Positions 1 to 64,000 of a stretch of DNA of 64,000 nt are shown piece after piece (positions within the stretch are counted from its first letter, which is position 1; every line of letters begins with the position of its first letter). Location: assembly GCA_045837725.1 (NCBI GenBank), contig JBEWZL010000075.1:62001-126000 (forward strand), in the 5' to 3' direction. The notes beneath the pieces are model-generated. The model made no database searches, was not told the origin of the DNA, and saw only the letters and a list, made by a program, of their open reading frames with translations. The position numbers were made by a program, and so were the translations under genes. The stretch is from Vermamoeba vermiformis (Eukaryota).

Positions 1-261
1 AAGCTATTATTTAATTCTTTTTGATTGTACTGCTAGCTAATGTTTAATGTAAATAACGTTCATCTCATCACGCGCAATCAATCAAAATCAAATTGACACG
101 TGTGAAAGGGACAAAAATGGTGCGAAAAATTTGGGAAGATCGAGATGCGAAATTGAATTTGACACTCAAAGTTCAGATTTTTGACAGACAAAAATTTCAA
201 ACTACATACAAAATGTCGGTGCACGTGTCTCATTTATTAGATATTTTCGTAACAATTAAGA

Positions 262-2106
262 ATGCGAATAGTGCTGTTAAGTACTGGTAGTCGCGGCGAT
301 GTGCAGCCACTAATAGCACTCGCGCTTGGTTTAATCAAAGCCGGGCACCAAGTGTCAATCTGCGCCTCTCCGAACCACGAAAAGATGGTTGTTAAATACG
401 GAATCGAGTTTCATCCCATCGGAGTGGACACGCAGAAGCTATTAGAACAATTTAAAACAGGCAAGGGCGAGTAAGTAGCCAGCAAAAGTTGCGATATTTA
501 GAACACATTTTAAATAATTTTTATTGTATATAGCGTTGGCAAGTTGCTTCTGGATTATCATATCAAAACGGATCAAGACGCGGTGGAGGTTTGTTTAAAA
601 ATCAAACCCGAGTTTATCATGTTCCATCAAGCGATTACGACGGGCCATTTAATTGCTGAAAAATTGGGCATTCAAGCTATCGAAGTATGTGGTGCATAAT
701 TTGTGCGTCTGATCTTGGCTAACTGGCGATCTGACAGATGTGCTTTGCCTATTGGTACCCTTTTGAAGAATATGCATCATACATGCCTGAAAAACATCCG
801 CATAACAATCCGTATTACGAACATTTATACGCACTTCGTGGGAATTGAAGGTGCAGATCGAAGAAATTTCAAGTCAGACAGCGAAGAGTATCGAAAGCAC
901 CAATCAAATATAGAAATCCCTTTAGTCGGGCAATGGTACGTAAAAAGGCAATATATGGTAAGAAACCTTGGTCCAGGAATACCAATACTTACTCATATCA
1001 GATCCCACTTGCTACTGAGCATCACCACCGAAGCAGTTACTCGGCCTAGTTTATGGAATGAACCGAACATGTACTTTGTAAACAACTGGTTTTTAGACGC
1101 AGAGGATGATAAGGATTGGAAACCAGATCCAGTACGCGATTTTCATTCGTACAAATTACGCGACGTACTAACCTTCAATCAGGCTCTCGAACGGTTCCTG
1201 TCAAACGGTCCTGCACCAATCTATATCGGCTTCGGTAGCATGTTCGCAGAGGACAGCAAACAAGTCTTCGAATCCGTCATGGCCGCAGTCGATCGCACTA
1301 AACAACGTGCTATTGTCTCGTCTGGCTGGTCAAACTTTGTCAACGAGGCACATACCAGCCCTGACCAAGTACATGTAGTCGGAGACGTGCCTCACAGCTG
1401 GCTATTCAAACATTGTGCTGCAATAGTACACCACGGAGGCGCTGGATCTGTTGCAGCTGGTAAACGAGGTTTTCGATGCTACTTAGTTCTCCTTATCAAC
1501 CGATTGTATAGGCCTTCGAGCAGGAAAGCCATCAATTATTGTCCCCCATATCGTGGATCAGCACTTCTGGGGCAAACAAATTGAAGAGATTGGCGTTGGT
1601 CCCTCAGGCATTCCAATTGGAGAATTAACCAGCGATAAACTGGTTGCTGCATTCGAAGTACGTTAGTATACTACTAATAGGTCCTTTATAACGCAGTTCA
1701 AAGGCTATTCGAGATCCAGTAATGCAACAAAAAGCCGCAGAAATGGGAATTAAAGTCCGACAGCATAATGGTGTCCAAGAAACAATAGAAATAATCCAAC
1801 GCATCACTTCAACACCTCGTGATTGGTCCCAGCCTCAATTCCTCAAACAGAAGTTCGCTGCGTTGTATCAAAGTGATGCTAATGACCCTTCAAAGCCGAG
1901 TCCTGCAGGCCTATTATCGAATGGCGCAAGAATTCCACGAACAAAAGCTTGACAAGCACGTGATTGCGTGGGCTTATTATGCGCTTGAACAACAATCGAG
2001 TCTGACTGAAGAATTCAAAGCGTTAATTTGCTCCGTGTTAGGCGTCAGCAACACCATGAGCGAGGAGGAAATCAAAAACAAACTGCACTCTATGATATTT
2101 GCGTAA
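262..2106 (+). CDS. GT-B glycosyltransferase, sterol 3-beta-glucosyltransferase (UGT80/UGT51)-like, multi-exon
   Basis: N-terminal GSRGDVQPLIALALGL motif; PIYIGFGSM; DVPHSWLF..CAAIVHHGGAG; P..VDQHFWG after splicing. A 43-nt GT-AG intron at 1853-1895 joins the frame to ORF 1819..2106 (RVLQAYY...MIFA*). Confidence 0.9.
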
Positions 2107-2403
2107 GTTCGGCGTTCAATAAACAAATTGTCAGCATTACATGCAAGAGTTTTTGTTCCTTGCTCGCATCCACAGCAAAATACAGTAAGGGAGATTAAAT
2201 ATGACTTTACCTCGGAGCATATCGTCCGCAGTTATAAATAGTCCGGTTACGAGACTGAATTCACAAAAGAGGCGTTCCTTTCGGACCAGCGCCTTCGTAA
2301 CAATTTTTGAGTGCTGATCGGAGAGTTTAAAAGAAACACTACGTCCCTTAGTTCACGTAAAATACTATAATATTCAACTGGTCTAACAAGTAGCACCACA
2401 AAC

Positions 2404-4423
2404 ATGCTCTATTTAATTGGTTTGGCTCTTTCACCGATCTTACTCGTCGTTGCTTGGGTAGCTTTACGCCTTGCTTATCGCGTCTCTATATACTGGATAA
2501 CATACCCTCGATATTCACACATTCCTAAGCTCAGCAAAGCTTTCAGTTTGTTTGTAAGTTAACGGCGGCGAATCTAAAAAATTAATCAGTAATTATAATG
2601 ATTATAAATAAGGATTTAATGTCGCTTGATGGTGGATTTTCTAATTGGCTTGACTATACTTACGATTCAAAAACTGGCAACGTGCCCAAAGTCTCAGATC
2701 ACGGATTTAGCATGACTCTTGACGGAAGGTAATAACTTGAACGCCATAAAAATATGTAATATTTTTGCTAATATTCATTAGTCATTACTTGATGTTCAAT
2801 ACTGCTGAAGCTGCTAAGCAGATCTTGACGGATACACAACTTTTTCCGAAGTTGCCAATGACGTACGCCTTAATTGAGCCCTTATTAGGCAAAGGTCTAG
2901 TTACGAGTGAAGGCAAAGTATGGAAGGACCATCGCAGACTATTGACGCCTCTCTTCCACTTCAACAATTTGAAAAACAACGTTGTGGTCATAAACGACTT
3001 TATTCGCAAGGATCTGGACAAAATTCAAAGAGAAATTCGTACCAGCAAGAACGGAGGTAATTATATAACTCCTTAGTTACTTCATTAAACAACTTGTGCG
3101 ATAGATCTAACTTCCAATTTTTGTAGTACACGAACTCGATACAGAAAAATTCTTCAAGCACTTGACTATGAGCGTTATTATAGCCGTTGCATTTGGCGGT
3201 GAATTCAACGTTGATTGGATGGCGCAGAAGTGGTCAGAGCTCCTTCTTGAGCTCAACAAGGTGTTCGTACAGGACATGCTCCTCGGTCCTATTTACAAAT
3301 ACCTGCCATTGGGCACTGGAAAATTTTGGAAGCTGCGTGAAGAGGTCCTTGATGAAATTAAGAAGACTATTGCTCATCGTAGGGGTAAGTATTTGGATCC
3401 GATCCAACTTTTCCTTGAGGAAATTTGATCGTTATTGTTAATTCATCTGAAATTCTCTTAACTCACCTATGTTAATGCAGCCCATCCGGTTGACGACGAT
3501 AAAGTCGTGGATCTAATGTCAGCCATGATGCGGATCAAAGACGAAGAAACCGCGCTAAGTGACCAAGACATTATCGACCAATCACTGACCTTCCTGTTTG
3601 CTGGACATGATACTACTGGTACGAATATATTCGCCTTTTATTAAAACACGAGTACTAACTTTAATTAATTTCGAATCGAACAGCCAGCACTTTGAGTTGG
3701 TAAGTAGCGCTTAAAACGTGTTGAAAACTTTGCAAATATTTACCAGATTTCCTAATTAGGGTACTGTACTTCTTGGCCAAGTATCCAGAAGAGTTCAAAA
3801 AAGCGCGCGCTGAAGTGGATCGTGTTCTCGGACCTAGATCCGCTGACGAACAAATCTCGATTAGTGCAGATAAGATTCATGAATTAGAATACTGCAAGGC
3901 CATTTGTTTTGAAACAATGCGCCTCCGAACACCCGTCGTGGGCGTCGATCGATATCCGACACGTGACACTGAAATTGATGGCGTCAAAGTGAAGGCTGGA
4001 CAAAACACCGCTATTGGTAAGAGAAACTATTTCCTTAAAAGGAAATTAAACAATATTGTCGACTTTTTCAGAAACGAATGTGGACTGTCATTAACTATTA
4101 TTTCCTTTTTAGGCATTGGTTTCTTTAACATTCACCGCAATCCTTTGTACTGGCCGCAACCGGAGAAATTTATTCCCGAACGATTTGTGACGGGCAGTGC
4201 TCATCACGACCCCAAGCGCCATCCATTCGCATTTGTGCCGTTCAGTGCTGGTGAACGCAACTGCCTTGGCATGAAATTGGCGCAAAATGAAGCGTTCTTG
4301 GCCATCGCTCACATTGTGCGCAGATTTGACTTTTCAGTGAACGACGCCAACATGATTCACGCGTCAGCACCGCTCTATGTGCCGAAGAACTTGGTGTGGC
4401 AAGTCAGAGAACGACAAGATTGA
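2404..4423 (+). CDS. Cytochrome P450 (CYP4-clan-like), multi-exon
   Basis: N-terminal hydrophobic anchor; GLVTSEGKVWKDHRRLLTPLFHF; I-helix FLFAGHDTT; ETMR (ExxR); PERF; heme motif FSAGERNCLG; includes a 16-nt micro-exon at 3684-3699. Confidence 0.95.
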
Positions 4424-4724
4424 AAGACTCCAAGAATTAATGTATTCGCCTTGTAAATAGTATTTAAATGTTCATTAGCATGATAGTCTCGTTAAGAGTT
4501 TCAATTGGATTGTAATTGTTACCGAAGTACTCATGTGTTAAAATTGAGGTGTTTCTGCTAAAAGCATCACAGAGAGGTGAGAACTTAAAAGAGTTGTCCT
4601 GGCACTCTTTTTCACTATCAGATTGCACTGCACCCAACATTTTGCAAAATAATTTACTCGATGTTGAATTATACACGTATTTACATTTGGTTTGCATTGC
4701 TAATGTTCTGCATTGTCTTGGATC

Positions 4725-7700
4725 TTAAGCGACGTTGTTTTCAATGCGCTCGACTTCTTGTGACGCACGCACTGGCTCTTGCTGGGACCGAGCCAAAGCT
4801 TGTTGCAACATTGAAGAGCGCTCGCTTTCACTGAAGCTCTCGCGGATCTTGCGAACTTCTTTGCTGAGAGAGCGGATCAACTCGCGCTTGGAAGAGGTGC
4901 TCAAGTCTTCATCCTTCTTCTCTTTCTTCTTCTTGTGCTTCTTTTCCTTCTTGTCCTTTTTCTTCTTGACACGCTTTTCAGCATCCTTGAACTCTTCAGG
5001 CTCGTCAATCAACAGACCAGCGTCAGCAATCAATGAAGCGAAGTAGCCCTTCTTCTTCAACAGGTCGTGTTTGCTGCCAAATTCGACGACTGAGCCTTGG
5101 TCCATCACCAAAATACGGTCCGAATCGATGATGGTGTCGAGACGATGAGCAATAGTGATCACAGTGCGGTCACCAAACACGTTGCGAATAGTGTTCTGAA
5201 TGAGCGCGTCTGTTTCAAGGTCCATAGCTGAAGTGGCTTCGTCGAGCACGAGGATCTTAGCGTCCTTCAAAATAGCACGAGCCAAACAGAACAATTGCTT
5301 TTGACCGAGCGAGAAGTTGCTGCCTCCAGCATCGATGGGAGTGTCCAACTTGCCCTCGAACTTGTTGACATTGTCCTTCAAGTGAGAGAGCTCCAAAGCA
5401 CGCCACAACAAGTCGTCAGAGTACTCGCCGAAGGGGTCGAGGTTCGTACGAATGGTGCCCTTGAAGAGGACTGGCTCTTGAGGAATGATCGAGAGTCTCT
5501 TTCTGAAGGCCTCAAGACCAAGCTTGCTAATGTCAATGCCGTCGATGATCACTGAACCAGAGCTCAGCTGCACCAAGCGGAACAAAGCCATCAACAAACT
5601 GCTCTTGCCTGAGCCAGTACGACCGACAACACCGATCTTCTCTTGAGGTCGAATCTCGATGGTGACGCCCTTGAGGACCGGCTCTTGGTCGTCACGGTAC
5701 TTCATCACAACTTCGTTGTATTGAATGTTACCCTCAGAAGGCCATTGAGGAGGCACTTCCAATTCGGGCTCGTCACGCTCAGGCTTGATTGTCTTGGTGT
5801 AGTTGACAATGCGCTGAATGGAAGTGACGTGCGACAAGGCATCAGAAGTACCACGAACGAAGAGGGTGAAGAAGACCAACTTCTGGATGGAGTTTGAAAT
5901 AGCCAAACCAGTGGCACTGCCGGCAATGTCAAAGCGCAGACCAACACAGAATAGAGCAGTGGCGACGACAAGCAATGAACCAATGACGTCCAATCGGAAG
6001 GCCAACCACATTTGAAGGTGCTCCAAGTTGTACAGAGCTCTGTGGTTTCTGTCGACACGGTGTTGGGTCTCGAGGATCATGCGCTCTTGAGCTCGGTAGG
6101 CACGAACGATGGAGATACCTTGAATGGTCTCAGACAAGTGGGCGAAGATGGGCGAGTTGGTGGAAGCAGCAATAGTCTTCAACTTCTTCGAGCACTTGAT
6201 GAAGTACCACTGCAAGGCAATCAAAGAGCCGAGCAAAGCAGCGGCAACAATCGTGTAGTAGGGCAACACGACGCAAACCAAAATCATAGTGGTAAGCAAA
6301 ATCATCAAATAAATGATAGTGATGTGCACAATGTCCGGCAAAGTCTCGTCGATAGCGTCTTGATCCTTGGAGAAGGAGTTGAGCAAGTTACCGACAGGAG
6401 TTTGAGTGAAGAAGACAATAGGGGCCTTCAACACACGCTCGAACAATTTGTTGTGCATCTTAGTGGCTGCCTTCAAGACGAACTTGTAGAAGACGACACC
6501 ACGAATAATAAGCAATATGCCGAAGAACGCCACCATGGCAGCGTAGACAACGTTGTAAAACCATTGAGGCTGAACGAATCGATCATCTGTCCAAGCTGAG
6601 ATGAACCAATCGGAAATGATACGGGCAACTTGAGTGACGGCGAAGATGATCATGGAGAACACAAAAGTAGTGCGACCACCTTGCTTGACATACTCCTTGA
6701 TGGCAGCACCTTCACTCACGGCCATGTTTTCAGCGACGGTGAAGTCTTCAGCAACATCGTGAGACAGGTCACTGGCAGCCTTCTTGTTATCCTTCTTTTC
6801 GGGTGTTTCTTCATAGTCACGCCACACAGTGAAGTGTTTAGCCATAACTTCAGAATCGTAGCCACCAAAATAGACCAATTTGCCCTTCTCCATAATGCCG
6901 ACGAGGTCGCAGCTGTGCAAGATTTGAAGTTGATGGGTGACCAAGACAACTGTCTTGCCTTGCAAGTACTCCTTCAAGCAGTATTGGAAGATGTGGTTGG
7001 AGGTGTTTTGATCGACAGCGCTCAAAGGACTGTCGAGCAACAAAATGTCGGCGTCACTGTAGACAGCACGGGCCAAAGCAATGCGTTGTTGTTGACCACC
7101 AGACAAGTTGATACCACGCTCACCGATTTGAGTCATGTCACCATGTTCCAAAATTTGGAAGTCACGCTCGAGAGCGCATGCGAAAACAACGCGCTTGTAC
7201 TTCTCGGCTTCGTAGGGCTTGCCAAAAAGAATGTTGTCGCGCACAGTGCCCATCTGAATGAAGGGCTGTTGCAACAAGTAGCCGACGCGACCGCCAACCT
7301 TGATGGTGCCTTCTTTGCATCGAGCCTCACCAAGAATAGCGCTGAGGAGGGTACTTTTGCCAGAGCCGACAGGACCAACGAGGGCCATCAACTTGCCGTT
7401 CATTTGCATTGAGATGTCGCTGATGATTGGTTCACCATCACCGTAGCCAAAGCTGGCCTTCTCGACAACAATTTCTCCAGGTTGGTCAGCAGCAGGTACC
7501 GGTTGGACCTCAGGGCGCAACAAGAATTTTTGAATGCGCTTGGTGGCAGTGATAGCTTCGGCGAAGGAACGGATGGACTTGGGCAACACGACCAAGGGGA
7601 AACGGAGCGTGTTGAACAAAGAGAGTGTTGTAAAGGCCACGGCAGAAGTGAGTGTACCACCTTCGACGATTGTGTAGAGGGTGAAGATACCGAGAGCCAT

Positions 7701-9207
7701 AAGAGGAGGGATCCAGAAGACAAGCATCAAGTTGACAGTCTTGTACCAACCGTTCTGGCCCAACATCTTCAACTCCTGCTTTCTAATTCTTGCAATTGCC
7801 TCGGCAAAACTATTATCGTAACACGTTAATATATGATTAAAGTTGGGGTTGTAAATAATTACCTTCGTTCCCAACCGTAAAACTTCACTAACTTAATGGC
7901 CAAGAGAATTTCTTGCATGATGTGAATGCGGGAGTCTGTAACGTGAATAGACTTGCTACGGAGACGAGTCACGGCACGACCAATGATCAACTGCATGCCC
8001 AGCACGAACAAAGTCAAGCCTACAATCACGATTAAATTCCGGATCTTTTCATCCTGTTAGACCTAGTCACTTACCTAAGCCAATCAACGCGGAGTATCCC
8101 GTCAAGATAATCAGCAATACCACAATAGCGAGAGCTTAATAAAAATGTTTAGTGAACCCGATCGGAAAATTTAAACTGTATTAAATCAAATCCTACCTTC
8201 AAGAGGGGCAGACCATAGGTAGTGGATATCTACCGCCGCTTCCAAAAGTCTAGTGCAATCGGTTGCAACCAAGCTCACCACATCTCCGGCATCTGGAGCT
8301 ATATTTTCAGCTTTCATCGCCTTGCGGTAAATTGCCGTAGATAAAGCCGCTCTTATTCTAATTCCCAATCTGCAATAAAATAAATATTTAATAAATATCC
8401 ATCTCGAATTTCAGACTTGCTGTCGGAACGCGTGGCCAGATGTGCCGTAAAAGTCACTAAAAACTCCATTATATGTATCTATTCTAATTACCTCGTAGCA
8501 AAGGATGTCATTTGCTGCAAGAAGACACTGAACAAGAAACAAGCGACGAAGAAGGCGCAGGCAAGGGTCCACCCTTCGTAAGCAGGCGCATCTTCGCCAC
8601 GGTTGGCTCGTTGCACAAATGATACAAGCGAGCGGACCAAGTAAAAGCTGGAGAATAATACAAATACACTCCAGCAGAACTTGAATACAGCTGCAATCAT
8701 GAACTGACCAACCCAAGTTCGCCTGATGGCCCTGTACAGCGATCTAAAATAAAGATTAGAAAGGGTTTCTTGTGTTGCAAAAGGATAGAACCATGTGCTT
8801 GGTTATTTTTTCGAGTGTTATAGAGGGAAATTAAATTTTAAATTAACGAATTAACCAATCTAGGTTAATTAATCTAGAGATCAGTTCCCTCACTAAGATC
8901 CGCGAAATACTTACGGGTGCTTTTCTTTAGTCAACTCTTTGTTCCAATTTTTGACGAATTGCTCGTAACAGAAATTCGACTCTTCGCTTTCAGCCAGCAT
9001 CAGATCATCTTCGGTCAGCTTTCCCGCTTTTCCCTTAGAGGCCACGGGTTGCATCCAATGGAAGGCCATGCGTGACAAGAAGTTGGCTTTTTGGTAAGGG
9101 GTCTTCTGCCTTTCAGACTTACTTGCGGATTTGTCGTCATGTTCCATTTTCTTCATTTCCCCAGATTCAACCTTATGGCTGTCATCTTTACCATTAACCT
9201 CGGCCAT
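4725..9207 (-). CDS. ABC transporter, subfamily C (MRP-like, short form without TMD0)
   Basis: TMD-NBD-TMD-NBD layout; Walker A GPVGSGKS and GRTGSGKS; signatures LSGGQQQR and FSLGQKQL; N-terminal lasso-like ANFLSRMAFHWMQP; 5' exons in ORFs 8911-9207, 8488-8700, 8186-8368. Confidence 0.95.
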
Positions 9208-9325
9208 CGAATGGTCGAGTGCACTTGAGCTGTGTGATGTTTATTGCAACTTGAAAACATAAAAGAACAGCCACGCGACAGAAAAAAATAACGGAAGCTA
9301 AGTTCCATAAAAGGAGAAAAACAAT

Positions 9326-9333
9326 CTTTTATA
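9326..9333 (-). promoter_or_regulatory. Putative TATA box (TATAAAAG) of the ABCC gene
   Basis: Minus-strand TATAAAAG about 120 bp upstream of the ATG at 9207. Confidence 0.35.
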
Positions 9334-9486
9334 AATTTTATTGCCCGTGGCGAAGAGATTTCACGGCGAGCGCTTGAATAGATCCCAGTGGCATGTCCAC
9401 GTGCTCGTCGGTTCGTCGCTAACTAACGAAATTCTAAATTTATTAACTCGATCTGTACAATTCACAATTTGGATCCGCGCGCAATA

Positions 9487-11759
9487 TTACTTGTTCGCAG
9501 TCAGCTGTTGCTCAATCTTAGAGCCATAATCAACATACTCGGGGTTTTGACTCGCCTTGTATTCTTCAACGAGGTTTTGCACGACGGACCTAAATGAAGG
9601 AAACAATTAATTGCCCGTGACACAAATTGTTGGAAATGTCCATCGCCTCTTACCGCGCGTCATCGAACTCGTCCAAGTTTTCAGCGAACATTGCACCTTG
9701 TGTTCGATAGTTCTCGATAAAAGCACCCACTTTTCGAAGCTTATCAAATTGCTGAATGCTGCGGACCATGAGCTGAGAAAAAAAAGTGTCGGAATCTAAC
9801 AAGATATTTTTCTTGGCTTAATCATAATCTTACGGCACGAATTGACGTGTGATTGGCCATCATTAAGCCAGAAACGCGATGAGACGATTGTACATAAGGC
9901 GATTTTCGTGACAGTACCACCTACAAATGGATAAAACGTTAACGCGGAGCAATTCAATTGCCGTTATTTTGCATCGCTAAAACGCACCTGAATACCAGCA
10001 GGACCCCACGGAATGAAGTTAGCGAGCTTCTTCTGTCTGATACGTTGCAAACTTTTGTGCACCTAGATCGAGCGGATGTCAGTTGTGATCCGGACTAGTT
10101 TCCAATTTATTGACAGAGATTTACGATTAAGCGTATGTACGTACCTGTGTAGGGTCTACTTCTCCTTGAATGATGTTAAGAATTGAAATGTAGTTGCCCA
10201 CGTTCGTAGGACAAGAGACCATCAAATTCTTCTGCTGCAGAAGTCGTGTCATCACATCCAACACACTCGTCTTTTTGACATTTTGAACCTAGATAGATTG
10301 TGTGAACTCCTAGTCCACATTTAATTTTATCATTAAACCTACTTGTTTGTTAATAGCCAGTGGTGTGTAGCCAGTCATCAAGAAGTGCAAGCGAGGGGTT
10401 GGGATCAACGAGGCCATCAAGCCCACGAGATCATTGTTCATGTAACCTGTGAACAGTGCTCAATCAGCCGATGTATCACACTAGTTTAAGGTGCAGAAAT
10501 CTCTTACCAGGATATCTAAGAGTGGATGTCGACGCAGCCATCACAGTCGAAACCAATGAGTTGATCTCCGAGAACGAAGGATTGCTAATGTGCAACGAGC
10601 TCTCAGCAATGCGATTGAGCGCGGTGTTGTCCAATACAAACTACATCAAGTACGTTAAAACGTGCGTAAATTCAATGGAGTGCAAGATCTGAGGCACTTA
10701 CGACGCAATCAGCATTCAAAATCAACCGTTTGAGTGTCAAGATCGAGTTGTACGGCTGCACAACGACGTCTGAAGATTCTTGTTGATTGGGGAACACTGA
10801 ATAGGTCTGGATCAACTTCTTGGGATAACGATCATTCAATCGCTCCAACAAGTTCGAGCCCATGCCTGAACCAGTACCACCAGCAATAGAGTGGATCATA
10901 ACAAATCCCTATATTCAGATTGAATTAATTTAACTGCTCAGATCTCGCTCAAACGATTGAAATTTACGCACCTCCAAACTGTCACTATTATCTGCTTCTC
11001 GATCAATCATTTCAAAAATTTCATCCGCATGCTTTTCTCCTTGATAGTAGCCTTTATAAAAAGCAGTTAAAATACAAATAGAATGGTTACAATTTAGATC
11101 TGCACGCACCAGATGCCCAGTTGTTACCAGCACCGCTTCCGTCATTTGATAAGAAGATATTTTCAGGGTTATATAAACTAGAATATGATCCTTGTTTAAT
11201 AGCACCGATAACCTGCGTCAAGTAAGTCAGAATAGGCCAAACAACGTCTCAATCCAAAGATCTGGCTTACCTTGGGTTCTAAATCGATCAAACATGCGCG
11301 TGGAATATAGTGCTCGTCATCGGCCTTAATTACAATATTATTGGATGTACAGGCTACGTAATAACAACAAAATATCTTACTTGATAAAAGAAGACGTCTT
11401 TACGATCTCCAGCATTTTCTGTAGCAAAGCTCTCTAATGTTCCGTTGTTGCTAATACCATGTTCGGCACAAATTCTCTGCCAAAATTCGTAGCCAACTAT
11501 GGTTGCAGAAAAAAAAGACAGATTAAAAATCGTGCAAAATCCCAATAGCGTCTATTATTAACCAAAAAATAGTATATTTAGGAAATAATAAAAATAAACC
11601 ATATTATTCGGTTGTAGATTTTTTCTGGCGTTATCTAACTTTGATCAGGTAAGTGGCGCCAAAATTCTAATTTTATTTTAAATTGAATGACCTCATTTAC
11701 GAGCACTTACTTTGGTTTCCACACTGACCAACCTGGAGGGTGATAATCTCACGTGGCAT
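9487..11759 (-). CDS. TUBG1: Gamma-tubulin
   Basis: [16 protein letters not shown] start; [51 protein letters not shown]. These motifs are diagnostic of gamma-tubulin. Many short introns. Confidence 0.97.
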
Positions 11760-11904
11760 GTTTGATCAGAATTTACTGAACGTCGTTGTGTTTGATCAGG
11801 CGGATCGGGTTAAAAAAAGATGATTTTCGCTGTTCAAGCACACTAACAAGCTTTACAAAACTTTTTACATCGAAGTTTAATTGGTAGTGTTGCAATACAA
11901 GAGT

Positions 11905-14491
<2,587 letters not shown>

Positions 14492-14675
14492 TCGTTTAAT
14501 AAATATTAATAAAGGAAACAAAAGTTGGTTTGTGGTTGAAAAGGCAAAGAATTCGCAATTTTTTCAGCAGCAATCTCGCCCAACGGCAAGCCCAAAATTT
14601 ACTGTTACAAAAACAAACACAAAATTACAATGGCACCATTCGCGATGGCGCCGCAAAACTAATCACAGTACAAAC

Positions 14676-16381
14676 TTAAGAGACGTTTGCGGGAGTGACT
14701 GTAGTTTTGACGGTGGACTTTGGAACCCACACGGGAGCTTTCTTGGCCTTGGGTGCATTTCTGGACTTGAGAGCTGTGTTAGATTTGGAGCGAACACGTT
14801 CTGTCGAGAGGGGCTGCGTGTTTTCAGTAGTCTCTGAGGCAGCAGCAGGAGCGGCTTCAACAGGCGCTTGCTCGGGTTTTGGGGCTTCGTGGATCTTAAT
14901 CACTTCGACGAACTTCTGTTCAGCGTGCACGACAGGCTGTTCGATGTGATTTTCAGTGTTCTCTTTGTCCTCTACCGCTTGTGGAGCTTGGCTGAACAAC
15001 CGTTGACGGATCTGTTGTTGCAAAAGTTGAGGCTCAAGATCATAATAGACTTGACCACGAGCATCAACATATGCGCCGTGCTGAGCTTGCACGGGGTAGT
15101 ATTCAGCGGGTGGGTAGTAATAGTAGGGCATTGGTTGTGGCACGAAGGGGTAGTAGTAGCCGGGAGGCATGTATGCGTAGCTCGCAGGAGGCATGTACAC
15201 GGGGTGCAAGGGGTGCATTGGCACCGATTGCTCTACGTATTGGCTGGGAGATACGGGGGTAACAAAGACAGGGCTGAGTTGTTGCTCAGAGCTGGGCGAT
15301 TGAGGAGCAGTTCGTTCATCAGGAGCTTGTCGAACATCGGCCTGTCCACCGTGAAGGGCTTCAAGTTGACTAGTCTTGGTTTCTGCTACGGAGGCGGTCT
15401 TGGGAACATCCGCGTCAACAGGCTTTTGTTGCTTGGGCACAAACTTGACAGGTTTGTCATTGCCGCGTTGACTGCGGGGTTGAGGACGGGCTTTGGGATC
15501 CGCCTTGTCGCGTGACGAACGACGAGTGTGAGCAGCGGAGGACGGAGAAGTGTCGCGGGCTGGCTGAGTGGTGTTGAGGGTCTCTTTGGTGGGCTTGGCA
15601 GGTTTGGAGCTGTCAGAAGCTTTACGTTTCTGTTGATCAACTACTTTGGCTGCCGGTTGTTGCTCAGTCTTGACCTGAGTTTGGGCATTATTGACAACGG
15701 ATTGCTGGCTTCCTTTTTGAGAGCGTCTTCTTCTCGATCGGGTCTGGATGAATCCACGTTAGCAAAGGGACATCGATAAAATGTTCCGGTTTGTTAGTAA
15801 ACATACTCTCTTAGGACGAGAAGAATTATCTACAGCATCATTACCTAAAAAAGAAAAGCCGTAAGTTAACACAGCAAGTTGGCGCCATTTTGGTGGATTT
15901 AGAATAGAGAATAGTTTCAGAATTTTCGGTATTATGGAAAAGTGTTATTTATTGTATATTTGTATCATTATAGTTATTTAAATGCTAATTTGACAACTTA
16001 CTGTTTTTTGAAAGCTGAGAATTCTTCGATGCGTTGCCTTTCTGTTGCCAAATTAATTTAGTATTAATTTATGCAGATGATGTGTATATTGCGCAGTTAT
16101 AAATGACCATTTTCAATTTCGCAAATTGAAAAGAAATTTTGGATTCAATTTTCTTTGATGCGTTGACGATTAAATAGCCTATGTAAGTGACTGTCGAGCC
16201 TTATATTGAACGATATTGTTTACCGCTGTATTATGCACGACATAGAAGCAATACTTACGTTGTTAGCAGGCGCGGAGTCTTCATCCTCGCTATCTAGGCT
16301 TCTGCGCAGTTGGAGGGGATCTTCAGAGTCGGAGCTTTGGGAGAGGGCTTCTTTACGTTGGTACTGTACTTTTTTAGACAT
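14676..16381 (-). CDS. Hypothetical low-complexity protein with a Pro/Tyr-rich core
   Basis: Long last exon open from about 15743 to the stop at 14676 (YMPPASYAYMPPGYYYPF...); first exon MSKKVQYQRKEALSQSSDSED followed by a GTAAG donor; internal small exons uncertain. Confidence 0.7.
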
Positions 16382-16778
16382 TCTATAAACAAATAAATAA
16401 GGTTCAAAATTGAGGCTTCGCTTTCTATTCTACAAATATAAACTACAATTTACAAAAATAAACAAGGGGAGGTTGTTGAATTGAGACGTTGTTCTCTATT
16501 CTTAGTTAGTGACGAAAAAAGTTTTCGAAACGCCCTTGAACAAACAATTTTTTTGTTCGTCGGTTTTGCTTCTCGGATCCCAGGTCTCCCAAGTCAAATT
16601 TGACTCAACCAATTCGAGATTTTTGTGGACAGAAAGGCCAGATGGCTACTCTTCAATTCCTGGAGCGATTCAAAATTCTTATTCAATCTTACTACATCGA
16701 GATTGAACAGATCCAAAGACTAAGAATAACGTAGGTAAACATCAAATCAATATTATTTACAAGTTAATGTACAAGAGG

Positions 16779-17889
16779 TTATTCAGGACTCGTATGAACC
16801 GCTGATTGCAAGTATTTGTCCGAAATAAATGACTTGAGGCCCAGTACTCCTTCGTTGATCTGTTGCAGCGTGTGCTCTAACTTCGATACGGAATTCAATA
16901 TATCATTCCAATCTATTGCTGCCGCAGTAGGCTGGTCTGACAACGCAGTATTCGTTTGTTGCTGATTGTTTGAAGTCACTGTCGTGCCGTGCCCTAAGTA
17001 TTGGACGTCTTTAAGTTGCGCTTGCTCCAGCTCAGGTGAGGTACTAGTATTAATTATATTTGTATTATTAGCCTCGCGCGGGCCTGTTGAGTCATCGTCA
17101 TTGTCGAAATTATGCAGCTCTTCTGTATTCACTCGCTTAGCAGACACCATGATCTCCTCGGCCTTGAAACCGAACAGCTGGTCGAGTATAGGAACGGGAT
17201 GGTCTTTATTTCTGCAGGGTTTGAATTAGTAACTAGCTTTCGGATCTCGATCGCGAAGATCGTGACTCAACTTACTCAGGAATGTACTTCATAGTACTAC
17301 AATTGAACAAGACTTTCGACGTCCTTTTGTTCTACGGTTTCTTCAATGAGCTGCTGGTCCCTAGTCCAAACTAGCAACCGCAACCCGCGTACATAGTCCC
17401 TGTGCAACCAGAATTAGAATATGCACAATTAATTATTATACATAATGTATGTTACCTGTAATCCTTCTGAAATAGAGTTATTTGACTGTTTCTGAAGTAT
17501 TTCCACATGTAACGGTACCTTTCCGATCCAACCAGTTAGAAAATTCAGAGAAAATAATGTGGCAATAATGCTATATTTTTAACGACTATAGACGTTGGAA
17601 TTAACATTAAATACGCTGATTCAATTTGTCCTGGAATTTTCTGGATAAATAAATTGACTTGATTGATAGAATGACTTGGCCAGTTTATCCATTAAAAAAA
17701 CAACGATTATTATATTTATGCATGAACTTACATTGCGTTTCTGGCCAAGCGCAAATCCGACGGGATCATTTTTTCATACAGGTTGTAGATCGCGTCTTTT
17801 AGCGTTGAAGCAGTCTTATCAACTCTAAAATATACTCTAAAGAAGCAACCTAGTACATCGTACTTCCATTGCTTCGTTGCTTTCGGCAT
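16779..17889 (-). CDS. Hypothetical protein with a C-terminal coiled coil
   Basis: ORF pieces MPKATKQWKYDVLGCFFRVYF... and ...IDWNDILNSVSKLEHTLQQINEG... separated by GT-AG introns; middle exon structure ambiguous. Confidence 0.55.
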
Positions 17890-17997
17890 TGTGGCTGCAG
17901 ATCCAACATTGCAACAAAAATAGCGGAAATCTTGGTTCGAAAACAAACAAAGCGTTTAATTTTTCGCAAATAACCGTTATTTATTACTTTAAACATA

Positions 17998-19228
17998 TTA
18001 ATCCGAGCCAGAGCCCTCGTCATCAGCTTCGTTGTCGTATTGAACTTCTTCCTCGATCGTCTTGTTCCAGTCTTTCATCTTCGCACCCAACATGAAATCA
18101 TCGCGCAAGGCACCCCATTTAGGACCTTCATCACGCTCCTTAGGAATAGAGTCGTCTGTCTTCTTGGCTGCTGGTTTTTGTTTGGCGGATGCGGCGTCCT
18201 TCTTGGTCGTAGCAGTTTGCTTGTTATTAGCGAGTACTGGCGACTTAGTCTTCCTAGTGACAATATCTTGTGCTTGTTCGGCAGTAATTTCTTTCTTATT
18301 TGACGTCTTCAACAGCTCTAAGAACTTCTCTTTGGACAACTTGCTCATCTTTTCAAAATTACGATGTGAAGCCTCTTCATTGCCAATTAATTTCTGTTGT
18401 TTGTTGACTGCATTGAATAACTTGACAACTATATAATAATTAAGTATATTGCATTGCTTAACAGCGTTTTATAGCACTTACCACCACGTGTAGCAATTTT
18501 ACGGAGTTTTGATTCGTGTTCTGCGTTAGTGAAGTCTGGAATCTTGTGATCTTTGTTCAATAGCAGTTGCTTTTGTTTTTGTGAGAGCTAAAAGTGATTA
18601 AGAAGGTTAATTTAAGGATTTGCATTCCAAAACCGTTGATCTCGATCCCTTACTCTGTCGTGTTTCTCTTTTTCTTTAGTCTCCTTCTTTAATTGAATAA
18701 TTTCTTTGCTCTTAGCAATGACAGGCTCTTCCTATAATATGGAGTATTAATATTTTGCTTTCAGCCTCGAGGTAATCAACTTACAACATCTGCTCGCTTG
18801 TTCAAAATGGCCTGGATCGCACTTGCGAAAGACTCTCCAGGTTCTCTTTTAGGTGCTGCTCGTATAATAATTTTGGTTAGTATTGGAACAGAATTGGAGA
18901 CGGTTGAGAAAGATCTTAATCCGATCGCAGATCAGATCGTGAATTTGTGCGGTAATAAATTCTCAAAAAAACAAAATAATAACGTAAATATGATGTAATA
19001 AATATTCGTACCTTCTACTTTCTCTTTTGGTTTATTCTCTTGTTTCTTTTGTTCGACATCTTGATCGGATTCGTCTCCATTTTCTTCAGTCTGTTTAGCG
19101 TGCGCTGTTTTTTGTTTTTTCTGTTTCTTAGAGCCTTTTTGTTGCAATTTTCGCTTCTTCCTCATTTTCTTCTCGTCATTATCGTCCATAAAATCAACGA
19201 CTCCTAATGCGGGTTCCAACGACGTCAT
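17998..19228 (-). CDS. RRP15: RRP15-like ribosome biogenesis protein
   Basis: Spliced ESKLRKIATRGVVKLFNAVNKQQ; LSKEKFLELLK; W..LRDDFMLGAKMKDW. Confidence 0.88.
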
Positions 19229-19414
19229 CGTATGTATGTAATGTTAGATGTACTGCTGGTCTATTAAACAATAAGTAAAATACAATGGCGTTCAGAAAAT
19301 TCTGTTCGGCCCAAAGCCAGCCGAAATTTTTTGTGCGTTGATCATTTTTGAACGTTATCCTACTTAAGAACCAAGATTTAATTGAATTATTATATAGCAC
19401 AAGATAGCTCAATA

Positions 19415-20349
19415 ATGGATTTCTTACAAGCTGCAAATGAGAACGATTTGGAGGCAATTAAATCGTTGTTGGAATCTGGAAAAAAGCCTGATTTTAATAT
19501 AACGTAAGATTTGTATTTATTATCGTTAGTATTATATATTTACACCACAAAAATACCTTTGTTTATTGTTTAGATTTTTCTACAATTTTTCTAATTTTAA
19601 TGTTTTTTGTTTGACAGCGATGAAATGGACATGAATTTGCTTAGTATTGTTGCCGAGCAAGGAAATATGGATATATTTAATGCGTTATTGCCATATGCAC
19701 CTAAAGATCTGGCTAGTATTAAGTAAGTCCACAAGCGACTCTTCATCTGATAACTTTCTCATATTTGCTTAGAGATAAGAACAACTGCACAGTACTTCAC
19801 TTCGCAACAAGTCTAAGTGAGAATAGTGAATTAATAGAGCTTATTATAAAGCATTCTAGTGGGTAAGTGTAGCGGATCTGCGTGTTGAAAGTAAATCGCT
19901 AATTTTTATTCGATTAGATTGTTAACTGTACCTGATTCTACTGGTGCATTGCCTTCACATTGGGTCTGCAAGCATGGGTATGTATTATAATTACGAATAC
20001 AATTCTTCGTACTTGCTAGTACTTACTGATCGACTTAGTTACGCGGATTTGCTCCCGTTAGTAGCCGCGCACGAAGAGACTAAGCAAGCAGTAGACGAGC
20101 ATGGCTGGACTCCACTACATTTTGCAGCAGCGAACAACAGAACTGCGTGTGTTGAGTGGTTGTTGCAGAACGGGGCTGACAAGTCCATCCGCGACAAGTC
20201 TAATCGTAAGTGATATAACTAAATATCGAGTATATATTTTAATTATAATTGTTGTTTGATGTATATGGTATTAATAACTGTTTTAAGGATCTGCGCTGGA
20301 TCTGGCAGACCAAAGACAATACTTGGACGTTGTAGAGTTGTTACAATAA
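19415..20349 (+). CDS. Small ankyrin-repeat protein
   Basis: Spliced MDFLQAANENDLEAIKSLL...; NCTVLHFA; HGWTPLHFAAANNRTACVEWLLQNGAD; SALDLA; five introns. Confidence 0.88.
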
Positions 20350-20545
20350 GGGTATTATAATAAATATGGCATGTATTATAACGATATTGGATACTTGGTG
20401 CAGTACATTATGTTCTTTATTGCGTTATAATGCCCGTACAAAAAATTCTTGGTTCAAATTTCAGATCTCGGTCTGTTTGGCATTTTTTTTCTGTTGTTGG
20501 TGCGTGATAGCATAAACCAGTACATATACATATACAGCAACAATA

Positions 20546-21230
20546 ATGAAGATTGTGGCAAAGTTTGCTCGTTCTCCAGCTCATCGACGAATGATGATGC
20601 GAAACTTGGTTACCAACTTAATCGAGCACAATCAAATTAAGACCACCCTCGTTAAGGCCAAAGAGGCACGAAGACATGCTGATAAGATGGTTGGATTGGC
20701 TAAGCAAGGTAATTTTTAAATTAATTATTATCACATCCAATTTTTATTATTTATTATTGAACTCACTATTGAATACCTTATTGCTTATTTTAATAATAAT
20801 TCATAAATATACTGCACCAATATTTATTTTAAAATTATTGTAATTATAAATATCGTTGTCCATCTGCTAAAAATATTCATCCGATCTAGGCACTCTGCAC
20901 GCTCGACGATTAGCCTCTGCATTTATTACTAAGCCTAATGTCGTCAGCAAATTGTTCACAGAATTCCCTGATAAATACAAAGACCGCACCGGTGGTTTCA
21001 CTCGCATCTACAACGCTGGCTTGCGTAACGGAGATCGCGCTCAAATGGCTATTATTGGTATGATATTGATTTGAATATTAGGACGCGTATTAATATAGTG
21101 TGCAGAATATTTGACAAGCGATCACCAAAAGAAAGAAAAGAAATCAAAATACATTAAACCAGCCACATCCACCAACAACACTAACCAAACTACTGAAACT
21201 AAAGATAACACCACTGAGGAGAGTAAATAA
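20546..21230 (+). CDS. MRPL17: Bacterial-type ribosomal protein bL17 (mitochondrial L17)
   Basis: RSPAHRRMMMRNLVTNLIEHNQIKTTLVKAKE; KLFTEFPDKYKDRTGGFTRI; RNGDRAQMAIIE; missed by the ORF track because of two introns. Confidence 0.93.
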
Positions 21231-21411
21231 GCGGACGTATATATAGAGCAGATGAAAATGAATGAGGACTAATTGCAGTCATGTAAAAATTTATAAACCA
21301 ATAGTTTACATTTAGATCGGATCCAAACAGATTATAATGCAATTTCGAGGACAATACTGGGTGTATTTATTTGTACAAGTTTAAATGCTAGAATATTACA
21401 GTTTAATATTA

Positions 21412-24400
21412 TTATTTCAGCGTTCTGCCGTGGCTCTGGATCAGCGCGTCAATGTCACCTGTCACGCTGCCAGTGTCGGGGCGAGTAGTGCCCGGTGCTG
21501 CGAGTTGTAACAAGACATTCAGAACGGCCTCTTCGTCACTGCTGCGCCGAGGGGGCACAGGACCAGCGACTTCACCGACAGTCAGATCTATCGTCGTGGA
21601 TTCAGCCGAGCTCGTTTGTTGTGCGTCAGTGCTTTCAATGCTCATCATAGAGGTTGGCTTGACGTCTACAACTTCAATAGGGACCTCGACGACTGGTTCT
21701 GGGTCTGACTTGAGTGGTTCAGCTACTGTCTTCTTGCGTCGTCCTCCGCGGCCAGTGGTGGGTGCGGGGCTCGTGGTCGGTGTGTCAACAGGAGCGGGGC
21801 TAGACAGGCCTGAACCACGCTTGGCAGGCTTGCTAGTGCTCGCAGGACTGGAGGTAGTCGGTGGCGGACTGCTGCTGCGTCGATTCTTGGCGCGTGTGGC
21901 TCGTTCACTTTCAACCACAGGAGTCTTGTTCACGGTGGCTGAAAACGGCTCCGTGATTTGAATCACTCGTCCAAAAAGGAGGCGAGTCTCCTTTACGGGC
22001 TTCTCTTCTTGTGCCTCTTCAGCTTCAGGTTCAGTGTCGTTGCCGTTTTCAGCAGCTGCGGGCTCGGGCTCGGGCTTGGGTTCGGGCTCGGGCTTTGGAT
22101 CCCGGGGTATCAACTTCGTCTCTGGACTGTAGTGCGGATCGTGTTGTTTGCGGTACTCGTGCACGTACGGCAAGAGATTGCTTTTCTCGGGCTGCAAGTA
22201 CAGGCGCAGTCGTGCTGCGTCTTCGAGACTCTCGCCCAGTCTGAGACCTAGCTTCAGGCGCAGAGCTCTCGTGCACTCTTGCATATTGAGCTCGTCGAAT
22301 TGGATGAAAGCAGACGCTGGCTGCCACGTGTAAGGTGCCTTAGGGTCGCACAAGAACACCACGCAGCGCAACTCTTCGCCGCGCTTGGGTACCTTGTAAC
22401 GCAAAATGCGACCAGGCAATCGTGGCTCCGCGGCCACTTTGATCACTGCTGCAGGCCATTGCGGGTAACCGTTCATTTTGATGAACACCACGTCGTCAAA
22501 ATCATTTTCGTTGAACACGTGTTCAATGTGGCGGAAGATGTGACGCAGCTTTTTCATCTCTTCTTCTTTGAGTTGCTTCTTCAACAGTTCATTCGCAAGG
22601 TCATCCGGATCTGATTTGCGCGTCCTTCGTGCCCCACGAGCATAAGTGCCGCGCGGTGATTTTTTTGGCAAAGTATTTTCTTTTTGTTCTTCTTTCGGTT
22701 CTTCTTTTTCTGCTTCTTTTTCTTCTCTCTCTTTTAATTTTTCTTCTTTTTGTTTCTCCTTCTCTTTAGCTTTCTCTTTCTCTTTCGGTTTCTTTTCTTC
22801 AGTGGCCTCTTTCATGGGCTCGTCTTCGTCTTCATTCAACACTGGAGCTTGAGGCAGTTTGACACTCGTGTCGAGACTGACACTGTCCGCGTACTTGGCG
22901 GGCAATGATGTCTTGCGGCCTCGTCGGGTTCGCTTGCTCTCATCGTCCATTGAGGATGTGAGCAGTGCCTCAGCAACTGCAGGTTCGTCTTTGACATTCT
23001 TAGGCTCAGTTGACTTTTTACTTGTCGTGTCTTGCATCGCCGTGTCATCAGCTGACGAGGCCAAGCTGTTCGTGTTGTTGTTGTTCTCAGAGCTGTTGCG
23101 CAGACTTCGGATCTTTCTCAACCCGCGGCGAAGCTTGGGCGCCTCTTCTTCTGGCTCTATTTTCTCGCTTTCTTTCATATCTAACGACATCAAGTCTTGT
23201 GCGGCGTCATTGTTGGCCGCATTGGTATTGTTGGTATTGCTGTTGATATTGTTATTGGAATTATTATTCGTGTTATTAGTAGCGGCGTTTGTGTTATTAG
23301 TGGTGTTGGTGATATTTTCCGTGGCAGAGCTGTTGCGGAGACCTCTTCGTCTCGGCGTCTTAACTTCAGGTTCTTTTTCTTCTTTCAACTTGGCTCGCTC
23401 TTCTTCTTGTCGCTGTTGCTCCTCTTCTTCTTGTCGCAATTTTTCCATTTCTTTCAGTTCCAATGCGACCAGATCCAACATAACCGAATCATGCGTCGAA
23501 GAGTCAACAAAGAGGTCGTTATTGCTGTCGCTAATTTCATCGTCGTAAGTGTTGTTGTTGAGCGCAGTTTTGACAATGGTGTTCGCGTCAGGATGTTGCA
23601 GCAGCGACAGCAGTGCCTCGACTGACACGGTGCTGCCAGTCACTTCAATCAATTCACGTGCCAATTCACGCGTGCGTCGTCGTTTAGGTTTGGGCTCGTC
23701 TTCATCGAGGTCCAGTGGCACGTCCACACTGCTTCGTTTTCGCTTCATGCCACGTCGTTTTTTGCCCGTTGAAGCGTCCTCGTCAAGCACGATTTCAGGG
23801 CTGTCAGTCAGCACGGAGGCACCGTTCTCACCTTCTTTCAGCTTCAATTTACGCTAAAAACATCAAAAATTAATCATCCAATCCAATTACAACAAATACA
23901 ACTATATTTAGACACTTACCAATAGTTTCTTGCGCTCAATGTCCTGTTGTGAATAGGCCGTGGCACTCGGTGTGACACCACGTGGTTTGACGTCATTGAC
24001 GCCCATCACGGCCTCGCTGCTGCGCTCAAAAGCTGGTGGCAGCACGACAGTCACGTCCATAAAGTTGTTTTCAGCGACCACGGACTCCGAGTACTCTTTG
24101 GGATTCAAGCCTCGTTTGCGCAAACACGCCGCACAGTTGCAGGTCTTGCGGCACGAGGGACACATCCAGATCGAGTCTTTGGACGCGTCAACGAATCGAA
24201 TCGCGTATCTGTTCCACAAACACATCGCGCAGTAGTGGAATGAACACGTGGTGCAGCGCACGATAAATTGTGATTTCTTGGCAATTTTGCATTGGTGGCA
24301 CGGCACTTTGTTTTGCTGCAGAATTAATAAATTAGATCGGATCCGATCCGTCATTTTTAATAATTTGTGGTATAGGACTTACGCGAGTATTATGGCGCAC

Positions 24401-26547
24401 AAAATTATAAGCTAACGTTGCAATATTGTGATTGGGAGCAAAACTAAATTTCTGCAAAGATTAAATCCATTAGTACCAATATTAATAATTCAAAATAGAA
24501 ATTTTTCATCCAGGCCTTACCTCAATGAACTCGCCCTCGACTTTGTGAATGAGACACAGCTTTTCATAAGCATCAACTGCAGCTTTCATATTGCTCATAA
24601 TTTCTCTGCGGGACAAGTACTCCATTAATTTCAACTGCGCGTTGTGGATGCAGCCTCGCGTCTCAGCCACGCAATCGAGACACACGTCATAATCGTTTTT
24701 GCATAAAGTGCAGTGATAACACCTGTAATAATAGGACTATTAGGAACACCTCTTGTTTGACCTGCTGAATTTTCAAGAAATCGAGATCGTGTTGGAAAAA
24801 CAGAAATACGAAATTTTAGCTTAAATAATAGTGTTTTGCTAGTATTATTATTATTTTAATAATAAATTTGTGGAACGATTCAATAAATATCTGCAATATA
24901 TCAAATGATAAAAATATCAAGTTCAGATCTCAAAAATGACAACAACAAGGACGTACCTCCAAAATATATCACAATTGCAATAATTACAGGTGCGCGAGTG
25001 TTTCAATGTGTCCGTGAACTTTTCAGTCGTAAATGCATCACCCCAGTTCTTAATCGCATCGGCCTCCACGGACTCGGATTCGACAATTTCATCGACGAGG
25101 CGCAACAAGGGCGGGAATTCTTTCAACAATTTCTTGTCGTAATCACCGCGCTGCACTCTGCGCGCTCGATTGACCATCGCGTAATAAGCAATTGTTTTGA
25201 TGCGATAAACTTCGGTCTTGCACATGGAATGGTACAACGGCAAGACATTGTGATAACTCAGCCCTATTGTGCTCGGTGTTATTCTGTTCCACGCTATTTT
25301 AATTTGACGACCACCCTGCATATATATCGTTAATATTACAGTTAAACAAGAAAATAAAAATTTTGCGAAACGGATGTAGCAAGAAAAATAAAGTGTCAAA
25401 AACAAGGTACAATTGTATAACTATACGCACCATATTAACTACTTGATGTGGCGATTCAGGCGGTACTAAAACGAAATCTCCTTCGCGTTGTTTGATAACG
25501 TAGATCGGACAGTCAGCTTTTTTCAGCTGTTCAGGACTCAAAAAACAATTGTCGTGATCTAACATGCCGCCATTGCTCTTCCACACCTCTGTTGCACGAT
25601 CTTTATCGTCTATATTTAATGGTGCGTTAATTACCAGTCTCGAACAATTGTTTCAAATCCGGATTCAAATTGGTTTTGAAAATAGCACTCAATGAACTGC
25701 GATATAGCTATAAATATAGTACTTACGACGCCCCATGCAGAACCACATGGAGAATGCTTGCGGCTCAGCATAGACCATCACATTGTGACCGAGACTGCCG
25801 CAGATGTCTTTGTGGCCAGGAGTCCAGACCTTTTCAGGCCCAATATAGACCATCAATGTCACTGGCTGCAGTTCTCTATAATTAACATCGCTTAGTATCG
25901 ATATCGATTCTTATATTTGCGCTGTTCTTACTTATCAATGTCGCTGACCAGATCGTTGTGCTCGTAACAGAAGTAATCCTTCAGTTTATCGGACAAATAG
26001 CGACGCCAAGGCTCAGGACAAGTAACATCTTTGCCATATAAGCGATGAGGTCTATTTTCTACTGGTCTAAAAGCAAGATCAAGTCAATATTGAGAATAAA
26101 ATTGTCGATCAATTATTTAAATCGTGACTGAGATTTCAAGCTACGCAAATTTAAGTAGACATACTTTAGAAAATATTCCACGTAAGAGCCGACAGTCCAG
26201 TTCTCCAGATCGACCAATTTTTCCGTATCTCGCGGTGAGTTGATCATTGGCGCTGCACCGAAATTGTCTTTGAGCCAATGCCAACTAAATAATTCGCGAT
26301 CCCATCCTTTAGTTACATCCTCGACGACGAGCGGAATGCCTTCTTGAATGACTTTCTGCTCGAATAGTTCTTCTGTTAGCTCTGAAAACTTGATGCGCGG
26401 TGCGTGTTTGAAATTTGATTGTGGGTCACTTAATATAGCATCAACTGTAGCTTCGAAGTCATCTCCTATTTGTGGTGGCTTCAAGTCACCAAGCTCACTC
26501 GCATCGGACGGATTTTGACCTCCGGTTGCATATTTGACTGGTTGCAT
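21412..26547 (-). CDS. JmjC-domain chromatin protein with Cys-rich (ZZ-like) finger, zf-4CXXC_R1 finger and PWWP domain
   Basis: JmjC: LMVYIGPEKVWTPGHKD, QREGDFVLVPPESPHQVVN, KIAWN; CNYCNC..CYHCTLC..CLDC; CHQCK..CTTC..YCAMCLWNRY..WMCPSCRKTCNCAAC; VFIKMNGYPQWPA. Exons can be joined in frame by GT-AG introns. Confidence 0.85.
23215..23315 (-). repeat. Asn/Thr-rich low-complexity coding tract
   Basis: Translates to NITNTTNNTNAATNNTNNNSNNNINSNTNNTNAANN. Confidence 0.75.
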
Positions 26548-26963
26548 TATCGCGTTATATTTAATTAGAACGGATTAATAATATAAATAATATTCGTCGC
26601 GTTCTAATTAATTTTGAAGCTTAAGAATAAGAATTAGTTTGGTCGTAAACTAGATTCTTCTTGCAGATGCCGTAAAGCAGCGCGATTTGCGGCTAAAAAT
26701 AGATAAATATATTATACACCGCTATTATCTGCTTATGCGATACTTGAGCTTCAGCTGCGTGTTCGTCAGCTCAAGTTTTGGATCAAAACAGCTTTTCATG
26801 AACGCGTTGAATAAAATTGATTGAAACTCAGCCCTGGTCCGTCAAAATTCTGCGATAAAACACGCTACCACACCGCTAGTCTGTTTAATATTTGCCCGCG
26901 GAGACTTAAGGCGAGCAATCGATATTTTGTTTGGTGACTCATCGAACTTCAAAACAGATCAGA

Positions 26964-29900
26964 ATGGCGAATCAAGTTCAGAGCTCTGCAGGTAATTTTA
27001 TGGATAGAATATTATATAGTATGGCGTTATTCTTGAATTGTATCAATTTTCAATCAAGCAATGGAAAGGCAATGATCCGATCGGAAAGTGACGTCAAAAA
27101 TATTTTCAAAAAATATTTAAACATGGAGGACGCTATTTTTATATAATTTTTGTATCATATTAGCTATACCGAGGATTGATTTTCTGATTCTTTTATTTTT
27201 AAGTGAGATGGACAAGCCAGCTGATCCTCAACAACAAAGATGAGCTGCGCCGTCTTGGGCTATCATTGAGTGAAAAGAATAATAAACGCGGTGTATTCTC
27301 ATGGCGAAAGGGCTCTGAATTGAACTTGGGCGCGTTAATACAACCCTTCGGAACCACATCCGCTCTCGACCTACGCTTACCCAAGTAAGTCCGATAATCC
27401 TTATACGATCAGAATTATTAACATCCATAGTAGATCGCCCCCTCGCTGCGCTAAATGCCGATCTTATATCTGCAATAGATCTACCATTGAAATCAGCACC
27501 GGTACGCGGATCAAATCCCCTCAATTAAAGCCCGTTGAAATAACAAATTCTAAATGTATATTGACAGGACAATGGAAATGTATATTTTGCCAAGCAGACA
27601 ACAAGACCACAGACTATTCTGTAGTTGAAGACAGATCTGCTCACGTAGAGCTGACTGAACCAGTTTATGAATTCGAAGAATTGAATGACACGAATATAGA
27701 CAATAATGCCATCAATACGAAGCCTCTTATAGTAATCATTGACTCGAATATTGATGCTGATGGTTTAAAGGTACAAAATTTTTCAACGCCACATCCACTC
27801 GGTCAAACTTTAATTTCTTCCTTTAATTATTCATAATACTAACCACTGAATATAGGGCATTAAGTCTGCACTCTCCACTCTCATAATGTCACGTCCAGCA
27901 CATGCGTTGACAGCTGTCATGAGTGTCGGTCGTACTGTCGGCGTATTTATCCTGTCACGTGACTTTGATCACGTGACACTACTGCGCGTGTCATCGACCC
28001 CCGATCAGCGGGCATTAGTTGCATTCACTGAACGGCGAGATGAGTTTCTAGTCACCGCTGAGCAATTGCCTAAAATAGAAACAGCGCTGGACAGCATGAT
28101 CAACAGCAGCGGAAAAAAACAAAAAGATCCGCCACGTGCTCTCGGTGCCGCATTGGAAGTGGCACTCGCCCTGCTTGAACGTATGTCCTTATTTGGCAAT
28201 TTAATATTGTATGTCATGAATTGACTTGACATTTTAGCCGTACAAATCGACAAGCCCACACGAGCAGCGGAAGAACAGGACGAAGAAGGGTTCACTGAAT
28301 CACATGCCATCCATCACGTGGGCGGTCACGTGCTCGTGTTGCTGAGTGGTCCGCCGAACTACGGGCATGGCGCGGTACCTAAAGGCGCGAGTTTTAATCG
28401 CAACAAAACTGTAAGTACTGGTGGCCATTACTTAATTTAGTAATAATCCGTCTCACGCCTTTCATGAACAGGACGAAGATGTGCAATTGGAACAAGCGGT
28501 TGAATTCTTCACGCGCACCGGTGACCGTGCGTGGCGGATGAATGTGACGGTGAATGTGTGCACGGCAGGCATGGAGAACTGCGAGCTCAAAGTGCTGCGA
28601 CAACTCACCACGCCGACTGGTGGTGTCGTGCTGTCACTGCCGGACTGGTCAGCCACACTGTCACGTGATCTATTGTCGCTCGATCAGTGTCGCGGATATG
28701 ACGCGCTGTTGTCCATCAGAACTGACGAGCGCGTGTCACTGATGCACATGATTGGTCCAGCGCGACAAGTGTCAAGTGGTACGAGACGATCTTTGACACG
28801 TTACATTGACAAGAATGACACGGCCACGATCTGTCAAGTGACAAGTGTCAATCAGTGGTCGACACTCGCACTGTACTTTGACCTCGATGAAGACCTCGCT
28901 GATGACGAGATAGTTTTCCAATTCACCGTGCAATACGCTGACACGCAGCTACGAAGGTTTGTTATTGACACGTTGAATTTGACACCTGTCATTACTGACA
29001 CTTGCGTTTAAGAGTGACACGTGTCATCACTGAGTCATTGAAGACAACAGGCAGCATCAGTACTTATTTGTCCTCATTCAATCTTGACAACTGTAAGTTC
29101 ATATTACACGCAGCACACTTGACATTAACACGTGCAATTAGGGCTGGTATTACTCGCCAAGAAGTGCGTGCTAGCAGCGGAACAAAACGAATCAGCTGTC
29201 GAAGCAGTTCATCAGGCGCTGTAAGTCACAGGCCACGATGTACTACATCCTCCTTAACCGACTAACACATTGCAGTGACGAGCGATTGAAGACAATTGTG
29301 CACAATGTCGGTGAGTTGAAAGACAACAATTACGTGCTGCCAACGACACTCGAGACCTTGCCATTCAAGTACGATCAGTCACACAACACTGAAGCGCTTG
29401 TATTAACACCTTCATTCGCAGAATATTCATGCTGCGACGTAGTCCAGTGCTGGGTCAAATACTGCAACACCCCGATGACGTCGAGTACTTGCGCGGTCTG
29501 TTCTTGGCCATGACACCTGACGCGTGTCAACGTGTCATTGAGCCACTTTTGTTGCTGGCCAGTCCCGAGAACAATTACACGCCAACACCGACTGTCGCTG
29601 AGAATTTAGTCCTGCAATCCAATCACGTGATTTTGTTTGATCAGCAGACCGATGTCTATATTTGGAGCGGTCAAAATGTACTCGGTGCTGAATACGACAA
29701 TGTGCGCAATCAATGCCGCGAAATCATTGATGACTTGGCGCAAGACAGATTCCCTAGACCCGTCATCAGAGTGTTTAATGTACGTTGTTTAATATTTAAG
29801 GACAGCTCGAGTAAGTTCTTACTTTTTATTACAGGAAAATCAACCGGACACGCGGTGGTTAGAGAGCAGATTGATCCCAGCACACCGAGACTCGTTCAAA

Positions 29901-30029
29901 GAACAAGTGCGCTCATTCCCCGCACTGCAACAACTCACCGACAAGATGTTGCAGCTGTTCATATCAAAATTTCAACGTACTGAAGAGCTGAGTTACAATC
30001 AGTATTACAAACAGCTGCTTGGCAGGTAA
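26964..30029 (+). CDS. Divergent Sec23/Sec24-family protein (Sec23-like)
   Basis: Zinc finger PPRCAKCRSYI...WKCIFC; trunk RALGAALEVAL and LLSGPPNYGHG; LTTPTGG; FQFTVQY...RRVTRV; LRRSPVLG; gelsolin-like ILFDQQTDVYIWSG; DRFPRP; RWLESRLIP. Confidence 0.85.
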
Positions 30030-30129
30030 AATATGTTAATAAAATGTAAATAGTTCTGAGAAAACGTGGTTCAGTGAACGAAATCTATTTACAAACATGT
30101 ACAATCTATTTACACGGGACTATTCATAT

Positions 30130-31952
30130 CTACCAGTGAATGCGGCGTTTGAATGAAAAACTGCGCCACACGCCATACTTCTTGCTGTTCTCGTGCAATA
30201 TCATAGCGAGTATGAATTGCAATATCCAGATGTGCACAAAGGCAAAGCTAATGTACGAGAAGTAGCCCTGGAGATAGCAACAGATCAAGAGCTGGAACAA
30301 AAACACGGGGAAGTAGACGAGTTGCAGGCCAAAATAGCTCGAGAGACTTTCTTTGCTGAACTGACGGTAGCAGACCAACAAGAAGAGCACGAGCACGACT
30401 TCAATCATCCACATTGGCGAGAAGATAGTCCACCAGCTAGTCTCAGTCAGTGCCACGCGATCAAGACGCAATGCGAGGGCGAGTAGAAACGACTGGAAGC
30501 ACAGATAGACGAGCACACTCACTGCCACATACACCACGCGCTGTCGAGCACTGGCCAAGCGAATGATGTCCTTGCAGATGCCGCACAACAGCACCGTGAA
30601 GAAGGTGAACAGCGGCGTCAGAACAGCCACCCACGACCAGCCAGCATTGACGCAGTAGTGGCGCGTGTACTGTGCGAGTGTCACTTCGTGTCCAGCTGTC
30701 AATGCGCCACTTGCAGCAGCACGACACGCGTCAAGTTTGAGCATTAATGTGACTGGGAATGCGAAGAAGAAGCAGCCCAGAGCTATGACCACAATAGCAG
30801 CCTCGAGCGAGTCCATGGTGCTGTAACACAGGGAACTCACCCAGCCACTCACGCGTTCGCGCACGTGTTCGTTGTCGATCAGCCCGCGCATTCTGAAGTA
30901 ACTGATCAGCACCACTGCACTGAGTGTCATGACGCTGAGTGTGATGTATGGAATGAAGATGGAGTAATATGATACTTTGGGCCAGTCAAAGTCGAGTTTG
31001 AGACAAATAAAAATGTAGATCAAGATCCACGAGCTGAAACTGACTGCGTTGTTCATGGGCGAGTTGAATAGTCTAAATAGCTCCATCATAGGCCCCCTTA
31101 ATAAGTCGTTGGCCTTGTGCAGCAGTAGATTTTCTTCGAGGATGAAATCAAACGCGCGAGAGTTCTGTCGTAACAAGTCAGCGGATGTACTTACAAAGAG
31201 TGTGATTTGCTTATTTTTACCTCCGCAGTCACTCTATGTAGTCTCTTTTGAGCGAGCCAGCGATTAGTGATGGTATTTACTCGATAGAAATGCTTCGGAT
31301 CTTTCTCCAAGCAAGCCAATCGCTCCATGTAGCTTTTCTGTTGTTTGAGCTGATCGTACGTGATCGTATCAGGTGATACGTCATCGGTGATATTTAAATC
31401 ACTATCATCGCAGTCTTGTTCGAATACGAGTGTCTTGCCGTCTTTCTTTAGCTCTTCGCTTAGGGCGGATTTGGCCAAATTCCGCCAGACCAAGTGATCG
31501 GAGGCAATTTGGTTCAAAATCTTATTTGATATGGACACTAAAATAGGATATATTAATTTTAAGATTGTTTTTAATCGGGATTAATCACCAATTTAAATGT
31601 CCGGAAAAATAAAACATAAATAAGTCCCACGTTATATTAGATGATGCTAATTAATTTATCTGGAACCCAAATAATATTAATCTGAAAAATAGGCCGGTTG
31701 TGCCAGATTAAGAACTATTTGGTGAATATTATAATATAAAATCGTATTATAATTACCTTCGCATAAAGTTTTGGCATCACATCGTGTAAAAACATGATAT
31801 AATAATATTTCTGTTGGTATATCTAAGATTGAAAGGCCACAAACATCGCTATCTTTCCTATCTGATTCTTTGCTTATTGGCTTGGAGAAATAGCTGCGTT
31901 TAAGCCATTCGAAGAGCAATACTAAGGTTCTATATATTGATGTGACGAACAT
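30130..31952 (-). CDS. F-box protein fused to a TMEM185/TMEM60-like multi-pass membrane domain
   Basis: F-box SILDIPTEILLYHVFTRCDAKTLCE/VSISNK...DHLVWR; repeated LKLD....SYYSIFIP, LKLD...WSWVAVLTP and LRLD....SWWTIFSPMW membrane units. Confidence 0.75.
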
Positions 31953-32339
31953 GCTAATCTGACACTTGTGTCATTCATTGGTCTGCGCCTGTCAAAATAA
32001 ATTGGCCGAAAAATTAAGACCGATCATTATTTGGCGTGACTTTATTGCAAGGCTTGAACTACTACCTCCTCTTCCATTTTTTTGATTTCTCTTCTCGCCA
32101 TGGCCGGATGACATTGCGGCATATGCTTGCTTCACAGAACGCAAAAGTATACTTTGCACTCAAATGCGCCAAACAACGCGCGTGTCGGTTTTGCCATTTT
32201 TTAATTCGCACTTGAGAGAAGAGAGTGCTTGAAGGTTGGTAGAGGTAATTAATTATTTGCTGCGTTAGATATTTAGCTCGAACTGTGCAGCCGATTTTGA
32301 CTGGCAGTACCTAACGCTTTATTTAAGTAGGGGCTTTAA

Positions 32340-33192
32340 ATGGAGATTGAAGTTGGATTTAAAACAATGTTGGTGGATTTTATTATTAAATTAGACGTCG
32401 ATTATGACCAAGAATTGAAACAATTCGGAAAAAGTTACAACGAGCTTTTGCTTTTCTACAAAGAACAATTTACAACAATATTTGAGGATAATCTCGAAAT
32501 ATTGCATATATTACCAGGATCCTTCGTAGCCTTATGCAAGCTAGAACAAAATCTTCGGGATGTGCTGCAAATTGTGGCCGCGAACCAGTTCGTGCTTCCA
32601 CTTGCGCACAACAAAGGACAAACGACTCGAATATTATCGATAGATTGTTGGGTGGATGGAGGGATGCGGAAAATTCTATCTGAAAGCGAAATAGTGAGGG
32701 TTCTTGAAATGTTGCCCTCGGTAAGAGGCATGGTCGTTAAGGAGGTATTAATTATCACTTTAGGAACACACACTGATATCACAAACATCTTTTCCTGCTC
32801 CTGAACCGGGAATAGCACTCAACAGGTCCCAAAGACTAAGTGCAGAAGTGGATCCGTACCGTTCATTTGTTGAGGCAATGGACCCAGACGAATTTGACGT
32901 CCCTCTGTCCAAGCTCAAAACCATCCCTTCAATTTGGCGTCGAAAAATGAAGGACCTAGCAGAGAAGTTAAGAACCAGCACCATGAGTGATGACGATTGG
33001 ACTGCACTAGCCCTGGTGCGCATCACAAGAGAACAAGCTGTCATTTCATGGCGCAAATATTTGACAGCAAAATACTCGCCTAACCCTCCACTGCAACCAT
33101 CATTGGAGGGCCTTGGTGTCCTTCACCATCTTTGGTCAGTACAACGAAAATTGGCCTTGATTCCCTTGTATCTCGATAACAATAAAGTCTGA
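32340..33192 (+). CDS. Hypothetical protein (about 270 aa)
   Basis: ORFs 32340.. and 32848.. join in frame through a 43-nt GT-AG intron at 32721-32763; no recognisable domain. Confidence 0.6.
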
Positions 33193-33345
33193 CACTTTAT
33201 TTGCCCAGTCTGATCTATGGCAGGTTTGTTCAGGCCTTGACAAGCAATGGCTACGGCTCTCTTCTGTTTTGACTAACCAAGCCAATGTTGTTGATCGATC
33301 AGACCAGAGCCAAGGTACGCTTCACTTGCACTACCACAAGACTTA

Positions 33346-33909
33346 TCACACGACTGAACTGCCTGTTCTAAGGCGAGGGGAGAGTGGTGGTACGTCATCA
33401 GGTGGTGGCAGCCACTCGAGCGGGAACAATGTCTTGTTGTTGAGTAGCTCTGTCTCCACAAGAGGTTTGAGCACTGAACTGACCTACGTAGATAAAGCAG
33501 TATTAGCATTGACAATAACAACACGTGCATCGATATCACTGCCTGGACTTACTTGTACGAAATGTTTCACTTTGAGGGGTGGTGGGACATAATCCACAAC
33601 TGCTCTGTTGCCACTGCCCTCACTAGGCACAAACAATACTGCGGATGTTTGATGTCTAGTCATGCCAGGTGGACCTTTGAGGTCGTGTGGCTGTGCTACC
33701 GTTGCTTGATCTGGCGGTGGGGGAATATCGCCACGTAATATCATTTGCTTCTCGAAACAATGCCCAGACCACACTTTAGGACGTGTTAAATCGACACGCG
33801 GCGATGATTGCAACTGATTGGGCTGCTCGGCTGACTTGCCTTGTGGATTTGACGGTCGACGTAGCGAACCAATGGTAAATGATGCACCACGCGGCGGGTC
33901 TGCAGACAT
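33346..33909 (-). CDS. Hypothetical proline-rich protein
   Basis: ORF MSADPPRG...HFVQ, GTAAG donor, TAG acceptor, then VSSVLKPL...GSSVV*; upstream exons possible. Confidence 0.45.
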
Positions 33910-34464
33910 CTTTTAAACCCAAATATATGTTTATTAGTATAGCGTAATTACTACAGTAAGATGATAAAGCTAAAAGCAGTAATTTGAATTTAGTGAATAA
34001 AAATTATTGTAGAGAAATATTTGTTATGACGCAGTAGGTAAATTAGTAGAAAAATTAATACAGTTCCGAACCGTTATTATTATTGTTAATAAAAGCTTCA
34101 CAACTTACCTTGCGAAAATTAAACTGCTGGGCTAGCTCTGAGCTTGCTAGGACTAGAATGCGAAGAACCCGCTAACGAGGTCAAAACTCTACAATGAGTT
34201 GTAGTTGTAGTGCACAGTAGCTTTAAGAATGAAGACAAATCTTTCCGGTTTACGCACCGTTAAATAAATTCCAGCTTCCTTTTTAGGCCAACTGTACTCG
34301 CAGGCTTACTGTGACCAACCTAAACCTGTTGTTACTTCTCAACCCTATTGTTTGCACTGAACGATCATTTGCGCAAGAGCCCGGGAACTGCAATAGAAAA
34401 CAATTACTGCAGAAAGTTTCAGTTGTCTCGTTCAAGTAGTGTCAAACACCACAACAGCCATAAA

Positions 34465-35077
34465 ATGAATCAAGAAGAGGACGCAGATAAATTACAGTTC
34501 GGCAAAGGTATAGTAGGACGATGAGCATCACACTCCGGTCGGGCTAACAGATCGCCTTTTTTCAGATTTCAACGAAGCGATTACATTATTTATTTCTGAA
34601 GTGGCCATTCCACTCGAATTTAAACAAAAACAAAGCGAGGATAATGAATTTAACGAGTAAGTGGCTCTTTGAATTAAAATAATTATTTGCTTATTTTTCA
34701 TAATTTTCTGTAATTATTCTTTGGCTGTTTTCAATTTTTTAATGGATTGCTAACGATATTATAGTGTCTTTGATAAAACTCTAGAATATACACAACGATT
34801 CAATCGATACAAAAATAAAGCTACAGTCGACCAAGTACGATTGTAAGTAGATGCGTCGAGAAACAACACTGTACTACGACATTAATATTAATATGATGAA
34901 TACAGATTGTTAAATAAGCACCCAGAGTTTCATAAATTCGAGATTGCGCAGATCGCCAATCTGTGTCCCGAGACAGCAGACGAAGCGATGGCGCTGATCC
35001 CTAGTCTGCACAAACACGATCCAGATGTGATTCAGTCCATATTGGAGGACTTGTCGCGGTTTAGAAAGTTCAACTAG
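34465..35077 (+). CDS. POLR2D: RNA polymerase II subunit RPB4
   Basis: Spliced MNQEEDADKLQFGKDF...LFISEV...VFDKTLEYTQRF...FHKFEIAQIANLCPETADEAMALIPSL; three introns; absent from the ORF track. Confidence 0.95.
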
Positions 35078-35627
35078 ACCTCGCTACTGCATTCGTGACT
35101 TTGTAACCTTAATAACACCGAACTAAACCTGCTCTTCTTGTAAAGACCGAGTCCTCTGTATTAACAGTATTGTAGCACTACTATAGCGATACTCGAAATT
35201 GTGGTGCTAGGCAAAATCCGGAATCCACCCTCGGGGTTTTGATTCCTCAGCCTGAAAAATCTATTTAGATAACGATCCTTGCAACACAGTGGTACGGAAG
35301 TGGTTAATGATTCAGAAATTACGTTGTGCGCTTCATCTGCATCCGAATTAAGCGTTATGTTTCAGCAAGTACTCAGAACAACTGTCGACGCTGCCCCTAG
35401 CTTGGATAGCACCAGTATATATCTTCCCTAATATAGTGAGTCTTCTGGGCATTCAAACTTTGCGTGTATCTCGCCGGGAGCTCGTGGTCTAAAAAAAACA
35501 AAACCAGCTGAAATAATTACTAATTCGTTCGTCGGTGTAACACACACGAGGAAGACCCTTATTTGTTTGACGAGATCACCAAGTTAATTGGATTATTAAA
35601 GAGTCTTCAAAGATCTAGTTTACGTCG

Positions 35628-38405
35628 ATGCAGTTTTGGAAAGACTTTTCGTTCCCTTCTCCAATTGATGATATATTGAAGCAAGGTGACTTCGACCTCG
35701 AGGAATTATTGGACGAAGATGAAGTCATTCAAGAGACTCGAAATCATAAGAAGGAATTAATAGAATAGTATCCAAAACCAAACCTAATTCTGATGCGCTA
35801 GATCGCTCTATTGATTGATTATTTACATGTTAAAAATTATTTCCCTTAACTTTTTATTCTAGTCTTGCTAAACCAGAAACTCTACACCGTTTACTTGATT
35901 TGATCACCGTCGAACCAGCCGAAGATGCTGGAGAAAAAGAACGATTTAGGTGAGTATACCTTTGATATTATCTACATTAGTATTATATTACAGTTACAGC
36001 TGCTGAATGTGATTAGTATTGCAATTAACCAAAGATTTTGGTTGCGGCTCCACAATCCGGCAGTTTTTTAATATTTTAAATTGCTCCGATAATATATAAA
36101 TATGTAGTGATAAATAACAATCTCGCTATAATCGTATTTATTTATTATACATCAATTGATTAAGCGTTAGGAAATTTAAAATTTCCTCTTCTCACGATCT
36201 GACCGTTTTTTATTGCAACACAGATACCCCGCTATTGTTTGCGAATTATTATGTTCAGAAGTCGAGGAGATGGACAATCAAGTCGTCAACAATGCCGAGT
36301 ATTTTGATAAGTTATTCGATTTTTTCAACAAGGACAAAGTCAATCCATTCCTTGCAACTTTTGTTTGCCGCGTTGCAAGCTGCTATTTATTGGTTAAGCC
36401 TAAAGAGGTACGCATTATATTATTTTAGCAATATCGAGTCAAAACAATCGATTTTAATTATTTTTGTAAAGACGATCACGTACATGAAAAACAAGGCCGG
36501 TTTTATCGATAATTTCTTCCGCCATTTGGACGTGGGTGCTGTCACTGAATTTTTGACGAAATTGATCAACTTGGAGACTCAACCTGAAGGTGCTGGCACT
36601 CTCGACGTAAGTGTTGTAGCTACACATGGATCTGCAATTTAAATGAATAATTTCTGCAATTAAATAGCAAGAATAACATATATTAATATTTTCTCTATTT
36701 AACAGTGGTTGAGCGAGCAAGAATTCATTCGAAAGATTATTCGCAAGTTCGACGTCCAATTTGTTCACGTGAGTACTTTTAATGCTGCTAAAAATAGCAC
36801 TCAATGCCTCAATGTCACGGCCGTACTGACGCGCTGTTAGATGCACTCGGATGTGGCCCAAACACTGTTAGACATCATCTCAGTCTCCTCGCCCAATTCA
36901 CCGCTGTTGACACAACTGGCCAATGAAGACACGATGCGATTGTTGTTCGATCTCATGCTCTCACCCACTTCTGGCTCCAGCTCTGCCATTCACTATGGCC
37001 TCTCAGTGCTGATTGGTCTCATTATCCCCATTGGCTCTTTGTTGGACGAGAGTGACACTGAAGGTGACAGCGACGATGAAGGTGACAAACAGAAGGCTGA
37101 AGTCACCATGGAGAACTTGCCGGCCTGGATCCGCTTGTTGCTGGACAAATTGGCGGACTTGAAGAACGTGCTCTTGAACCCCACTGTAAGTAGCGTGCTG
37201 TTGCGGTGTTGTATTCGATTTGTGTTGACTGATGGCCCATAGAATGCTCCGCAATTCAATCTGCCGAGTGGTAACTTGAAGAAGGCATTTGGCATGGACC
37301 GAATCAAGATTTTGGAGTACATTGATGCCTTGTTGGGCTTCCAATCAAAGCCCGTCGACAAAGTCATTTTGGATCACGATTTAATCTCAGTCATCATGGT
37401 ACGCGAGCTGAATACATGAGTCTCGTGCGTGGTGTTAATAATGGATTTTATTAGGACCTTTTCTTCGAATATGAATGGAACACTTTTATTCAAAACATTG
37501 CGCAGAGCATTATTGAACACATTTTGGACGACGATCACGATGAATTGCGCGAATCAGTAAGTCAACAATCAACACGTCTAGTACTCTGTATGATTGCTAA
37601 TAACGTGTCTCCAGTTATTTTCAAAAACCAAGCTTATTGACCGCATTATCAATGGCGAGCGAGCGAACAAAGAAATCGAAGCCAAGCCACAAGGTGTTCG
37701 TCGCGCGTACATGGGACACTTGCTGAACATTGCCGAGAAGTTGAAAGAGTCCTCTGAACACGACGACGTTGTCCGACAACACTTGGCTTGTACGTACTCG
37801 TATTCTCCCTGTCAATAGTAGTCGTGACTAACGCTGTTATTGCAGCACACCCGAGCTGGAATGAGTTCGTGTCCGGCCCATTGACCGTGAAAGAAGCACG
37901 CGAGGCCATCACACTGGGCGGTGCACAACCACGCAGCTCAGACCGATACTTGCCCGATCAAGACATTGCACAGCTCGGTCGTTCACTCTCTGGCGGTGGT
38001 TTCCAGGGCCTGTTAGACCTCTCCAAGTACGTCTTGTTGTCGCGTGACACGTGTCATGTAGTGTGTTCTAACGCTTGTTGTTTGACAGCTACGCCAATTA
38101 CAACCAAGACGACGAGGACGATGATGACGATCAAGACGGCGATGACGACGATGATGACGATGACGACGACAATCAAGATGACGAACACGATGTAAGTAGT
38201 CACTATAATAATAATAACCATCAGTCATAATGATGTTGTCGGACAAATGCTGGATCTGCTCGTACTAACTGCTGCTTTGTAGTTGATTGAAGAAGAAGGA
38301 GACGACGATGTAGATATGGACAGCGACACTGACGGCGAGGACTACGACACAGAACAGTCAGAAGTGTTGTTGACGAAACAGGAGATTGAGGCCATTGAAA
38401 TATAA
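35628..38405 (+). CDS. SAPS-domain protein (SIT4-associated / PP6 regulatory subunit)
   Basis: MQFWK...SPIDDIL...LEELLDEDEVIQE; RYPAIVCELL; FGMDRIKILE; DLFFEYEWNTF; RRAYMGHLLNIA; acidic tail. Confidence 0.92.
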
Positions 38406-38758
38406 ATAACAAACTAGAACGAACTTTGGCTGAGATCCAGAAAATTAAGTTATTGAAATTTTTAGTTTGAAAAGCGCTGTACAAATATAAAGCAAATATA
38501 CATTACTCAATGTCTTTAAGTTGTGCATTTCCAATTTCGGTCTGGCTGCTCTTCCACAGTCGAACCAGAAATCAGCGAACACCAACGCGGGAGGCGGAGG
38601 TCCAGCTGAGATTTCGCGTTCAGCGATCAGACTTTTTGTGGAACTTCGCAGTTTGATTATTAAGACTTAGTTTACTGCGAGTTTTGTCCTGTTTTTTTTA
38701 TATCACTGCTCCGCGACACCACAGGTTGGAAACTACCTTTTCAAGTTCGTAAAGTATC

Positions 38759-40411
38759 ATGTTATTATCAACCGTAGTGAAGAAGTCGCGGAGTTGGTGT
38801 GCTCACTTGATAAACAGATCGCGCAGATCAGATCGGTAAGGGATCCACCAAGTTAAATTACATAATAAAAATAATATACTATTATTATATCAATCACTAC
38901 AGTTTTTCTCCGTTTGGGAGTTGGAATATTATATATTAAATTATCAAAATTAATAAAATTCTTGCGATCAGGCGGTCGTTGCACAGCGCACTAATGACAG
39001 ATGAATATTTATTCGATAAAATACGACCAGAACTACGCGGAAAAAAGAAGAGTGATATTTCAGTTATTGTTGGACTGTCTGGCGGCGTCGATTCATCAGT
39101 TTCAGCTTATTTACTACAAAAACAAGTAATAATGGAGTGACCCTTTTTAAAACAACAAAAATTCTGACCAGATCCACATCGTTAGGGCTACAAAGTTCGC
39201 GGTTTGTACATGCGCAATTGGTCTGAAGCAGAAGAGGGCTATTGTTCCGCACCCGATGACATGGAGCAGATCGATCGAGTCTGCAAGCACTTAAATATAC
39301 CCTATGATATAGTACGCGAAAGATGTGCCTTGTTAGGGGTCAGATCTGACACGCCTTTTTAGGTCAATTTGGAAAAAGAATACTGGAACCTCGTGTTTCA
39401 ACCAGCACTGCTCGACTATCAGCGCGGTGTCACTCCCAACCCCGATGTCGCGTGCAATCGCGAGATCAAGTTCAAACACTTCATGAACTACGCACTGCAG
39501 CACTTCAACGCTGATTTTGTCGCGACAGGACATTACTGTCGCACTGGCATTGATCTCCACACCGCGCGCTGTCAACTGTGGCGTGCTGTCGATCAGACTA
39601 AAGATCAAACGTACTTCTTGAACCAAGTGTCGCACGAGGTATGCCACAACATTGACAAGTTGACACGTGTCAGGTACTGACCGGTGTCAAACAGGCCCTA
39701 GCACGCGCGATATTTCCAGTGGGTGGCATGCACAAGACTGAAGTGCGTGCCTTGGCCAAGAGTGTTGGACTCGCCAATGCTGAGCGCAAAGACTCAGTCG
39801 GCGTGTGCTTCATTGGCAAACGCAAGTTCGACGACTTCTTGTCGCAATATGTGCACGCCACTCCTGGCAGATTTCAGTCAATGGAAGGCCAAGATCTTGG
39901 CGAGCACAAAGGTGCAGTGTATTACACTGTGGGCCAACGTGCTGCCATTCCTGGGGCCAAACAGAAGTACGTCCGCACTCAAGTTTGATAAGCACTTTCA
40001 TCTAATGTCCGTCATAGGCAATACATTGTAGGCAAAGACATGGAGAAGAATTTGGTGTATGTAGTGAGTGGTGCTAATCACCCTGCACTGTTCTCGGACG
40101 AGTTGACAACCAGACACTTTTCTTGGATTGGAAGTGCTCCTCCAGTTGAATTGCTACAAAAGGGCTCGATGAAGTGTAACTACAAAGTGCGTTACAGACT
40201 CAATTATGGCTCGTGCACTGTGTACCTGCCAGATCCATCTAAGCCTGAAGTGGTGAAGGTGTGCTTTGACATTCCGCAGCGAGGAGTGACGCCACAACAG
40301 TACGTGGTGCTGTACAAAGATGAAGTGTGTCTCGGAGGCGGGTCCATTGATGAGCCAGGACCCTCGTACTACCACCTCAAAAAGGAAGTCCCTACCTTAA
40401 TTTGTGAATAA
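38759..40411 (+). CDS. TRMU: Mitochondrial tRNA 2-thiouridylase MnmA/TRMU
   Basis: Basic presequence-like exon 1; GLSGGVDS; GLYMRNW; TPNPDVACNREIKF; ATGHY; KDQTYFL; DSVGVCFIG; YTVGQR; QRGVTPQQ. Confidence 0.95.
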
Positions 40412-40471
40412 ATCTGTGCTATTAGAATCGACAATTTTACATTTATTCAGCGTGCGCATAGTTACAAAGGA

Positions 40472-43400
40472 TTAGAACTCGTAGTCAGGGTCCTTTTCAA
40501 CCTCCTCAAATGCCCAAGGGAACTTTTCACGAATGGTCTTGGTGAACACCTTGTTGATGCTCAAATTCATCTTCTTGCACCAAGCAATTACAATACGAGG
40601 GTCGATGTAATTCGTCTTCGAGGTGCCGAGAGCAATTTCTTTGTTGGCATCTTTGTCTTGTTTGCGCAACTCGGTGGCCTTAATACGAGCCTCAATCTTC
40701 TCAATCGCAGCTTTGATCTTCTCAGGATCGCTGGGCAACTTCTTTTTCTTGGGCGTGTCTTCGTCACCCTTTTTGGCCTTCTTCTTGGGGGACTCATCTT
40801 CGTCAGAGGACTCGTCGCTGACTTCATCTCTCTTCCGCTTCTTGCCCTTCTTGTCAGAACCGCCGCCATTGACAGACTTCAAGTGGTCCTTCAACTCTTG
40901 ACGCTGTTCTTTGAGTTCGTTGATCTTGTCGTCAATGCGCTGCATTTGCTCGCCAATGTTCTTAGCCACGGTCTTTTGATGGTTACACAAAATAGCAACT
41001 TGACGGTTGGCATCGTTGAAAGCGATGAGTTTCTGTTCTGGCGTCATCTTTGCCAATTTCTTCTCGTCCAACTTGCCAAGCTCGCGCTCAAGTGTGATGG
41101 AAGCGTTGTAAGTACGGAACACTTTGGCAGTGAGACCCTCCATTTGGTCACTCAAGTATCGGTTGACTGAGTGGGTCTGCAGCCAGGATTATTAATTGTG
41201 CAAACAAAGCTATTAAAGTGCACGACGTACCGTCAATCTGTCAAAGATATCCTCGTCAGCCTTCTTGCTCTTGCAGAATGTCTGCAAGTTCTTGAAGACT
41301 TGCTCGTCCACTTGCACTGAGTTGTGGTATCTCATCGAGTCTTTACCCAAGAACTCGAACTCCACTGTAGTGGGAGGGTGCAGCTTGACGTGCTCAACAC
41401 GCAACGAGCAGCAACCAACTGTATCGGCCTCTTCTTCTTTGTTCTTTTCGTTACCGACACGAAGTGCCAAGCGATCAATAATCCACACTGCGGTAGCACG
41501 TTGTCGGATCATTTCGTCCTTGGAAGTCAAATCAACTTCAATTTGTTTTCTAATCTTGTTGACGCAGTTCTTCAAGCGACGAGCAGTCTCGAACTTCTCA
41601 CGATCCTTGTTGGAACGAATCGAGGAGCTGGGTGCGAACAAGACGTACTTGTTGTCGCCCTTGATGTTCTCTTTCCAAGTTGCGATCCAAGCGACAGTGT
41701 TGTCGTGCACAATAGAGCCCCATTTGTGGCCTTCAGGTGCGTCAGGGACCTTGGCATCTTTGCTCAAGTTCAAAGTGACATCTTCGGGCTGGACGCGGTG
41801 CTTGATCATGCCTGCCTTGGGGTGGTTACCACGACCCAAGAAGAGGCCAGGAGGTTCAATGGTCCAGTTGCCCAATGTCTCTTTACGACCGTCGACAGTT
41901 GCGAAGCCATAGATCTCCTTCAGACGATCCTTCTCTTTCTTCTCGGCAGCTTTCTCTTCTTTGCCACGTGACTTGCGCTTTTCTTGTTGTTCCTTCAAGT
42001 ACTTGAGAATCGGTGTGAAGTCGCACAGCTCGTACTTCTGAATGACGTGAGCTTTCTTGGTGCCCTTAGGATTGAGAATCTTCAACCAGTCAGCGAAGAA
42101 GTTCTTAGCGAATTGAGGCTTTTCAATGTGTGTGGTCTCCAAGTATTTGGCAAAGTATGAGGCGAACTCTTCTTGGATGGGAGTCAGTTCAACTTCTTTG
42201 CCTGCGTACAGCTATTAATGTCTGCTTCTATAATCTCTCAGACTAGTTATAGTACTTACCGTCGTACTTCATCTTTACACCATGCGCGACATAAGCAGGA
42301 GGGAAGTTGACGCCGTTGTGTTCGAGAGTAGTCCACTTAACATCATTCTTCTTGGACTTCTTGCCTGGGGACTTGGTGTTCTTCTTAGCCACACTCTTGC
42401 CGCTGTTGTTCTTTGCCTTCTTCTTGGGTCGTTCATCTTCAGACTCGGAGTCACTCTCGCTTTCACTCGACTCGTCTTGCTTCTTGCGTTTTTTGTTCTC
42501 AGGGACCTTGATGCTCTTCTTCACGGGCGTTTTCTTCTTTTTCACCTCTTCACTGCTTGAAGACTCGCTCTCAGACTCGCTTTCACTCTCGCTCTCAGAC
42601 TCGCTTTCGGATTCGCTCTCGCTCTCGGATTCACTCTCGGATTCGCTCTCCGACTCGCTGCTCTCGCTCAACACGACGTTCTTGCGCTTAGGTGTAGACT
42701 TGGGTGTAGGCTTGGCTTTAGGTGTAGCAGGCTTGCTTGCAACTTTTGCAGGGCTTTTGTCTTGGGCAACAAGATCCAAGAGCGTGGTAGCGTCGTCTTT
42801 CTTGGCAGCGCCATTGGTCTTCTCGGTCTTCACTGCAGGCTTGTCGCTAGGCTTGGCAGGAGTCTTGGCCTCAGCACTCTTCTCGGCTGTTTTCGCCGGG
42901 GTCTTTGCAGCATCAGCGGATGTTTCTTTTTTAACCAAGGCGCTCAGGGGCAAGTCGTCAGCAGCCTTCTTAGCGTCGTCTTTCTTTGCAGGAGTAGTGG
43001 GCGAGTCGGCCTTGGCTTTAGCAGGTTCTTTCTTAACGTCGTCTTTGACGGCTGTGGGTTTCTCTAAATATCAACCAAAATTAGACAAGCACGAAAAACT
43101 AGCCGGTACGGAAGGTAAAAAGAGGCCCAGGTAGTTCGGAGGTAAAGCGTCTGTATATTGAACGACTAATATTGAGTAAATGAATTGTCCGAACTAAAAA
43201 TATTGGTTGCAGTTTCAGAAAAAGACAAGTTTCAGATTCAAATTTAAATGAGTTCTACGATAACACAGTAACTTACTTTCTGTATCTTGCTTCTTAGCCT
43301 CTGGTTTATTATCCTTTGCGGCCGGGGTCGAAGGTGATTTCTTAACTTCATCTTTTTTTGCGGGAGTTTTACTAGATTCTCCAGATGTCGCCTTGGGAGC

Positions 43401-43691
43401 AGGTGAATCTTTGCCCTTCGACTCGCCCTCGTTGGTCTTCTTCAAATTACGAAAATTGACTTGTCCAAGCTGCTTTGCATCAATTTTCTTCTCAGGGACA
43501 GCGACATCCTTGACTGGAGTGGAATCCGGGGAACCGACACTCGTTTTGGCTGCTGAAGCCGTCGCTGGTTGGGTTTGTGTTTGTGTAGCGTTGCTATCTC
43601 CTTGAGTGGCTCCATTAGAAGCTAGTTCTAAAGGATGCGCATCGGATGTGGCAGTAGTTGGATTTACAACAGCCTCTACCTGGGGTTCCAT
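40472..43691 (-). CDS. TOP1: DNA topoisomerase I (type IB)
   Basis: [55 protein letters not shown]; catalytic [11 protein letters not shown]. Confidence 0.97.
42562..42668 (-). repeat. Degenerate hexamer repeat encoding poly(Ser-Glu) in the TOP1 N-terminal domain
   Basis: Translates to [16 protein letters not shown]... (about 17 SE units) with synonymous variation. Confidence 0.9.
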
Positions 43692-43894
43692 AATAAGCGA
43701 GCGGGAATTACTGGGAACAAGGTAGTGGGTTTGTTGAACAACAGAAATAAAAAAAAAACAAAGTCGAAAAGGATGAAAACTTTGTTTTTTTTTGGGTCAG
43801 TTTTTGCGTTTTGACGGTCAAAATTGTGGTTGGGGGAAGGGCAAAACCGGACGCTCAAACGCTTATTCTCAACTAACTTCAATAATTGTACACA

Positions 43895-44995
43895 ATGGGC
43901 GTTGGTAGAAAACAATCCAGAAAGAGAGCCCGTAAGAACGGTGTAAGTCATGTTATTTTTAAAATTTTTGGAATCGCGATCTAAAACCACCCAGATCGTT
44001 ACCAAGCGTAACAAGAGACCAAAGCGCCCGGCAAGAATCAATAAACCAACTGATTTATTTCGAGAAGCGTGGGATAACGACAAGACACTTCAAGAAAATT
44101 ACGCAGAGATTGGATTAACGTTCGATCCAAACGAAGAAGTGTTGAAAAAACATATTGAATTAATTGATACCGGTATAATTCCAGACTATGAAGATCCTGA
44201 TGACTTTGACCCTGAGGCTATTGAGATCGAAGAGGATGTCGAAGGCAAAGAGAAACTGAAAGAGCTTTTAGATGTACGCCATGCTAGCATTATTTTGCAA
44301 TTATTTATGCTAACAACGTTATTAACTATTCAGGTCCGTGAAGAGGCAGATCCTCGCCAACCAAAGCTTGGTGTCCGTGAGCGTGTATATATTCAGAAGT
44401 TGATTGCTAAGCACGGCACTAACTACAAGGTAAGTCATTCGAGAATGTGGCGACAAAGCACTGCTAACACGGTTGATAGGCCATGGCACGTGACATGAAA
44501 TTGAACTACAACCAATACACAAAGAAACAGTTGAAGCAGAAATGCAAAGTGTACGAAGACTTTTACCGCAATCCTATTGACTATACTGCACTCAACAAGC
44601 AGCGCAAAGAAGAGCGCAAGGCTCAGAGTGCTTTGAATGGCACGAGCAACAACCACAATCTGCCCAAGAAGAAGAAGAAACAAGAATCTGAAAGCGAAGA
44701 GGAGTTTGACGACGAAGATATGGGAGATATGGAAGAGTATTCGGGCGAGGAGAATGAAGACGAAGAGGACGGCGAAGAGATGTCGGGTGAAGATGACATG
44801 GAGGGCGAAGAAGATGAAGAAGAAGACGATGATTTGAACGAGAGTGATATCGATGACCTTGTTGATGAAGACGACGATATGCCTGCCCCCAAGCACAGAT
44901 CCAAGAACAACAAGGGTCGATCGCAGAACAACGCCAGTCATTTTGGTGGAGGACGCCGCAAAAAACAACGATCGACTGTATTTAGAGATAAATAA
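43895..44995 (+). CDS. NOP16: Nucleolar protein 16
   Basis: MGVGRKQSRKR start; WDNDKTLQENYAEIGL..DPN; YIQKLIAKHGTNYKAMARDMKLNYNQYT; acidic tail. Confidence 0.9.
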
Positions 44996-45108
44996 TACCT
45001 TTCAAGCATTTCCATTGTGGTTCGCAACTAACTTTTGATCCGCAATTATTTGCCATTAATCTATTCTTGCTAAAGACACGACCACAAGATGATTTTAGAA
45101 AAAATACT

Positions 45109-47075
45109 ATGAACGATAGTGCATCTGAACACGTGGCAGAAGTCCTCGGGTCGACTATCCCTCTGCAATTGTCTCCACAAGGACTCGCAGACTTTTTTCG
45201 AGCCCATATTAACGCAAACCCGCATCCAGTTCCTCAACCCTTACAAACAACAAATTTATTACAATTACAACCTCAAATACAAGAGCAACAAGAAAATGAG
45301 ACAGTTGATCAACAAGCTATTCTTGATATGGGGCTGCAGCTAGTCCAAGAAAATAATAATTACGAATCCGCTAGTAAAGTTGACGAAGCGCCTAAAAGCA
45401 AAAGGAGAGGAGGCGGAGGAGCGAAGAAAACTAAAAGAGAAAGTAATGCAACGCCAGGGGCTGTTGGTTCCGAGAAGATCAGCCCTTTTCCGATTCAAGA
45501 TGACTACAAGTGGCGCAAATACGGCCAAAAGACATTGAAGGGCAGTGAGTTCCCTCGTGATTATTTTAAATGCTCTGTGCCTCAGTGCAATGCAAAAAAA
45601 CAAGTAGAGAAGTGCATTGAAAATGGCGAAGAAAAGCTGCGTTACATCTACTTCGGCGAGCATACACATCCTCCACCAAAAAGCAGTCACTTATATGCAA
45701 AAGATCAACAATCATTTAAAACTGCCGTAATTGCTGCATTTGATCCCGTATGTATTTCTTAAAAAAATAATATTATTCGCATGATTATGTCATTTTAATT
45801 ACTATCGTATAATTGTAATTAATTGATTACTTTTTTAGAAAGATTTACTAATTATATTTTCCCTAGTTTGTGGCAGATGCGGACAAACTTAATAGTGAGT
45901 TCTTAGAGGAGCTTGAAGAGGCAACGGATGGCGTACAGCAAATAGATGCAAACAATATGCTCAATGGCGTACAGGAACTAACAGACGGCCAAGTAGCTCA
46001 AGCAGATCCAAATCATCAAGAACAAGCGCAAGAGCAACAGCAAGAACAACAAAATTACGAAGGAATGATTGACAGTAATAAGTTGATGATGACAGCTTCT
46101 ACGGAGGATCAAGTGCTAAATATGCTCAAAGATGACAGCGCACAGCAAAATCAACAAAACGGAGAAATGATGGATCCCAATCTCATGTCAGAGTACGCGC
46201 AAGTAGAGAATAGTGTTCAAGGAGATCACGTCATGGATGGCACTGCAATCAACTACGAAGAGTACATGCAGGGTGAGCAGCAACCTCCGACCAAGAAACG
46301 AAAAGCCAGTCGTAAGAAATCATCGAGCAGTCAAATTCGACGCTTGATCGTTGAATGCACGAAAGATATCGATTATATGGAAGATGGATATCACTGGCGC
46401 AAGTACGGTCAAAAAACACTCAAAGGAAATCCTTTTCCACGCAGCTACTACAAGTGCATTGAACCGAATTGCAGCGTGAGAAAGCAAGTTGAACAGACGT
46501 TAGGAGGGTCTATTATCAATATATATGAAGGCTATCATAATCACGCTGGCAATCCACAAGCAGTGGTAAGTTACAAGAGTATTTCGCGGGTATCGGTTAC
46601 TAACCCTGGTGATTAGCCCAATGAAGCACACAAGCGCAAGCACCACGAGATGGCGCAAGCGGAGATAGAAAACACTTTGTTCAACACACTGCTCAGCGAG
46701 CTCAATGAGGGGCAGTCATCACCCAAACGACTTAAGACTGGTGAAGAGAACGTGCCTAATGGCCTCCTCAACACAAGCATGCTGCTCACGACCCCAGGCA
46801 GCATACCCATTCAATTCGATATGGCCAATCTGCAGTATTTGTTTACTCATTCCTCAGTACCGAACATTCTGAAGGGATCCGCCGACAATGCTGGAGATAG
46901 TTCGAATAATACCAATAATACCAATGTACAGTTAGTTGAATCTACCAATAACAACAACACCAATGATAATGTAAGTAGCGAAAACGAACACTTGCTGACC
47001 ACATCTGCTGAGCAGTTGAACGATGTAAATTTGCCGAACGTAGACAGCTCAGTAGATGAGCAATCGACCATGTAA
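45109..47075 (+). CDS. Two-domain (group I-type) WRKY transcription factor
   Basis: DDYKWRKYGQK...PRDYFKC-x4-C...HTH and DGYHWRKYGQK...PRSYYKC-x4-C...HNH; basic NLS-like KKRK between the domains. Confidence 0.95.
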
Positions 47076-47152
47076 ATAAACAAACCTATGTTTTTCTTTT
47101 TTTGTACTCCAAAGAGCAGTATTTATTTCGCGTCCTTTGTGGGCATTTTTAA

Positions 47153-47210
47153 TTTCCCGCGCAACGCTGCGAGCAAACGTAAACCAATAACGATTTAAAA
47201 AGGCGGGACA
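47153..47210 (+). promoter_or_regulatory. E2F-like sites with CCAAT in the DP promoter
   Basis: TTTCCCGC at 47153-47160, CCAAT at 47184-47188, TTTAAA at 47194-47199, GGCGGGA at 47202-47208, all within 90 bp of the DP ATG. Confidence 0.5.
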
Positions 47211-47237
47211 AAATATCTTGACCGTTCCTAGAATATC

Positions 47238-48765
47238 ATGCAAACTAATGTAACTCCTGCCTGGCCGCAGGAATACGATCAAAATACTGAAAGTAAGGAT
47301 TCTAGTTTTTGATTCGAAAAAGAAATTCAGAATAATTTACTAAACCGCTATTTTAATTCCTTTAGACCTATTTCAGTCCTATTTGGGCGGAGAGGTACCC
47401 GTACAAAATGGCAATGGCGAAAACAATAATATTCAGCAAGATGAGCAAGCTTCCAATCTGCATGACGAGTTTATGCAGCTTTGCAAGAGTGTTGGACTCG
47501 AAGATTTAGCGAAGAAACAAGGATTTATTCAAAATAACGCAATACCCGATCTCAAAACGTACGCAAGTAAGTACTCGATCCTGATCGGATTATTGAATTG
47601 AATTGGGTTCGTAACCCCACGGATATTAAGCAACATCGTTTCATATTAGATGATCCAAAGGCTTCAACTGCAGAATCCACAAAGGCAACAGCAGAAGTAA
47701 AAGCCGAGCCAACACCAAGCCGCAGAGGACGAAAGAAGAAGCAGCCTGAGCCTCCGACACCCGAACCTCTCAATACTAGCGCAGTAATTAACGAGAGCCA
47801 AGATGACGGTTCAACAGACCAAGAAGAAGATGGGTAAGTGCAGCGTTGAATTGTTTTGGATCAACCGCACTTGTTGCAATGGACCTAATCGACCCCTATT
47901 GCAGACCCAACAAAAAGAAGCGAAAGGCTAAGGTCGACAAGGGCAACAAGGGCTTGCGTCACTTCAGTCGTCGCGTCTGCGAGAAAGTCGAGTCCAAGAA
48001 AGTGACGAGCTACAACGAAGTCGCTGATGAACTCGTCGCAGAGGCCCCTGACAAATCCACTGGCGGCCTCATCGATCAAGTATGTGATGTGCACGGCAAT
48101 AGGAGCGCTTAAATTAATTATTTTCCAATTATTAGAAAAATATTCGTCGTAGAGTGTACGACGCTTTGAACGTACTGATGGCTATGAATATCATCAAAAA
48201 AGAAAAGAAAGAGATTAGGTGGGTCGGTTATCCGACTGTTAATGCAAAAGAAGAGCTGCAACAGCTCATAGCGGACAAGGAGGAGCGGCTGCAAAGAATC
48301 AGAAAGAAAAAAGAGTTTTTGCAGGAATTAGAAGCTCAGGTACGTCACTCAGGCCCTCTTTCGCGTAACATATAATAACATTGGTACTCTTAGGAAACGC
48401 TATATAAGAATTTGATTACAAGAAACAGCACGATTACCAGCGATGCAGAAGAGCGGATCTACTTGCCGTTTATTATTATTCACACAAAGAAACAGACGTT
48501 GATTGACTGCGAGATGTCAGAAGACAAGAGCGAATACTTTTTTGACTTTTCAATGCCATTCACCATTCACGACGACAACGAAATTTTGCGAAGAATGGGC
48601 CTGGCCGGTCAACTGGCACCCAAGCCCCTCTCAACGAGCACAGATGCTGTCAGCAACGGCACGTCACTGGCAGGCACCAATGTAAATTCTATTCAAGACG
48701 AAGCAATGTCACTGTTAATGACTGATGATCAGAACAACACGAATGCGCTCGACAAGTCCAAGTAA
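47238..48765 (+). CDS. E2F dimerisation partner (DP / TFDP family)
   Basis: [62 protein letters not shown]...IDCEMS.D..EYFFDF...F.IHDD. Confidence 0.95.
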
Positions 48766-48876
48766 CGAGCTGACTTTTGCGTTGTTCAATTGTATAATAT
48801 TGCAGGAGTAAATATGAAATCACTTTCCGTACTCGAGCGCGAGGATAAATAACAAAGGTTTATGTACAAATGAATG

Positions 48877-50085
48877 CTAATCAAGATTTGAGGGGATGCG
48901 GTGCTTGAGTGTCACTTCGTAGATCAGAAATCCCACCGCTGCAGGGGAGAAAGCGCGTTTGAGTCGTGCACTCATACCGCGATAAAAATAGTTCCAGCCT
49001 TCAGTCTTGATAATGTGGCTGATTGTCGTGCGATAGGAATTGAACAGGAACTTGTTGTGGTGCTCGGTCATGTACACGTGCTGAATCTGTTCGAAGGGAT
49101 GTGCAATCAACTGATATGCCATGCCACCAAAGCCACCAGCCAGCAGCACTCCTGTCGCGCCCTTCACTTTGCCCCACTCGTCAGGCAGCAGCCAGTTGAA
49201 TTCTTTTTTCATCACTTTGTAAATCGCAAAAAAACTGCCAAAACCCAGTGCATCACGTGGCAGGACGAGGCCCAGTCCCCGCACCAGTGCCGCATTGCCG
49301 TGGTGTTGCATCAACAGGCGCGCACTGTTCACGTAATCGAAGCTCTTGTTCGAGTGTGCATTGTGAGCACGTGCAGCTTCAAAGGGCGACGCGACAAGTG
49401 CGTGCAGCGAGCCAGCAACAGCACCTGAGACGAGATTGGTCCACGCAACATTCACGTACACATCACGTGACCGCACACGTGACTTGTCTTTGACGCGGTG
49501 TTGTTTGTAGAGGTAGTGGTACATGCTCTGATAGCTCGAGAACAGAATCGTGCCCGTCACTGCATTGTACACGAGTGGTGGCATGAGTGTGCGGAATAGT
49601 CCGCGATACTAAATTAGGCAAGAGTCAGTTCAGTGAACGAGTGCTTCAGTGAATCGGTACTTGCCCCTTCATCGCGCACCAGTGTTCGCAGTGCTTGCAA
49701 GGCACTAATGCGCTCCCTGTGTGCAATCATCAATACACTATATTAACTAGCTCAAAGCGAAGTGGTTACTTGGAGTGCTCGTCCATGTGGTGATGACGGT
49801 GCCGCATCTTGGCACCTTGAAAGGCTTGCATCTTAGGTCGGAATAGTTTGGCGGGATTTTTGAAGAAAAATCCAATTTGTCGCAATACTGATGCTGCCAC
49901 TGCTCGTGCTACACCTGCAGCACTTCCGGATGGATCGATCTCTACTACTCTGCCATCCATTCATTCTTTAGCGAAAGAATAATTTATATTGCTGTGCTTA
50001 TTCCTGCATACCCATCTGCTGTGCTTGGTGAGTCTGTTTTATTTTCCGTTGTTGACATTTCGCTCTCAGGTTGTGGATCTAGCAT
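48877..50085 (-). CDS. Mitochondrial carrier (SLC25)-like protein, divergent
   Basis: SGAVAG...LVASPFEAAR; RDALGFGSFFAIY; LLAGGFGG...IAHPFEQ; EG...FYRG...RAFSPAAVGFLIYE. Start codon uncertain (50085 or 49960). Confidence 0.8.
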
Positions 50086-50544
50086 TGTAACGATCAAAAA
50101 AAGATATTTCGTGTTGGCACAATGACAATTTAATTAAATAAAAAACATTTATTTTATGCACGCCGAGATCCACGGGCAGTAGTAGTTCTGAAACGTCAGA
50201 TCCGAGTAGCTTACCTGCGTTAATTTAATTCATGGTGCACTGAGGTGTTATTCATTAAACATATAATAGCGCTAGTGCACTAATGCGGGGAGATATTAAG
50301 AATAACAACGGTGCTAAAATTGAACTCAGGCACGGAGAATTCAGTCACAGCACAGCCATTAGTGTCAGTCAAGTCCAGTGTCAATAAATAGGGCGGTGTT
50401 TTTATTTTACAAGTGGAGCGAACGTTGCGAGTACACCAAAGTGAATAGGAGAATAAAGCATTAACATATCGCGCTGTCAGATTAGTGCACAGCGAGAACA
50501 GATCGCGTTGTTATTTACAAAATGTGACTAGTGCAGCGCTGAGA

Positions 50545-52567
50545 CTACAGCCCATCTGAATAGGCAGGTGTGGCGTGGTACCAGGGGTTGTTCATCACAG
50601 GATAGTGCGTCATGTTCGGAGGTGCGCCGATAAGATGTTCGTCCATGTGATTGTACATGACGTGATTGAGCATGTCGGGGTGCTGATTCGGACTGTGACT
50701 CGGACTCAACGAGCCCTTGGACTTGCGCTGCTTAATGTCGACAAAATCTGCAAAGGAGAGTCAGTGACACCTGAGGCACGTGACTCGATATAGCGCTACG
50801 TACCTTTGCCCCAAAAGATCTTCAAGCGGTACACTTCACCACTCGGGCCTTGAATCTTTTTGCACTCGCGCTTGGCCAGCATTGCTTCGTCCTGTTGTTG
50901 ACACGTGTCACATGTCAGTGCTCCACAAATATCTGCAAAGATTACTTACCCTCGTGCCGAACTCCACCAATGCAAATCGACGCTTGCTGTTGCAGGTGAG
51001 TGACTTGACATCGCCGTACTTGATGAAGGTCTGCAGCAGGAAGGGATAGTTGTCGAGCTCTGGCGGCAAGGCTTTGAAGAACAGCCGCGTGTTGCTGTCA
51101 GAGGACGAGTCCAACGGATCAAACAGGTCGTTGGAGAGTGTGAGGGACTGCGGGGGAGTGGTGGAGGGTGGCGTGATGAGCGGTGTGATGAGTTGATTGA
51201 CAGGTGTCATATTCAAGTTCTTGATGTTCACCGTGCCCAGACTCGCACTGCGCTGATGACCAGAGTTCATGCCAGGGCCCTGCGGTCGTGAGCCGAGTCC
51301 GAGATTGCGCGTCTGTGGACTGAGCGCGATGCGGTGAGGACTGTTCATGGCACTCAACTCGTCACTCGCGCTGTTGTTCACATTCACGTACAGCGAGCTC
51401 GTGTTCAGCTGGCCCCACGATGCAGCGCGAGGCACGAGTCCTGACGCGCTGTGATTGGAGGGCGAGGCCTGTGCTTCCCAATAAGGGTCATATATCACGC
51501 CATTCGGTGTCACTGCTTCGTCTTCAGTCTGCGAGCCTGCATCGGTGATGAAGGGACTGAACAGATTGCCGCGACTGCTGTTGGTGCTGCTGAGATGACT
51601 GCGCGAGAGGCTGTCACTCTCTTGCAGACTCGCGGTGCTGTCGTCATCGCCGTCGTCTTGCAGCAGTTTGTTCAGTTCTGCTTCTAGATCTCGTGAAAAA
51701 TCTTCCATAGAATCTGGTTTTTGATTAGCTGGCTTCTGTTGCGTGTTATTTGTTCCGTTGCGTGTATTTTGTAACGGCGCTGGTTTGGGTGCGGGGGCAT
51801 TGCTCATCAAATCCGACGGGATGCGGAGCAAAGGATTGCTGGCTGATTTGCGAGGCAAGCCATATGTGTTATATTGCGGTTGTAATAATGAGTGTTTGTT
51901 GTGGTGCATATTAATAAAATTGTCCTCGTGATAAGCAAAATGTGCGCCGCGATATTGCGGGCCAATGTGGTCAGCAGGATTTGGATTCACTCGGATCAGA
52001 GGTGAGTCACGCAGAGGAAAACCGGAAGTACTCCTCGATGGCTGTTAATATAATGTGATTATTACGGTGATTTTGTTTGATACGATTTGTGGATCGAATT
52101 TCTACGTCAGTGGATGTCAGCCACAGTTTAAAAACGCAAATTAAAAGGTTCGAAATAAATATTATAGTAGTATATTTAATATGAATGGTCAAGTATCATA
52201 TTTCTGATAAGATTACCAACACCACAAATTTAATTCAATTATAAAAGTACGAAAAGTCTTCTCTAAAATTTCGATCCTTCAAATAATTGTTATTTCACGT
52301 ACCGATCCTCTGCTGCCTACTGTGCTATTTATATTTACACTTGAATAATTAACATAAACTGATTTCTCAACAACTTGGTCCGAATCTGGGATGGAAAGAC
52401 TGATCAGCTGAAATCCGAGTAATCAAAGATTAAAAATGAAACAAACCTTCATCATGATAGTGGTTGTTATCATTGGTGTACTGATAGGAGGGATATTCGT
52501 TGTAGAACTCCGTCTGCTCTTGATTGAGCGAATCGGTTGGGTAATAGCCCCGGTTATCTTGTGCCAT
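50545..52567 (-). CDS. Low-complexity protein with one C-terminal RRM-like domain
   Basis: RLFFKALP...FIKYGDVKSL...RRFALVEF...EAMLAK...RLKIFWGK; in-frame spliced model from MAQDNRGYY including a 14-nt exon at 52303-52316. Confidence 0.75.
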
Positions 52568-52749
52568 CTGTTGTTACACCCTCGTTACAGGCCAATCATT
52601 TTATACTCCTTTGTGGTGTATTGCGTGCAAGGTGGAATTCGAGTTTGTTCCATTCAGAAAGATACTGACGGGCCAGAAATAACAAATCACGTGCCGCACT
52701 ATCGACCGCGCTTTTTTTTGAATTCACAGCTGATAGGGACACCACAACT

Positions 52750-55534
52750 ATGACTCAATCAGCTGCAGATACGTCGTGGCTACAATCGTTGAGTACTGTC
52801 TTGCCTATATTAGTGCAACAGAAGAATGACAGCTTAATTCAAACGGTGCTGATCGGTATTATTAATTTCAACATTAATTGGTGGAAATAACTCACGTTGA
52901 CCTATGTATAGATACTATTAGGAGGCAGTTGACGGAGAAAATTATCCCTGTATTTTTAAAACACATTGAGGTAAGATCCAAAATCAAATTGGTATAAACA
53001 CTGACAAATATGCAGCAATGGAACGAACAAGACGTCGAGTCAATCGATCAAACATTAGAACAAGCTATTAATATCATATTGCCATTCGTTGAGAGCTCAT
53101 TGCAACAACTCAACTCGATCCGAGCGCACTCCGCAACACTCGCCGAGTAAGTATAGTATTCACTATAGTCTGGCCAGTACATCCACTCATAGTATCACTC
53201 GTAGTCGCATCGAACAAGAGCTGCGTCGGTTGTGGAGTGCCGCACTGCTCCACTTTGCCCCGCAGTTGAATCACGTGCTGCGCGCCTATTTGACGCGACA
53301 CTTTGCCCTGGTCGATCAGCTCGCAGCTGGGCACGAGGGCGATCACACTGAGTTCACTGAACTGCTCAAGGCACAGCACACCGCGCACATCACGCACTAC
53401 GCAGCGGTGTGTCGCCAGTTGCGCGCGTTGAATCTCCACGCGGTGCTCGAACAGCTCGCGACCACCGTGCTCATCGCGCAGATCTCTCGCCGCGTGCACG
53501 AGCACTGCAAACACTGCTACGACACACCACTGCTGCACGAGGGACTGCTGCACTGGTTCGACAAGGCGGTCAGTGCCTGGCTGGATCTCACGCTGCAAGG
53601 CGATCTCGATGCACAGACTGGTACGTCAATTGCCATATTAGGCATGCGTACTCTATGCTCACTTTATTTGTAGAAATTTCAGCTGCCTGCAAACGACGCA
53701 CATTATCCTCACTCTACGAACAATTTGCAGATTTAAGGTAACGAATACAAAAAGTAAAGCTCTTACTAAATATAGTAATCGACCTCAGAATTGCGGAATT
53801 ATTTGACATCATTATCGAGTATCCTGACAGCACACCAGCCCTGACAGATCTGCGCGAGTGTTTGAATAAGACGAGCAAACACAAAGAACTCATTGTTTCA
53901 CTGAAACAGAGGTATGTTCAATGCTCATTCATGAACCGAAATGATTGACACGTGTCACACTGCAGTCTGAAACAACGCTTGCTGATCCCCAGTGCCGAGA
54001 CACTCTCCATCGTGCAGTGTTATGTGCGCACGATCAAGACCTTGCTGTATTTAGATCCGAGTGCTGTCTTGTTGACAGGTGTCTCGGACACACTCGCGCA
54101 ATATTTGCAGCAAAACAGACCCGACACACTGCGCACCATAGTCACACAACTGACACAAGCGGCACTCTCTGATGACCCTGAAGCCGCGCAGTCAGATCTG
54201 TTGCTCTCTGAACTGCAAAAGTAGGTCAAATCACGTGCGCAATAGTCGACTGACTGTGTGCTATTTTTAGCTCAGAGACAGCGTGGAAAGACAAAGAAGC
54301 AGACGACGAGAGCAGCGACGAAGAGGACGAAAACAAGCGGCCGTGGCACCCTGAGCCGCTGTACATTCAACCAGGGTCACATCGCGAACAGAAGCCCGTG
54401 GACATATTGAGCATGTTGATCAACATCTACGGCAGTCGCGACTTGTTCGTGGACGAGTACACCAACATGCTCGCTGATCGATTGCTCGCGATCACGGACT
54501 TCAACACGGACAAAGAGATCAAGAACATTGAGCTGCTCAAACTCAAATTCGGTGAACATTCATTTCAACGCGCTGCAGTTATGTTGCGCGACATGATGCA
54601 GTCGAAGCGCGTCAATGCACTCATCGTACCGAAGATAGCGCACACTGACGACGCGCGGCTCACTGTGCCACTCTCAGCCACCGTCGTGTCGGGACTGTTC
54701 TGGCCCGCATTCAGAAACGAGACTGTGGCCCTGCCCGAGCCAGTGCAGAGGTATACAAAGGTATATTTAGGTGTCACGTGACTAATCGATTGCAACAGAA
54801 AACTGGACGCCTATTGCAAAGAGTTCGAGACACAAAAGCCGAGTCAGAAGTTGCACGTCAAAGAGCACTTGGGCCAAGTGGACCTCGAGCTCGAATTCAT
54901 CGACGGACGCGTGATCAGCTACACCGTCTCACCACTGCTCGCGACGATCATCTTGCACTTCCAAAAACAGCGTAAGAGTGCTTTGATTAGCCCATCGCTC
55001 AATCTAACATGTAATAGCACAATGGACCCTCACTGATCTCGCTGCCAAGCTCAATCTCGCGCCAGATCTGACGCGCCGTCGCATGGCGTACTGGCTGAAC
55101 AACGGTGTCGTGACTGAATTCGAGCCCGATCACTTCCAACTCGAAGAGAACGGCCCCAGCGAACAAGGTACCTAGTATAGATAGAGTTAATATGAGCACC
55201 TTCTAATTGCCATGCAGTTCAATTCACGGCGCACGATGACGATGGTGAAGGCTTGAATGGCGCGCAACAACAAGATGTACGTGCTGTTCAATTACTACTC
55301 ATATACCGTTACTAATGTGCGCAGGAATGGAATGAAACGCACGAGAACTTCATATTGGGCATGTTAACCAACTTGGGCGAGCAGAGTTTGGACAAGATCC
55401 ACTCCATGATGTCCAACTTCGTGGATGATTACGACAAGACCACTGCACAACTCGCCGCATTTTTGGAAAGGTTGGCACAGCAAGAGAAAATTGAGAGCAG
55501 TGGAGGCATGTACAGTCTGAGGCCGCAGAAATAA
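52750..55534 (+). CDS. ANAPC2: Anaphase-promoting complex subunit 2 (cullin-like)
   Basis: RIAELFDIIIEYPDSTPALTDLRECL; LKQRLLIPSAET; WHPEP; DILSMLINIYGSRDLFVDEY..MLADRLL; ELLKLKFGE; FILGMLTNLG. Confidence 0.93.
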
Positions 55535-55810
55535 ATGTAAAATAGAAGATCCCGCCATTCAAGTACGTTCTATTACGCAATAATAACAATAATGATACTC
55601 ATGATTACATCAAAATTGTTTATTCGACGATACAATAGCCTTCAACGCCCTCAAGACTTAAATTACAACAAGATCTGGTAGGGAAATAACGATATTTACG
55701 TTGCTATATGCGCTTACAAAGCATGCCAATGTTATTTAACTAATTTAAGTCATTATTCAACGCCTAAATGCGCTACTTACGCTTAATTTCAAGCAAATAC
55801 CATGCTAAAC

Positions 55811-56010
55811 GTCCCGCCTTAAAGCAGCAAAGAGGTGGATCCGGCCGTCGGGGGCAGATTTTAACGTAATTTAACGATCTGTGGCCTTCACACCACTTTT
55901 AGGGGGTCGCTGGAGCCTAAATAAAAATATCTTCCCGCCTTCCTGGAAAAGTTTGACACGGCCACGTGATCGTACTAGCCGTTGTGGAGCCCGCGCAAAC
56001 AACTATAAAA
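55811..56010 (+). promoter_or_regulatory. Promoter of the BRCT gene: two TCCCGCC (E2F-like) boxes, CACGTG and TATAAAA
   Basis: GTCCCGCC 55811-55818, TTCCCGCC 55932-55939, CACGTG 55963-55968, TATAAAA 56004-56010; ATG at 56083. Confidence 0.45.
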
Positions 56011-56082
56011 GAAATTTAAAAATTGTCGTTTGACCACTCATTCAAAACCAAACAAACACACAAACACAACTCACTAACACCA

Positions 56083-57468
56083 ATGGCTACTCGCGTCGTC
56101 ATCCCCGCTGATGTTTTCCAAGGCTTGGAAGCTCGCACCATCTAGTAAGTCAAATCCGCTGTTGAACAGTTTCACCAGATCGAGCATTAATATGTCACAT
56201 CAAATAGCGCCATTTGCAAGAACAGAGGTCTGACCGTGCAAAAAGAGGAGACTAAGCGCCAAATTATCGCTCGTCTCGTTGATGAAGTGACAGATCTGGG
56301 AGTGCGCCACTTGGTCTCGCAATTGAACAAGACAACCCTGGAGAACATTGCGGCTCAACTCGACATTGAACATCACTCCAAACTGGTGCTCGGCAAGCGA
56401 TTGTACGAGCGCATTGTTGAGGCTGGTGTCAGTCAGTTCTTCGAGTCTAAGGTGGCTATTGAAGACTTGCGCGAGATTTGTGACACTTTGGTACGTGGTA
56501 CTGCGACGATGACTATTCATATATATAATATTCTAATACCTCTCTGATATTAGGGCATCACTGTCGAATCCAAGGATGCCAAGTACATCGCCAAGGCTAT
56601 TTACGGTGAAGCTATGATCACCGGCTTGGAGATCCTGTTGTCGACTATGCAAACTGCTGACTTGCAGACTATGTGGTAGGTGTTGCTATTGTGCTCATAT
56701 TCAATAGCGCTGAAATAATCGATAATTGCTAGCCATGATCTCAAGCTCAAAGCAGACACTGAAAGCAAGGCCAAGCTGATGGAATGCGTCATCTTCCGTC
56801 GCAGTTACACCAAGAAGGCTACTCCCGTTACTGTTGAGCGCCGTAGTTCCAAGAAGCCCACCATTAAAGCCGGCATCCACGCCACTAACTTGCGCTCGTG
56901 GTACACCAAGCCTGAGCTCGTCGAGTGGTGCAAAGAGAACGACATTGCCTTGCTCTCCTCGCTGAAGAAGGAAGAGGTCATTCGTCGCATCTTAAAGTCC
57001 TTTGAAGAAGACAAAGAGAACTCTTCTTCTGCCGCCAACAAGAACAAATCTGCTCCTTCAAGCCCCAAGAAGAGCTCCGTCGCCAGTCCTAAGAAGACTA
57101 AGAAGGAAGAAAAGAAAGAGGAGTCTTCTGAAGAGGAAGAAGAGCCCTCTGAAAACGTTGAAATGAAAGACGAAACCTCGCAGATGGAGGTCGACGAAGA
57201 AGGCTCAGCTGAGAGCGATGCTGAAGAGACTGAGCTCGGTGATAACTTGAAGGGCAAGGTGTTTGCTATCACTGGCAAGTTTGACATGGACCGCAAAGAA
57301 ATTATCGCCTTGATCGAGAAGCGCGGCGGTTCAGTCAAGTCCACCATCACTAAAGACGTGCAATACTTGTTGTGCGCTGATGGTGACAGCGAGTCTGCTA
57401 AGGTCGTCAAGGCCAGACAAGAGGGCGTCAAGATCCTCGGTGCTGACTTCTTGAGCCAACTCGAATAA
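56083..57468 (+). CDS. Protein with helical SAP/HeH-like segments, acidic linker and C-terminal BRCT domain
   Basis: LKGKVFAITGKFDMDRKEIIALIEKRGGSVKSTITKDVQYLL...KVVKARQEGVKIL (RFC1/ligase-type BRCT); YTKPELVEWCKENDI...KKEEVIRRIL. Confidence 0.8.
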
Positions 57469-57702
57469 GATCGAGGTCAAGAAATTCTATTTTAAGACTG
57501 CAGAGTGGCCTAATACGCCTCACTAAAGTCGTTGTTGTACTACTATGAATAAACGAACAAATTCAATTCAAAAAAAGCTGTCAGAACTTGGCTTTGACTT
57601 TTTCGCGATGATTTTCTCACGGATAAAATCGGCACAAAAGAGGTGACTTTCTGTTGCTTCACAGCTGATTCGTAGGACTACACTGCTAGTAACCGTTGTA
57701 TA

Positions 57703-59339
57703 ATGAAGCGATTTACTCTATTTATTATTTATTGCTTGGCTCTCGCGCCCTTCATTTTGGCCGCGCAAGGTAAAATCCAGATCGTTGCACTGTTATGCTT
57801 TGTAATCAATCAGCTAATATATTGGCAGAGGAAGAATTTCAAAGGGGATATTTTAGTGGACGATCTGCTCATATTAGCATCGCTCCTAAATCGGTATGAA
57901 GCAATAACATTTATTTTCCGGATTAAAATATTATTATTTTTGATTGATCCATACAACGCTCAATACGAGTTTATTGACTATCAAATATTGATTAAATGCG
58001 ATTAATTAGTGCAATATGATTATTATTGATAGTAACGTATTTTCTTGAAGAAGATCGAAAATCCAAGCATAGAATTTTCAACCCCAGTTTCAGCCAGCAC
58101 TATTAAGGACACTGAAGTATTTGGTGTGATTAGCCACGAATTGTCGATGCCTAACAATGGCAATCCTTCTTTGGCTGTTACTAAGAACATTTTCTCGAAG
58201 CCATCTGCCAATCTGTTTGTTGTCATCGATGGTGTCAATACTGAAGGTACCTGACGTGCAACATGTGTCATAATATGAATATGGGCACTAACTTGCATTC
58301 ACCAGACAAGCAAGGTCTCGAGTTACAAGTCACTTCACAACCACGTGACACATCTGCTTTGCTCACCACACTGCTCTCGGGTCAACAGCCCGCACAGCAC
58401 GGCGTCACTGCCAAGCAATGGGCTCAACAGCGCCGCGTTGCCAATGTCGCTGATCTGCTCGCTGCTCGCACTCGTGGTCGCGCACTGATTGTCGGAGGTT
58501 CAGCTGACAGTGCGCTGCTCGCTGCAGTAACCGACAAGCAGCACAGCAACCCCGCGCAACTCGCTGTTGATGTGCAACAAGTGCTCGCTCAGCACTCTGC
58601 CCTCTCAGGTGTGCAATGGACTGTTGATGGCAGGCACATCACCCTCACTGTCAACGGCCAATCAGCGCGCTTTGATCTCAGCACTGAGCTCGCACTCGTC
58701 ACTGAACTGCTCACTGCCGCTGAGTGGACTCGCGCTCTCGAACACAACGACGAAGTGCGTGCCATGAGCCAGAACAGCGCTCCTGCCATGTGGTCCCTCG
58801 TCTTCAGCTCGTTGACAGGTGTCAATCAACGCTACGGCGCGCAATCCACTCAATACCGCGTTGCTCTTGCAGCCATCACGCAAGTGGTCGATGCTCTTCG
58901 CGCGCAATTGACTGCCGTGCACGGTGCTGAACGTGTCGCCGTTCAAATCGTGCGCGTGCCTCACACCTCATACAGCACTGTGGTGTCGCGCTTGAACCCC
59001 GTGTTGCAACGCGAGGCCAAGGCTGATTGGACTGCCACTCTGCCTGCCATCACTCTCACCAGTGTTGAGCGCGTAGAACTAGTCTGCACTCGTGTCCGTG
59101 AAGTCCTCGGTGCTGATTATGACGTCAACTGCCCTCGTGTTCGCGCTGCTCGTGCCGCGCAAGAGACCGCCGCTAACAACACCCCTGTCACTCAAGGTGT
59201 GTTCCAGATCTTGTTCTGGATGGGCGTCATCTTGATCATCGTTGCCATCTACGTCGTCATGAGCTTCGCTTTCATGGAAATCAAGCAAGATCCGCTCGTG
59301 TTCCGCAACACCATCAACTTGGAGAAGAAGATGAACTAA
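57703..59339 (+). CDS. ATP6AP2/renin-receptor-like type I membrane protein (V-ATPase accessory)
   Basis: Signal peptide; NIFSKPSANLFVVIDGV; C-terminal TM plus tail FQILFWMGVILIIVAIYVVMSFAFMEIKQDPLVFR. Confidence 0.7.
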
Positions 59340-59428
59340 GTCATGTGATTATAAATAACTATCGTATTTATCTTTTCGAATAAAACTCGCTTTTAATTTA
59401 CATCGGCTAATATTATTATGTACACTAA

Positions 59429-61235
59429 TTACATGATGACGCGATCACCGAGTTCGGTGCTGACGATTGCGCGGCCAAACAGACGCACATTGTCCTCGAG
59501 CTCGCGCGGCACCGCTTGTTTGGTCTCTTTGAGCAGCTTGAGCAGTTCTTTGCCGATCTTGCACTCGTACGTCAACAGACTCGTCGCCGTGCCTGGTCTG
59601 CCACCACGCGCTGCACGTCCCACGCGGTGAATGTAGTCCTCAATGGTGAGTGGCATGTCGTACAGAATCACGTGCTGAATGCTGTCAATGTCGAGGCCTC
59701 GGCTCGCGACATCAGTAGCGACCAACACATCGAGCTGATCGGACTTGAACGCGCGCATCACTTTGAATCTGAACGGCTGTGACTTGTCGCTGTGCAGTCC
59801 TGCCACGTGGAACTGTTCTATTTTTAGCAGCTGCACGAGCTGATCGACGGTGTGTTTGTTGTCTGCAAAGATGAGCACTGGCGGACGTTCAATCTTGCGC
59901 AGCACTTCGAGCAGTCGCATCTGTGACACCTGTCAGTAAAAGTGACACGTTGACATGCGGTGGCACTCACCTGTTTGTGTGCAGTGTGCACGAAGAGCAC
60001 GTGCTGTGTGAGGCCAGGCGGCAGTGGCGAGCTCAAATCTCCGACTGTGATGTGCACTGGTCGCAGCACGGCACTGCGCGCGACACGCGTGACAGCTGCT
60101 GGCATGGTGGCACTGAACAGCAGTGTTTGGCGAGGTCGACCATTGACACCTGTCAAGCTCTCATCGCAGCGCGCTAAAAATAGCCTCAGCTGTGCCTCCA
60201 TGGACGAATAAGGGTTGTCTTTGATACTTTGCGCTTCTTCTTCTGTTTCCATATTTGGTGCGAGGGTGAGGAGTCGATCGATCTCATCAAACACCAGATA
60301 GGCGAGATTGTTGAGCGGAATGTGATATCGGAGATTGTTCCGCGGGTCAGTCAACTGCAACAACCGACCAGGCGTGGCAATCAGCAGATCCACGCCACCA
60401 CGCAGCACTTCGATTTGAGATTGCGCGGAGATACCTGCGAGTCATGTCAGACGGTGCCACTACCAAATATAGACAAGTACCTCCGACGAGTCCGAGCACT
60501 CTGCGGCCCATGAGTGACTGGTGCGTGTACGGTGGCGTGTACTGGCCAGCCTGCACTGCACACTGCGCGTAGTACTCGAGCCAGCGCTGATATTGCGCGG
60601 TGTACGGCGGAATAATTGACATGCACAGCGCATAGACCTGCTCCACGAGCTCGCGTGTCGGAACAATAATTATTCCGCTCGGTCCCTGGCCTGGTGTCGC
60701 GCGCACCGTGGCAGGATGTGAGAGCAGTGCCAAATAAGGCAATAGATAGGCCAGGGTCTTGCCCGAGCCAGTCGGTGCATTGCCTAATATGTCGCGGCCG
60801 CGCAGTGCATTGCTCAACACTTCGGATTGGATCGGCGTGGGACTCTGTGCTCAGTCAGCGCTGCAACGAGGTCATAATGCAGTCACTACGCACCTGTATT
60901 CTCTTTTCTTGTAATTTAAGCAGAATTTCCTCGCTCAGTCCTGCCTCTGCGAACTCTTTGATGGGTTGTGCTGGATCTTCACCATCCACCTTTACGAGCA
61001 CCTTAGTATCTCATATAATGGACGGCGTATTTGTTTCTGAATTTACCTTAATTTTGTGACGCCGTCTGAACTCGATCAGCTCCTCTTGTGTGAATGAAAC
61101 GACATCTTGCTGCGGAGGGTTGTAATAGGACGCTACAAAGTTGTCTTCTTGTCCCGTGGACTTGTGCTTCAACTTCTTGCGCAGTGGCTCTTGTAGCTCA
61201 TTATCATCATCGAGCTGTGTGTTGTTGTTGCTCAT
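59429..61235 (-). CDS. DEAD-box RNA helicase (DEID variant), DDX41/DDX23-like
   Basis: PTPIQ; APTGSGKT; PTREL; ATPGRL; DEIDR; SAT; PPVLIF; TDVASRGLD; HRVGRAARGG. Confidence 0.9.
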
Positions 61236-61428
61236 ACTGAGTATTCTGCGAATAAGCTTTGACTACAGATCAAGGGTGTTTAACACTAACGAACAGAGCG
61301 GTGTGGCTTAAATACATCACGAATTAATATTTACATTTACATTGTACAAGTGATTCGCATTCACAGCTGAGACCGAAACAAACAGCAGATTTACAAAATA
61401 GATCCCGGCTGTGCGCACGGATCTATTA

Positions 61429-63980
61429 TTATAGGTACTTTTCAGCTGCTTGTTCCTTGCTCAAATCTTTAATCTTCTTTGCCTTGATCAGCTTCTCAGC
61501 CTTCTTCTCCAGCTGCTTCAAGTTCTCCACTTGCTTTTCAGCTTCGCGCGCAATCTTCTCGACGAACTGATCCACAAACTCCGCGAGCAAGCGATCGTTG
61601 ACGTTCCAGTTGAGGTCATTCTTAAGGGCCTTTTGAATAGCCTCCTCGCGACTATTGCTCGGCTTCCAATACTTGAATGCACTGTAGGCGGTGGTGAATG
61701 CCTCTTCGTACTGGATGTGCACGCGACGCACTTGCTGTTCGAACACGCGCAGTTGTTGCAGCAGGGTACGCGTGTCCGTGTCGAGCACCGTGCGTTGCAA
61801 GAGCGGTGCAGGCGTGGAGGAGTGGCGCGTGAGGGCCCATTCGAGTCCGACACGATAGACTTCAGGACACGCGGTGATGGCGCGGTGCACTTCGAAGGCT
61901 TGGCGCCACTGCACGCAGGCACGATAGAACTTGTAGCCCCAGGGGGACATGAGCGAGAGCGGCGAGCCCATGTAGACAAAGAAGGTGCTGAAGTTGGTGA
62001 GTGCCGCGAGTCCGTCGTGTCCAAACAGCACTTGACGCAGCTTGTGGTGCGAGATGTACTTGAAGAAGTTCTTGGGCATCGAGTGGATCACTTCGGGACC
62101 GTTGGGGGCCACAAAGCGCAGCAGATCTGCGTCCTCATGCAAGTTCTTGAGCAGCAGCGCGAACAAGATCATCTCTTCTATAAAGTTGGTCGGCTTCTTC
62201 CAGTTGATGTTGGGCTCGAACTGACTGCGGTGCATCTTGTCCACGTACAGCCCGCGCAACAGGTGACTGTGCTGCAGATTGTCCACTGCAGCATCGTACA
62301 GATCGATCACGTGATCGCCGTAGCCTGCCAAGCACGTGACTGTCACGCCGTAGCTGAGAATGTTCTGCAGTGCTGCGAGCATGAGTTCGTGTTCGTGACT
62401 GAGTGCGAAGGGTGCCGTGTTGAGCTGATGTTTGTGCGGGGCTGTGCTGCACATCTGCTGCACCATCAACACCTCGCGCGAGGAGTGGTGCCACAGACCT
62501 GCCATCGACAAGATGCTCACACTCTGACGGCGCTCCGTGGGCTTGGAGACAATGCCGTGCGTGATCAAGTGATTGGCGACGATGATGGCAAGTGGCACTG
62601 CTTGCGAGTGTGCAATGAACCACACCAGATCTGCGTCTTGCAGATTGCTCTTCAACACGGGATCTGCTTGCACACGCACCAGATAGTTCTCCAAGCGTTG
62701 TGCCACAGTGCCCTCATTCGCGAGAGGGTGCGCGTAGACGTGTTCGAGGGCGGGACACATTTCACGCAGGGCACGCTCCGCTTGTTCCACGTAGAGCTGC
62801 ACTTCGCGCTCCTTCCAGTTGCGCGGTGGATAGGTGCCATCATCGACTTCGAGCACGGCTTGACGATCATTCACGGCCAGCAGGGGCCAGCCATTCAGTG
62901 CCACCAAGCACACTCGCTTCACGCGCAACAAGTCCTCACGACACAGCTCTGACGTGTAGCCAGGCACGTACACCGTGGAGCCCTTGCGTGGTCCAGTCAC
63001 ACCCTGACGCCGTGCAGTGCCGCGCGGATTGTCGCCGAGTCCACGCAATCGTCGCTGTCGCTCTCGGTCCTCATCCTGTGCAGCTGCGCTGGGAGTGCGT
63101 CGATAGGAGGACTGGCGCGAGAAGAGGCCCGCGATGTTGTTGTTGCTGATGCTCTCGCGTGCAGCGTAGTGTTCCTCTTCGGAGGAGGAGAGCTCAAACT
63201 TCTCCATCTTGAACTTGAGCACATCCAGTTCGTGACTCATCTTGCGTGTCTCGCTGTCGCTCTTGTGCTTCAAGACCTCAATGTTGCTGCGCAGTTCGCT
63301 GATCTGTTCCTTCATCTCGCTCTTGTCGCTCTCGTAGTTCTTCAAGTGCTGCTTCAGACCCTCCACCAAGATCGGCACCAGATCTGCGTAGTTGACCGAG
63401 AGATAGCCATTGCGGTCCTCGTGCACCACTTCAGGCAGCACACGACGCACTTCCTGCGCGATCAGACCAATCACTTTGCGTCCTCCGACTTCATTGGCCA
63501 CCAGCTCGTCCTTCCACTGGTAGCGCTTGCCTTGCAGTCGAGTCACAATATCGAGCGCGTCCATAATGTCCTCGGTGTTAGTCTTGAGGCGTATGTCGCT
63601 GTACTGCAAGTAGCCCTTGGCGCGCACGACACCTTGCACATCCAGCGAACCTGGGACCACGTGATCGAAGCCTGTCTCTGGCGCCTCTTGGATCTGATCT
63701 AACTTGCGCTTCTTCTCCACGGGGGCTGTGTATTCAATATGCTCCTCTAATGTACCGCACTGGTGAGCACACAAACGACACTTTATCTAGATCCGAACTT
63801 ACCTTTGACTTCTAACAGAGGGTTGGGCGAAGAAGAGAGCGGCGAGCTATTAGAGAATGAAGGTGATGCAGACAGTGGTTGAGGGTGCGCTAATGGCGAG
63901 GCACCGCTCGCGGAGCTGAATGAATGGCTCGCTGAATCTGGTTGCTGATCGCTGTCAGGAGAACTCATTTCATATTCCAT
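61429..63980 (-). CDS. Peptidase_S74 (intramolecular chaperone auto-processing) domain + coiled coil + YML020W-like alpha/beta-hydrolase fusion; 5' end may lie beyond the window
   Basis: YSDIRLKTN...LQGKRYQW...GLIAQEV..VLPEVV...LSVNY..LVPILVEGLK; heptad region; VALNGWP, LANEGTVAQR, ADLVWFIAHSQAVP, SILSMAG. Frame stays open to base 64000. Confidence 0.82.
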
Positions 63981-64000
63981 CTCAGCACTCGCCACTGGTG

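Follow-up and report, generated by a model that had tools for sequence, protein, structure and literature searches.

Background

The sites of dimeric DNA-binding proteins normally lie in front of genes, not inside them. Gene bodies and introns of animals also carry DNA signals, among them the PATC introns and the pairing-centre and dosage-compensation 12-mers of C. elegans, the MSL recognition elements of Drosophila and exonic transcription-factor sites ('duons'); these act on chromatin or on whole chromosome domains rather than as classical promoters, and some of them constrain codons. The closest described counterparts of the sequence reported here are the dimer sites of TALE-class homeodomain proteins. 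Two TGIF1 homeodomains are crystallised on ATTGACAGCTGTCAAT, whose core is TGACA (PMC6158717), the MEIS3 motif is given as TGACAGGTGTCA (PMC5449588), and the seeds of the Hth dimer and of Exd-Hth are TGACAGCTGTCA and TGATTGACAG, respectively (bioRxiv 10.1101/706473). TALE homeobox genes with PBC-type partners are reported from Amoebozoa, Cryptophyta and Excavata (PMC6219170), so that a protist is likely to have them. A dispersed repeat of comparable architecture is the 17-bp dyad TGTTCGG-NNN-CCGAACA of Cluster O mycobacteriophages, present in dozens of copies over the genome, many of them within open reading frames (PMC4351075).

Here we analyse the interrupted palindrome TGACA-nn-TGTCA (TGACAnnTGTCA) in a 64-kb window, the whole stretch of DNA under study, together with 4.15 kb of a relative, L001. 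The palindrome has the design of the TALE dimer sites described for TGIF1/2, MEIS1-3, PKNOX1/2 and Hth: a 12-mer made of the same TGACA half-site, inverted, with a 2-bp spacer. With the Cluster O repeat it shares invariant inverted arms and a variable centre, but that repeat belongs to a phage, has 7-bp arms and a 3-bp spacer, is often intergenic and occurs without introns. The likeness to the animal gene-body signals lies in short DNA signals being kept inside transcribed regions; those signals, however, have other sequences, none of them this palindrome, and were defined genome-wide by experiment, whereas ours comes from a single window.

Results

Copies of the palindrome and their chance expectation

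The 12 exact copies of the original prediction were all recovered at the same starts and with the same spacers. They fall in seven host genes, their placement being judged from Pfam-supported open reading frames and frame-compatible GT..AG introns, one of which is also supported by RNA:

27908..27919, plus strand, exon of a Sec23/24-like gene: TGACAGCTGTCA, read L-T-A-V-M, within the Sec23_trunk match
28839..28850, plus strand, exon of the Sec23/24-like gene: TGACAAGTGTCA, read V-T-S-V-N, within the Sec23_BS match; TGAT extension on the right half-site (minus strand)
28980..28991, intron of the Sec23/24-like gene: TGACACCTGTCA, first of two copies in one intron (28957-29043 or 28961-29050, both frame-compatible; in-frame stop at 29009-29011)
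29015..29026, the same intron of the Sec23/24-like gene: TGACACGTGTCA, second copy
38045..38056, intron 38027-38088 of a SAPS (SIT4-phosphatase-associated) gene, plus strand: TGACACGTGTCA
39661..39672, intron 39639-39694 of an MnmA/TRMU-like tRNA thiolase gene, plus strand: TGACACGTGTCA
50899..50910, intron 50892-50949 of an unnamed minus-strand gene: TGACACGTGTCA, ending about 6-7 nt before the 3' splice site; RNA loose ends at 50949 run on into the upstream exon (19, 37 and 45 reads in X22, X23 and X24)
51198..51209, exon of the same unnamed minus-strand gene: TGACAGGTGTCA, read M-T-P-V-N, TGAT on the left half-site; RNA depth bin 2-7
53946..53957, intron 53912-53965 of the ANAPC2 gene, plus strand: TGACACGTGTCA, TGAT on the left half-site; the intron splits the TPR_ANAPC2 profile match into 12-61 and 61-110
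58813..58824, exon of a renin-receptor (ATP6AP2)-like gene, plus strand: TGACAGGTGTCA, read L-T-G-V-N, within the RENR_N match; TGAT on the right half-site
59924..59935, intron 59921-59970 of a DDX23/Prp28-like helicase gene, minus strand: TGACACCTGTCA, overlapping the likely branch point TACTGAC and ending 3 nt from the exon
60144..60155, exon of the DDX23/Prp28-like helicase gene, minus strand: TGACACCTGTCA, read L-T-G-V-N, in the variable insert between the helicase motifs DEID and SAT

The centre is CG in five copies, CC or GG in five, GC in one and AG in one. Eight copies with a single mismatch accompany them, four already noted in the original prediction (94, 28763, 29518 and 39678) and four further ones; they are given below with the densest group of sites:

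94..105, one-mismatch copy: TGACACGTGTGA
21453..21464, one-mismatch copy: TGTCACCTGTCA
28763..28774, one-mismatch copy, exon of the Sec23/24-like gene: CGACAAGTGTCA
29085..29096, one-mismatch copy spanning an exon-intron junction of the Sec23/24-like gene: TGACAACTGTAA
29518..29529, one-mismatch copy, exon of the Sec23/24-like gene: TGACGCGTGTCA
39678..39689, one-mismatch copy in the same intron of the MnmA/TRMU-like gene as the 39661 copy: TGACCGGTGTCA, overlapping a branch point TACTGAC and not kept in L001
50906..50917, one-mismatch copy overlapping the 50899 copy: TGTCACATGTCA
54073..54084, one-mismatch copy, ANAPC2 gene: TGACAGGTGTCT
27900..29650, dense cluster in the Sec23/24-like gene, 4 exact and 3 near copies

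One hundred dinucleotide shuffles of the window gave a mean of 0.13 exact copies and never more than 2. Analytic Markov expectations rise from 0.07 (order 0) through 0.15 (order 3) and 0.25 (order 5) to 0.49 (order 6), and the figure of 3.2 reached at order 7 reflects a model that has by then learned the copies themselves; the enrichment, about 50-fold over chance, thus persists under the order 4-5 background by which the original prediction was to stand or fall. Sites with at most one mismatch number 20 in the window against 3.73 expected, and the ratio of exact to one-mismatch copies, 12:8 against about 0.13:3.6 under chance, indicates high specificity.

The copies are unevenly spread. Within the window all exact copies are confined to 27.9-60.2 kb, the first 27.9 kb having none of the 12 (P about 0.001 by site, 0.018 by gene), and 4 of the 11 gaps between them are shorter than 300 nt (P 0.016). 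In the 27900..29650 cluster, isolated TGACA(C) half-sites and CACGTG are 6-10 fold more frequent than in the rest of the window, and three of its exons hold 20 half-sites against 7.3 under synonymous shuffling.

Spacing and symmetry

Among all 5-mers at spacings of 0-12, TGACA-nn-TGTCA is the top-ranking dyad of the window (P about 4e-19). When TGACA and TGTCA are counted at other distances, there are 12 pairs at a spacer of 2, none at 0, 1, 3 and 5-8, two each at 4, 9 and 10, and one at 11, while everted and direct arrangements of TGACA occur 0-2 times at any spacing. The spacer comparison that had been proposed therefore singles out a spacer of 2 (12 copies against 0-2 elsewhere, over spacers 0-15 and the other orientations). 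A perfect dyad held to a single spacing is what a DNA-binding protein acting as a dimer would be expected to recognise.

Enzymes, too, typically act on interrupted palindromes whose arms do not vary. The motif could accordingly be the target of a DNA-acting enzyme (a methyltransferase, a nuclease, or a recombinase- or transposase-derived protein), its copies marking modification, breakage or rearrangement, which we think decidedly unlikely. Besides the form of the palindrome, several observations agree with such a role: two of six listed loose ends of X2 DNA contigs (one before 50894; one before 53942, in two contigs) lie at most 7 nt from the copies at 50899 and 53946, as does one of the two listed X2 joints (50917 to 58444), next to the 50899 copy; CG stands at 5 of the 12 centres; and the window encodes a CDCA7-type zf-4CXXC_R1 domain, of the kind that goes with cytosine methylation, next to a PWWP domain. 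However, targets that are cut are usually avoided rather than enriched about 50-fold, 7 of the 12 centres are without CG, and the association with copies refers to the loose ends listed, beyond which there are 54 more. One loose-end consensus is without a match in the window, and a second locus or allele may therefore explain the X2 ends; the contig carrying the 50917-58444 joint has a depth of 324, against about 445 for the collinear contig. The X2 breakpoints beside copies are not explained by a binding site.

Introns, exons and codon choice

All 12 exact copies lie inside genes, none in a promoter-like intergenic stretch, as had been claimed. As to their division between introns and coding sequence, the gene models give seven intronic and five exonic copies rather than the six of each in the original prediction. 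The seven occupy six introns of six genes, 18-57 nt from the intron 5' end. The 61 candidate short introns amount to 3,967 nt, or 6.2% of the window (8.7% within 27.9-60.2 kb), and for intron fractions of 6-15% the probability of 7 intronic copies among 12 is 2e-6 to 7e-4.

The five exonic copies share one reading phase, xTG ACA NNT GTC Axx, and lie 51-250 nt from the nearest predicted splice site. Shuffling synonymous codons in the 3,762 nt of host exons yields 0.12 full sites on average, and none of 2000 shuffles reached the observed 5; half-sites number 35 in these exons against 14.9 after shuffling. Together with the intronic location of 7 of the 12 copies, this bears out the view that protein sequence cannot account for them.

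Branch-point signals (yTnAy) lie about 10-40 nt from the 3' splice site and occur in introns only. With most copies intronic, the motif might be a pre-mRNA splicing element of very short introns, helping the branch point or the 3' splice site through a bound protein or local pairing, with the exonic copies as enhancers or silencers. In three introns the copy does finish close to the exon, at a distance of 3 nt (59924), 7 nt (50899) or 8 nt (53946), and the likely branch points TACTGAC and CACTGAC have TGAC as their core, which overlaps in the 59924 copy and the 39678 near-copy; other host introns carry a separate CTAAC or CTGAC apart from the palindrome. We nevertheless hold a splicing role to be very doubtful. 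RNA recognition needs no perfect dyad symmetry, and a loop of 2 nt is too short for a hairpin; the six host introns, when folded, had no common structure (z -0.5 to -2.4), the lower z values being due solely to one copy pairing with another. The distance from the intron 5' end varies, five copies are exonic, at the distances from predicted splice sites given above, and the CC/GG centres are not oriented with the gene, the sense strand having CC twice and GG three times.

Conservation in a relative

Over the 4.15 kb compared, L001 is 81% identical in nucleotide sequence, its introns otherwise being about 21-55% identical to those of the window. No exact copy occurs in these 4.15 kb. The ortholog of intron 39639-39694 keeps 11 of the 12 motif bases, while 20 of the other 44 intron columns match; three other introns match at 21-45%. 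The single change breaks the palindrome, and the resulting variant is, as its reverse complement, that of the 29518 copy (TGACGCGTGTCA). On this alignment the 39661 copy is older than the split from L001, and was kept while the surrounding intron randomised. The proposal that the motif shapes intron and codon sequence thus draws support from the codon shuffling, the intron excess and this one conserved orthologous copy.

This age weighs against the copies being a functionless by-product, whether the footprint or fragment of a mobile element (an introner or MITE) or the outcome of sequence-specific mutation or gene conversion, an explanation that we regard as highly improbable. Its attractions are that the host introns are motif-enriched, that two copies share a 15-mer and 19 of 22 bases (family D9), that the contigs whose loose ends adjoin copies might stem from a slightly longer unit present elsewhere in the genome, and that the exonic helicase copy falls on 4 gap positions in the alignment to human DDX23. 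This insert is, however, a variable loop in which gaps prove little; repeat families around the copies extend to 22 nt at most, in a family of 3 members at 77-100%; terminal inverted repeats, target-site duplications and flanking direct repeats are absent around the 12 copies; and 12 exact against 8 one-mismatch copies is the opposite of neutral decay. Overall, the evidence points to a selected DNA-level signal, not to protein coding, a repeat element or an RNA fold.

Comparison with known classes of binding sites

The half-site TGACA is present in 24 of 24 cases by definition of the search; at its sixth position C stands 16 times, G 7 times and A once. The TALE dimer site named in the original prediction agrees in half-site, orientation and spacing and departs at this base: in the published sites it is G (centre GC or GG/CC), whereas here it is mostly C and CG is the commonest centre. 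The copies differ from TALE sites also in being all intragenic, none promoter-like. The base before TGACA is T in 11 of the 24, an arrangement found also in the crystallised ATTGACAGCTGTCAAT. Of the 24 half-sites in palindromes, 4 have TGAT directly upstream, compared with 2 of the 178 isolated half-sites (Fisher P 0.002); the PBX-MEIS (Exd-Hth) composite TGATTGACAG has the same prefix. The composite of TGAT and TGACA, TGATTGACA, is found 6 times where 1.0 is expected, and 4 of these adjoin exact palindromes. In the literature text accessible to search we found no report of the CG-spaced 12-mer as a motif, its text occurrences being confined to two Ebola virus papers. No Homeobox or Homeobox_KN domain was detected in 421 ORF queries, comprising all ORFs of the window of at least 55 aa.

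The WRKY W-box is TTGAC followed by C or T. The second suggestion, that the half-site is a W-box core, is not supported at this position, as A follows TGAC in all 24 half-sites. The window itself encodes two WRKY domains, both with the canonical WRKYGQK.

The E-box of bHLH proteins (CANNTG) and the G-box of bZIP proteins (CACGTG) have a specific central dinucleotide and tolerant flanks. CANNTG forms the centre of every copy, and CACGTG is itself frequent in the window (50 sites against 32 expected; 7 against 2.0 at synonymous sites), co-clustering with the palindrome. The palindrome shows the reverse of bHLH or bZIP recognition, in that TGA/TCA flank every copy unchanged whereas four kinds of centre occur (CG, CC/GG, GC and AG).

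Discussion

We propose, with a probability of about 0.5, that selection acts on TGACA-nn-TGTCA as a DNA-level element, and that it most likely serves a symmetric, sequence-specific DNA-binding dimer as docking site. One TGACA half-site would be read by each subunit, with weak contacts or none to the central pair of bases, which are mostly C or G. Sites would be retained inside transcribed regions, with short introns as the cheapest location, partly because TGAC can serve there as the core of a branch point as well; in the absence of an intron, the site would be written in the shared exonic phase, which fixes a Thr and a Val codon. The half-site, its orientation and spacing, and the occasional TGAT extension suggest a reader that might work like a TALE-class homeodomain dimer (MEIS/PKNOX/TGIF/Hth). 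The sequence itself shows the enrichment, the specific spacing, the independence from protein sequence, the preference for introns and one conserved copy; protein binding, the dimeric state and the protein family are what we infer from the candidate site. With 0 of 12 copies promoter-like, the motif is atypical for a transcription factor; as a guess, binding might serve intragenic control of the host genes or the marking of gene-body chromatin.

A wider reading, which we consider unlikely, would make the palindrome a gene-body 'address code' of a chromosomal domain or gene class. A dimeric reader would then act over tens of kilobases, marking chromatin, pairing, replication or recombination instead of switching single promoters. 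About every seventh short intron, and silent positions of codons, would hold copies under selection, and genuine recombination or rearrangement at the sites would account for the odd DNA contigs that break next to two copies.

Should the excess prove local to a few genes, this would be an ordinary cluster of transcription-factor sites, oddly placed. If it holds genome-wide, the palindrome would be a high-specificity docking site inside genes that constrains both introns and synonymous codons, something rarely so clean in eukaryotes. It would then make dual-use coding sequence, and function within introns as small as about 55 nt, open to study, and might expose an ancient TALE-type recognition grammar in a deep-branching protist. 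Even more unusual would be a regional marker or recombination target.

Over-representation and fixed spacing of the palindrome

All 12 exact copies of the gapped 12-mer TGACA-nn-TGTCA (TGACAnnTGTCA) reported in the original prediction were confirmed at their positions, as were its four one-mismatch copies, to which we add four further ones. The ratio of exact to one-mismatch copies is 12:8, against about 1:28 by chance. Dinucleotide shuffles of the window (n=100) contained 0.13 exact copies (maximum 2) and the analytic Markov expectation is 0.07 to 0.49 copies for orders 0 to 6, so that the excess survives a background of order 4-5; the expectation of 3.2 at order 7 arises because a model of that order learns the copies themselves. 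The spacer length is specific, with 12 occurrences at a spacer of 2, none at 0, 1, 3 and 5-8, and at most two elsewhere or in other orientations. When all 5-mers and their reverse complements were scanned at spacings of 0-12, TGACA/TGTCA ranked first by far (P ~ 4e-19). Isolated TGACA half-sites, numbering 178 outside palindromes, occur near background, and their sole context is a preceding T. The exact copies are clustered along the window (4 of 11 gaps are <300 nt, P 0.016), the first 27.9 kb containing none.

The motif is a perfect dyad whose arms do not vary, whose spacer has a constant length and whose centre is variable but rich in C/G; such features typify a symmetric dimer of a protein bound to double-stranded DNA, which is the most likely reading. 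An origin in repeat elements was rejected, since no repeat family longer than ~22 nt, inverted repeat, element family or flanking duplication was found around the copies. A reading as an RNA fold was also rejected because the six host introns, when folded, had no structure in common; a scan of the window detected no Rfam families or tRNAs. Literature searches for palindromic motifs with introns, gene bodies, short introns and amoeba revealed no description of an intragenic TGACA-nn-TGTCA, and within the literature searched the CG-spaced 12-mer occurred in two papers, both on Ebola virus, and so has not been described there as a motif.

Placement of the copies within genes

The window is nuclear, eukaryotic DNA rich in short spliceosomal introns, with 61 candidates whose median length is 58 nt and whose donors include GTAAGT and GTACGT. 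According to gene models derived from Pfam-supported ORFs, frame-compatible GT..AG pairs and hand checks, 12/12 copies lie inside genes, as had been proposed. The proposed division into six intronic and six coding copies was slightly off, the split by these models being seven copies in six introns and five in exons.

Table. Exact copies, named by start position, with their host introns or encoded peptides.
28980 and 29015: intron 28957-29043 or 28961-29050, each frame-compatible; Sec23/24-like gene
38045: intron 38027-38088; SAPS gene
39661: intron 39639-39694; MnmA/TRMU-like gene
50899: intron 50892-50949; unnamed gene, minus strand
53946: intron 53912-53965; ANAPC2 gene
59924: intron 59921-59970; DDX23/Prp28-like gene
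27908: exonic; LTAVM
28839: exonic; VTSVN
51198: exonic; MTPVN
58813: exonic; LTGVN
60144: exonic; LTGVN

Of the whole window, 6.2% is candidate short intron, and between 27.9 and 60.2 kb the figure is 8.7%; an intronic share of 7/12 is a strong excess (P 2e-6 to 7e-4 at intron fractions of 6-15%). Promoter-like DNA holds none of the 12 sites, and most copies lie 0.7-1.8 kb within their host genes. The rival reading of the motif as a splicing element is quite improbable.

The ANAPC2 intron divides its Pfam profile at position 61, and intron 50892-50949 has RNA support from loose ends at 50949 (19, 37 and 45 reads in three runs) that run on into the upstream exon. The RNA runs X22, X23 and X24, with a depth mostly <10 and most reads aligning in part, confirmed just one motif-bearing intron, and at motif copies they revealed no sign of a start, an end or editing. 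Across window positions 40501-60500 the identity of these runs to the window is no more than 95-99%, mostly in partial alignments, despite a species label shared with the DNA run X2; they probably derive from another strain or a cryptic species. A PDB sequence search with two Sec23/24-like exons returned no usable match.

Exonic copies and codon choice

All five exonic copies are read in one phase, xTG ACA NNT GTC Axx. This carries little weight, since of the three possible phases one would open on a stop codon and a second would call for a rare Cys codon. Permutation of synonymous codons across 3,762 nt of host exon sequence (six segments, 2000 shuffles) yielded 0.12 full sites against the five observed and bears out the earlier contention that protein sequence is not the cause; half-sites numbered 14.9 after shuffling and 35 in the actual sequence. 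The motif signal is real, under selection and active at the DNA level, and the view that the motif is a by-product without function is very unlikely.

Copies 28839, 51198 and 58813 share an identical sense-strand continuation (TGTCAATCA), which gives T-x-V-N-Q in three unrelated proteins; we take it for the site's TGAT extension at the DNA level and not for a motif of the proteins. In the DDX23/Prp28-like helicase (60060-60160), whose DEAD box is DEID, the exonic copy falls within a lineage-variable insert ahead of the SAT motif, at four gap positions relative to human DDX23.

CACGTG sites and neighbouring genes

CACGTG is the commonest 6-bp palindrome of the window (50 sites, where an order-4 Markov model predicts 32), several sites being of the GTCACGTGAC type. 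It clusters inside genes at 27956-29624 and 49075-49476, with nine sites in the Sec23/24-like gene, eight of them outside motif copies, and five within 400 nt of a mitochondrial-carrier gene. At synonymous positions of the six host exon segments it occurs seven times, against 2.0 by shuffling, and it may represent a second gene-embedded site. The Sec23/24-like gene is dense in both half-sites and CACGTG, which are enriched 6-10 fold.

Other domains encoded in the window are:
21412-24378, minus strand: adjacent ORFs with PWWP and CDCA7-type zf-4CXXC_R1 domains
25302-25652: JmjC ORF
44992-46616, plus strand: two WRKY domains in adjacent ORFs, each with canonical WRKYGQK
61429-63786, minus strand: long ORF with a Peptidase_S74 (intramolecular chaperone) domain, compare MYRF-type membrane-tethered transcription factors

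The CDCA7-type zf-4CXXC_R1 domain accompanies DNA cytosine methylation machinery. The two WRKY ORFs probably belong to a single two-domain (group I-like) gene, in a protist that is not plant-like. The WRKY, DP/E2F and MYRF-like genes of the window were rejected as readers of the motif, to which only proximity connects them.

Conservation in a related contig

A metagenome scan for relatives yielded one 4.15-kb contig (L001), which together with the 64-kb window constitutes our sample; scans of genomic and viral contigs for relatives found none. L001 is syntenic with 38.3-42.6 kb of the window at 81% overall nucleotide identity, and its topoisomerase I is 95% identical in amino acids. Comparison of the window's topoisomerase I exon with the database gave no relative above 65% identity. 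The MnmA-like gene of L001 has the orthologous intron, in which 11 of the 12 motif bases are kept, as compared with 20 of 44 aligned columns outside the motif and matches of 21-45% in three other introns; the chance of such retention is ~0.001-0.004. The single base change breaks the palindrome, and the 4,150 nt of L001 hold no exact copy. This conservation support for the motif is real yet thin.

Divergent DNA contigs beside two copies

Among the features listed for X2, the DNA run whose contigs were compared with the window, two of six loose ends (50894 and 53942) and one of two joints, in a contig joining 50917 to 58444, fall within 7 nt of copies 50899 and 53946; a further 54 loose ends lie beyond those listed. 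These keep alive the readings of the motif as an enzyme or recombination target, which we consider unlikely. The divergent contigs could come from a paralogous locus or an allele carrying an insertion, or could result from rearrangement or an artefact of the graph; one loose-end consensus searched within the window had no match. At two stretches of serine/acidic coding repeats (42441-42648 and 44686-44829), which belong to the N-terminal region of topoisomerase I and to the Nop16-neighbour region, X2 contigs have loose ends and skip 120 nt, which looks like allelic repeat-length variation.

Relation to known DNA-binding sites

Two proposed or familiar site classes do not fit. The WRKY W-box reading put forward originally fails because an A follows TGAC in 24/24 half-sites, and an E-box was rejected because the centre of the motif varies while its flanks are invariant. 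For dispersed palindromes with invariant arms, the nearest analogue is found in Cluster O mycobacteriophages, as far as excerpts of PMC4351075 go.

The nearest documented grammar is that of the TALE-homeodomain dimer site. The TGIF1 crystal has two homeodomains on ATTGACAGCTGTCAAT (PMC6158717), the MEIS3 motif is TGACAGGTGTCA (PMC5449588), the seeds for the Hth dimer and for Exd-Hth (PBX-MEIS) are TGACAGCTGTCA and TGATTGACAG (bioRxiv 10.1101/706473), and TALE proteins with PBC-type partners have been reported in Amoebozoa, Cryptophyta and Excavata (PMC6219170). As in the Exd-Hth site, TGAT stands ahead of some palindrome half-sites (4/24, against 2/178 isolated ones), and TGATTGACA occurs six times in the window against 1.0 expected. 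In contrast to TALE dimer sites, the sixth half-site base is mostly C (C 16, G 7, A 1; n=24) and a CG centre prevails; the 64-kb window encodes no homeobox gene. The suggested TALE connection holds for the dimer-site grammar, gains the TGAT extension and fails on the sixth base: by analogy, the motif would work like such a site, without being filed as one. We give roughly even odds (about 0.5) to the reading that it is a docking site for a dimeric TALE-like DNA-binding protein, kept inside genes.

Follow-up and report, generated by a model that had tools for sequence, protein, structure and literature searches.

Introduction

In the literature consulted, the release switch that eukaryotes build from a phage-type chaperone is tied to a single layout, in which an Ndt80-type domain is followed by the chaperone and by a membrane segment (PMC3742443), and PMC13294678 lists amoebozoan S74 proteins with NDT80 only. 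For MYRF and MrfA, both the Ser-Lys dyad mechanism and the nuclear release were shown (PMC3742443; PMC3828593). The coiled coil drives trimerisation, the dyad cuts before Ser and the stalk holds the released piece trimeric (PMC8326128; PMC3828593), and cleavage is independent of the membrane segment (PMC3742443; PMC3828593) as well as of the trimer of the DNA-binding domain (PMC5473870). Cleavage of MrfA is rapid, constitutive and efficient without the membrane segment (PMC3828593), and a long disordered linker lies between its DNA-binding domain and the stalk (PMC8326128). What the C-terminal product of MYRF is for is an open point raised by PMC3828593 and PMC5473870.

We describe here a gene found in a window of 64,000 nucleotides of Vermamoeba vermiformis DNA (the whole stretch that was analysed), whose family appears to use the same switch with a different cargo and with exchangeable tails. 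No description of its S74-hydrolase architecture, or of its cargo, was found in the open literature that was searched, subscription papers and most supplements lying outside that search.

Architecture of the protein compared with known systems

The gene is one spliced minus-strand reading frame in which an S74 chaperone is joined to a hydrolase. In its order of parts, namely an Ig-fold N-terminal domain, a putative nuclear localisation signal (NLS), a beta-stalk, the S74 dyad and a coiled coil, the product resembles MYRF, MYRFL and MrfA, and 15 relatives of the window protein (P0001, which the residue numbers Ser63, Lys68, Ser394, Asp491 and His634 follow) also have membrane segments after the coil. 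In contrast to MYRF and MrfA, however, the cargo of the window protein is about 130 aa long and has no NDT80/PhoG match, and a hydrolase of about 480 residues stands where a membrane segment would be. A preliminary description of this DNA had read it as coding for a MYRF-like release module. An Ndt80-type cargo like that of MYRF and MrfA was not recovered by Pfam, as none of 19 cargo domains matched NDT80/PhoG at E<=1 and none of 16 full proteins did so at E<=0.01. Likewise, none of the proteins scanned had a Pfam match to the half of the MRF domain that is named MYRF C-terminal domain 1. Since the cargo is not Ndt80-type by Pfam and is a separate, unannotated Ig-like domain, the protein is not an MYRF; the architecture would work like MYRF, yet appears to lack the Ndt80 domain, the membrane segment and C-terminal domain 1, by which membership of that family was judged.

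With phage Peptidase_S74 chaperones of the endoNF type (PDB 6f45) the window protein shares S-D-x-R-x-K, GLIAQEV and a closing coil. The phage chaperone is, however, a discarded C-terminal fibre end, whereas that of the window protein is internal and would stay joined to an enzyme. The conserved S74-hydrolase architecture is a genuine one, and brings to light a larger family, amoebozoan as far as its sequences indicate, whose cargo domain is unannotated.

A proposed self-processing polyprotein

On balance, and with modest confidence, we favour a self-cleaving polyprotein that would yield two products, a fragment that is nuclear and probably binds DNA, and a hydrolase trimer that stays in the cytosol. 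One spliced mRNA would be translated into about 1050 residues comprising, in order, the cargo, the KKRK linker, the beta-stalk, S74, the coil, a further linker and the hydrolase, a step that is well supported. Coil and chaperone would then very probably trimerise and the dyad would cut before Ser, a step inferred from MYRF, MrfA and phage tailspikes; the cut would probably come shortly after folding and need no external protease. An N-terminal fragment of about 35 kDa, trimeric via the stalk, is likely to enter the nucleus through KKRK. There, its Ig-like domain may well bind DNA by conserved basic segments and act as a transcription factor; with similar confidence, the C-terminal fragment of about 83 kDa would be a trimeric serine hydrolase confined to the cytosol, possibly with a lipid substrate. 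Both masses were computed from P0154, a full-length orthologue of 1051 aa with 28 cluster members, which is 95% identical over 835 aligned residues. By this design, regulator and enzyme would be delivered one-to-one to two compartments, and uncut precursor would be kept outside the nucleus.

A more ambitious version, which we put forward tentatively and hold to be somewhat less likely than not, is that of a second amoebozoan self-cleaving transcription factor family, distinct from MYRF, with a new Ig-fold DNA-binding domain, its own recruitment of a phage chaperone and swapped tails (membrane anchors, C2, lumenal, hydrolase), in which the piece left behind would be an active lipid hydrolase. 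If the cargo binds DNA, an unrecognised amoebal transcription factor family would have been invisible to Pfam-based surveys. If the tail is an active lipid hydrolase, one autocatalytic cut would tie a metabolic enzyme to a nuclear regulator.

The hydrolase tail

The YML020W/YMC020W-type alpha/beta hydrolase (PF26147), with its helical C-terminal part, occupies positions 61549-62976 of the minus strand. A search with the C-terminal 521 residues alone (E<=0.001) returned 169 relatives; 145 of the 150 listed were without an S74 match, whereas S74 is present in each of the five best (E<1e-30). The named unfused relatives are fungal. Direct Pfam scanning gave no PF26147 match for any protein, and the window protein is placed in this family via P0154 and an Atlas feature search, in which PF26147 (YMC0/YMC35 hydrolase) came top at 0.92 with 174 of 256 features. 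PF13884 and PF26147 are precomputed together for 8 of the 25 chaperone-region relatives, including the 95% identical P0154. The YML020W-like hydrolase that the preliminary description had recognised in the C-terminal part thus stands, and the search for the combined architecture that it had proposed was productive.

The protein shares with the YML020W/YMC020W-like hydrolases the elbow, the places of Asp and His and a C-terminal region with the W-x-P helix. The predicted nucleophile is Ser394 (62605-62607) in the AHSQA motif (62613-62599), with Asp491 (62314-62316) and His634 (61885-61887) as the other predicted catalytic residues, all on the minus strand; these positions were assigned from conservation and order, not from geometry. 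In the triad alignment (155 of 157 sequences; 141 unfused and 12 fused rows scored), 140 of the 141 unfused rows have Ser as the nucleophile, and among the 12 fused proteins 10 have Ser and 2 have Thr. Asp is found in 139 of the 140 unfused rows with a residue at that position and His likewise in 128 of 128, and both are found in all 12 fused rows.

In contrast to the unfused members, the fused proteins form their own clade, with the HGW loop and the HGP motif changed. The His of the HGW loop is replaced by Asn or Ser in 12 of 12 fused proteins, the window protein reading NGW. The Gly after the elbow, present in 141 of 141 unfused rows, is Ala in the window protein (HSQA versus HSQG) and Ala or Ser in 3 of the 12 fused proteins, and the His preceding the nucleophile is Glu in 4 of 12. 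The oxyanion-loop and elbow motifs of the family (HGW, HSQG) are therefore absent from the window protein. We know of no activity for any PF26147 member, and among the papers listed by a literature search on YML020W no title dealt with its function. These observations, together with Thr as the nucleophile in 2 of 12, would suit a tail that is a pseudo-enzyme or ligand-binding scaffold, a mere bulky cytosolic tether or timer. The retention of Asp, His and a hydroxyl nucleophile in all 12 fused proteins, at about 30% identity, argues against such a tail, which we consider rather unlikely though deserving of serious weight.

As to substrate, no solved relative of the hydrolase was found below E 0.17 in a profile search, and lipase-type Pfam matches were weak and scattered, no family being hit by more than 2 of 42 members. 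The nearest clan neighbours, taken as leads only, were the DUF676, palmitoyl-thioesterase and lipase families. Of the putative lipid hydrolase in the preliminary description, the hydrolase with its predicted triad holds, but that it acts on lipids is guesswork based on weak matches at clan level. The fusion provides a way into the YML020W family, which is uncharacterised, and the fused family bears on the role of the MYRF C-terminal product, because the C-terminal product here carries an assayable, predicted catalytic triad.

Exchange of tails in an amoebozoan family

By its sequence relationships the gene is assigned to an amoebozoan family in which the cargo and S74 are combined with exchangeable tails, and the named relatives come from Echinamoeba, Cavostelium, Soliformovum, Flabellula, Phalansterium and Planoprotostelium. 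Thirty S74 rows were placed in the tree: 12 continue into the hydrolase, 15 into one or two membrane segments, 2 break off and 1 has another tail. Membrane segments and hydrolase never occur in the same protein. The membrane label, which defines all 15 membrane-type relatives, is a 19-residue hydropathy mean of >=1.9 on a crude scale, and none of the 12 fused proteins has a hydrophobic segment at the 1.9 threshold. Of the 11 other fused proteins 9 have the cargo, as have 12 of the 15 membrane-type relatives. It is missing from P0002 (708 aa, complete according to its source) and from P0006; P0214, a cargo-only piece, is on a contig equal in length to that of P0006, which for this pair, though not for P0002, suggests a split gene call. 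The search for cargo relatives, which crowding capped at 7,999 scored candidates, missed several of its own query proteins, and the range of the family is therefore a lower bound, also as regards Dictyostelium and Acanthamoeba.

A single branch sets the fused proteins apart in the tree of the chaperone (support 86/95), as in that of the hydrolase (0.998; FastTree with 140 of 155 rows retained), and the cargo tree parts them weakly from the membrane-type relatives (59/91). A single fusion event would be the simplest reading of these trees, which are unrooted and were built from a sequence set gathered by likeness to the window protein. The preliminary description had the membrane anchor exchanged for the hydrolase. 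The exchange itself agrees with 15 membrane and 12 hydrolase tails that never coincide, but its direction is not given by unrooted trees.

The hydrolase thus takes the place that membrane segments have in 15 relatives, and a deep clade has retained the fusion, the fused hydrolases altering several motifs while keeping the triad. These points, and the lipase-related clan neighbours (leads only), would favour a regulated release, in which the hydrolase, by attaching to a membrane or lipid droplet or by sensing its substrate, would retain the precursor or gate trimerisation and cleavage, with the cargo freed solely on a lipid signal. However, the linker from coil to hydrolase (62977-63192, minus strand) is unconserved and ranges from 21 to 394 residues across the 12 fused proteins, which makes it a poor allosteric path, and the absence of any hydrophobic segment at threshold from all 12 also argues against such a release. 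Given the constitutive, anchor-independent cleavage of MrfA (PMC3828593) and the variable length of this linker, the protein is better explained as a self-processing polyprotein than as a lipid-gated switch, which appears unlikely. On the same two grounds, MrfA being cleaved without a membrane segment, the idea that the hydrolase serves as anchor or release gate was not upheld.

The cargo domain

The cargo was read from P0154, the 95% identical orthologue, and lies outside the window; it corresponds to P0154 residues 68-198, a stretch of about 130 residues common to most relatives. A model from 19 sequences gave an all-beta, Ig-like sandwich (pLDDT 91, pTM 0.83). The cargo of the window orthologue had no Pfam match among 24,736 models, no family was common to two of the 19 members, and no PDB sequence match to the cargo was found. 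Atlas, which uses Pfam 38, offered DG1062_N (0.82) and LAG1-DNAbind (0.76), both below the 0.9 lead level.

When 48,161 chains were searched by structure, the best match was the Ig-like AGS-C domain of Pycsar (Z 9.6, rmsd 3.7, 109 aligned). The best 50 rows included Dictyostelium STAT (Z 7.2, rmsd 3.0, 106 aligned), above which 36 rows ranked, the velvet domain of VeA (Z 7.2, rmsd 4.5, 107 aligned) and the Runt domain of RUNX1 (Z 7.1, rmsd 2.8, 97 aligned); MYRF, Ndt80 and p53 were not among these 50, an absence that excludes nothing. DNA-binding folds did not rank above generic Ig domains, and Foldseek against the PDB and viral models, like a second VIA comparison, returned generic Ig matches alone. 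Thus, the likeness of the cargo to DNA-binding domains of the s-type Ig fold (STAT, Runt, velvet and CSL) consists of whole-domain alignments at Z 7.1-7.2 and the LAG1-DNAbind lead, but these domains are not separated from non-DNA-binding Ig domains and share no sequence match with the cargo.

Among 27 cargo sequences, 15 polar or basic columns (His/Lys/Arg/Thr/Ser) are conserved, and all of them fall in segments 9-36, 91-98 and 121-131, which were picked after viewing the alignment; invariant Arg/Lys occur in the RVTK-GK segment. Four other loop segments that were tested held 0 conserved columns and contained nearly all of the insertions. Strand order, rather than coordinates, places the three segments together at one end of the domain, as its a-b, e-f and g-tail elements. 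Ig-fold factors typically bind DNA at that end. The MYRF barrel has a basic surface at one end (PMC5473870). The case for DNA binding by the cargo is circumstantial.

The NLS-like KKRK motif (63703-63714, minus strand), 38 residues before the catalytic Ser, lies in the same predicted fragment. It is found 36-46 residues upstream of the predicted cut in all 12 hydrolase-fused proteins, the rest of that linker being unconserved, and arose by chance in 0-25 of 20,000 linker shuffles per protein in the 7 proteins tested. The NLS-like motif noted in the preliminary description is therefore a conserved one. Long low-complexity flanks surround the cargo.

A cleaving protein whose cargo is not a transcription factor domain, and has RNA, an acidic lipid or another protein as its partner, would be compatible with the generic Ig fold, with the lack of Pfam and PDB sequence matches, with the sub-threshold Atlas leads and with the negative CudA comparison described below. 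We hold this to be improbable on present evidence, though still worth considering, as the NLS-like motif is strictly kept on the same fragment, low-complexity flanks are long, conserved Lys/Arg are confined to three segments, and the membrane-type relatives are MYRF-like in layout.

One candidate family for the cargo was rejected at the level of sequence. The CudA-like factors (cudA, spaA, cdl) are amoebozoan and of similar size, and share with the cargo, by eye, the hydrophobic strand order and a basic tail (PMC8808424). The family motifs differ, however, and five motifs looked for in the accessible supplements of PMC8808424 were absent. A CudA set was obtained from a pattern scan that gave 32 loci, of which 21 had in-frame matches; 3 with a stop and 1 that was too divergent were set aside, leaving 17 aligned. 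Profile-profile comparison of the cargo with the CudA core by hhalign gave probabilities of 1.2%, 3.3% and 0.4% (global), in different register, and block shuffles scored as high as the real match in 5 of 150 and 12-16 of 120 cases. The 3.3% match beat 150 of 150 single-column shuffles, yet it lay in another register and was reached by 5 of 150 block shuffles, and cross HMM searches between the two were not significant. With this failure of the profile comparison, the cargo was not filed as CudA.

The chaperone and its predicted cleavage site

The Peptidase_S74 intramolecular chaperone (PF13884) lies at 63421-63600 on the minus strand, with a Ser63-Lys68 dyad, and matches Pfam over residues 63-122 and the full 58-position profile (59.5 bits against a cut-off of 22, E 4e-16). 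In the YSDIRLK motif, the codons for Ser, Arg and Lys are at 63600-63598, 63591-63589 and 63585-63583; GLIAQEV follows at 63468-63448 and SVNY at 63399-63388, all on the minus strand. The S-D-x-R-x-K dyad is thus present and is followed by a coiled coil. All five motifs named in the preliminary description (S-D-x-R-L-K, GLIAQEV, SVNY, KKRK and AHSQA) are where it had placed them on the minus strand, and the phage-type self-cleaving chaperone domain that it proposed is supported by the Pfam match and the intact dyad.

By analogy, cleavage is predicted between Tyr62 and Ser63. The short beta-helical stalk before the cut (63601-63651, minus strand), which would be kept on the N-terminal fragment, aligns with the MYRF stalk in 7dc3, and its role is taken from PMC8326128. 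The SVNY strand and the following coiled coil (63193-63399, minus strand) show a heptad pattern, are conserved in the family alignment and, as in the known systems, are expected to form the trimer core. A model of P0001 folded without an alignment had a pLDDT of 36.8 and was discarded.

The best solved relatives of the chaperone were MYRF (7dc3; E 5e-4, 21.6 bits) and a phage tail fibre (6f45; E 3e-3). Matches were found in 1,496 phage records, with identities of 38-48% in the best 12 of the 1,496. Since the best of 1,496 records is set here against one sequence, and by different programs, phage and MYRF scores are not directly comparable, and independent recruitment of the chaperone is a lead rather than a result.

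An alternative is a protein that would work uncut, with S74 serving for trimerisation alone. Such a protein has a parallel in P0213 (Flabellula baltica), which keeps the cargo although its chaperone has decayed and its dyad Lys is changed to Asn, so that cleavage would be dispensable in some family members. In addition, the residue before the predicted cut, Tyr in the window protein and Tyr or Phe in the family, differs from the Pro of MYRFs and the Thr of endoNF. In contrast, S-D-x-R-x-K is intact in 30 of the 31 family proteins examined, and the dyad in 12 of 12 hydrolase-fused proteins, and we regard a protein that works uncut as quite improbable.

Gene structure and read support

The minus-strand frame is open from 63786 to a stop codon at 61431-61429 (785 aa), with no stop codon between the S74 and hydrolase parts. 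A 56-nt intron (GTAAGT..ATTAG; 63747-63802) interrupts it, and the first 13 residues of the stop-to-stop reading frame are therefore intron. A further coding exon at 63803-64000 encodes a Ser/Pro-rich linker corresponding to P0154 residues 211-275 (tblastn, 95% to P0154), the exon boundary of P0154 being the same as that of the window gene.

Four of 24 listed sequencing runs (X1, X4, X5 and X15) were compared with the window, runs with small word shares being left out. X4 and X5 come from two different studies and are only guessed to be RNA; X1 is a DNA-type run. The intron was skipped by contigs of two of the four runs, X4 and X5, and a contig of X1 extends 37 nt into it. One X5 contig of 3356 nt (record 13) spans 61318-64000, and its sole skip is the intron. 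Of the listed coding differences between runs and window, 37 of 39 are at third codon positions, a further 21 differences not being among those listed. The S74-hydrolase fusion is thereby confirmed as real, and the single gene, which the preliminary description had made a point of refutation, is borne out. With this spanning contig, the intron skip, the third-position differences, the unbroken frame, five best hydrolase-alone matches that all carry S74 and two domain trees that group the fused proteins, an apparent fusion of two genes or an assembly artefact can be dismissed for practical purposes, even though X1, X15 and X4 are each broken into several contigs over the stretch.

Contigs of X4 and X5 overhang position 64000 by 727 and 729 nt, respectively. 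The coding need for P0154 residues 1-210 is 628 nt, which fits these overhangs. By comparison with P0154, the protein should extend some 210 residues past the window edge, the cargo domain among them; that a cargo might be encoded there had been suggested in the preliminary description.

Downstream, the stop codon and a 3' untranslated stretch occupy 61318-61431. The X4 and X5 contigs both stop at 61318 and that of X1 continues, a weak hint that the transcript ends there. The window as a whole is compact eukaryotic DNA with short introns, and the neighbouring genes encode a DEAD-box helicase, a renin-receptor-like protein, a BRCT protein, topoisomerase I and a cullin, together with two WRKY genes.

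Tail types and chaperone decay among the relatives

The region C-terminal of the chaperone and its coiled coil was found to vary further among relatives of the studied protein. In P0160 the cargo domain is followed by S74 and then by a C2 domain flanked by two hydrophobic segments, a layout which is an additional tail type. P0162/P0196 combine the cargo and S74 with a long tail that contains neither a membrane segment nor a hydrolase, and a short stretch of this tail is weakly similar to the tail of P0213 from Flabellula baltica (E 0.026). P0213 itself has retained the cargo domain and its chaperone has decayed, with Asn in place of the dyad Lys; a Pfam scan of this protein gave no S74 match. 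P0213 is probably an uncleavable member of the family.

Inspection by eye of P0164, P0167, P0169/P0209, P0170, P0172 and P0173 pointed to an apparent common beta domain C-terminal of the membrane segment. This domain, which opens with an NPxFE-like motif, looks lumenal by eye and had no Pfam match in those members scanned.

CudA-like domains in metagenome loci

Domains resembling CudA, the amoebozoan transcription factor family compared with the cargo, were encoded in 18 of the 32 metagenome loci (L002-L031), and the 17 that were aligned had no match in the Pfam copy scanned (24,736 models).

Neighbouring genes

Two WRKY-domain reading frames lie in tandem on the plus strand, at 44992-45759 (E 6e-22) and 45867-46613 (E 1e-22). 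A glycosyltransferase-like gene (700-1581), a cytochrome P450 (3725-4420) and an ABC transporter (4728-7892) adjoin one another, possibly as a small detoxification cluster, possibly by chance. A DEAD-box helicase gene with many introns occupies 59429-61240 on the minus strand, and its start lies approximately 190 nt downstream of the stop of the studied gene.
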